Assembly: GCA_020050895.1 (NCBI GenBank)
Contig: JAGVJW010000172.1
Coordinates: 1 to 38,874 of the forward strand
Source: a bacterium
GTDB lineage: Bacteria; Bacteroidota; Ignavibacteria; Kapaibacteriales; Kapaibacteriaceae
Length of the DNA stretch: 38,874 nucleotides
Reading direction: 5' to 3'
Notes under the pieces: model-generated
Databases searched by the model: none
Told to the model about the DNA's origin: nothing
The model's input: the letters and a program-made list of their open reading frames with translations, nothing else
Position numbers and translations under genes: made by a program
Shown: positions 1 through 38,874 of the stretch, one piece after another
Position numbering within the stretch: position 1 is the first letter of the stretch
How the letters are laid out: each line of letters begins with the position of its first letter

Positions 1-508
1 CCAGCCACATCAGACCAGTAAAGTGTGCGAGTAACAAGCCCCCTACCGCACCCGCACTCGTCCATGCATCGGTGAGCACGTGCCTGCCATTGGCTTCTAC
101 GACGAGTGACCGTTCCCTACGGCCGTTGTGGACGAGAAAAAACCCCAGGACTGCATTTACGGCGCCAGCGGCTGCGGTAATGGAGATGCCAAGGTCCAGC
201 CGCTGGAGCGAAACTCCTTCGACAAGCTTTCCCACGGCTGTGATGATGATGACGATTGCAGCAAGGCAAATCAATCCGCCTTCGACACCTGCGCTTACAA
301 ATGCAATTTTTTCGTGACCGAAATGGTGCTCGGAATCTGGGGGACGCGACGTTACGCGTAGAGCATACCAAGCAAACCATACTGCAACTATGTGGACGAT
401 GCTTTCAGCTGCGTCGCTAAAAATTACGGACGAGCCTGTTATAAGATATGCAGTCCACTTAGCTGCCAACATTGCCACCCCTGTGAACAGGGAGGCAGTC
501 ATCCACAT
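1..508 (-). CDS. Cation diffusion facilitator (CDF) family metal efflux transporter, N-terminal part; the 3' end runs off the left window edge
   Basis: Absent from the ORF track because there is no in-window stop. My reverse-strand translation from ATG 508..506 (alternative TTG at 529) reads MWMTASLFTGVAMLAAKWTAYLITGSSVIFSDAAESIVHIVAVWFAWYALRVTSRPPDSEHHFGHEKIAFVSAGVEGG... and stays open to position 1. The TM1-TM2 layout, SDAxES..H and PxDxxHxFGHxK motifs are typical of cation-efflux proteins. It starts 27 nt after the rho stop, in the same frame. Confidence 0.7.
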   Translation of the reverse strand, partial: MWMTASLFTGVAMLAAKWTAYLITGSSVIFSDAAESIVHIVAVWFAWYALRVTSRPPDSEHHFGHEKIAFVSAGVEGGLICLAAIVIIITAVGKLVEGVSLQRLDLGISITAAAGAVNAVLGFFLVHNGRRERSLVVEANGRHVLTDAWTSAGAVGGLLLAHFTGLMWL

Positions 509-535
509 TGAAAGACGACGGTTTGGCAAATCTGA

Positions 536-1846
536 CTAGGTATTCAATGTTTTCAAAAATTCGGCATTACTTCTTGTTGCCTTTATCCTATCCAGCAATG
601 TTTCCATGGCTTCAACAGGTGGATCGTCGCTAAGCACCTTACGAAGTATCCAAACTTTATTTAGTTCTTCTTGCGTTAGCAGGAGTTCTTCCCGACGTGT
701 TCCAGAACGGTTCACGTCAATTGCCGGATAGATGCGTCTGTCGGATATTTTTCTGTCGAGCACGAGCTCCATGTTACCAGTGCCTTTGAATTCTTCAAAG
801 ATCACTTCATCCATGCGAGAGTTTGTTTCTACGAGTGCAGTTGCGATGATGGTCAGTGAGCCACCTTCTTCGACATTTCGTGCGGCGCCAAAGAATCGTT
901 TTGGCTTGTGCAATGCATTTGCATCGACGCCGCCGGAGAGCAGCTTACCGGAGTGAGGAATTACTGTGTTGTGAGCGCGAGCCAGACGTGTGATGGAGTC
1001 GAGCAGAATAACTACGTCATGCTTCGCTTCCACCAAACGTTTCGACTTTTCGAGCACCATGTCGCTCACCTGAACGTGGCGTTCCGGCGGCTCGTCGAAT
1101 GTGGAGGCAACAACTTCCGCATTCACGCTGCGCTGCATGTCGGTCACTTCTTCGGGGCGCTCGTCGATCAGCAGTACAATCAGCTTTATTTCTGGATGGT
1201 TACGTGCGATAGCATTGGCGATTTTTTGAAGCAGAATTGTTTTTCCCGCCTTAGGGGGCGATACAATCAAGCCTCGCTGGCCCTTGCCAATGGGGCTCAC
1301 TAAATCGATGATGCGTGTACTGTATTCAGACTGCATCGTCTCGAGCATTACACGTTTGTCGGGATACAGGGGCGTAAGATTTTCAAACAGTGTTCGCTCC
1401 TGGTGCTCGACATATGGAATGTAGTTGACGAGTTCAACCTTAAGCAAGGCAAAGAACCGTTCACCTTCCTTCGGAGGACGAACGTAGCCCTTTACTGTGT
1501 CGCCGGTTCGCAAGCCAAAGCGCCGCACCTGCGAAGGCGACACATACACGTCGTCGGGAGACGGCAGGTAGTTGTAGTCGGCAGATCGCAGAAATGCATA
1601 CCCATCTGGAAGGACTTCCACCACACCAACGGACATCGAAACGCCTTCGCGGTGCTGTTCCTTCATTTGCAAGGCATTTTCAGCCTCGACAATTTTTACA
1701 ATCAGATCTTGTTTTCGCAGATCACCCGAATGCTGGATACCCAGCTTCGAAGCTAATTCAATCAGCTCTGCAATTTTTTTGGACTTTAGCTCAGGAATGT
1801 CTATCAACTGTTCCTGCGGCTCATTACGTTGTTGTGCCATGCGCAC
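536..1846 (-). CDS. rho: Transcription termination factor Rho
   Basis: The 436-aa ORF has a Rho N-terminal helical domain ([13 protein letters not shown]), a cold-shock-like RNA-binding domain ([11 protein letters not shown]...[16 protein letters not shown]), Walker [16 protein letters not shown] and a RecA-type ATPase core. The track start at 1846 is GTG. ATG at 1840 (MAQQ...) is an equally good start. Confidence 0.95.
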
Positions 1847-2008
1847 GCAACCGCCTGTCGGAAAAAAGTTTAAAGGGAAAAATCACCTGGAAGGCGATGG
1901 ACCATTGAAAATGGCCAATAGGAGTACATGCGAATTTCGCACAGGGAAGCTAGTAAACCAAACATTATTGAAATCCAGGTTGCGTGGATGTGTGTGCCTT
2001 GGGTAGAA

Positions 2009-2104
2009 GCCGGGAAGTTGCCGGGAGCGATATGCTGCCGGGTAAGTTGCCGGGAGACATATGCTGCCGGGTAAGTTGCCGGGAGCGATATGCTGCCGGG
2101 GAAG
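2009..2104. repeat. Tandem repeat array A: 28+29+29 bp units plus a truncated fourth unit, consensus gccgggtaagttgccgggagMSatatgct
   Basis: Read directly from the sequence. Units are at 2009-2036, 2037-2065 and 2066-2094, with a partial unit at 2095-2104. Seven GCCGGG boxes alternate at 11-12 and 17 bp spacing. The array is intergenic, between the rho start and the first + strand ORF. Confidence 0.95.
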
Positions 2105-2150
2105 ATCTCACAACGTGTCACAAATCGATGTTAGAGGGCACGCAGCCATT

Positions 2151-2684
2151 ATGAAATCTCAGCTATTGCTTCGTGATCAGAGATTGACATCGGGTCTTCC
2201 GCGTTTCATGTTCTGGTTGTTGCCTTGTTGTGAAGGATGTCCACGTTTAAGGCTCCGATTTCGTTTCCTCCTTGTTACAGCCTGCATCGTTGCGGCACAG
2301 ATAATGGGTCTCGAGTACTATGCCTGTGCTCAAACAACAGCTCGTGTTGGCGTTTGCCAGCCTGCAGCGGGATTTGCCCGCAGAGGTGGAACTTCGGCTG
2401 TTATAGGATTGCCAGCCCCTTTTAGAGCAATACAACTGCCCAATCGTTCATCATCAACCTTGGTATCACCAGGCAGCATCGATGTGCCTTTGGAGTTTGG
2501 AAGCAGAGTTACATGGAAGGTGTATGATATGGGCGGCAGGGAAGTGCAGGCAGGAACATCAAATATTCCGGAAACAGGATCGCGATCAATTGACGTTGGC
2601 AGCACGCAGGGTCTGTGCCTGCTTGTGCTCACATCAGCAGATGGTCTGATAATCTTACGCAAGGCAGTGTTCTTCGGGCGCTAA
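2151..2684 (+). CDS. Small hypothetical protein consisting of little more than a T9SS-type C-terminal sorting domain; possibly a gene remnant
   Basis: The C-terminal ~75 aa (VSPGSIDVPLEFGSRVTWKVYDMGGREVQAG...GLCLLVLTSADGLIILRKAVFF) fit the Por secretion tail pattern. The N-terminal ~100 aa are Arg/Cys-rich and look poorly protein-like. The track start at 2061 lies inside the repeat array, so ATG 2151 or 2208 is more plausible. Confidence 0.4.
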   Translation: MKSQLLLRDQRLTSGLPRFMFWLLPCCEGCPRLRLRFRFLLVTACIVAAQIMGLEYYACAQTTARVGVCQPAAGFARRGGTSAVIGLPAPFRAIQLPNRSSSTLVSPGSIDVPLEFGSRVTWKVYDMGGREVQAGTSNIPETGSRSIDVGSTQGLCLLVLTSADGLIILRKAVFFGR

Positions 2685-2706
2685 TCAAGTGTTGGTAATT
2701 TGCACT

Positions 2707-3768
2707 ATGCAGATAGCATTCATCATTGCCGTACTCGTTGCCAGCAGTACCACACTTTTCGCCCAACCAAAGCTTTCACCACAACTGCAAAACCAACGGT
2801 TGTCTACCGCTCGTGGAGCACCTGTGCGTTCGCTTGACTATGCGCTTACGAAGCCGAACGACGTGACGGAATTGGACCTCAGCGGTCAGACGTTGGGTAC
2901 ACTGTCTGACGATGTTGGAAAACTATCGAACCTGAAGGTGTTGCGTCTGCGTTCAACAGGCCTGTCTTCTCTGCCGGAAGCGCTGAAGATGTGTTCGAAA
3001 CTCGAGGAACTCGACCTTTCAGAAAATGCATTCTTACAGGTCCCCTCTGTTATCAAGAGCCTGAAACGGCTTGAGCGGCTGTTCATGAGTGGCAACCGGT
3101 TTGCCAACCTTGATGAAAAAGCATTCAATGGATTATCGAACGTTAAAATTCTTTACATAAATCAATGTTCGATGAACGCTCTGCCAATGAGCATTGCGTC
3201 GTGCCTGGACCTGGTTGAACTCAGCATTGCTCAAAACTCTATACGCACCTTGCCGCAGGGCATGGAAAACCTGAAGCAGTTGCAGAAAATAGATGCTTCT
3301 ACAAACGCATTCATTGCCATCTCTCCTTTGCTGAAGTCAATGCAGGCGCTGACGTATCTTGATTTTTCTTACAACAAGATCAAGAACTTCGATCGAGATC
3401 TGCTCAAGCTTCCAAAGCTGAACTCGCTTATGTTAACGTCGAATGGCATTTCGTCCCTACCCGACAGTCTGCCAACGTCGTCTCTAAAAATTTTAAATCT
3501 GGATTCCAACCGGATCCGACAGCTTCCGCAATCAATTGGAAAGCTGACAGGACTTGAGGAATTGTATTTGGCAGGCAACGAGCTCACCACAATACCAGCC
3601 ACCATTGGTGAATGCTTAAACCTGATTGTCCTGGATTTATCGGGGAATAGCCTTACAAGTCTGCCCGTCGTCGAGTTGGCAAAGTTGCCGGGGCTCATGC
3701 ATCTGCGCATAGCAAACAGGGTGGTGGATGCACAAGGCCAGCAGGAGGAGCGGCGAAAAAAACCGTAA
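2707..3768 (+). CDS. Leucine-rich repeat (LRR) protein with N-terminal signal peptide
   Basis: From ATG 2707 the signal peptide reads MQIAFIIAVLVASSTTLFAQ. About 12 consecutive 23-aa LxxLxxLxLxxNxLxxLPxxI repeats follow (e.g. LSNLKVLRLRSTGLSSLPEAL, LTGLEELYLAGNELTTIPATI). The track start GTG 2689 is also possible. Confidence 0.8.
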   Translation: MQIAFIIAVLVASSTTLFAQPKLSPQLQNQRLSTARGAPVRSLDYALTKPNDVTELDLSGQTLGTLSDDVGKLSNLKVLRLRSTGLSSLPEALKMCSKLEELDLSENAFLQVPSVIKSLKRLERLFMSGNRFANLDEKAFNGLSNVKILYINQCSMNALPMSIASCLDLVELSIAQNSIRTLPQGMENLKQLQKIDASTNAFIAISPLLKSMQALTYLDFSYNKIKNFDRDLLKLPKLNSLMLTSNGISSLPDSLPTSSLKILNLDSNRIRQLPQSIGKLTGLEELYLAGNELTTIPATIGECLNLIVLDLSGNSLTSLPVVELAKLPGLMHLRIANRVVDAQGQQEERRKKP

Positions 3769-3783
3769 TATTGCGACTTATTC

Positions 3784-3857
3784 GGCGGGCGTAGCTCAGT
3801 TGGTAGAGCTCCAGATTGTGGATCTGGCTGTCGTGGGTTCAATCCCCATCGCTCGCC
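3784..3857 (+). tRNA. tRNA-His (anticodon GTG)
   Basis: The cloverleaf was folded by eye. G-1 is followed by acceptor gcgggcg/cgctcgc (one G-U pair). The D-arm is tagctcagttggtagagc and the anticodon stem is ccaga/tctgg with loop ttGTGga. The T-arm is gtggg-ttcaatc-cccat and the discriminator is C. CCA is not encoded. Confidence 0.9.
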
Positions 3858-3864
3858 CACCTGC

Positions 3865-3900
3865 AACGCCAACGGTGAACACCGGAGGCGTTTGTTGTTT
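3865..3900 (+). terminator. Hairpin plus interrupted U-tract after tRNA-His (possible partial terminator or processing structure)
   Basis: aacgcc-aa-cggt-gaac-accg-ga-ggcgtt is followed by tgttgttt. The outer stem is 6 bp and the inner stem 4 bp. The T-tract is interrupted by G residues, so termination is probably leaky. Confidence 0.35.
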
Positions 3901-3912
3901 ACGATTAGCGGT

Positions 3913-5649
3913 ATGATCACAATTGTTCTTCACACTCACATTCCATATGTCTTGCACCATGGTGCATGGCCGCATGGCAGCGACTGGCTTAGCGAAGCAG
4001 TAGCAGAGTGTTACCTGCCCCTTATCAAGATGTGCAGAGTGTTGCAGGACGAAGGGATACGACCCGGCATTACCTTCGATATTTCGCCGGTTCTGTGCGA
4101 ACAATTGGCGCACAAGGATTTTGCCGAAGTGTTCAGAAGCTACTGTGATGAACATGCAGCGCTTGCCGCAAAGGATAAGGAGCAATTCAGTCGGGAGGGG
4201 GCTAACGAACTGGCTTCGCTTGCAGAATATTGGGAGGAATGGTTCAATCAGAAATGGGTCGAGTTTGACCAAACTCTTGGCTCCGATATTCTCGGCGCTC
4301 TAAAACAACTTCAAGAAGAGAATGCCATCGAAATTATTACGTGTGGTGCCACCCACGGATATCTGCCTCTACTCGCTGAAGACGCAAACGTCGACCTGCA
4401 AATACGTGCCGCAGTAGAATCGCACCATAGACATTTCTCGAGGCATCCGCAAGGCATCTGGCTTCCTGAGTGCGCGTATCGTCCTGCATACGAATGGCGC
4501 ACCTACCTCCCTGTAAACGCCTACTCAATTGCTAAATATCGTGATGGTATTGAAGAGTTTTTGGTTCGGTACGGCTTGGAATATTTTGTAACAGACGAAG
4601 CAGCACTGAAGGGTGCACAGCCGCTGGCTTATCGGGGTCCCGATGGTAGACGTACACCGTACTCCGAAACTATTGGCGACGCTCGTGCCCAGCTCGAAGA
4701 GCGATCGCCGTTCGATATGTTTAGAATAGGCGGCTACAACCACGATGCCAGCTCGGCAGTCTTCGTCCGAAATATTGATGCTACCATGCAGGTTTGGAGT
4801 GGTAAAACCGGATATCCGGGAGATCCTGACTATCTTGATTTTCATAAAAGATACTTTCGATCTTCGCATCGGTATTGGCGTGTAACCGACAACACAGCCG
4901 ATATGCAGTACAAGCAGCTCTATGTACCCGAATGGGCAAACGGCAGAGCACTCAGCCATGCACGCCATTATGCAATGATCCTTGCTGATGCTGTGCGTTC
5001 AAGAATATCGCAGCATCCTACACGGATACCGACAGTTTGTTTGCCGTTCGATGCAGAATTATTCGGGCACTGGTGGTTCGAGGGGCCTTTATTTCTTGAG
5101 CATCTTATCCGTGAGCTGCATACGTTTCATGGTATCGGCACGTCGACGACAAGTGAGCAATTCGATCGTGTGAAGCCTGCAACGGAAGTTGCGCTGCCTG
5201 AATCGTCGTGGGGAAGGAACGGCAACCACGATGTATGGATGAACGATGATGTTCAGTGGACTTGGGAAAAGGAATACCGCATTGAACGATCAGTACGAAT
5301 GTTTTGCGAAAAACATGCAAAGGCTGCCTGCGATTCAACATTCAAACGGTTGATTGTAAACATGTTTCGGCAAATGATGCTGGTACAAGCTTCCGACTGG
5401 CAGTTTCTCATCTCAACTTTTTCGTCGCGCGATTATGCAGAACAACGATTCCATAACCATCTCTCAGATGCCGAACGGTTGCGCGATGCGGCCGAGCGTT
5501 ATATAACGTTGGGACGGCTGACGGATGAGGACAAAAATCATCTGGACGAATGTGAAATGCGGGATGAGATATTTGGTCCGGAATTGGAGTCATACGTATC
5601 TGACTTATTTACCGAATGCATCGAAATACCATTATCAACTGAGATATGA
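3913..5649 (+). CDS. Glycoside hydrolase family 57 protein, 1,4-alpha-glucan branching enzyme type
   Basis: GH57 signatures are present: IVLHTHIPYV...HG.WPHG..WL.EA..ECYLPL, ITCGATHGYLPLL, GIWLPECAY (nucleophile Glu region) and FDAELFGHWWFEG (acid/base Asp region). ATG 3913 is preferred over TTG 3892, which lies inside the hairpin after the tRNA. Confidence 0.85.
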   Translation: MITIVLHTHIPYVLHHGAWPHGSDWLSEAVAECYLPLIKMCRVLQDEGIRPGITFDISPVLCEQLAHKDFAEVFRSYCDEHAALAAKDKEQFSREGANELASLAEYWEEWFNQKWVEFDQTLGSDILGALKQLQEENAIEIITCGATHGYLPLLAEDANVDLQIRAAVESHHRHFSRHPQGIWLPECAYRPAYEWRTYLPVNAYSIAKYRDGIEEFLVRYGLEYFVTDEAALKGAQPLAYRGPDGRRTPYSETIGDARAQLEERSPFDMFRIGGYNHDASSAVFVRNIDATMQVWSGKTGYPGDPDYLDFHKRYFRSSHRYWRVTDNTADMQYKQLYVPEWANGRALSHARHYAMILADAVRSRISQHPTRIPTVCLPFDAELFGHWWFEGPLFLEHLIRELHTFHGIGTSTTSEQFDRVKPATEVALPESSWGRNGNHDVWMNDDVQWTWEKEYRIERSVRMFCEKHAKAACDSTFKRLIVNMFRQMMLVQASDWQFLISTFSSRDYAEQRFHNHLSDAERLRDAAERYITLGRLTDEDKNHLDECEMRDEIFGPELESYVSDLFTECIEIPLSTEI

Positions 5650-6536
5650 CTGTAAAGTTGTCGTCTGTCATCAAGCAGATGCGAATGCATCAGTGGGTTA
5701 AAAACCTGTTGCTATTTGTCCCGCTCGGACTTGCGCACAGAATCCAGCATCTTGATGAGTTGGGCAGTGTTCTTCTCGCTTTTGTTGCATTCAGTTTTTG
5801 TGCGAGCGCCATTTACACGATCAACGACGTTGTGGACCTTGATGCCGACAGGCAGCACCCAACAAAGCGCAATCGGCCGATACCTTCGGGAACAATTTCG
5901 ATACCGTTAGCATTCGTGTTATCGGTCCTGCTGATCGTGATTTCAGGAGTGATAGCCGTTTTATGGACCAACGTCGATTTTATTGGTTGGCTTGCCATCT
6001 ACTTTGTTGTTACCACTCTCTATTCGTTTTGGCTGAAAAAGCTAGTGCTGGTAGACGTTATTACACTTGCGCTTCTCTATGTACTCAGGATTGAAGCTGG
6101 TGCCGAGGCTGCTTCCGTGACCGTATCGCCTTGGTTGCTGGCTTTCTCTTTGTTCCTTTTTTCAAGTCTAGCGTTTCTAAAACGCTATACCGAACTTCTG
6201 CTAACAGTCGAAACGGAGCAGACGCATGCAGCGCGGCGCGGATACGAGAGGGGAGACGCAGATTTTACCATGGTGGCTGGAACGGCTCTTGGTTTTATCG
6301 CCATCCTGGTGTTAACTCTTTATATCAGCAGTGCAGATGTTCAAAAACTTTACAATCACCCCTACCGGTTGTGGTACATCATTCCGTTTCTGACGTATTG
6401 GATTGCACACCTTTGGCTTACCTCTCATCGCGGGAAGATGCACGACGACCCGATTTTATTTGCCATAAAAGATTTGCGGAGCTACCTTGTTATGGCAGCC
6501 TCCATCGCAGTGATGGTTTGGGCGTCGCTGCCATGA
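5646..6536 (+). CDS. UbiA-superfamily prenyl-phosphate 5-phosphoribosyltransferase (decaprenyl-phosphate phosphoribosyltransferase-like, Rv3806c type)
   Basis: 296 aa and polytopic. The motif NDVVDLDADRQHPTKRNRPIPSG matches the NDxxDxxxDxxHPxKxxRP signature of the DPPR synthase branch of UbiA enzymes. Its start overlaps the GH57 stop (ATGA). Confidence 0.8.
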   Translation: MTVKLSSVIKQMRMHQWVKNLLLFVPLGLAHRIQHLDELGSVLLAFVAFSFCASAIYTINDVVDLDADRQHPTKRNRPIPSGTISIPLAFVLSVLLIVISGVIAVLWTNVDFIGWLAIYFVVTTLYSFWLKKLVLVDVITLALLYVLRIEAGAEAASVTVSPWLLAFSLFLFSSLAFLKRYTELLLTVETEQTHAARRGYERGDADFTMVAGTALGFIAILVLTLYISSADVQKLYNHPYRLWYIIPFLTYWIAHLWLTSHRGKMHDDPILFAIKDLRSYLVMAASIAVMVWASLP

Positions 6537-7822
6537 CTACTGGCAACACCGATTCGTGGGGACGCACTGTAGCGTCGCTTCCAGCCGAAGTCATCGACGT
6601 TGATTCCAGCTTCAAAGCCTTTGAGCCGTCCGGTCGTCAATATCTGCCTTATGGTTTGGGTCGTAGTTACGGAGATGTTTGCCTTAACAATGGCGGAACA
6701 TTGTTGCGAACGCGCCGACTTAACTCAATTCTTGAGTTCGATGCATCTACGGGTGTGATGAAGGTTGAGTCTGGGGCAATTCTTGTTGATGTTCTTAACA
6801 CCGCTTCAGCCAAGGGATGGTACCTTCCGGTAATTCCTGGAACCGGTTTCGTAAGCATTGGTGGTGCTCTTGCAAATGATATTCACGGCAAGAACCATCA
6901 CAGGCGTGGAACTTTTGGTTGCCATGTGATTGCCCTTGAACTGCTTCGCTCCGATGGTTTGCACCATGTGTGCAGTAAGGAGCAAAATGAAGGGTTGTTC
7001 CGCGCAACGATTGGCGGAATGGGACTTACAGGAATGGTTACGTGGGTGCAGATTCAATTGATGAAGATTGGGTCTACACGAATTGCTACGCAAACAACTG
7101 CGTGTAAGTCTTGGCACGATATCATACAGGTGCTGCACGACCAGGATGAACAACATGAGTACACAGTTGCATGGGTCGATGCTAAACGTGGTAGGGGGCA
7201 TGTAATCGCTGGAAATCACTTGAATGACGGCATCTATGACCGACACATGTCGGCTACGTTGCCATTTGCACCACTGCTTCGCGCTGTGCTTTTCGATGCC
7301 ACCGCCGATTTACACAATATTGTAAGGTTTTTTAGCATGCCGTCGGGGACAAAGCCTGGCATCATGTCGGCATCGAAATATTTTCATCCGCTCGATGTTG
7401 TGCCGCGGTGGAACACTGCTTACGGAGATTCTGGATTTTTTCAGTATCAGTTTGTTGTTCCGTATGAACACGGAATTTCTGCCATAGAGTCTGTCATCAG
7501 GATTCTTCAATCTCATGATATTATTTCATATCTGAGCGTACTGAAAATCTTTGGTACGAAAATGTCGCCTGGTATCATGTCGTTTCCGCAGCCTGGCCTA
7601 ACGTTAGCTCTGGATGTACCGCACAAAGGAGCATCGACTCTTGCGGCATTGTCGAAGTGCGACGAAGTAATCCTAAAACATGGCGGACGCATTTACCCCG
7701 CTAAAGATGCCAGAATGTCTGCTGACACATTTCAGAAAATGTACGAGCGGCAACTGCTGGCATTCAGGTCACACCTGGATCCTCATTTTTCTAGTACGTT
7801 TTGGAGAAGAGTTATCCAATGA
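6533..7822 (+). CDS. FAD-dependent oxidoreductase, DprE1-like (decaprenylphosphoryl-beta-D-ribose 2'-oxidase family)
   Basis: YGLGRSYGDVCLNNGG...LPVIPGTGFVSIGGALANDIHGKNHH and the C-terminal GGRIYPAKDARMSADTF closely resemble mycobacterial DprE1 as I recall it. The true start is ATG 6533, overlapping the UbiA stop (ATGA). The track start at 6131 is an out-of-frame overlap with the UbiA gene. Confidence 0.8.
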   Translation: MTTGNTDSWGRTVASLPAEVIDVDSSFKAFEPSGRQYLPYGLGRSYGDVCLNNGGTLLRTRRLNSILEFDASTGVMKVESGAILVDVLNTASAKGWYLPVIPGTGFVSIGGALANDIHGKNHHRRGTFGCHVIALELLRSDGLHHVCSKEQNEGLFRATIGGMGLTGMVTWVQIQLMKIGSTRIATQTTACKSWHDIIQVLHDQDEQHEYTVAWVDAKRGRGHVIAGNHLNDGIYDRHMSATLPFAPLLRAVLFDATADLHNIVRFFSMPSGTKPGIMSASKYFHPLDVVPRWNTAYGDSGFFQYQFVVPYEHGISAIESVIRILQSHDIISYLSVLKIFGTKMSPGIMSFPQPGLTLALDVPHKGASTLAALSKCDEVILKHGGRIYPAKDARMSADTFQKMYERQLLAFRSHLDPHFSSTFWRRVIQ

Positions 7823-7837
7823 GAGGCTGATTATAGT

Positions 7838-8581
7838 ATGCTAACAGCTAAGAATATCGTAATTATTGGTGCAACCAGCGCGATTGCGCAGGGAGTTGCT
7901 GCATTGTATGCAGAGGTGGGGTCGAGATTTTTTCTTGTAGCGCGCAACCAGACAAAAACGGTCGATATCGCCTCGAGACTTAAGGAATTCGGAGCAGAGC
8001 ACGTTGCTGTATTTATTACAGACCTTCGAATTCGGGATGATCATAATGCATTAGTTGAAGCAGCTTTCAAGGATTTGAAAACAATCGATCTTGTGTTGAT
8101 TGCACATGGTGTATATCCTAACATGACGGATGCAGAGCGGGATGTGGATATCATGCTGGACATTGTGATGACGAACATCGTCAGCACCTTCTCCATCATC
8201 CACCGGTTTGCCAACGCCATGCGTAACGCAGGTCGGGGAACCATTGCAGTCATTTCATCCGTGGCTGGAGAACGTGGACGCAGTAGTAACTATATTTATG
8301 GATCAACAAAATCCGCGCTTACTGCCTATGCGTCTGGCTTGCGAGCCTCACTGGCTGGTTCCGGTGTGCATGTACTAACGGTGTTGCCTGGACCAGTTGC
8401 CACACCAATGACGGTGAGTCATCATGCACCCTTCGAGTCGTCAGTCGATCAAGTAAGTCGATCAATTACTAACGCAGTCGAACGACGCAGGAAGGTCCTC
8501 TACACGCCTTGGTATTGGCGTTGCATCATGCAAGTAATAAAGATGCTGCCGGAATCCGTGTTTATGAAGATCAAACGATAG
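7838..8581 (+). CDS. Short-chain dehydrogenase/reductase, DprE2-like by size and context
   Basis: 247 aa. It has the Rossmann motif IIGATSAIAQG and the SDR catalytic Y-x3-K (YGSTKSAL). It lies 15 nt after the DprE1-like gene. Confidence 0.7.
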   Translation: MLTAKNIVIIGATSAIAQGVAALYAEVGSRFFLVARNQTKTVDIASRLKEFGAEHVAVFITDLRIRDDHNALVEAAFKDLKTIDLVLIAHGVYPNMTDAERDVDIMLDIVMTNIVSTFSIIHRFANAMRNAGRGTIAVISSVAGERGRSSNYIYGSTKSALTAYASGLRASLAGSGVHVLTVLPGPVATPMTVSHHAPFESSVDQVSRSITNAVERRRKVLYTPWYWRCIMQVIKMLPESVFMKIKR

Positions 8582-8596
8582 GATGCGTGGCAGAGG

Positions 8597-10636
8597 TTAC
8601 GATGGCGACAACGCCAATCCATCGGCATTCGTATCCGTTTCGGACTGAGGCTTAGGTTCAGCTGAGGCTGCAGAGCTATTCTTGATCTTTGAGCGCAATG
8701 CCTCGACGTCTTTCACAAACGGCGGAAGCTCACCTCCTCCGATGAGAGTATCGAGTTCTTCACTGGCAAGGATTTCGCGTTCAATCAGAGCCTTCGAAAG
8801 TTTATGCAGCAACTCTATGTTATCACGCATCAACTGCTCAGCTTTGTGTTCGGATTCAACAATGATGCGCCGCACTTCAGAATCGATGGATCGAGCTGTT
8901 TCTTCGGAGTGATCGCGTGGCTGTGATATTTCACGGCCTAGAAAGACCTCATCGTGCTGCGAAGCATAGCGCACGGGGCCGATAATATCGCTCATGCCAA
9001 ACTCACATACCATCTTTTTAGCGATAAGCGTAGCACGCTCTAAATCGTTGGCAGCGCCTGTATTCTGCTGAGAGAACACTACCTTTTCGGCAGCCCTACC
9101 AGCAAGGAGGGTAATGAGACGTGTGATAAGCTGATCCCTGCTCATCGTGTGCATTTCCTCGCTTGGGAGATACGATGTAACGCCGAGAGCCCTGCCACGA
9201 GGGATGATGGTAACCTTATGCACGGCGTCGCTTCCCGGAAGAAGTTTTCCGGCGAGTGCATGTCCGATCTCGTGATATGCCGTTGTTTCCTTTTCCTTAA
9301 CGCTCATCACCATGCTCTTTCTCTCCACTCCCATGAGAACTTTGTCCTTTGCATTTTCGAAATCGAACATCTTAACATCCGATGAACTGCGCCTGGCCGC
9401 CAGCAATGCCGCTTCGTTGACGAGGTTTGCCAAATCGGCTCCACTCATGCCAGGTGTTCCCTTGGCAATCACTTCCAGGTCGACGTCCTTTGACGTTGGT
9501 ACCTTTCGTGTGTGGACTTTAAGAATACCAATGCGGCCATTGAGGTCGGGCCGATCAACTACTACCTGGCGGTCGAATCGTCCAGGCCGTAGTAAGGCCG
9601 GATCCAGGACGTCGGGCCTGTTTGTAGCAGCAATAATGATGACGCCTGAATTCTGCTCGAACCCGTCCATTTCTACAAGTAACTGATTCAGCGTTTGTTC
9701 ACGTTCATCATGGCCCCCTCCCAAGCCAGCGCCACGATGCCGTCCCACAGCATCGATTTCATCGATAAACACAATGCAGGGTGCATGTTTCTTTGCCTGC
9801 TCAAACAAATCACGTACACGCGAGGCACCTACTCCGACAAACATCTCCACAAAGTCTGCGCCCGATATGGTAAAGAATGGTACAGCGGCTTCGCCGGCAA
9901 CGGCGCGAGCTAATAATGTTTTTCCAGTTCCGGGAGGACCCAACAGCAATACCCCTCGCGGTATCTTTCCACCCAGACGAGTAAACTTTCCAGGATCGCG
10001 AAGAAAATCGATAATTTCTTTTAATTCTTCTTTTGCTTCGTCGGCGCCTGCCACATCGATAAAAGTCACCTGTGTGTTCCCCTCGGTTAGGAGGCGCGCT
10101 CTACTCTTGCCAAAAGAAAAAATTCCCTTAGTACCGCCTGCACCAATCTGCATTCTTCGTGTAATAAAAAAGAACGCTAATAACAGTAGTACCCATGGAA
10201 GGAATTGCACGATAGTAATCCACCACGGGCTGTCGCCGTCTTCATACGTCCATGAAATACCATTTTCTTTCCAAAACGTCTCCGTTGAGGAATCCACTAC
10301 TCCGAGTTTTGTTCGGACTGCCTTTACATTTTGTACAAGTTTCCCGTCGCGATTCAGCGTTATCGTTGATTTAAGGTGGGCATGAAATTCAAAATCGTTG
10401 AGTTGGGTCTTGGTGATTTTAGCGTATTCGATATTCCCGGATTTTACTGTTGCAAGGTATTCGTTGTACGTAAGCGGCCATTCCTGAGCCTGAGGTCCTG
10501 TCATCATAACACCAATGACGATGAGACCGACAAGGATGCCAATCCAAATGAGAACGTTTCGCAGAACGCGGCTCATTGAAAGATCGTTTTCTTCTTCAGG
10601 ATCTTGTTGAGGTTTCTTACCGGGCTTTTTTTCCAT
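8597..10636 (-). CDS. ftsH: ATP-dependent zinc metalloprotease FtsH
   Basis: 679 aa with two N-terminal TM segments. AAA Walker A is [11 protein letters not shown], Walker B is IVFIDEIDA, the SRH is present, and the zinc motif is HEIGHAL. Confidence 0.95.
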
Positions 10637-10699
10637 GTTCGATGGTTTGTTTAATTCGATGATTGTAGAACAAGCGCTATGACGATTGCAATCAACAAG

Positions 10700-11263
10700 T
10701 CATGTACTTGTTTCGTCAGTCACAGACCAGATACCTTCGTACTGTCTGCCATATCCCCCATAATCCAAGCCGTATCCAATAACAAAGTAGGGTGGGATTT
10801 CGCGTCCCAGATAATCTATTTGTACTCTGTCTCGATGTGCTTCGGGCTTGCTGAGCAGCGAAGTGATGCTCACACTCGCGGGCCGGTAGCTGGAAAGATG
10901 TTTGATGAGCTCACTCATCGTGAGTCCGGAGTCAATGATGTCTTCGACTATCAGCACATGTCTGTCCTCAATGTCAAGCATCTTGTCTTCGAGAACTACG
11001 TGACCTTTTGAATGCATGTTATCGTGATAACTAGAGGCCTGAAGAAAATCAATTGAAACGGGAATTCGAAGCTCGCGAATAAGGTCGCTTGCGAATACCA
11101 TTGCCCCCTTCAGAATAACAAGCAAAACCAGCTCTTGCCCGGCAAAATCGGCATTGATTTCTGATGCAATGCGCTTGACCATTGCGGCGATTTCTTCGCG
11201 TGAAATAAACGGCCGAAAGACTTTATCACGGACCCGAATTGTATCTGACATTGTTTCTATCAC
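10700..11263 (-). CDS. hpt: Hypoxanthine(-guanine) phosphoribosyltransferase
   Basis: 187 aa with PRPP-binding loop VLIVEDIIDSGLT and the conserved tilS-hpt-ftsH synteny. The start may instead be the downstream ATG at 11251 (MSDTIR...). Confidence 0.9.
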   Translation of the reverse strand: MIETMSDTIRVRDKVFRPFISREEIAAMVKRIASEINADFAGQELVLLVILKGAMVFASDLIRELRIPVSIDFLQASSYHDNMHSKGHVVLEDKMLDIEDRHVLIVEDIIDSGLTMSELIKHLSSYRPASVSITSLLSKPEAHRDRVQIDYLGREIPPYFVIGYGLDYGGYGRQYEGIWSVTDETST

Positions 11264-12675
11264 GATAATATCACGTCTGGTGTTTGGCGAATGATTAGAA
11301 CATGTTGAGTTGCAGAGGTAACACGCGTGCGCTCGGCTGGACGAATCCCGCAGAGCCAGAGAATTCCACTGCTGTCCTCGAGAACTCTACAGTTGCGTCG
11401 GTCTGAATGAGCAATTTTTGCGTTGGTAAGAAGATCGCTGATGAGTACACTATGCGTAGAGCCAAAGGGTATCATCCAGTCGCCATCAGCCCATCGTCGC
11501 CATCGTAAGTCACCGTCAACAGCAGACAAGTCGATGGTTGCCGACGAAGGATGTTGATCCAGGAGGGCATCCGATGCTTTCTCTCTGCGAATTTCAAGCT
11601 TTACAGAACCTGCAACATACACTCCATCTGTCTTGATGCCAATAGCTTCTACGGAAGACAAAACTTGCCCTGTGCCGATTGCGATGTAATCGCGCTCCCT
11701 GCACGCATGTATACCACCGCTCAGCGTTGCAACACTGCCAACTTCACAGTCAATGAGATCCAGTGTTCGCATTGTATCGTTCATGGACGGGGGTTGATTA
11801 GAAAACAGGTGCAAAGCATATCGCACAATTTCTGCCTTCATGCCGCGAGACTCATCAGCAATCGGGTTTAGCATGATGTGAACCTCTTCGCCGGGTAAAC
11901 CTCCAGACGCGTGTCTAACCACCATTCGTCCTTCTGCCATTTGCCACACTGCGCGCTTTACAATTTCCCTAGCATTCGTTAACAGCGTTGATGATGCAGC
12001 GATGCGACTGCCAACATCACGGCCAAACACATTGCGCATTTGAGGCATGATTTCCTGCCGAACTCTGTTACGCAGGAAATGCAATCCCTCATTCGAAAGA
12101 TCTTCATGCCATTGAAGATTTCTTATAAGGGCGAATTCCTTTATTTCAGATCTCGGAATAGAAAGGAGCGGTCGCAGAATTCTTAGGTTCTCAGAAACAA
12201 CTCTTTCGGGTTGGAGCGAAGACAGTCCGTCGAGACCACTACCGCGTGCGAGATTCATGATGAGCGTCTCGGCAACGTCATCGGCATTATGCCCCACAAA
12301 TACAGCCGAAGAACTCGTCTGTTGTGCAACATCGAACAACACATCATATCGCAATTCGCGTGCTGCAGCTTCGAGGCCCTTGCCGGTGCTCTCTGCGTGG
12401 GAGCTCACATCAATTGTTGCTGAGTGAAAGGGGCATCCATGTGCTGCAGCGAGGTTTCGAACAAATTGTTCGTCGGCATCAGAGGCAGCTCCACGCAAGG
12501 CATGGTTTACATGTACTAAATTTATTGACAACCTGTGTCTGTCTTGAATGGCATATAGGGCGTGGAACATCACTACTGAGTCGATGCCGCCGCTAACGGC
12601 TGTAACAACGCGGGTATTCTGACAAGCGGTAGAAACAAGAAACCGATCGACCGTTTCGATTAGGTCAGGATGCAC
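11260..12675 (-). CDS. tilS: tRNA(Ile)-lysidine synthase
   Basis: 471 aa. The N-terminal PP-loop is VSGGIDS and the TilS substrate-binding and C-terminal domains are present. It overlaps hpt by 4 nt. Confidence 0.9.
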   Translation of the reverse strand: MHPDLIETVDRFLVSTACQNTRVVTAVSGGIDSVVMFHALYAIQDRHRLSINLVHVNHALRGAASDADEQFVRNLAAAHGCPFHSATIDVSSHAESTGKGLEAAARELRYDVLFDVAQQTSSSAVFVGHNADDVAETLIMNLARGSGLDGLSSLQPERVVSENLRILRPLLSIPRSEIKEFALIRNLQWHEDLSNEGLHFLRNRVRQEIMPQMRNVFGRDVGSRIAASSTLLTNAREIVKRAVWQMAEGRMVVRHASGGLPGEEVHIMLNPIADESRGMKAEIVRYALHLFSNQPPSMNDTMRTLDLIDCEVGSVATLSGGIHACRERDYIAIGTGQVLSSVEAIGIKTDGVYVAGSVKLEIRREKASDALLDQHPSSATIDLSAVDGDLRWRRWADGDWMIPFGSTHSVLISDLLTNAKIAHSDRRNCRVLEDSSGILWLCGIRPAERTRVTSATQHVLIIRQTPDVILS

Positions 12676-13657
12676 CGAAGGCCTCTAATTCATTCACGAA
12701 ACGATATAAACGTTCCTCAATCTGATCGAATGAATCCATTCGAACGATATCCTGACGCGTAAGTGAATTGTTGGGTAGCCCCCGCAGGTATCCACCATAA
12801 TGTTTTCGGAATTCGTAGATGGCTCTTTTAGGGGGCTTGTACTGAAACTCAAGTTTAAGGTGTTCTATGCAGGCATCAACCCGTTCACGAGCACTTGCTG
12901 TACTCTGATCTTTCTGCGTCATCAAATCATTCTTAAGAGCTCTTTTCGCTTCGCTGAAAATGAAGGGATTACCGATGGCAGCTCTGCCAATCATCACGGC
13001 GTCGGCACCAGTCTGTTTAAAAGCTGTGCAGACATCGTCGGCTGTTCTCACATCGCCATTCAAAATCACCGGTATCTGCACAACTTCTTTAATCCTAGGT
13101 ATCCAGGTCCAGTCAGCCGCGCCATCATGTCCCATATCTCGGGTACGGCAATGAACCGTGATGGCTGAAGCGCCAGCATCCTGTATTCGGCGGGCTACAT
13201 CAAGGATAACAATATCGGTCTTCGACCACCCAAGGCGAGTTTTTACGGTTACAGGAACGTTAACGGCATCAACAACGGCTCGTGTAAGTCGTTGCATTTG
13301 TGGAGGATCCTTTAGCAGGGCGGCACCTGCGTTCCTTACAACGACGTTTTTAACCCAGCATCCAAAATTGATATCAAGGAAGTTAGGGTTGCTTTCAAGC
13401 GCTTTCTGGGCAGCTGCCACCATTGTGTCGATGTCGCCGCCAAAAATTTGTACCGCGGCAGGGCGCTCTTCGTCAGACAGTTGTAACTTAGAAACAGATC
13501 TGGCCGCATCTCGCACCAGACCATCGCTTGAAATAAATTCCGTATAAACAATGTCTGCCCCCTTCCGCTTGCACATTACCCGGAATGGAAGATTAGTAAC
13601 ATCTTCCATTGGTGCCAGGAGAACGCCGTTATTCACCGATATTTCGCCAATGCGCAT
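12665..13657 (-). CDS. dusB: tRNA-dihydrouridine synthase
   Basis: Dus family TIM barrel. It begins MRIGEISVNNGVLLAPMEDVTN and contains FGCWVKNV and TVHCRTR motifs. ATG 13657 is preferred to the track TTG at 13663. It overlaps tilS by 11 nt. Confidence 0.85.
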   Translation of the reverse strand: MRIGEISVNNGVLLAPMEDVTNLPFRVMCKRKGADIVYTEFISSDGLVRDAARSVSKLQLSDEERPAAVQIFGGDIDTMVAAAQKALESNPNFLDINFGCWVKNVVVRNAGAALLKDPPQMQRLTRAVVDAVNVPVTVKTRLGWSKTDIVILDVARRIQDAGASAITVHCRTRDMGHDGAADWTWIPRIKEVVQIPVILNGDVRTADDVCTAFKQTGADAVMIGRAAIGNPFIFSEAKRALKNDLMTQKDQSTASARERVDACIEHLKLEFQYKPPKRAIYEFRKHYGGYLRGLPNNSLTRQDIVRMDSFDQIEERLYRFVNELEAFGAS

Positions 13658-13818
13658 TGGCAAAAATAATCGTTTACCACTTGGTTGAGGATCAGGATTG
13701 TTTATATTTGGGGCATTCGAAATCGTTCCAAGGGGAACACTGAAACGTTTTCGGAATTATGTTGTCATTGAACACCGATGGCTGTAAATGCGGCCATTTT
13801 TTTCCCAGTGAGGATTTT

Positions 13819-15150
13819 ATGATGCGACGAGCTCTACTACTTTTTGCGATATTGGTATGCGCTGCAGCCATACCAAGCGGTAGCATATTGGCATTTCAGC
13901 AGATGCAGTCAACACCTGTAGGTATGGACACTGCGCCACCTAAGGTGACGCAAACTGCCGTCGATTGCGGTGTCATTCAATACGAGGCAACGGAACTTTT
14001 TAACGTGCCAGACCCGCCGGTGACTCCACCTTTACCAACACATCAGATTGATAAGGGCATTGCTTCGATTACCATGTCTGCGGTTCCGGCCTCTGTCAAT
14101 GCTCGGTTGGTACTTGTTACGGCACAGAGTTTTCCAAAGGATCCGTCGTACAAAAGATTTACCTTCCGCGTAGAAGCAATTGATAAGACAAAGCGGGCAA
14201 CTGCATTTGTGTCTGTTCGCGATTGGAACGAACCAACACAGAATGTGACCACTATTGAAGTAATCATCGAGCCGTCGATTCCAACATTATCGGACAATTC
14301 CGTTACCCTTACAGCACGTGCCAACAACACGGTCACGTACACGGTTACGGTACGCAACAGTACAACGGCGCCGATTGTTGTTAACGCCATCGAGCTTACC
14401 GGGAGTGCATTGTTTACTCTGACTAGTGGCGGAGGAACTAACATTACTCTCGCACCTGGTGAAACTCGCCAAGTAGTTGTTTCTTATACGCCGAATCTGC
14501 AGAGCGAAGCTGGCGACAATGCTTCCCTTTCAATTCGTACCAACTGCGGCGACATTGCTATTCCAGTAAAGGGCACCGGTACACTCGCAAATCTTTCTAC
14601 TGAAAACTGGGACGCAGGCAACATCATGAAAGGCGTTAAGGTTTGCAAGTCACTTGGTTTCAAGATCACAAATAATGGATCGGCAACAGCGACTATTTCG
14701 GCCATTAACGTCACGTTAGGCGCCCCGGAACTCACGTTGGCGGGTCCAACACCTGCTGTTCCTTTCGATATTCCTGCAGGCGGTTCGGTAGATGTAACTG
14801 ACCTGTGCTTTACGCCAGCCACGGAAAGCGGCGTATTTGTCGGTGCTGTTACGCTGACGACAAATGCTGAAACGGGCGACTTTGTAGCAGATGTAACTGC
14901 CAACAGAGCTGTCAACTCAGTCGATCCCGTCATCCTTCAGCGTTTGAACGTTCGCTTCGATGCATCGGGTAATGTTATCCGCTACGATTCAGAAGCATCT
15001 GCGCTTTTGTTTGATGTTCGCGGTACAGTTGTTGGCAATGCCGCTGAAAATGCACGCAAGATTGATGCTCAGAGTTTTTCAGCCGGCACGTACTTCCTTG
15101 TGATTAACGAAAAACCTGCCGTTAGTATTCCGGTTTCCATCGTTAGATAA
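13819..15150 (+). CDS. Secreted surface protein with Ig-like (choice-of-anchor D / HYDIN-type) repeats and a T9SS C-terminal sorting domain
   Basis: From ATG 13819 the signal peptide reads MMRRALLLFAILVCAAAIPSGS. Repeated segments have the form TV.N....PI.V.AI.L.G...F.L....ITLAPGE...V.V.YTP. The C-terminal tail is ...LLFDVRGTVVGNAAENARKIDAQSFSAGTYFLVINEK.... Confidence 0.7.
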   Translation: MMRRALLLFAILVCAAAIPSGSILAFQQMQSTPVGMDTAPPKVTQTAVDCGVIQYEATELFNVPDPPVTPPLPTHQIDKGIASITMSAVPASVNARLVLVTAQSFPKDPSYKRFTFRVEAIDKTKRATAFVSVRDWNEPTQNVTTIEVIIEPSIPTLSDNSVTLTARANNTVTYTVTVRNSTTAPIVVNAIELTGSALFTLTSGGGTNITLAPGETRQVVVSYTPNLQSEAGDNASLSIRTNCGDIAIPVKGTGTLANLSTENWDAGNIMKGVKVCKSLGFKITNNGSATATISAINVTLGAPELTLAGPTPAVPFDIPAGGSVDVTDLCFTPATESGVFVGAVTLTTNAETGDFVADVTANRAVNSVDPVILQRLNVRFDASGNVIRYDSEASALLFDVRGTVVGNAAENARKIDAQSFSAGTYFLVINEKPAVSIPVSIVR

Positions 15151-15172
15151 TTTCGGTTAATTAGCTCGTCTC

Positions 15173-15206
15173 GAAACGCCGTAGGATGCAAATCCTACGG
15201 CGTTTC
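15173..15206 (+). terminator. Perfect 14-bp hairpin after the secreted-protein gene (terminator-like, weak T-tract)
   Basis: gaaacgccgtagga-tgcaaa-tcctacggcgtttc is followed by cctttatc. Confidence 0.5.
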
Positions 15207-15214
15207 CCTTTATC

Positions 15215-15742
15215 ATGAAGCGTGAATTTTTTCTTCAACCACCCGAAATCGCAGCGCGCGAACTTATTGGGTGCGTACTGACGCATATAGCATCAGAAGA
15301 CGACACCAGATCTGTTCGTCTTACTGAAACCGAAGCATACCTGGCCGAAGGTGATGAGGCCTGTCATTCGCACAAGGGATTAACGCCCAGGACTGCCCCA
15401 ATGTTTGAAGCTGGAGGTATTCTCTATGTTTATTTTATCTATGGCAAGCATTGGTGTGCAAATATTGTTACTGAACCACAAGGCCGTGCCAGCGCTGTGT
15501 TACTGCGATCGGGATTTGCAGGCGATGTTGAAATCTCAGGACCCGGCAGGCTGGCTGCATTTCTTGGTATCGACAAAACGCATAATTATTCCTCTGTGCT
15601 AGGCGGGCGATTTACCATCTTCCAGGATGAGATGACGCCATTATTCCAGGCTAAAACTATCGTTACAAAACGCATTGGAATCAAGAAGGCCGTCGATTTG
15701 CCCTTACGATTCGCTGTGGCTGGTCATCCCAGTAAAATTTAG
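15215..15742 (+). CDS. mpg: DNA-3-methyladenine glycosylase (Mpg/AAG family)
   Basis: 175 aa with family motifs ARELIGCVL, ETEAYL..GDEACHSHKG.TPR and MFE.GGILYVYFIYG.H.C.N. Confidence 0.85.
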   Translation: MKREFFLQPPEIAARELIGCVLTHIASEDDTRSVRLTETEAYLAEGDEACHSHKGLTPRTAPMFEAGGILYVYFIYGKHWCANIVTEPQGRASAVLLRSGFAGDVEISGPGRLAAFLGIDKTHNYSSVLGGRFTIFQDEMTPLFQAKTIVTKRIGIKKAVDLPLRFAVAGHPSKI

Positions 15743-15821
15743 GGGTATCAATCCATCGAAAAAGCGGTATGGGACGGCGGTCTCGCCAAATTGACAACCC
15801 GCGTTTCGTAACTTCGTTGAT

Positions 15822-16847
15822 ATGGCACGATTTGGCCTTTTCTTGAACGACGTCGGCATCGACCTCGGAACGGCAAACACACTTATTTGGCAGAAGGGTA
15901 AGGGCATTGTTCTCAACGAGCCCTCAATCGTTTCATTTGATCGAAGTACAAAGGCCATCATCGCCATTGGCACGGAAGCCCAGGAGATGGTGGGAAAGAC
16001 CCATCGCGACATCAAGACGATTCGTCCGCTCAAGGATGGAGTCATTGCCGATTTCGAAATAGCCGAAGGCATGCTTCGGGCATTCATCCGTAAAATGTCG
16101 GCCTCATGGCAGCCAGCCCGACGCATGGTGATCTGTGTTCCTTCCGGTATTACAGAAGTGGAAAAGCGAGCGGTGCGAGATTCTGCTGAACACGCAGGCG
16201 CTAAGGAAGTTCATCTGATTGCCGAACCCATGGCAGCAGCAATTGGAGTGGGCTTGGATGTTCACGAAGCAATGGGGAACATGATTGTTGATATTGGCGG
16301 TGGTACAACAGAGATCGCCGTGATAGCCCTTTCGGGCATTGTAGCCGATGAGAGCATCCGCATTGCCGGCGACGAGCTGACCAATGCGATTGTAAATTGG
16401 TTTAAGAGACATCACAATATTCTGATTGGAGACCGGACGGCTGAGATTATCAAGGTTAATGTTGGATCGGCATGGCCATTGGAGGAAGAACTCGAGATTG
16501 AGGTTAAAGGGCGCGACATGGTAACCGGCATTCCTAAGAGCATCGTTGTATCGAGCGAAGAGATCAGGGAGGCCTTGTCGGAGAACATTACAGTAATCGT
16601 CGAAGCCGTTCTCAATCTGCTTGAGAAAACACCACCTGAACTATCGGCCGATATCTTCGACAGAGGAATTGTGCTCACCGGAGGCGGTGCTCTGCTAAAG
16701 GGTCTCGACGAAAGATTACGCAGAGAAACATCGTTGCCGGTTCATGTGGCCGAAGATCCACTAACGGCCGTTGTACGCGGAACTGGTAAGGTACTCGAAG
16801 ATTTGCCTGGCTATTCTTCGGTACTGATAAAATCTAAACGATATTAG
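15822..16847 (+). CDS. mreB: Rod shape-determining protein MreB
   Basis: 341 aa actin-fold protein with DLGTANT, DIGGGTTEIAV and TGGGALL motifs. mreC and mreD follow. Confidence 0.95.
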   Translation: MARFGLFLNDVGIDLGTANTLIWQKGKGIVLNEPSIVSFDRSTKAIIAIGTEAQEMVGKTHRDIKTIRPLKDGVIADFEIAEGMLRAFIRKMSASWQPARRMVICVPSGITEVEKRAVRDSAEHAGAKEVHLIAEPMAAAIGVGLDVHEAMGNMIVDIGGGTTEIAVIALSGIVADESIRIAGDELTNAIVNWFKRHHNILIGDRTAEIIKVNVGSAWPLEEELEIEVKGRDMVTGIPKSIVVSSEEIREALSENITVIVEAVLNLLEKTPPELSADIFDRGIVLTGGGALLKGLDERLRRETSLPVHVAEDPLTAVVRGTGKVLEDLPGYSSVLIKSKRY

Positions 16848-16852
16848 CACCC

Positions 16853-17689
16853 ATGCGGCGATTCATCGAATTCGTCGTTCGATATAAGAACTACATCGCG
16901 CTTTGCACACTTGTTGTGATGTCGTTTTCATTCATGAGTTTCGGCGCATTATCACAGTTAGGGGGCTTTCGAGCTGTGGTAGTAGGGTCAATCGGTTGGA
17001 TTCAATCGCTATTTGCGTGGGTACCGAATCCCGTTGCATTGAAAAGTGAGAACACGGCCCTGCGGGAGCTGAATCTGCAATTATCAATTGAATCATCGCG
17101 GTTCCGGCAGTCAATGGTTGAGAACGCAACGTTGCGGAAAATGCTCGATCTGCAGCCCCTTACAACAGAAAAGTTGATTGCTGCCGACATTGTTGGGAAA
17201 ACAACAACCGAGTTGCGGAACTATGCAACCATCAATAAGGGTACTGAAGACGGCATCAAGGAAGGAATGACGTGCATCACCGATGCCGGTTTGGTTGGAA
17301 ACATCGTTGGAGCATCGCCGCATTTTGCCGTTGTTCAGTTGCTCCTCAATCGCGATACCAGGGTGGCTGCAAAGGTGTACAGGACACGCGTCGACGGTAT
17401 AGTACACTGGCAGGGCGAAACAACGCTCTCGTTAAAGGATGTTCCAAGAACGTATGATGTAAAGCAGGGCGATTTGATAATAACTTCATCATACAGCGCA
17501 AAGTATCCGCCGAATGTCGTCGTCGGAACGGTTCAGAGAGTTGATAACGAACCCAACTCATTATTCCAGAACGTTGTCATTGAATCGGCAGTCAATTTTG
17601 CAACGCTCGAACAGGTCTTTGTGCTTGATCGTCTTGCTAATGAAGAGAGAGCGACGCTGGAAGGCGAAGTGACAACGAAAACTAAATAA
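16853..17689 (+). CDS. mreC: Rod shape-determining protein MreC
   Basis: 278 aa with an N-terminal TM segment, a coiled coil (ENTALRELNLQL) and a beta-rich C-terminal domain. It lies directly after mreB. Confidence 0.85.
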   Translation: MRRFIEFVVRYKNYIALCTLVVMSFSFMSFGALSQLGGFRAVVVGSIGWIQSLFAWVPNPVALKSENTALRELNLQLSIESSRFRQSMVENATLRKMLDLQPLTTEKLIAADIVGKTTTELRNYATINKGTEDGIKEGMTCITDAGLVGNIVGASPHFAVVQLLLNRDTRVAAKVYRTRVDGIVHWQGETTLSLKDVPRTYDVKQGDLIITSSYSAKYPPNVVVGTVQRVDNEPNSLFQNVVIESAVNFATLEQVFVLDRLANEERATLEGEVTTKTK

Positions 17690-17736
17690 TATTAGAAACA
17701 CGAATTGGGAGCGCCAATCGGCGGCAGATATTCTGG

Positions 17737-18264
17737 ATGAGTCCACTCGCAGATAGACCGGCATACATGAGCAATCCTGCTATGCGCATCATTGCGTATG
17801 CAGTGACGGCGCTGATTCTTAGTGTTGTCCATGTCGTTTTTTTGCGGTTCATCTCCGTCAGTTCAGTTACGCCGGATCTTTTACTTATCCTCACGGTATG
17901 GATTTCCCTGGTCGAAGGTCAGTTTGCCGGTACGTTGGCAGGCTTTACAAGCGGATTACTCTTCGATGTGGCTTCTGCAGACGTGCTGGGAACGAATGCC
18001 TTAGCTAAGACCATTGCTGGTTTTGTGGCCGGGTATTTCTATAGGGAAGGAATGGCTATGCAAATAATAGGAAGCTATCGTTTTTTATTAATTATCACGC
18101 TAAGCGGCTTCTTACACAACATTGTGTATTTCTTTTTCTACATCCAGCCAATGCAGGTAAGCTTTCTGACGTTCTTCCTAACCTATGGTGTGGCAACAAC
18201 GCTATACACTACCGTTGGAGCTGTATTCCCAATGCTTTTCGTTAACCGCCGTCAGGAATGGTAA
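17737..18264 (+). CDS. mreD: Rod shape-determining protein MreD
   Basis: 175 aa polytopic membrane protein directly after mreC. The call rests mainly on position and hydrophobicity. Confidence 0.65.
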   Translation: MSPLADRPAYMSNPAMRIIAYAVTALILSVVHVVFLRFISVSSVTPDLLLILTVWISLVEGQFAGTLAGFTSGLLFDVASADVLGTNALAKTIAGFVAGYFYREGMAMQIIGSYRFLLIITLSGFLHNIVYFFFYIQPMQVSFLTFFLTYGVATTLYTTVGAVFPMLFVNRRQEW

Positions 18265-18350
18265 AATTTATACGTTTTAGTTTAGGGTGGAACGGGCATG
18301 TGGATAATTGAACCACCAAAATTCTCATCATTTATCGCAATTTCAGGCAC

Positions 18351-21300
18351 ATGTATTTAAGTCGATTGGAAATGGTCGGATTCAAGTCGTTTGGACTGAA
18401 GACCGATTTGTCGTTTAACGACGGTGTTACGGCAATCGTTGGGCCTAACGGTTGCGGAAAAACGAACATTGTAGACGCAATCCGTTGGGTGCTCGGCGAG
18501 CAAAAGACATCGATGTTGCGAGCCGATTCAATGGAACACGTGATATTCAACGGATCGAAATCGCGCAAGCCGCTAGGCATGGCGGAAGTGTCGCTCACCA
18601 TTGAAAACAACCGCCAGATCCTCCCCACGGAATATTCTCAGGTAGTGATAACGCGCAGGTTGTTTAGGGATGGCGAAAGCCAGTATCTCCTGAATAAAAC
18701 TCAGTGCAGACTTCGCGATATCGTTGATCTCTTCATGGATACAGGAATGGGAGCCGATGCCTATTCTGTAATCGAGCTGAAGATGATTGAAACGATACTC
18801 AGCGACAAAGCGGATGAACGACGACACCTGTTTGAAGAGGCTGCAGGCGTTACAAAGTATAAGGCCCGCAGGAAGGAAGCTCAGCGCAAACTGGAAGCAG
18901 CTCAGCGTGATATTGCCCGTGTTCAGGATATCGTGAGAGAAGTACAAAAAACGGTGAACTCACTCTCGCGTCAGGCAGAAAAAGCCAGGCAGCACCAGGA
19001 TTTGTCGGGCAGGCTGAGAGAACTCGAGAAACTAGCTTTTGCGTTTGAATATGCCGAACAATATGTCTTGCTTAAACAAATCGAAGAAAAGGTTTCAGAC
19101 GCACGCGTACGCAGGGAAGCCGCTGAGGCATTGCTTGGTGAATCTGAACTGATGGAGCAGGCAAAGGAGCGAGAATACGAGCAGGCAGAGCACGACGTGC
19201 GAACGGCTCTGGAAGAAGAAGGCGTAGAACGCTCAGCCATGGAAAGCACAAGACAACTGATTGCCTTGCTCGACGAGAGAATTTTAGCTAATCAACGGAC
19301 TACTGAGCGGCTAGATAGAGAGCAGACAGAATCGTCGACGCAGCAAACATCGACATCCGGTGAATTACAGCGTGTTCGCGAAAGGCTTGTGGATGCCAGG
19401 AATCAGCTTGAGAGTCTTGTTCGTGAGTCTACAGAAAAACATGAAGCATTTGCTGCTGCAAGCGCACGACTTCAAGGTGCCAAGGAAGTGTTGAATGAGA
19501 AGCGCAATGCACTTGCTTCGGTACAACATTCACTCGTGACGGCGAAAACACAGGCAGACCGATATCATATTCAGATTGAATCGCTGCAGCGAAGAGTGTT
19601 AGACAACGAAGTTCAGCAGGTTCATCTTGAGGAGAAGATTCTTGAAATCAGACAGCATATCAGCACAGCCCGCACAGGTCTGGCTGAGAGGGATGCAGTG
19701 CTGCAACAGACCGAAGCAGACCTGCACAATGCCGAATCTCGATTGAATCAATTACGTGCAGAGCAAGATGAACTGCAGAACGAATCCAACGCCCTTCGGT
19801 CTGCACTCGGGCATAATTCCGCTGCCATAGAGTTTTTAACGGGTCTGGTTGATACTATGGAGTCGAGCAAGTTCTTGCTCTCGACCGAAGAGTGGAGTCC
19901 AAGCGGAGACAAGCTCACACTTGCAGAAGTTATCGATGCTCCCGAAGAGTTGCGCGTGGCTATTGAAGCGGCATTGGGAGAATCGTCCCGATATTTTGTT
20001 GTAAGCAATAGAGGCGAAGCCGATGAAGCCATACGCGCACTTTCAAGAAACAACATTGGCAAAGCCACTTTTCTCTGTCGAGATTCCATCCCGCAGATGG
20101 CAGAGCCCCCTTCCATCACTCATCATAATGGTGTTATTGGATGGGCCAGTGAACTTATTCGGTGCGATGAGCAATTGCGTAATGCGGTAAGGGGCATATT
20201 AGGCAGGTCGATCGTTGTTAACAATATTGATAATGCGTGGGATGCAATCAATGAATCCTCTGCAGATGCAGCCGTAACGCTGGGCGGAGAGATTGTGCAT
20301 CGGTCCGGAGCAGTGCGCGGTGGTGCACGCACGCAGATGGAAGGAGTCCGCGTTGGAAGAAAGGACAGAATTGAACGGCTGAAAGCGGAGAACCTCAACC
20401 TCGAATCAGCGCTTGCATCCGCTGAGCAGAAGCTGGATGCTATCAAGACTGAATCAGGATCGATAGACCTTCGGGCAATTGGCGAACGAGTAAGGCATGC
20501 AGCAGTAGAGCGTAACGAAATGCACCAGCGCATCGAAGCATTTGATGCACGCATCGATGACCTCAATGCGCAGCACTCAAAGTTAGTGGGAGAGGCATCT
20601 GCATGGATAGAGGAACGCGGGCAGGTTGAAAAGAATGCCGGGTCTATGGAACATGCCATTGCATCGCTGTCCGATGAAGTTGCAAGCCTGGACAAAGATG
20701 TGAACGCAGCTACACAAACAGTTCAGGATGCCGAACATGCTGTGAGTCTGTCGAATGCCGAATGGAATGCAGCAAACATCATGGTTGTTCGCATCGATGG
20801 TGAACGACAAAGCCTAGAGGCCGATGAACAGCGTTTACTGAATCAAAGTACATCGATATCTCAACGTGAAGAACAGCGAAACGAAGAACGCATGCAGTTA
20901 ACGGCAGATCTGAATGATTTGAATAACCAGCGTGGTAGAGCTCTGAGTGAAGCCGAGAAGCGCGAGGTAAGTCACCTTGCGTCAAAGAGTCGGCGTGAAA
21001 GCCGTGAGCAGCACGTTGCTTCGTGTTCGGCACTATTGCGTTCGGCTGCGGAAGGTGTTCGGGTACATCGCAAAGCGGTTGAGACGCTTGTTAACGAAAT
21101 GCATGAACTCGATATTAAACATAGTGAAAAACGGGTTAGCATTGAATCATTGATTCGCCGAGCTGTGGAAGAGCTCGAGGCCGATATCCCATCCGTTCCT
21201 GTGCCGCCTGAATCAGAAGCCTCGGCCGAACAGGTTCTCGCCGATGTGCAGGAAGTAAGGCGTAAGCTTACATCGATGGGAAACGTAAACTTCCTTGCCT

Positions 21301-21896
21301 TGGAAGAACATGAGCGGGAAAACGAACGTTTGCAGTTTCTTGTTCAGCAACTGGATGATCTGGTACGGAGCGAACGAACGCTTAACGAAACGATTGCCGA
21401 AATCAACAGGACTGCAAGGGAAAAGTTCACGTCAACATTTTTCCGCATTCGCGAGAACTTCGTCATGTTATTTAAGATTCTCTTCAGCGAAGACGACGAG
21501 GCCGATTTGCAGATGGAAGAGTCTGATGATCATGATCCGTTGGAGTGCAAGATCGAAATAATTGCAAAACCGAGAGGCAAGCGACCACACAACATAGAAA
21601 TGCTGTCAGGGGGCGAGAAAACGCTTACTGCTATCGCCCTGTTGTTTGCCATTTACCTGGTTAAGCCGAGTCCTTTTTGTATTCTCGACGAGGTTGATGC
21701 CCCTCTTGATGATGCAAACATTGACAGGTACTTGAAAATCATCCGGAAGTTTTCTGAGAACACACAATTCCTGATGATTACGCACAATAAAAAGACCATG
21801 GAGGCGGCTGATACCCTGTATGGTATAACGATGGAAGAACCTGCGGTATCTAAGGTAGTTAGTGTTCAGCTAGGCGAGGAACGGAATGCAGCATAA
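18351..21896 (+). CDS. smc: Chromosome partition protein Smc
   Basis: 1181 aa. Walker A is GPNGCGKTNIVDAIRWVLGEQ. Long coiled coils flank a hinge. The C-terminal signature is LSGGEKTLTAIALLFA and Walker B is FCILDEVDAPLD. Confidence 0.95.
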   Translation: MYLSRLEMVGFKSFGLKTDLSFNDGVTAIVGPNGCGKTNIVDAIRWVLGEQKTSMLRADSMEHVIFNGSKSRKPLGMAEVSLTIENNRQILPTEYSQVVITRRLFRDGESQYLLNKTQCRLRDIVDLFMDTGMGADAYSVIELKMIETILSDKADERRHLFEEAAGVTKYKARRKEAQRKLEAAQRDIARVQDIVREVQKTVNSLSRQAEKARQHQDLSGRLRELEKLAFAFEYAEQYVLLKQIEEKVSDARVRREAAEALLGESELMEQAKEREYEQAEHDVRTALEEEGVERSAMESTRQLIALLDERILANQRTTERLDREQTESSTQQTSTSGELQRVRERLVDARNQLESLVRESTEKHEAFAAASARLQGAKEVLNEKRNALASVQHSLVTAKTQADRYHIQIESLQRRVLDNEVQQVHLEEKILEIRQHISTARTGLAERDAVLQQTEADLHNAESRLNQLRAEQDELQNESNALRSALGHNSAAIEFLTGLVDTMESSKFLLSTEEWSPSGDKLTLAEVIDAPEELRVAIEAALGESSRYFVVSNRGEADEAIRALSRNNIGKATFLCRDSIPQMAEPPSITHHNGVIGWASELIRCDEQLRNAVRGILGRSIVVNNIDNAWDAINESSADAAVTLGGEIVHRSGAVRGGARTQMEGVRVGRKDRIERLKAENLNLESALASAEQKLDAIKTESGSIDLRAIGERVRHAAVERNEMHQRIEAFDARIDDLNAQHSKLVGEASAWIEERGQVEKNAGSMEHAIASLSDEVASLDKDVNAATQTVQDAEHAVSLSNAEWNAANIMVVRIDGERQSLEADEQRLLNQSTSISQREEQRNEERMQLTADLNDLNNQRGRALSEAEKREVSHLASKSRRESREQHVASCSALLRSAAEGVRVHRKAVETLVNEMHELDIKHSEKRVSIESLIRRAVEELEADIPSVPVPPESEASAEQVLADVQEVRRKLTSMGNVNFLALEEHERENERLQFLVQQLDDLVRSERTLNETIAEINRTAREKFTSTFFRIRENFVMLFKILFSEDDEADLQMEESDDHDPLECKIEIIAKPRGKRPHNIEMLSGGEKTLTAIALLFAIYLVKPSPFCILDEVDAPLDDANIDRYLKIIRKFSENTQFLMITHNKKTMEAADTLYGITMEEPAVSKVVSVQLGEERNAA

Positions 21897-21959
21897 GATT
21901 CATTGGTGGCAACGATACCCGGAAGTAAATTTTGTGACGAAATTGCGAGGAGTTAATCC

Positions 21960-22496
21960 GTGAAATTATTTACACTACTGATTTGCCAGAGTGTATTCCT
22001 GATTTCATTTGTAACGGTCTCTGCAGACGAGCCGCCAAAGCAAATTATTCTTACCAAGGTTGCAACCGCATCGTTTGGTAAGGTATGGGATGCAGTGAAG
22101 ACTTCCATGCAGGAAATCGGCTGCTCAAAGCCGCAAACTGAAAAGATCACCGAGCCTGCGGAGGAGGGCGGATTTTACACCGGCCTTTATGTATCGGATT
22201 TCTGTGTACTCGTCAAAGGTGAAGACTCAACACGGAAGTACATGGAGCAGTTTGGTGAGTTACCTCGCATTCGCGGGGGGATATGGGTTGCCGGTAGAGT
22301 TCAGTATAAGGTGAACGTTAAGGAAGAAGGTGTCCGTCAGACAAAGATCGTCTTGAGGGCCGAGGTATCAGGCTTTGAAGAGTTTATTACAAATGCTATC
22401 CATTTCTGGGTTAGCAATGGCATACTGGAACAGCGAATGATGGATGCGATAATGGCTAAGATCAATGCCGGTGCGGAGAAAATCGACGAAGATTAG
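21960..22496 (+). CDS. Hypothetical secreted protein
   Basis: 178-aa ORF with a GTG start and signal peptide MKLFTLLICQSVFLISFVTVSA. I recognise no family. Confidence 0.5.
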   Translation: MKLFTLLICQSVFLISFVTVSADEPPKQIILTKVATASFGKVWDAVKTSMQEIGCSKPQTEKITEPAEEGGFYTGLYVSDFCVLVKGEDSTRKYMEQFGELPRIRGGIWVAGRVQYKVNVKEEGVRQTKIVLRAEVSGFEEFITNAIHFWVSNGILEQRMMDAIMAKINAGAEKIDED

Positions 22497-22723
22497 CACG
22501 CCGTTACGTCGTACTCTGCAACCTTGATATCAAACACCATTCCTTCCACGTAGTCCGAGCGCACATCGGGCGAGAGCACTTCCATCACACGGATTGTAGC
22601 CCAGCATCCCCCATGAAATTTCAACACCTCTGCAGTATACAGCGGGTCTCCCTTCAATGCCATTTGATATGTATTACCGGGTGTAAACTCGTTTAGCGAA
22701 ACTTTATCGTGTTCGACTTTCAT
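22493..22723 (-). CDS. Hypothetical small protein (76 aa) downstream of aspartate kinase
   Basis: The ORF lies 18 nt after the aspartate kinase stop on the same strand. Its composition looks protein-like but I recognise no family. Confidence 0.4.
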   Translation of the reverse strand: MKVEHDKVSLNEFTPGNTYQMALKGDPLYTAEVLKFHGGCWATIRVMEVLSPDVRSDYVEGMVFDIKVAEYDVTAC

Positions 22724-22741
22724 GATGGGAGCCGGTGAAAT

Positions 22742-23902
22742 TTATGAGGATTGGATGTTGCTGTATTCGTTCAAAATTAAGTCGTGAATGTTCGATGCCA
22801 GGTGTTCTGCATCATTGCTTGAGCAGATAATTGTGTACACAGCATCGTTCTCAGATCCCGACACAGATCGAATAGCACCAGTCATGGCCGCTGATACCCT
22901 GGATACCACCGGTAACCAAGTGTTAAGAGTAGTGAAGACAACATTAATCTTCGAGGTAACATCATCTATGGGTTGAATAGCCACTATTGACTTTGAGTGC
23001 ATCGTTTCGGTGCCAATCGATGTGGATTCACCTGACGGATTCGAGGCAGAACGAATTGTAATGGCGATACCCGATTCTTGTGCAGGAGCGATCATCGTGG
23101 GGTAGAGGATCTTTACACCATGCTGTGCGGCAAGCGCGGCTTCGGTATACGACAGCAAAGGACGAACCTTGGTGTTCCGGCAGAAATCGGGATCACCGCT
23201 ACGTACACCTTCGACATCTGTCCAGATAATAACTTCTGATACATTCAATAGCGATCCTAACAAGGTAGCAGTAAGATTTGAGCTTTCCTTGCCCATCGTA
23301 GTAACTGTTCCATCTTCCGTTGCACCAATGAAACCTTGAATCATTACAACGTGATGGGATTCTAGCAGGGGGCGTAAGATCCGATCGACATGAATCCTTG
23401 TTTTCTCTACGAGAGGTGCAGCCAGGCCATACTCGTCGTTAGTAACAACAACCGTTCTCGCATTGATCGCCGCTACGTCGATGCCGTTATAATGGACTAC
23501 AGACTGTGCGATATGCAAGGCAAGTAATTCACCAAACGAAAGGACGTGGTCAAGCGTTCGCTTTGTGAGTTGTTGCGTAATGGCAATGCCCCTTAACAAA
23601 TTCGAGAGAGACCCATGTACTTCAGAGAGCAGAGCATCGAGCGTTGCGCGGGCTGTAAGGTCTGGGAGAACCTGACGTATCAATTTTTTGTGGTCTTCCA
23701 GAATATGATCGAGGCGCTCGAACGCTTCAGTTGTTAGATTCTTTCTTGCCAGCCGTGCGGCAAACTCCAGGTCGCGAGTGGCTGACGCAAACGCGCTCAC
23801 CACCGCTAAGGACGGTGTTTGTTCGTTTTTAAGAATCTCAACCATGTGGCGGAACCCGTCAGCACTAGCCAGAACGGCGCCGCCGAACTTCATTGCCTTC
23901 AT
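22742..23902 (-). CDS. lysC: Aspartate kinase
   Basis: Amino-acid kinase fold starting MKAMKFGGAVL, with IIWTDVEGVRSGDP...LSYTEAALAAQHGVKILYP and C-terminal ACT-like region. The TTG start at 23971 in the track is unlikely. ATG 23902 or 23893 fits the KFGG N-terminus. Confidence 0.85.
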   Translation of the reverse strand: MKAMKFGGAVLASADGFRHMVEILKNEQTPSLAVVSAFASATRDLEFAARLARKNLTTEAFERLDHILEDHKKLIRQVLPDLTARATLDALLSEVHGSLSNLLRGIAITQQLTKRTLDHVLSFGELLALHIAQSVVHYNGIDVAAINARTVVVTNDEYGLAAPLVEKTRIHVDRILRPLLESHHVVMIQGFIGATEDGTVTTMGKESSNLTATLLGSLLNVSEVIIWTDVEGVRSGDPDFCRNTKVRPLLSYTEAALAAQHGVKILYPTMIAPAQESGIAITIRSASNPSGESTSIGTETMHSKSIVAIQPIDDVTSKINVVFTTLNTWLPVVSRVSAAMTGAIRSVSGSENDAVYTIICSSNDAEHLASNIHDLILNEYSNIQSS

Positions 23903-23998
23903 TGTCTTACGAAGATAACAGCCGCCCCTTGCTGAATCGGAATAAACACCGTAACTTTGTTGTTCACCCAAACAACATCATTTCGTTGGCGGACCATC

Positions 23999-24172
23999 AT
24001 GGCAAAACAGCAAACATTTGGCGACAAGACAAAGAAAAAGGTCCTCGACACCAAGATCAACGTTAAAGTTATCAAGGCGTTCCGTTCCGAAGCTGGTACC
24101 GTAAAGTACATGGAGCGGCATGTACGGGTTGACGATGTTGGTCAGATCGAAAAAATGGATCTATCGAGGTAA
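23999..24172 (+). CDS. Small basic protein, DUF4295-like
   Basis: 57 aa from ATG 23999 (MAKQQTFGDKTKKKVLDTKINVKVIKAF...). Size, charge and position next to ribosomal protein genes match the DUF4295 proteins of Bacteroidota. The family assignment is from memory. Confidence 0.55.
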   Translation: MAKQQTFGDKTKKKVLDTKINVKVIKAFRSEAGTVKYMERHVRVDDVGQIEKMDLSR

Positions 24173-24174
24173 CT

Positions 24175-24414
24175 GTGAAAAAAGGAATTCACCCCGCATA
24201 CAGAACCATTGAAGTGGTGATGACAGATGGTTCAGTTTTCAAGACCCGGTCATGTTTTAAGAGTGATCGTCTGGTGCTAGAAATTGATTCAAAATCGCAC
24301 CCATTTTTCACCGGCAAGCAAATGCTGGTCGATACGGCAGGCAGGGTTGAGCGCTTCAATAAGCGAATGGAGAAGACGAAGGCCGTTCGAACAGCAAAAG
24401 ATACAAGCAAGTAA
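24175..24414 (+). CDS. rpmE: 50S ribosomal protein L31, Cys-less (zinc-independent) form
   Basis: MKKGIHPAYR...HPFFTGKQ...GRVERFNKR. The positions of the CxC and CxxC zinc ligands read MTD and DSKSH. GTG start. Confidence 0.9.
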   Translation: MKKGIHPAYRTIEVVMTDGSVFKTRSCFKSDRLVLEIDSKSHPFFTGKQMLVDTAGRVERFNKRMEKTKAVRTAKDTSK

Positions 24415-24426
24415 TCGGAGAGAATT

Positions 24427-24741
24427 GTGGCATTACCATCATCATCAATGCGTGACGGAATGAGAGATCGAGATTCATCTCTCAACAACCCGAACACGAT
24501 TAATTCACCTTTTCGTCAGAAGCGAAATCAGCCACGAAAGAGAACGAACCCTCTCAAGCAATCACGCTTGATTGATTATCTCGATCCCAAATTTCTTGGG
24601 CGCTTTACGAACGATCAGGGGAAGATTCTCCCACGCAGAATTACTGGCGTTACGGCACTGCAGCAGCGGCGTCTAACCCGTGCCATCAAGTATGCCCGCC
24701 ACCTGGCATTGTTGCCATTCGTAGCCCAAGACACACGCTAG
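24427..24741 (+). CDS. rpsR: 30S ribosomal protein S18 with an N-terminal low-complexity extension
   Basis: The core [50 protein letters not shown] is typical S18. GTG start; internal ATGs at codons 8 and 12 are alternative starts. Confidence 0.85.
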
Positions 24742-24788
24742 CAACGAGGTCGGTTTCATGCCGATCGCTCTCAACTATCAACCAATTT

Positions 24789-24860
24789 TGGGGCGTCGCC
24801 AAGTGGTAAGGCAGCGGATTTTGGTTCCGCCATTCGTAGGTTCGAATCCTGCCGCCCCAG
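24789..24860 (+). tRNA. tRNA-Gln (anticodon TTG)
   Basis: Folded by eye. Acceptor tggggcg/cgcccca has a U1-A72 pair. The anticodon stem is gcgga/tccgc with loop ttTTGgt. The T-arm is gtagg-ttcgaat-cctgc and the discriminator is G. Confidence 0.9.
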
Positions 24861-24887
24861 CATAGGAATGTCACTCCAAAGGAACGC

Positions 24888-25844
24888 GTGAACGCCGAGG
24901 TAAAGATCGTCTCCGGCCGGTCGAATCAGGAAATAGCATCAAAAATCGCACGGGCTTCGCATCGTGAGCTATCGCACGTAACCATTCGAAATTTTGCCGA
25001 TGGGGAACTATGGGTAAAGTTCGAAGAAAACGTACGTGGAGTAGACCTCTATATCGTTCAGTCGACGTTTGCGCCCTCCGATAACCTGATGGAATTGCTG
25101 CTACTGATCGATGCAGCTAAACGAGCTTCTGCACTTAGGATTACAGCCGTAATTCCATATTTCGGATATGCCCGACAAGACAGAAAAGACCAGCCGAGAG
25201 TGGCCATCACTGCTAAGCTTGTGGCTAATCTGCTTACACAGGCAGGAGCCAATCGTGTAATAACCATGGACATGCATACGCCGCAGTTGCAGGGCTTTTT
25301 TGACATACCGCTGGACCACTTGTACTCGTCGTCTGTTACCATCAACGTTATCCAAAAAATAGACCTCGGCAGCGTTGTGGTTGCATCACCGGATGTGGGA
25401 GGTGTAAAAAATGCCCGTGCCTATGCTAAGATGCTTGGCGATGATACCGACTTAGTGGTTGTAGACAAACGCAGACCGAAGCATAACGACGTTGAAGTGA
25501 TGAATATTATCGGTGACGTTAACGGCAGAAACGTGATAATCGTAGATGACTTAATCGACACCGGAACTACCTTCGTTAAATGCGCCGAGGCGCTTCGTGG
25601 TAATGGAGCTGAAACCATTATCGGAATGTGCACACATGCTGTGTTTAGCAACGAAGCCGTAAGTAAGATTAGTGATTCAGACGCAGTCAGTAAGGTTTTC
25701 GTCACGGATACAATACCATTGGCAACTACAAATCCTAAAATTGAAGTCATTAGCGTTGCTGGTCTGTTTGCCGAGGCTATCATCCGCACACACGAAAACC
25801 AGTCAATCAGTTCTTTGTTTGAAAAAGCGGAGAGCGTGAGCTAA
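24888..25844 (+). CDS. prs: Ribose-phosphate pyrophosphokinase (PRPP synthetase)
   Basis: 318 aa with a GTG start. Motifs include FADGE, YFGYARQDRK and the PRPP loop VIIVDDLIDTGTT. Confidence 0.95.
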   Translation: MNAEVKIVSGRSNQEIASKIARASHRELSHVTIRNFADGELWVKFEENVRGVDLYIVQSTFAPSDNLMELLLLIDAAKRASALRITAVIPYFGYARQDRKDQPRVAITAKLVANLLTQAGANRVITMDMHTPQLQGFFDIPLDHLYSSSVTINVIQKIDLGSVVVASPDVGGVKNARAYAKMLGDDTDLVVVDKRRPKHNDVEVMNIIGDVNGRNVIIVDDLIDTGTTFVKCAEALRGNGAETIIGMCTHAVFSNEAVSKISDSDAVSKVFVTDTIPLATTNPKIEVISVAGLFAEAIIRTHENQSISSLFEKAESVS

Positions 25845-25877
25845 CAGAGTATATCAAAATATCCCAAGGGTGAATCA

Positions 25878-26486
25878 ATGAGTCAAATCGTTCTCAAGGC
25901 AAAACAACGGCAAGCAGGCCGGAGTGCATCAAAGCAACTACGCCGCGAAGGCAAGGTACCTGGAGTATACTATTCCAACAGCCATGACCCTGTGCATTTT
26001 TCAGTTGAAATGCTCGACTTACGCTCCATCGTGTACACTGCAGAGGCCAAGGTTGTAAGCCTGCAAGTTGATGATGATAAGGGGCTCCCATGCATTCTAA
26101 AAGATGTTACTTTTGACCCCATCACAGATAAAATCATGCATCTGGACTTTCTGGGTGTATCTGCGGGACAAAAAATCACAGTGGAAATTCCCATTCACCT
26201 TATTGGAACTTCTGTTGGAGTGCGTGACGGCGGGATTGTTGAACACGTCATGCACAAAGCTCACGTACTCGTTGATCCGTTAAAGATGCCAGAACATATC
26301 GATGTTGACATTACAAATCTTGAAGTCAATTCATCGATTCATATCGAAGACATCAGCGTCGAAGGCGTGGAGTTCGAAGAGAAGCCCGAAGCTGTTATCG
26401 TTACATGCACACCGCCGAAGACGCATGTAGAAGAAACTCCGACGACAGAAATGCCCGAGGTTCCAGAAGTTAAAGCAACTGAATAA
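25878..26486 (+). CDS. rplY: 50S ribosomal protein L25 / general stress protein Ctc (long form)
   Basis: 202 aa beginning RQAGRSASKQLRREGKVPGVYY, with an acidic C-terminal tail. The prs-rplY synteny is conserved. Confidence 0.9.
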   Translation: MSQIVLKAKQRQAGRSASKQLRREGKVPGVYYSNSHDPVHFSVEMLDLRSIVYTAEAKVVSLQVDDDKGLPCILKDVTFDPITDKIMHLDFLGVSAGQKITVEIPIHLIGTSVGVRDGGIVEHVMHKAHVLVDPLKMPEHIDVDITNLEVNSSIHIEDISVEGVEFEEKPEAVIVTCTPPKTHVEETPTTEMPEVPEVKATE

Positions 26487-26541
26487 CTGCGCACCGGGTT
26501 TGCACGAGTGCATGCCCCTTACATAAACATGAATTGTTTAA

Positions 26542-26567
26542 AGGAGTCCACTGGACTCCTTTTTTTT
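26542..26567 (+). terminator. Rho-independent terminator of prs-rplY
   Basis: aggagtc-cactg-gactcct is followed by ttttttt. Confidence 0.8.
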
Positions 26568-26594
26568 ATGGATCAATACGCGGAGAATCAGTGC

Positions 26595-26626
26595 AAAAAA
26601 AAACCCGGAGAAATAAAGACTCCAGG
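26595..26626 (-). terminator. Orphan rho-independent terminator on the minus strand
   Basis: The minus strand reads cctggag-tctttattt-ctccggg followed by nine T. There is no minus-strand CDS upstream of it before ispG, about 3 kb away. Confidence 0.6.
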
Positions 26627-26790
26627 TATGAGCATCTGGCGCGGCACTCAGGGGAGAGAGTATCGCTCAACTCAGCATCAAAGTTATTGTTTCTTGTGCG
26701 TAATGACAAAAATCATTTTTACTCACTTGCCAGAAAGTAAGTTTTGTACCGGTTAAAACTGAAATGACAACGACTTGAAAAGAAAAGAAA

Positions 26791-27366
26791 ATGAAAGCGT
26801 TGACAGGTGCAGTCGCTCTCTTTTTAGCACTCCAGTGCTTGGGAGCAAGTGAAAAGCACACGCTGAAGACAGTCAGCATGAAGATAGAGGGGACGTCGAC
26901 TCTTCACGATTGGACCACAAAGGTCAATACTGTAAGGGCTAACGGAGACTTTACTGTACAAAATGACCAGCTTATCGAAGTTGTGTCCATGTGGGTTCAG
27001 GCCGACGCCAAGTCGATCGTTAGTGAGAAGGGTGACGACATGGACGAAAAAATTTACGAAGCTCTTAAAGCCGAAGAACACCCCACCATAACGTTCAACC
27101 TCTCAACAGTAAAGTCAATCACCAAAACAGGTTCCGAGTGGATAGTTGAAACCAAGGGTGACCTGACGATTGCCGGTAATAAGCAATCCATCGATCTGAC
27201 GGTTAAGGCAAGCATTATCGAAAGCGGCGTCGTACGATTTACTGGAACAAAGAAAATCAAGATGTCGCAGTTCAACATTGATAGGCCATCAGCAATGCTC
27301 GGATTAATTAAATCCGGTGATGAGGTGGTAATCACATTTGACGTTTCAATGAAGAAGAATTCTTGA
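26791..27366 (+). CDS. YceI-like periplasmic (polyisoprenoid-binding type) protein
   Basis: 191 aa with a signal peptide. YceI pattern: IEGTSTLHDW...HPTITF...GDLTIAGNKQSIDL...FNIDRP....GDEVVITFDVS. Confidence 0.8.
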   Translation: MKALTGAVALFLALQCLGASEKHTLKTVSMKIEGTSTLHDWTTKVNTVRANGDFTVQNDQLIEVVSMWVQADAKSIVSEKGDDMDEKIYEALKAEEHPTITFNLSTVKSITKTGSEWIVETKGDLTIAGNKQSIDLTVKASIIESGVVRFTGTKKIKMSQFNIDRPSAMLGLIKSGDEVVITFDVSMKKNS

Positions 27367-27415
27367 CTATGATAATTCGCACAACCACTATACTTCAACG
27401 TTCGAGGGCAAGATC

Positions 27416-28816
27416 ATGAAAAGTCCGGTAAGGTTAGTTGGTGTAACAGCCTGTTTGTTATTGGCGACTACACAAATGAAGGCGCAATTGTTTCCCGACA
27501 TGCAGTTTTATCGACCGTCAGACAAGACCGGCATTAACATCTTTGAAACGACAAAAGACACGTCTCCCTATGACGGAATGAAATTCCGCCTAGGTGGTGG
27601 CTTCACGCAGCAATGGCAGTCGCTGCAACATGAAAACACTGCAAATCCCTACTGGAGAAAATTCAATGGAGGTGCAGATTCCATCAACTATAACGCTCTT
27701 TACGGAATCACTCCTGGTTTTAACACCGCTTCGGCAAACCTACTCATTGATGTGCAGCTTGAAGATGGGGTGAGGCTTAACTTAACGACGTACTTAGCAA
27801 CACGCCGGCACCAGGATACCTGGGTCAAAGGTGGCTATATTCAATTCGATCGCCTGCGTTTTCTGGGCAGTGAGTTTATTGATAACATCATGGAGTATCT
27901 GACCATAAAGATTGGCCATACAGAAATCAACTATGGTGATGCCCATTTCCGCAGGACCGATGGAGGTTTGTCGATATATAACCCGTTTGCTGAGAATTAC
28001 ATTGTCGACGCCTTTACAACAGAAATCGGCGGTGACGTTACCTTCCAGCACCCATCCGGATTGCTTGCAGTGCTCGGCCTCACCAACGGCGAAATCAAAG
28101 GCGCTGTCGATCCTGTAACTCCCGGAACTGGAGACACAACAACAACAAAATCCCCATCTATCTATTTCAAGGCTGGATTTGATAAAAAATTTGGCGATGC
28201 TTTTCGAGTTCGTTTAACTGGCTCCGGGTATTTGAATGATGCCTCACCTCGGAATACTCTCTTTAATGGAGACAGAGCAGGTTCCTATTACTTTCTGGTA
28301 ATGGAGAGTCAGGCAGCAAATTATTCCTCAACATCTACATCGGCGAGTAGCATGAAACCAACAACAACGGCGCAGGCTATTTCCGGTCGCTACGATCCAA
28401 ACTTCTCCAGATCGATTCAAGCGTTTGTTATTAATGGACTTTTGCAGTTTTCCAGGTTTGAATTGTTTCTCAACTACGACATCGCTTCAGGACGGACCGC
28501 AAACGAAGTTGAGGACAGGAGCATGAGTCAGCTTGCTGGTGATTTGATTGTCAGATTAGGTTCGAACGATCAGTATTATCTAGCAGGGCGCTACAACCTT
28601 GTTAATACGGAAACGTTGGGAATTCTTGATGCAAATGGTGCTCAAGCCGAGCAACAAATCAGCCGTATTGCCTTTGCAGCAGGCTGGTTTCTAACAAAGA
28701 GCATTTTGATTAAAGGTGAATACGTTATTCAGGAATACAAGGATTTCCCGATAACTAGTATTTTCAATGGTGGGAAATTTAGTGGCGTTGTTTTCGAAGC
28801 GGCTGTTGGGTTTTGA
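27416..28816 (+). CDS. Outer-membrane beta-barrel protein (porin-like)
   Basis: 466 aa. The signal peptide ends ...TTQMKAQ. The body has alternating beta-strand character rich in aromatic and Gly residues, and the C-terminus ...FEAAVGF ends in the terminal Phe typical of OMPs. Confidence 0.7.
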   Translation: MKSPVRLVGVTACLLLATTQMKAQLFPDMQFYRPSDKTGINIFETTKDTSPYDGMKFRLGGGFTQQWQSLQHENTANPYWRKFNGGADSINYNALYGITPGFNTASANLLIDVQLEDGVRLNLTTYLATRRHQDTWVKGGYIQFDRLRFLGSEFIDNIMEYLTIKIGHTEINYGDAHFRRTDGGLSIYNPFAENYIVDAFTTEIGGDVTFQHPSGLLAVLGLTNGEIKGAVDPVTPGTGDTTTTKSPSIYFKAGFDKKFGDAFRVRLTGSGYLNDASPRNTLFNGDRAGSYYFLVMESQAANYSSTSTSASSMKPTTTAQAISGRYDPNFSRSIQAFVINGLLQFSRFELFLNYDIASGRTANEVEDRSMSQLAGDLIVRLGSNDQYYLAGRYNLVNTETLGILDANGAQAEQQISRIAFAAGWFLTKSILIKGEYVIQEYKDFPITSIFNGGKFSGVVFEAAVGF

Positions 28817-28879
28817 AAAACGAGTTCGTGGACTAGTCGCGATTTTGCTGAATATGACTGTACGCGTAAAGAAGAACTT

Positions 28880-28919
28880 CCAACCTGCATGCAGCTTGTG
28901 TGCAGGTTGGTTGTTTTTT
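28880..28919 (+). terminator. Rho-independent terminator after the OMP gene
   Basis: ccaacctgca-tgcagcttgtg-tgcaggttgg is followed by ttgtttttt. Confidence 0.8.
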
Positions 28920-28985
28920 CATCAGTTATTCAAATTGCAGTCACGACGTACAATCAGAGTCATTCGGTCTACCACTGTGTCCTTG

Positions 28986-29579
28986 ATGTTGTTTTTTGGA
29001 CTGAGCGTAATCGTAGGTTTTATTCCTGCATCATCCATCATTGTTGCTTATGAGATTGATGAGCAAAGCAGCCTCTACATTGAGGGGTCTTCAAACGTGA
29101 ACCGTTTCGACTGTGCATTGAAAGACCAATTTTCAAAGGCAGAGGCGCACGTGACGTTTGCTGAAGGGGGCAGGATAATGTTGTTTGACATGGCTACTTT
29201 GACCCTTCGAACAGCAGGCCTTGACTGCGACAATGAGATGATGAACGAAGATTTACTGAAAACCATGAAAGCGGACCAATATCCGTACATCACTGTGTCT
29301 TTGAAATCAGCAAAGGTTATCGAAGGCAGCTTGGATAATATAGGCGAATCAGCACGATTAAAAGCTGAAGCATTGTTTACTATCACACATGTGAGGAGAA
29401 CTGTAATTCTCGACGTCAAGGCATGGAGAATGTCAGAAAATCAATTCAGATTCACGAGTTCTGCATCGCTTAGGATGACTGATTATGACATCGAACCACC
29501 AAGCGTTTTGTTTGGCCTTATTAAAGTTCGAGATAAGATATCGTTGAAATTCGATCTTATTACAAAAACATTGAATTGA
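28986..29579 (+). CDS. Second YceI-like protein
   Basis: YceI pattern: LYIEGSSNVNRF...YPYITVSL...ALFTITHVRRTVILDV...YDIEPP....RDKISLKFDL. The track start at 28767 would read through the OMP stop region and the terminator at 28880-28919. ATG 28986 (or TTG 28935) gives a signal/anchor MLFFGLSVIVGFIPASS. Confidence 0.7.
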   Translation: MLFFGLSVIVGFIPASSIIVAYEIDEQSSLYIEGSSNVNRFDCALKDQFSKAEAHVTFAEGGRIMLFDMATLTLRTAGLDCDNEMMNEDLLKTMKADQYPYITVSLKSAKVIEGSLDNIGESARLKAEALFTITHVRRTVILDVKAWRMSENQFRFTSSASLRMTDYDIEPPSVLFGLIKVRDKISLKFDLITKTLN

Positions 29580-29606
29580 GTGCAAGAATGTTGAACCGAG
29601 TGCTAC

Positions 29607-31478
29607 CTATACTCGGTCAATCCATCTGCCATCATCTTTGATAATCTTTACAAGTTCAGTTACGGCCTCTGCAGTGGGTACGTTACGCTTAACAATCGTC
29701 TGCCCCTTATACAATGTGATGCGCTCAGGTCCAGAGCCAACATAACCGTAATCTGCATCCGCCATTTCACCAGGGCCGTTAACGATGCAGCCCATGACAC
29801 CAATTTTTACACTTTTCAGATGATCGGTATGAGAGCGAATAAGGCTTGTTGTCTCCTGTAGGTCGAACATAGTTCTTCCGCAAGAGGGACAGCTTATGTA
29901 TTCAGTCTTTGTCATTCGCATTCTTGTTGCTTGAAGTATACCCAATGGTAATGCAACATGTCTGCCAATCATGATACCGTTGCCAAATCCATCAATGAAA
30001 ATACCGCCTACATCCGATGATGCGTTCAACAACAACTCATTAGCATCTATAGCGTTGGAATGATATCGAACAACAACAGGTGTGTGAACGCTATTGTCTT
30101 CAAGCCGTTGGAAAGCCGACCGTATGTCGTGATACCAAAAAGCATCGCTACCCTGTAAAAGCAAAACTGCTGTGCTATCCCTGCCAAGCGCAAACATCAA
30201 ATCATCAGATAAATCACTTGCAGAGCACGAAACTACATTCATAACCGAATGCTGCTGTCCATTGGAAAGATACTGTGCTGGCGTAAATAGAGGCACGCAA
30301 AACAATTTATCATGGAGGTTCATCCAAACCGGAATATCAACAACCTGACGGATCCCTCCTGGTGCCATAAATGGGAGGGGGTTGCTGCCAACGTACAGAA
30401 ATTCTGCAGCCTGATCAAGCATCGTCCATTTATCGGATTGAGAATCGTAAACATGACCTAACGAAGAAAGATCGTTATAATTATTTAACTTCTCATTCGA
30501 TACGTCTACAAATAAGCGGGGTACGTTATCGGCGCCAACCGATGCCACATGCGTAGTAGACCGGCGATGGAAGCCTGGGGATATGTGCACCGACGTTTGA
30601 TATACATTACGCTGCCGGTGTGCCAAGGCGGCGGCAACAGGAATCTCCGCTTCGGGTTCTTCGGTGAGCGAAACGCGTATGGTGTCGCCAATACCATCTT
30701 CCAGAAGGGTGCCAATACCTGCAGCGCTTTTAATTCTTCCGTCGTCGCCATCTCCAGCCTCCGTAACACCCAGGTGGAGTGGGTAGGGTTTCAAATGCTC
30801 TTCCTGCAAACGCTGTGTAAGCAATCTGTAGGCTTGAACCATGACGACTGGATTGCTGGACTTCATTGAAAGGACAATGTTGTAGAACCTTTCATCTTCG
30901 GCAATGCGGAGGAATTCCAGTGCCGATTCAACCATACCGGCTGGACTATCGCCATAACGGTTCACAATTCTATCGCTGAGAGATCCGTGATTTGTACCGA
31001 TACGCATTGCTGTTCCATATTCCTTACAGATGCGAACAAGAGGTACAAACCTGGTTCTGATTCGATCTAATTCCGCAGCATACGATGCATCATCATATTC
31101 AACGACAGCGAACTGTTTTTTATCGGCGAAATTCCCCGGATTTATTCTGACTTTTTCTACAATACGCGCAGCAATTTCAGCGGCATTTGGCGTGAAATGT
31201 ATGTCGGCTACAAGAGGCGTATGGTAGCCCCTTTCATGAAGTCCATCACGGATATTCTGAAGATTTTTTGCTTCTCTAATGGAAGGAGCCGTAATACGCA
31301 CTAGCTCGCATCCAGCGTTAATCATCCGAATCGACTGTTCGATTGTTGCCAACGTGTCCATCGTGTTAGTCGTCGTCATTGACTGTACACGAATAGGGAA
31401 CTTCGAACCCACCGACAGTTCGCCGATGTTCACATCAATTGTGGGTCGTCGGTTGTCGATGGTGGTTATAGAAGTCAT
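29607..31478 (-). CDS. ispG: 4-hydroxy-3-methylbut-2-en-1-yl diphosphate synthase (IspG/GcpE), long form with inserted domain
   Basis: 623 aa. An N-terminal TIM-barrel part (VQSMT.T.T.D) and a C-terminal 4Fe-4S part (ISCPSCGR...GCIVNGPGE) are separated by an insert of about 250 aa. Confidence 0.9.
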   Translation of the reverse strand: MTSITTIDNRRPTIDVNIGELSVGSKFPIRVQSMTTTNTMDTLATIEQSIRMINAGCELVRITAPSIREAKNLQNIRDGLHERGYHTPLVADIHFTPNAAEIAARIVEKVRINPGNFADKKQFAVVEYDDASYAAELDRIRTRFVPLVRICKEYGTAMRIGTNHGSLSDRIVNRYGDSPAGMVESALEFLRIAEDERFYNIVLSMKSSNPVVMVQAYRLLTQRLQEEHLKPYPLHLGVTEAGDGDDGRIKSAAGIGTLLEDGIGDTIRVSLTEEPEAEIPVAAALAHRQRNVYQTSVHISPGFHRRSTTHVASVGADNVPRLFVDVSNEKLNNYNDLSSLGHVYDSQSDKWTMLDQAAEFLYVGSNPLPFMAPGGIRQVVDIPVWMNLHDKLFCVPLFTPAQYLSNGQQHSVMNVVSCSASDLSDDLMFALGRDSTAVLLLQGSDAFWYHDIRSAFQRLEDNSVHTPVVVRYHSNAIDANELLLNASSDVGGIFIDGFGNGIMIGRHVALPLGILQATRMRMTKTEYISCPSCGRTMFDLQETTSLIRSHTDHLKSVKIGVMGCIVNGPGEMADADYGYVGSGPERITLYKGQTIVKRNVPTAEAVTELVKIIKDDGRWIDRV

Positions 31479-32401
31479 ATCTGACGGCTGACTTCGAAGA
31501 GAATCCTCTTCTCCTTTTCAGTTAGACTGTGATAACCTGCCTGCGAAATTTTGTCGAGGATTGCATCGATTTGTTCTTGTGTTATGCGTTCGCCATCAAT
31601 GATAAATCTTGTTAGCGTTCCTGCAGGCTCTGGAGCTTCGGGCTGGGAATGTGTCTGTGTTCGGCGCGAAGCGAGCGGCTCGGTTGGAAGGTCGCGGAAC
31701 TCAGCTTCGACGTATTGTGGCCGACGTCGGCTCCGTGCAGAGCCTTTCCGCTCTATCACACGAAACAGAGGTTCTCCAAACTTCAACATCAGGAAACCAC
31801 CCAATGCTCCACCGAGGTGGGCAAAGTGTGCAACACCATCGCCGGAACTGGTAACACCAAGCACAAGGTCGAGAGCTGCATACATCAGAACGAAGATTCG
31901 TGCAGGTATTGGGAAAAAGATTGGGAACATCATCACTGGTCTATCGGGAAAGATGAGTCCAAATGCGAGCAGCACACCCATGATTGAACCAGACGCTCCC
32001 ACAGTTGGAGCTGCGGCCCCACTGAGCATTGGTGTAATGATGATATGGACAATAGCAGCCGAGACTCCAGCAAGAGTATAATAGGTGGCAAATCTTCGTG
32101 TGCCCCAAATATTTTCGAGCTCCATGCCAAACATCCAGAGGGCAAGCATGTTAAAGAAAATGTGCCCAAATCCTCCGTGCAGATATTGGTAGGTGATCAC
32201 CTGCCACGGCATAAATCCTCCGTCAAGCGGCCACAAAGCAAACATGCTTATCAATGTGTCGCTTAATGATACGCCTTGATAGGTAAGCCCTACCGAGAAC
32301 ATACTCGTTAGAAGGAAGATCCCAACATTGCCGAAGAGAAGAAATTTTATAAAAGGCGGGAAGACGCTAAAACCGCGTCCTCCTGGAAAAGCAGGTGACA
32401 T
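31475..32401 (-). CDS. Rhomboid family intramembrane serine protease with C-terminal cytoplasmic extension
   Basis: Rhomboid motifs are present: YQYLHGGFGHIFFNM, the catalytic GASGSIMG and AHLGGALGG. A tail of about 90 aa ends ITQEQIDAILDKISQAGYHSLTEKEKRILF. Confidence 0.85.
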   Translation of the reverse strand: MSPAFPGGRGFSVFPPFIKFLLFGNVGIFLLTSMFSVGLTYQGVSLSDTLISMFALWPLDGGFMPWQVITYQYLHGGFGHIFFNMLALWMFGMELENIWGTRRFATYYTLAGVSAAIVHIIITPMLSGAAAPTVGASGSIMGVLLAFGLIFPDRPVMMFPIFFPIPARIFVLMYAALDLVLGVTSSGDGVAHFAHLGGALGGFLMLKFGEPLFRVIERKGSARSRRRPQYVEAEFRDLPTEPLASRRTQTHSQPEAPEPAGTLTRFIIDGERITQEQIDAILDKISQAGYHSLTEKEKRILFEVSRQI

Positions 32402-32404
32402 GAG

Positions 32405-33595
32405 TTATTTGTTTAATGCTGCAACACCGGGCAGCGTTTTACCTTCGAGGTATTCAAGAGAGGCACCACCTCCTGTTGAAACGTGTGTGACGGACGTAGA
32501 TAGACCGAATTGCGATATGGCCGCTGCACTGTCTCCTCCACCGATGATTGTAATTGCTCCCTTTCTTGTTGATTCGGCCATTGCGCTGGCAATTGCTCTT
32601 GTTCCATGCGAAAAATTAGGCATTTCAAATACACCCATCGGACCGTTCCATACAACGGTACCTGCATTAGCGATCATCGATGAATATGTTTCAACCGTTG
32701 AGGGACCAATATCCATGCCCATCCAGTTCTGTGGAATGTGATCAACGTCAACGATTTGTGTTTGGGCATCATTGGAAAAAGCATCAGCCACAACTGCATC
32801 GGCAGGTACAGCAAGATTAACACCCAGAGCACGTGCGCTGTCGAGCAGGGTCTTCGCAGTATCGATTCGATCTTCTTCAACTAACGACGTTCCGATCTCC
32901 TTTCCCATGGCTTTCAGGAATGTATACATCATCCCTCCGCCGATGAGAATTGCATCACACTTCCCAAGAAGTGAAGAGATGACTTCGATCTTACCGCTGA
33001 TCTTTGATCCTCCCAGGACGCTGATAAATGGACGCTGTGGCTTTTCGAGAGCGCTTCCGAGATACTGCAATTCCTTTAGCATCAACAGTCCGGCGCAAAC
33101 GGTGTCGAACAATGCAGCCACACCGCTAGTGCTCGAATGTGCTCTATGAGCTGTTCCAAAGGCATCGTTGCAATACACATCGCCCAGCATGCGCAGCTGT
33201 TTACAAAAGGCCGAGTCGTTACCTTCTTCCCCGGCATGAAACCGGAGGTTTTCCAACAGTATGATTTGGTTTGGCGCTGCAGACCGGACGAGATCTTCAA
33301 CTTCTTTACCAATACAATCTGGCGCAAACAGCACTTCTTTGTGCGTTAGGTCTGCAAGGCGCTCAGCAACCGGATTCAGAGAATATTTTTCGTTGCGCTT
33401 CCCATTGGGCCGTCCCAGGTGCGACATGAGGACGGGTATGCCACCGCGTGAAACAATAGATTCAATTGTCGGAAGCGATTCACTGATCCGTGTGTCATCG
33501 GTGATGCGACGCTCGTCATCCTGAGGAACATTAAAATCAACTCTGGTCAATATTTTTTTGCCCCTTACATCAACGTCAGTAATTGACCTGATCAC
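32405..33595 (-). CDS. pgk: Phosphoglycerate kinase
   Basis: 396 aa with RVDFNVP, LENLRFH and GGGDSAAA motifs. It overlaps gap by 4 nt. Confidence 0.95.
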   Translation of the reverse strand: MIRSITDVDVRGKKILTRVDFNVPQDDERRITDDTRISESLPTIESIVSRGGIPVLMSHLGRPNGKRNEKYSLNPVAERLADLTHKEVLFAPDCIGKEVEDLVRSAAPNQIILLENLRFHAGEEGNDSAFCKQLRMLGDVYCNDAFGTAHRAHSSTSGVAALFDTVCAGLLMLKELQYLGSALEKPQRPFISVLGGSKISGKIEVISSLLGKCDAILIGGGMMYTFLKAMGKEIGTSLVEEDRIDTAKTLLDSARALGVNLAVPADAVVADAFSNDAQTQIVDVDHIPQNWMGMDIGPSTVETYSSMIANAGTVVWNGPMGVFEMPNFSHGTRAIASAMAESTRKGAITIIGGGDSAAAISQFGLSTSVTHVSTGGGASLEYLEGKTLPGVAALNK

Positions 33596-34581
33596 CGAGC
33601 CACCCTCATCAGTAAGTCAACGATGCGGTTTGAATAACCCCATTCGTTATCGTACCAGCCAACAACCTTAACAGTATTTCCATTAACCATGGTTAGGCTT
33701 GAATCAAAGATGCATGAGTGGGAATTGCCAATGATGTCGCTGGAAACCAACTGATCCTCCGAATACTCAAGGATTCCGAGCATCGAAGTAATTGCTGCCT
33801 CGTGAAATGCTGCATTTACATCATCTTTTGACGGCGACTTGGTTAATACAACCGTCAGGTCGGTAACAGAGCCATCTGATACCGGAACACGAAATGCTAA
33901 ACCATCAAGACGTCCTTTCACTTCGGGGATGACTTCGCTCACTGCCTTAGCTGCCCCTGTTGTGGTTGGAATAATATTCATGGCAGCTGCCCTTGACCGG
34001 CGCAGATCTTTATGAGGAAGGTCGAGAATGTTTTGGTCGTTAGTATATGCGTGAACAGTTGTCATGAATCCACGCTCGATGCCAAAAGCATCATGCAGCA
34101 CCTTAACCATGGGCGCAAGGCAGTTTGTAGTGCACGATGCATTAGAGAGCGTCTTTTCCTTGCCTGTAAGCAGGTCTTCGTTAACACCAAGAACTACAGA
34201 TGCATCGAGGGCATCCTTTGCTGGTGCCGTTAGGATTACTTTTTTTGCATGCTTAAGATGTTTTTCGCAGTCGGCCTTGGTAGTATACTTTCCGGTTGAC
34301 TCAATAACGATATCAAGATCTGACCACGGCAGATTTTCAATTTGTTTTTCGGCCGTAATTGCAGTTTTATCGCCGTTAACAACAAGGTTGTTGCCATCGA
34401 TGCTTACAACGCCGCTAAAGCGGTGGTGTGTAGAATCGAATTTGAGAAGATGGGCGAGTGTCTTAGCATCGGTAAGGTCATTAATCCCTACGATGTCTAC
34501 ATCTAGATTGTTGTCCTTGATGATTCGAAAAACAAGCCGACCGATTCGGCCAAAACCGTTGATACCAATGCGGATTGACAT
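33592..34581 (-). CDS. gap: Glyceraldehyde-3-phosphate dehydrogenase
   Basis: From ATG 34581 it reads MSIRIGINGFGRIGR, and the catalytic SNASCTTNCLAP motif is present. The track start at 34617 is an upstream TTG and is unlikely. Confidence 0.95.
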   Translation of the reverse strand: MSIRIGINGFGRIGRLVFRIIKDNNLDVDIVGINDLTDAKTLAHLLKFDSTHHRFSGVVSIDGNNLVVNGDKTAITAEKQIENLPWSDLDIVIESTGKYTTKADCEKHLKHAKKVILTAPAKDALDASVVLGVNEDLLTGKEKTLSNASCTTNCLAPMVKVLHDAFGIERGFMTTVHAYTNDQNILDLPHKDLRRSRAAAMNIIPTTTGAAKAVSEVIPEVKGRLDGLAFRVPVSDGSVTDLTVVLTKSPSKDDVNAAFHEAAITSMLGILEYSEDQLVSSDIIGNSHSCIFDSSLTMVNGNTVKVVGWYDNEWGYSNRIVDLLMRVAR

Positions 34582-34771
34582 GAAATCCTCTGCACTTCCA
34601 TAAAGAGTGAATAACAAGTTGTGTTGAATTCAGATAGCAAAAATACCAATACACAACCGACGCAGAGGCATATCTATTTTCTTTGGTAAGGTCTCATTTT
34701 GAGAAACATCTTCAGTTGAGAGCGCCACTGTTTTTGAGTTACAACAGGTTAAGGGTCTATTGATGAATCTT

Positions 34772-34897
34772 TCCCGGCAAGTTACCCGGCAGCATATGCC
34801 TCCCGGCAAGTTACCCGGCAGCATATGTCTCCCGGCAAGTTACCCGGCAGCATATGTCTCCCGGCAAGTTACCCGGCAGCATATGTCTCCCGGCAAG
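34772..34897. repeat. Tandem repeat array B: four 29-bp units plus a truncated fifth, unit tcccggcaagttacccggcagcatatgtc; reverse complement of array A units with one mismatch
   Basis: Read directly from the sequence. Units are at 34772-34800, 34801-34829, 34830-34858 and 34859-34887, with a partial unit at 34888-34897. Units 2-4 are identical and unit 1 differs in 1 nt. The array is intergenic, between the ruvC stop (34919) and the gap start. Confidence 0.95.
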
Positions 34898-34918
34898 ATC
34901 AAGGTAATTGAGGCACCA

Positions 34919-35473
34919 CTATTTTTTCCTGCGCTGTACGAATTCCGACCATGCAGCTCGCTGACCACCGGGCTTGCAATGTTTGATGATGGGAGTGGGA
35001 CGGCCCTTGTTTATGGCATGGCAAATAGCTACGGCCAGGGCATCGGTGGCATCAAGAAAATCGGGCGACTCTGTGAGCTTGAGTATAGAGCTTACCATGT
35101 GGCTTACCTGAACTTTCGAGGCACTGCCCCTGCCCGTTACACTTCGTTTGATTTGCATCGGCGTGTATTCAGCAGGCAACAAGCCGCCTTCGGCACAGGC
35201 AAGCATAGCCACTCCACGCGCGTGGGCAAGCTGAACCAGCGATTTAACGTTCTTTGAGTGAAAAACCATTTCGAGTGCGCATTCGTCCGGCGCCGATCGC
35301 TGAATCACGGAGCCGAGACGCTCGTGGATTTCGCGCAGGCGCTCGGGGAAATGTGATTTGTAGCGCTTTACATGAACAACGCCAAACTCAACAAGGGTGA
35401 TGATAGAACCCCTTACTTCGATGACTCCATATCCGCAGACAACTGAACCAGGGTCTATACCAAGGATACGCAT
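34919..35473 (-). CDS. ruvC: Crossover junction endodeoxyribonuclease RuvC
   Basis: 184 aa starting MRILGIDPGS..CGYGVIE, with acidic catalytic residues in the usual positions. Confidence 0.9.
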   Translation of the reverse strand: MRILGIDPGSVVCGYGVIEVRGSIITLVEFGVVHVKRYKSHFPERLREIHERLGSVIQRSAPDECALEMVFHSKNVKSLVQLAHARGVAMLACAEGGLLPAEYTPMQIKRSVTGRGSASKVQVSHMVSSILKLTESPDFLDATDALAVAICHAINKGRPTPIIKHCKPGGQRAAWSEFVQRRKK

Positions 35474-35476
35474 GGG

Positions 35477-36247
35477 TTAATCCGCACCCTCGACTGCCTC
35501 GTCGTCGATCTCGGCATTATTGTAAACATTCTGAACATCATCGTTTTCGTCGAAAACATCAAGCATACTGATGAGTTTCGATGCAATGTCTTTATTGGTA
35601 ATCTCAACGGTTGTGTTCGGCTCAAAAACCAAACGCTGCCCAATTATGCGAATGTCCCTTTGGCCGGATGTAAAAACATTGGCTTGAGCCAGAGACTTGG
35701 CAACTGTACCCAAATGATCGGGACTGCAGTGGACGACTGCTCCATCATCAATTTGTATAACATCTGCTGCCCCAACTTCTATCCCTATCTCGAGCAGTTC
35801 ATCCTCCGTTGCGTTTGACTCCACGTGAATTTCACCGGAACGAGTAAAATTCCAGCCGACGGAATTTGTCTCGCCGAGGTTGCCGCCATATTTCGAAAAC
35901 GTTGCCCGTACTTCCTGCACTGTTCGATTGCGGTTCTCCGTTGTGCACTCTACCATTATGGCAACACCTCCCGGACCATATCCTTCCAGAAGAATGTCCT
36001 CGTACGTTGCACCTTCAATCTCTCCGGTACCGCGCTGAATGGCTCGCTTGATATTGTCCATCGGCATCGAAACTGCTCGTGCATTGTCGATAGCCATACG
36101 CAGACGTGCATTCGCGTCGGGATCGGATCCGCCTAATCGGGCGGCTACGATGATCTCCTTCGAAGCCTTTGTGAAAAGCTTACCTCGTTTTGCATCGACA
36201 GCCGCTTTCCGATGTTTAATATTAGCCCATTTTGAATGTCCGGACAT
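35477..36247 (-). CDS. yebC: YebC/PmpR family DNA-binding transcriptional regulator
   Basis: 256 aa starting MSGHSKWANIKHRKAAVDAKRGKLFTK, which is diagnostic. The yebC-ruvC synteny is conserved. Confidence 0.9.
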   Translation of the reverse strand: MSGHSKWANIKHRKAAVDAKRGKLFTKASKEIIVAARLGGSDPDANARLRMAIDNARAVSMPMDNIKRAIQRGTGEIEGATYEDILLEGYGPGGVAIMVECTTENRNRTVQEVRATFSKYGGNLGETNSVGWNFTRSGEIHVESNATEDELLEIGIEVGAADVIQIDDGAVVHCSPDHLGTVAKSLAQANVFTSGQRDIRIIGQRLVFEPNTTVEITNKDIASKLISMLDVFDENDDVQNVYNNAEIDDEAVEGAD

Positions 36248-36252
36248 ACTGC

Positions 36253-36296
36253 AAAAGTAACACCCCCTGACCGTTACGGCAGGGGGTGTTACTTTT
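36253..36296 (-). terminator. Bidirectional-looking intrinsic terminator after the dehydrogenase gene
   Basis: aaaa-gtaacaccccctg-accgttacgg-cagggggtgttac-tttt. The stem is a perfect 13 bp and U-tracts are available on both strands. Confidence 0.75.
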
Positions 36297-36336
36297 AATA
36301 AAATTGTTTAGAATCTACGCTTGTAGACCGAATAGG

Positions 36337-37788
36337 TTACTTGACGACTGCCGCAGAGAATGTCTCGGTACCATCGGTAACAGTAATCATGTATGCGCCA
36401 CCCGACAATGCCGACGTTGAAAGCGAAACGTTTGTCAAAGTTGCATCAAAACGTTCGGTTGCAACAGTATTTCCAAGCATGTCTGTTAACCGAAGTGTCC
36501 ATGCTCCTGAAAACGGATGTGTAATTTCTACGTTCAGTTTGTCATACATCGGGTTAGGTCCATAGCGGAACGCACCTGCCAGAAGGCGCTCTTCGTTAAC
36601 CGACGTTGGAAAATGTACAGCCGGATTTTCAATCATCACAATGCGGCCATGTCGGGATTCGCCGAGTGTTATCAATGCCATTACAATCCGACCATCGTCG
36701 GTTACTTTGATATCTCGGATGCGCTCGATTTCGTCATTGTGTGAGAATACAATAAGGTGGTTTTCATCAGTCACCATTACATCATCACTTGGCCGCGTGG
36801 GATCTATGTTTATAACGGAGCCGTCATCATTAAGGTCGGCGACTACCATTCCATCCCATCCGATGGTACCTACTAAGAGAGAATTTTTCCAGTCAGGGAT
36901 GGCATCAGATCCATAGAATGCCACAGATGAAGGAGTGTGTTTAAACGTTGCCTCCGGACACTGCGTATTACGAACCTCGCCCTTGCAGTATCCTGCAGTC
37001 TTATGCCATCCGTAATCGGAACCAGGGACAATGCGATTAATCTCATCGAAGGAATATGCGCCCGGTTCCACCGAGTACATGGTACCAGCGAGTGTAGCAT
37101 GTTCGACGCCTATCTGCGCCATGCCTGCTGTCTGTCTTTGCCCATATACGTATACGTAACTGCTAGGGCTTTGCGGCTGCTCGGCATTGTAAAAAGGATT
37201 ACTTTCTGGTGCAGAGCCATCGCGATTCATCCTGATAAGCTTCCCTGTAAGCTTGGCGGGTGTTGTTGGATCGGAATTGTCGAACGAACCAACGCTAACT
37301 AATAGCGTGCCATCGGCCAGCATGAGCATCGAATGCCCATTGCGGCGCGGTACGTTGTCAATCGTCATTAACGTTTCCGGATTGCCAAGCTTAATTCCGT
37401 CAAAGGCACTTTTTGTGATAACGAGCTTGTTGTTCAGTGTGGTGTGCGAGAGGTAGACATACGGTGCACCCGTTGTGAATTCCGGGTCGATTGCAATTCC
37501 AAACAAGCCTGCTCGAAGTTGCTGATTCTTGGGATCGCGCGGTAATGAAATAAAACCTACCGAAGAAGATACTCCCGTTGGACTGACGCGCCAGATTGTA
37601 CCTGTCTCACGGTCGGTTGCCCAAATGAAGCCGTCGGCGTCGATTGCAAGAGCATGAGGGTCAATAAATGACGCACTAATCTCTCGAATTTCTAAAGATG
37701 TACCGCTCGATAACTCAAGCCGCTGCTGCGCCCTCACAACAGCAACGATTGAAATACAAGCGATCAGTAGAGCTAGAACAGATCGCAT
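36337..37788 (-). CDS. Secreted beta-propeller protein, PQQ-dependent sugar (glucose/sorbosone) dehydrogenase-like, with T9SS C-terminal sorting domain
   Basis: 483 aa with a signal peptide. Motifs resemble soluble GSDH-type propellers (GLFGIAIDPEF, HSMLMLADGTLLVSVGS, GKLIRMNRDGSAPESNPF). The C-terminal tail is ...WTLRLTDMLGNTVATERFDA...GGAYMITVTDGTETFSAAVVK. Confidence 0.65.
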   Translation of the reverse strand: MRSVLALLIACISIVAVVRAQQRLELSSGTSLEIREISASFIDPHALAIDADGFIWATDRETGTIWRVSPTGVSSSVGFISLPRDPKNQQLRAGLFGIAIDPEFTTGAPYVYLSHTTLNNKLVITKSAFDGIKLGNPETLMTIDNVPRRNGHSMLMLADGTLLVSVGSFDNSDPTTPAKLTGKLIRMNRDGSAPESNPFYNAEQPQSPSSYVYVYGQRQTAGMAQIGVEHATLAGTMYSVEPGAYSFDEINRIVPGSDYGWHKTAGYCKGEVRNTQCPEATFKHTPSSVAFYGSDAIPDWKNSLLVGTIGWDGMVVADLNDDGSVINIDPTRPSDDVMVTDENHLIVFSHNDEIERIRDIKVTDDGRIVMALITLGESRHGRIVMIENPAVHFPTSVNEERLLAGAFRYGPNPMYDKLNVEITHPFSGAWTLRLTDMLGNTVATERFDATLTNVSLSTSALSGGAYMITVTDGTETFSAAVVK

Positions 37789-37869
37789 AATTGCCTCTCA
37801 CGAGGAAATGTGAAAAGTAAGGCTGGCAAGTTACGGAAAATCAGATACCATGCAAGTGTTATTATTTGT

Positions 37870-38874
37870 TCAGGATAGGTCGGCTTCGGTTACGGTTGAT
37901 GTGAATTGAATGAATCGGCCGTAGGAAGGTGAGAGTGCCAGGATGTTTCCCCGGCCGATCAGTATAAACTGATGCCGAGCCCTGGTTGCCGCAACATTGA
38001 GCTTCCTGTCGATCACCTTTCCATCGATGGTGTACTCTGACCGTATTGATTCAAATTCCTCTGCAGTGGCAACGGCAGTGCCGTAGAGAATTACGTCACG
38101 CTGGCTGCCCTGAAACCGTTCAACTGTGTCTACGGTGATCTGACTTTGTAAATCTTTGCGGAGTAAAGAAGTTACAAGTGTGTTCTGAGACCTGAATGGA
38201 GTAATTATTCCAATCGAGAACTCACCTGCGGCAGCGGCCAGATCGGCGATTTCCGCAGCAAGGGCAGCCAATTCCTCGGCTTCTGTAAGGCATTGTTTGT
38301 TAGGGGGCTCGGTAACATCAATGAACATCGAGCGCCTCGGTATAACTGAATGCCATGGAGTTGCTGTGAGCGCCTGCTGCCAGGGATGAATGGTCTGCAG
38401 CTGATTATCGTAGCACTCGGCTGATGGGAACTTCATCACGTCGGCATGCATACGTCCCTGCGATGACAAGGCTGAGAAAGCCCCCTTCCATCCATTGTTT
38501 TTATAGAGCTGTACCATGCGCTCGAAGTAGGATTGGCCGAGGTTCGAGACGCCAAGGCTGTTCAGCAGGGGAGTGCCGACGCTAAGTGTTGATGCAGACT
38601 GCGAAACAACAGCTGGAAGTTGACACTGATCTCCGATAAGTATAGAACGTCTGACCTGGGAAAGAAGACCAACGATGTGGGTGTCGAGTACTTGCGATGC
38701 TTCGTCGACGATGAGCGTTGAAAAGCTACCGAACATCATGATTTCGGGTGAACTGTGGACGCTATGAATTGTGGACACAATGCACCTACACTTTGTTATG
38801 CGATCTGCTAACTGTGATGCTGACATGGTGTGGGCTAGGAACGGAATCCCGTGTTCGTGAAGGCTGGATGCAAG
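37870..38874 (-). CDS. Superfamily 1 helicase, Upf1/DNA2-like (AAA_11/AAA_12 type), C-terminal two thirds; the 5' end runs off the right window edge
   Basis: Motif II is LIVDEASQ, motif III ILIGDQCQLPAVV, motif V IGIITPFRSQ, then TVERFQGSQRDVILYG and motif VI LNVAATRARHQFILIG. The frame stays open upstream of the track ATG 38826 to position 38874 (...LASSLHEHGIPFLAHT-M...). Confidence 0.75.
   Translation of the reverse strand, partial: LASSLHEHGIPFLAHTMSASQLADRITKCRCIVSTIHSVHSSPEIMMFGSFSTLIVDEASQVLDTHIVGLLSQVRRSILIGDQCQLPAVVSQSASTLSVGTPLLNSLGVSNLGQSYFERMVQLYKNNGWKGAFSALSSQGRMHADVMKFPSAECYDNQLQTIHPWQQALTATPWHSVIPRRSMFIDVTEPPNKQCLTEAEELAALAAEIADLAAAAGEFSIGIITPFRSQNTLVTSLLRKDLQSQITVDTVERFQGSQRDVILYGTAVATAEEFESIRSEYTIDGKVIDRKLNVAATRARHQFILIGRGNILALSPSYGRFIQFTSTVTEADLS

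Follow-up and report, generated by a model that had tools for sequence, protein, structure and literature searches.

It is proposed that the two 29-bp tandem arrays of this region, A and B, are probably independent members of a lineage-restricted, dispersed family of extragenic REP-type repeats that is genetically tied to one clade of REP-associated tyrosine transposases (RAYTs, which are HUH/Y1 nucleases). The head-to-tail array is an unusual form for REP-type repeats, and it is by chance, given how densely the repeats occur, that A and B enclose 32.7 kb in inverted orientation.

In the window (the whole stretch of 38,874 nt that was analysed), Tandem Repeats Finder calls both arrays, and the sequences agree with the two inverted 29-bp arrays described in the initial annotation. 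Array A (2009-2104, plus strand) has a period of 29, 3.3 copies and 91% matches; array B (34772-34897, minus strand) has the same period, 4.3 copies and 98% matches. Each 29-bp unit carries two TGCCGGG boxes at spacings of 12 and 17 bp, and the units of an array abut without spacers and are co-oriented throughout. A CRISPR array was rejected, as the units abut and there are no unique spacers; no cas domains were found among the scanned ORFs of the window. Unit 2 of array A, GCCGGGTAAGTTGCCGGGAGACATATGCT, equals the reverse strand of array B bar one mismatch, which is the 28/29 identity originally reported. The common truncated end was also described correctly: in both arrays the terminal box is followed by (G/A)AAGAT(C/T), array A ending in ...TGCCGGGgaagatc and array B in ...TGCCGGGaaagatt (minus strand). 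The two arrays, of ~90-125 bp, are roughly 93% identical and lie in inverted orientation. The 29-mer with three or fewer mismatches matches the window 5 times (0.00 in shuffles) and TTGCCGGGA matches it 8 times (0.42 in shuffles); TGCCGGG occurs 21 times against 4.09 expected, with 15 copies in arrays A and B and the 6 outside them at chance level. The features of the two sites are as follows.

536-1840, minus strand: rho (Pfam Rho_RNA_bind, Rho_N, ATP-synt_ab), transcribed away from array A
2009-2104, plus strand: array A, 3.3 head-to-tail 29-nt units, TGCCGGG-N10-TGCCGGG-N5
2117-2142, plus strand: motif GTCACAAATCGATGTTAGAGGGCACG, lying after array A and before the small ORF
33592-34581, minus strand: gap (GAPDH; Pfam Gp_dh_N and Gp_dh_C), downstream of array B
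34638-34645, minus strand: TATTTTTG, candidate gap promoter box read from the sequence, downstream of the insertion
34665-34680, minus strand: right copy of a 16-nt direct repeat, aaaatagatatgcctc; homology to the empty sites restarts at 34664
34681-34772, minus strand: accessory module of ~92 nt, abutting the 3' side of array B ('long form' of the element)
34773-34895 (Tandem Repeats Finder span 34772-34897), minus strand: array B, 9 boxes, 4.3 units
34896-34909, minus strand: short left arm aattaccttgatct, within the 245-nt segment absent from the empty sites L080 and L082
34910-34925, minus strand: left copy of the 16-nt direct repeat, aaaatagtggtgcctc, including the ruvC stop codon
34919-35473, minus strand: ruvC (Pfam RuvC, E = 1.4e-47), upstream of array B

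The unit is conserved. Only 5 of its 29 positions vary among 122 units from 38 arrays (36 in the nearest relative plus the two of the window), and units differ by 1.6 mismatches within an array versus 3.0 between arrays. The box TGCCGGGAG is conserved; from genome to genome the spacers differ in sequence, but the central palindrome and the distance between boxes stay the same. One way to read the unit is as an 8-nt linker and an imperfect hairpin, CCGGGAG-(7-nt loop RSATATG)-CTGCCGG, whose predicted stem has six Watson-Crick pairs and a single G.G mismatch. As single-stranded DNA, one unit is predicted to fold at -5.4 kcal/mol (z = -2.2), a weak hairpin with a modest z, and three units at -22 kcal/mol (z = -4.6); the CCGG core is its own complement, so in single-stranded DNA adjacent head-to-tail copies can pair with one another as well. 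There is no canonical GT(A/G)G head, and neither GTAG nor GTGG stands beside the hairpin, where the invariant flank is G[T/G]AA.

The dispersed repeat family, the third alternative of the initial annotation, is borne out by related genomes. A scan for the box pattern that covered one genome per species returned 68 loci, 33 of them, with 36 arrays, in MAG JACPPD01 and 9 in MAG RX1. JACPPD01, an Ignavibacteria MAG and the closest available genome (its contig 10 is 87-88% identical to the window at the nucleotide level), holds at least 36 arrays in about 2.07 Mb. Variants of the family occur in two further genomes, RX1, with the unit TGCCGGGTGAGT TGCCGGGGAAGCTAGCT, and the metagenome Ga0315912; no family matches were found in viral contigs, plasmids or phages. 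Copies of the 29-bp unit are scattered, in both orientations and in varying unit number. All JACPPD01 arrays are intergenic and most are solitary; 20 are in tandem spacers, 9 in divergent and 7 in convergent ones. Their median distance is 41 nt to a facing gene 3' end and 158 nt to a facing 5' end, which agrees with the pattern described for REPs (PMC3733652). Arrays A and B are both retained at orthologous sites in this relative, with conservation above that of the flanking DNA.

Array A occupies the spacer of a divergent gene pair, rho (536-1840, minus strand) and a small ORF (2151-2684, plus strand), and its ortholog in the relative (L043) has the same orientation. At a further locus, L083 (Rho 97% identical), the array at this site is degenerate and in the opposite orientation, and at L084 (Rho 93% identical) no array is present. 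The motif GTCACAAATCGATGTTAGAGGGCACG appears to resemble the leader found between array and start codon of the clade's RAYT genes: GTCAC is invariant in seven RAYT leaders, at array A of the window and at L043, and the 12-mer GTCACAAGCTGC is common to the leader of the L001 RAYT and two copies at the L083 site. We regard this resemblance as a weak lead.

Array B starts 23 nt past the ruvC stop codon and 190 nt ahead of the gap start codon. Its ortholog (L066) has 2.3 units versus 4.3 in the window and a TAACA rather than TAACT spacer; such a difference in unit number at an orthologous locus is behaviour of the VNTR or minisatellite type. Two relatives (L080 and L082, with GAPDH 89% and 75% identical to that of the window) have an empty site: the 245-nt segment of array plus module is missing and the ruvC-gap spacer is 91-92 nt, versus 337 nt in the window, while the order yebC-ruvC-gap-pgk is kept. 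The 92-nt module abuts 12 arrays (nhmmer E = 1e-16 to 1e-23), is never free-standing among the fetched loci, is missing along with the array at the empty sites, and has no consensus RNA structure predicted by RNAalifold. The 16-nt repeat copies flanking array B agree at 13 of 16 positions (p about 0.03). L066 does not conserve this repeat, and of the 11 other long forms only 1 has significant flanking repeats, so that a target duplication around array B is uncertain. Counting direct or inverted repeats, just 1-3 of the 12 long forms and 2 of the 48 arrays reach significance; one locus, L044, has a 15/16 flanking direct repeat plus inverted ends. Y1 transposition by the IS200/IS605 mechanism leaves no target duplication. 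The box TATTTTTG, which we take to be a Bacteroidota-type -7 promoter box candidate for gap, is conserved in the empty site L080.

The specific pairing of A and B that was first suggested does not hold: the family is dispersed, array B is a lineage-specific insertion and array A has a different history. At the ruvC/gap and rho junctions of other relatives B is missing and A is inverted and degenerate or absent, and it is this that gives the two arrays separate histories. The density in the nearest relative is one array per 34-57 kb, at which two arrays fall within a 38.9-kb window with P = 0.15-0.32; with at least 36 arrays in that genome, two in the window are expected by chance. The argument of the initial annotation against a mobile element from its interior stands, for the genes there are housekeeping ones (UbiA, FtsH, a TilS-type PP-loop protein, Dus, MreB, MreC, SMC and Prs, and further L25, IspG, a rhomboid protein, PGK and GAPDH) and no transposase or integrase was found among the interior ORFs. 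The resemblance to Tn7-type ends or a recombinase site array fails on the same lack of a transposase and on the mostly solitary arrays; Tn7-like ends were rejected because B is absent, and A independently rearranged, in relatives sharing the gene order. Nor is there any sign of the inversion once considered, both flanks of B being collinear between window and relative. That the arrays are functional partners, as ends of a large mobile or invertible segment or as substrates driving a 32.7-kb inversion, might still be argued from their length, identity and inverted orientation, which could support RecA-dependent inversion, and REP clusters are known recombination substrates. However, the chance expectation, the housekeeping interior devoid of a recombinase, the collinear flanks of B, its absence where relatives keep the gene order and the differing ages of A and B make this very improbable, and we consider it close to refuted.

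The link to a RAYT rests on the genomes of relatives, the window having no RAYT gene. In JACPPD01, the gene L001:2525-3118 encodes a RAYT (Pfam Y1_Tnp, E = 3.4e-14; NCBIfam NF047646, 88.4 bits versus a cutoff of 80) whose only PDB match is 4ER8, TnpA-REP, and the HUH histidines and catalytic tyrosine are invariant across its clade. The range of this clade comprises Ignavibacteria and neighbouring Bacteroidota-group lineages. The L001 RAYT sits between two co-oriented 29-nt arrays of the same family, the upstream one ending in a single inverted unit (palindrome 3177-3200). A second RAYT (L069), 50% identical to it, ends 5 nt short of a 29-nt array, and six more clade members (L074-L079) are flanked by 11-, 12- or 28-nt CCGGG-core tandem repeats, with inverted junctions within the flanking arrays at L076, L078 and L079. 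CCGGG-core tandem repeats thus flank 8 of 8 RAYT loci examined, in several genomes, and the repeat sequence shifts along with RAYT divergence. The 28-nt unit beside RAYT P0010 at L077, CCGGGAG-TCTTACT-CTCCCGG-AGTCATG, has a perfect 7-bp stem and a 7-nt loop, and shares its 5' arm and loop length with the unit of the window. No other transposase adjoins the arrays in about 300 kb of loci.

By homology with E. coli TnpA-REP and the REPIN/RAYT literature, a RAYT with one or two genes at other places in the genome would recognise the unit hairpins on single-stranded DNA, and cutting and rejoining at them would seed new copies in trans. The present data support the step in which arrays lengthen and shorten locally by gain or loss of units through slippage or unequal exchange; it fits the copy-number differences at orthologous sites and the greater uniformity of units inside one array than across arrays. 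Array B probably came as a 245-nt block of array and accessory module, placed after the ruvC stop codon and ahead of the candidate core promoter of gap. Candidate effects on the host are 3'-end mRNA stabilisation, transcription attenuation and the provision of recombination substrates.

Two other explanations have to be weighed against this RAYT-linked origin. The arrays could be minisatellites or MITE-like insertions spread by another transposase, or by recombination carrying the 92-nt module, with RAYT genes merely residing in repeat-rich spacers. Array B does behave like one separate insertion of 245 nt, perhaps flanked by a 16-nt direct repeat; cut-and-paste movement with target duplications fits B and the flanking and inverted repeats of L044 better than Y1 transposition does, and the module accompanies 12 arrays. 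However, the rarity of significant flanking repeats, the lack of any other transposase beside the arrays, the CCGGG-core repeats at every RAYT locus examined and their change with RAYT divergence render this explanation unlikely. Alternatively, the arrays could be binding-site clusters for a response regulator or nucleoid protein recognising direct TGCCGGG boxes, serving as regulatory modules before gap and the rho-adjacent ORF. Consistent with this, neither the box nor its 12/17-bp spacing varies while the spacers drift, within as well as between genomes, the two window arrays are directed at the downstream gene, B stands directly upstream of the candidate gap promoter, and both arrays are kept at orthologous sites above flank conservation. 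Yet seven arrays are in convergent spacers, which have no promoter, six run antisense to the genes on both sides, many begin 0-35 nt past a stop codon and RX1 arrays overlap gene 3' ends; moreover, relatives without the array have the same, intact candidate promoter box for gap, and the recurrent neighbour of the arrays is a transposase-family nuclease, not a regulator. We therefore hold a regulatory function to be quite improbable.

As a tentative and rather doubtful extension of the RAYT-linked origin, one RAYT clade may have swapped the canonical inverted REP/REPIN substrate for head-to-tail arrays of minimal CCGG-core hairpins with units of 11-12 or 28-29 nt. If so, the head-to-tail substrate would imply a distinct, unit-by-unit amplification driven by the RAYT on single-stranded DNA; the persistence of arrays at orthologous sites, with conservation above that of the flanking DNA, might then also point to a role for the host at gene boundaries. 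For annotation, a false lead is removed: the inverted arrays mark no mobile island or invertible core segment. For repeat biology, a REP/RAYT system that is almost always head-to-tail is added outside the well-studied Proteobacteria, and it offers experiment a compact substrate for questions of RAYT recognition and array growth. The variation of unit number between close relatives makes the arrays possible typing markers for an uncultured lineage.

Among known systems, Tn7-type ends share short direct repeats resembling binding sites, in unequal numbers at two inverted locations; unlike in Tn7, there is here no TnsB-type transposase, the interior consists of core genes, solitary arrays number in the dozens and one array is absent from relatives sharing the gene order. 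Mycobacterial MIRU-VNTR and pneumococcal BOX elements are likewise dispersed intergenic tandem repeats, mosaic with accessory modules, whose unit number varies between strains at one locus, as between array B (4.3) and its ortholog (2.3). We know of no RAYT associated with MIRU-VNTR or BOX and of no sequence relation between them and arrays A and B. The initial annotation could not name a described element with this unit structure; the repeats can now be placed with REP/RAYT systems, in an atypical head-to-tail form. The unit length of 29 nt falls in the 20-40 nt range of REP units. Most described REPs are found as inverted doublets or in clusters of alternating orientation, and head-to-tail order is reportedly rare. 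As in the REP/BIME and RAYT system (E. coli TnpA-REP/YafM, PDB 4ER8; Nunvar 2010, PMC2817692), there are many short extragenic repeats, clustered near gene 3' ends and here predicted to form hairpins, and these repeats also flank a Y1/HUH transposase gene present in single copy. Unlike in that system, the units are head-to-tail rather than alternating and lack the GT(A/G)G head, the predicted stem has a mismatch and a length of just 7 bp, the RAYT flanks are direct arrays with no clean inverted REP pair, and the host belongs to Ignavibacteria, not Proteobacteria (PMC2817692). The alternating, regularly spaced REPs of a BIME are not seen; the 92-nt module with 12 arrays has a mosaic character. 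GTAG- and CGTC-tagged palindromic repeats (Di Nocera 2013, PMC3733652) have the same distribution relative to ORFs, form clusters by reiteration and include families with very short stems (5 bp), but the present arrays are without a GTAG or CGTC tag. In the Pseudomonas REPIN-RAYT system (Bertels and Rainey 2011, PMC3116915) it is an inverted doublet that replicates, and tandem arrays are exceptional, the evenly spaced tandem REP arrays of P. fluorescens SBW25 being rare, whereas here tandem arrays are normal and doublets appear only as occasional inverted junctions. The two systems agree in that REP clusters adjoin each RAYT, the repeat type matches the RAYT type, tandem arrays are present and are distributed over the genome in either orientation, and inheritance is vertical, with arrays persisting at orthologous sites (PMC3116915).

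Tandem Repeats Finder places both 29-nt arrays exactly where the initial annotation had drawn them, array A with 3.3 copies (period 29, 91% matches) and array B with 4.3 copies (period 29, 98% matches). Their near-identity is confirmed as well, with a single mismatch between unit 2 of array A and the reverse strand of array B and no such matches in shuffled sequence. The unit is laid out as TGCCGGG-N5-TGCCGGG-N10, giving box spacings of 12 and 17 bp; the window holds 21 TGCCGGG boxes against 4.09 expected, 15 of them inside the arrays, and the six outside are at chance level.

536-1840, reverse strand: rho
2009-2104, forward strand: array A, in the spacer from which rho and a small ORF diverge
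2151-2684, forward strand: the small ORF, followed by an LRR protein gene
34772-34897, reverse strand: array B, its first base 23 nt past the ruvC stop codon and its last 190 nt ahead of the gap start codon

The interior was correctly read as housekeeping (FtsH, a TilS-type protein, Dus, MreB, MreC, SMC, Prs, L25, IspG, a rhomboid protein and PGK), and no transposase or integrase was found between the arrays. Scans for sigma-70 promoters and terminators around the two arrays gave nothing exceeding shuffle level, and the GC skew of the window tracks gene strand and is uninformative about array orientation versus replication direction. At the gathering threshold the only Rfam matches in the window are two tRNA genes (3785-3857 and 24789-24860). 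A terminator-like hairpin, ggagtccactggactcc plus a T run, lies 3' of the L25 gene (26543-26700), and the next 100 nt or so, which are non-coding, are strongly conserved in the closest relative, the Ignavibacteria MAG JACPPD01 (L066:545-700); this stretch has no Rfam match at the gathering threshold. The adjacent 26745-29614, about 2.9 kb with a GC content of ~0.44, two YceI-domain ORFs and a 466-aa ORF that has no Pfam hit, is without counterpart in the relative, which carries there about 100 nt including one perfect CCGGG hairpin (L066:755-863).

The repeats form a dispersed extragenic family. A scan for three boxes at 12/17-bp spacing in one genome per prokaryotic species returned 68 loci, 33 of them from JACPPD01, with 36 arrays of 3-10 boxes each on these loci, and nine from a second MAG, RX1 (GC 59%), with the variant unit TGCCGGGTGAGT TGCCGGGGAAGCTAGCT; the remainder are for the most part lone matches of three or four boxes in GC-rich genomes. 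When metagenome contigs were scanned under a stricter four-box requirement, five matched, all from sample Ga0315912 and belonging to a more distant relative with the unit TGCCGGGTGATC TGCCGGGAGGCATATGC. The search of related genomes that the initial annotation had called for, run here with the box pattern, thus bears out its alternative of a dispersed repeat family. Viral contigs, plasmids and phages yielded no matches, and a phage or plasmid origin was rejected on that ground. Single arrays with the same box spacing and different spacers occur in an Actinomycetes MAG (L040:7790-7854, centre AGATCT), an unclassified MAG (L054:2207-2259) and a Streptomyces genome (L055:6957-7009); these could reflect convergence, chance or distant family membership.

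Across 122 units in 38 arrays the consensus is TGCCGGGAG[AG][CG]ATATGCTGCCGGG[TG]AA[CG][AT], with variation at just five of 29 positions. Units differ by a mean of 1.6 mismatches within an array and 3.0 between arrays, which suggests that units are gained and lost locally, and unit number does change at orthologous sites: array B has 4.3 units in the window and 2.3 in its JACPPD01 orthologue L066, where one spacer base also differs. The arrays occupy 20 tandem, nine divergent and seven convergent spacers (background 133, 32 and 35), and those in tandem spacers are co-oriented with the genes in 14 cases and antisense in six. The median distance is 41 nt to a facing gene 3' end, many arrays lying at 0-35 nt, and 158 nt to a 5' end; the family shares this pattern with REP elements, whose published placement is near 3' ends and farther from 5' ends (PMC3733652). 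In RX1 arrays run over the final codons of genes, and a number of proteins finish in repeat-encoded ...PATHPAS. Three proteins there (L002:125-1162, L002:1239-1697 and L064:2217-3290), judged by eye from their translations to be ACR3-type arsenite transporter-like, low-molecular-weight phosphatase/ArsC-like and pirin-like, share a C-terminal ...(A/D)(T)HPAS tail. It is read from the repeat's reverse strand, which means that arrays have taken the place of the final codons and provide the stop codon. Flanking inverted repeats or a closing stem around every array looked general by eye; a Smith-Waterman test against shuffles rejected this, with significance at two of 48 arrays (L018a and L044).

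Array B is a discrete insertion. Two relatives, L080 (GAPDH 89% identical) and L082 (75%), keep the gene order GSDH-yebC-ruvC-gap-pgk with a ruvC-gap spacer of 91-92 nt, versus 337 nt in the window; the 245 nt absent from them correspond to window 34909-34665 and comprise, in order:

a 14-nt left arm
array B
34772-34681: a conserved accessory module of ~92 nt
one copy of a 16-nt direct repeat, with 13 of 16 positions identical to its partner at 34925-34910

The module adjoins 12 arrays and is never free-standing in the fetched loci. It was rejected as a structured RNA (RNAalifold consensus, 0 pairs) and as a gap promoter, the candidate gap -7 box TATTTTTG (34645-34638) being located on the downstream side of the insertion and preserved in the empty sites. 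Direct repeats flanking array plus module are clear at L044 only and marginal at window B and L022; none were found at other such long forms, including L066, and target-site duplication is therefore uncertain. The left arms at L044:3500-3810 and L057:1570-1770, TAGTGTCTCAGTTTGA..., are inverted copies of the module right end, and at L044 a 15/16 direct repeat, TACAGCTTAATGC..., lies outside both ends; the MITE-like look of these two elements is absent from most copies.

Site A tells a different story. In L083 (Rho 97% identical) its array is degenerate, has the opposite orientation and sits between two copies of GTCACAAGCTGCTGTT[AT]GGGGGC in direct repeat, and L084 (Rho 93% identical) has no array there. 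Given these sites and the empty ruvC-gap spacers, B is a recent insertion common only to the window and JACPPD01, and A is older and rearranged in one lineage. A GTCAC-containing leader motif lies between array and start codon at every RAYT (REP-associated tyrosine transposase) gene of the clade described below (e.g. L001:3156-3171), 3' of array A immediately ahead of ORF 2151 (window 2117-2142), and twice at the A site of L083 (2146-2161 and 2347-2362), as direct repeats around the inverted decayed array; it may be a RAYT-locus relic or a shared promoter/operator.

For single-stranded DNA, the predicted folding energy is -5.4 kcal/mol for one window unit (z = -2.2) and -22 kcal/mol for three (z = -4.6). 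The design is that of the unit at the Ignavibacteria locus L077, where a hairpin with a perfect 7-bp stem and a 7-nt loop is repeated head-to-tail, except that the window unit has one arm altered (CCGGGAG-RSATATG-CTGCCGG); the change introduces a G.G mismatch and turns both arms into direct TGCCGGG boxes. The RX1 variant retains a comparable hairpin, in which loop and inner stem differ. A perfect-palindrome variant is TGCCGGGAGGCATATGCCTCCCGGCA. A second family with the same box forms perfect hairpins of the type ATGCCGGGTATC-[TCTT or AAGA]-GATACCCGGCAT, whose stems reach 17-18 bp (-20.4 kcal/mol, z = -10.9); JACPPD01 loci contain ten exact copies, often paired with opposite loops, and the window contains none. 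Perfect hairpins lie at:

L004:3391-3474
L007:1850-1877
L019:3139-3166 and 4029-4113
L022:3562-3634
L039:1067-1094
L066:782-809

In the Ga0315912 relative (L070:420-3082) the rpsU 3' spacer holds an intrinsic terminator followed directly by a 29-nt array, past which come some 2.4 kb of additional DNA that include a second array and a gene for a BNR-repeat protein; the JACPPD01 orthologue of this spacer is just 272 nt with one pair of perfect hairpins (L022:3379-3651).

The window contains no RAYT gene. On JACPPD01 contig 8, a 197-aa ORF (L001:2525-3118) lies between two arrays of the 29-nt family, the upstream one terminating in a perfect 24-nt palindrome. It matches Pfam Y1_Tnp (E = 3.4e-14) and the NCBIfam equivalog for REP-associated tyrosine transposase (88.4 bits, cutoff 80), and E. 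coli TnpA-REP (4ER8) is the one solved structure related to it. A homolog 50% identical, at the start of metagenome contig L069, stops 5 nt before another 29-nt array. The HUH histidines and catalytic tyrosine are invariant throughout the clade, whose RAYT genes are consistently embedded in CCGGG-core tandem repeats: six further members (51-58% identity) all have such direct repeats on both sides.

L074, second RAYT of JACPPD01: 12-nt ACGCCGGGAGAA and related units
L075, ENA ERZ5073207: 12-nt AACGCCGGGAGA upstream; GTGCCAG-type 7-nt repeats, then CGCCGGGAGAA, downstream
L076, GCA_038202665.1: 11-nt TCCCGGCAGCC, the reverse complement of GGCTGCCGGGA
L077, Ignavibacteria GCA_016708405.1: about ten 28-nt units each side, CCGGGAG-TCTTACT-CTCCCGG-AGTCATG
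L078, Bacteroidota GCA_018266735.1: 11-nt units, inverted junction at CAGCTG
L079, JGI 3300027850: 11-nt units, inverted junction at CAGCTG

Separate 12-nt tandem families (ACGCCGGGAGAA, CACCGGGACAAT and CACCCGGTCAAT; L074:2272-2415, L074:3460-3522 and L045:5588-5660) surround the second RAYT of JACPPD01 and also adjoin some 29-nt arrays (upstream flanks, L039, L048). The array A region was considered as a remnant of this second locus and rejected, no DNA or protein similarity existing except the repeats.

The initial annotation had put foremost an inverted pair bracketing 32.7 kb, had likened it to Tn7-type ends or recombinase sites, and had listed inversion substrates among its alternatives. 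A functional inverted pair, as mobile ends or as an inversion switch, is contradicted by array density, by the separate histories of A and B that the synteny comparison it proposed has brought out, and by collinearity. JACPPD01 carries one array per 34-57 kb, so that two within a 38.9-kb window are expected with a probability of 0.15-0.32, and opposite orientation is an even chance. On its contig 10 (87-88% DNA identity) both arrays sit at orthologous sites, L043 and L066, in unchanged orientation, and B is collinear on either side; no inversion therefore has its breakpoint there. Regulatory binding-site clusters would account for the invariant boxes and fit poorly with arrays in convergent spacers, antisense to both neighbours or overlapping gene ends, and with a gap promoter unchanged in array-free relatives. 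The direct repeats that may flank B and L044 keep alive a spread by a MITE-like route unrelated to RAYT, although these repeats are inconsistent from copy to copy and all eight RAYT loci are associated with repeats. Both arrays are unexceptional members of a REP-like family that is itself unusual, and the inverted-pair interpretation was wrong. By analogy with E. coli TnpA-REP and REPIN/RAYT systems, we propose that the RAYT would recognise unit hairpins on single-stranded DNA and seed new copies in trans, and that arrays may afterwards expand and contract locally (PMC2817692, PMC3116915, PMC5581495).

We found no paper tying Ignavibacteria to such REP/RAYT repeats. Like REP systems, the 29-nt family consists of short extragenic units in high copy number near gene 3' ends, with a cognate RAYT flanked by repeats. 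It lacks the GT(A/G)G head, and the head-to-tail order of its units departs both from inverted doublets and from the alternating layout of BIMEs. RAYTs have been described as flanked by inverted REPs, and in P. fluorescens a tandem REP array with even spacing is a rare exception (PMC3116915). Taken together, these likenesses and differences make the family a variant of the REP/RAYT kind.
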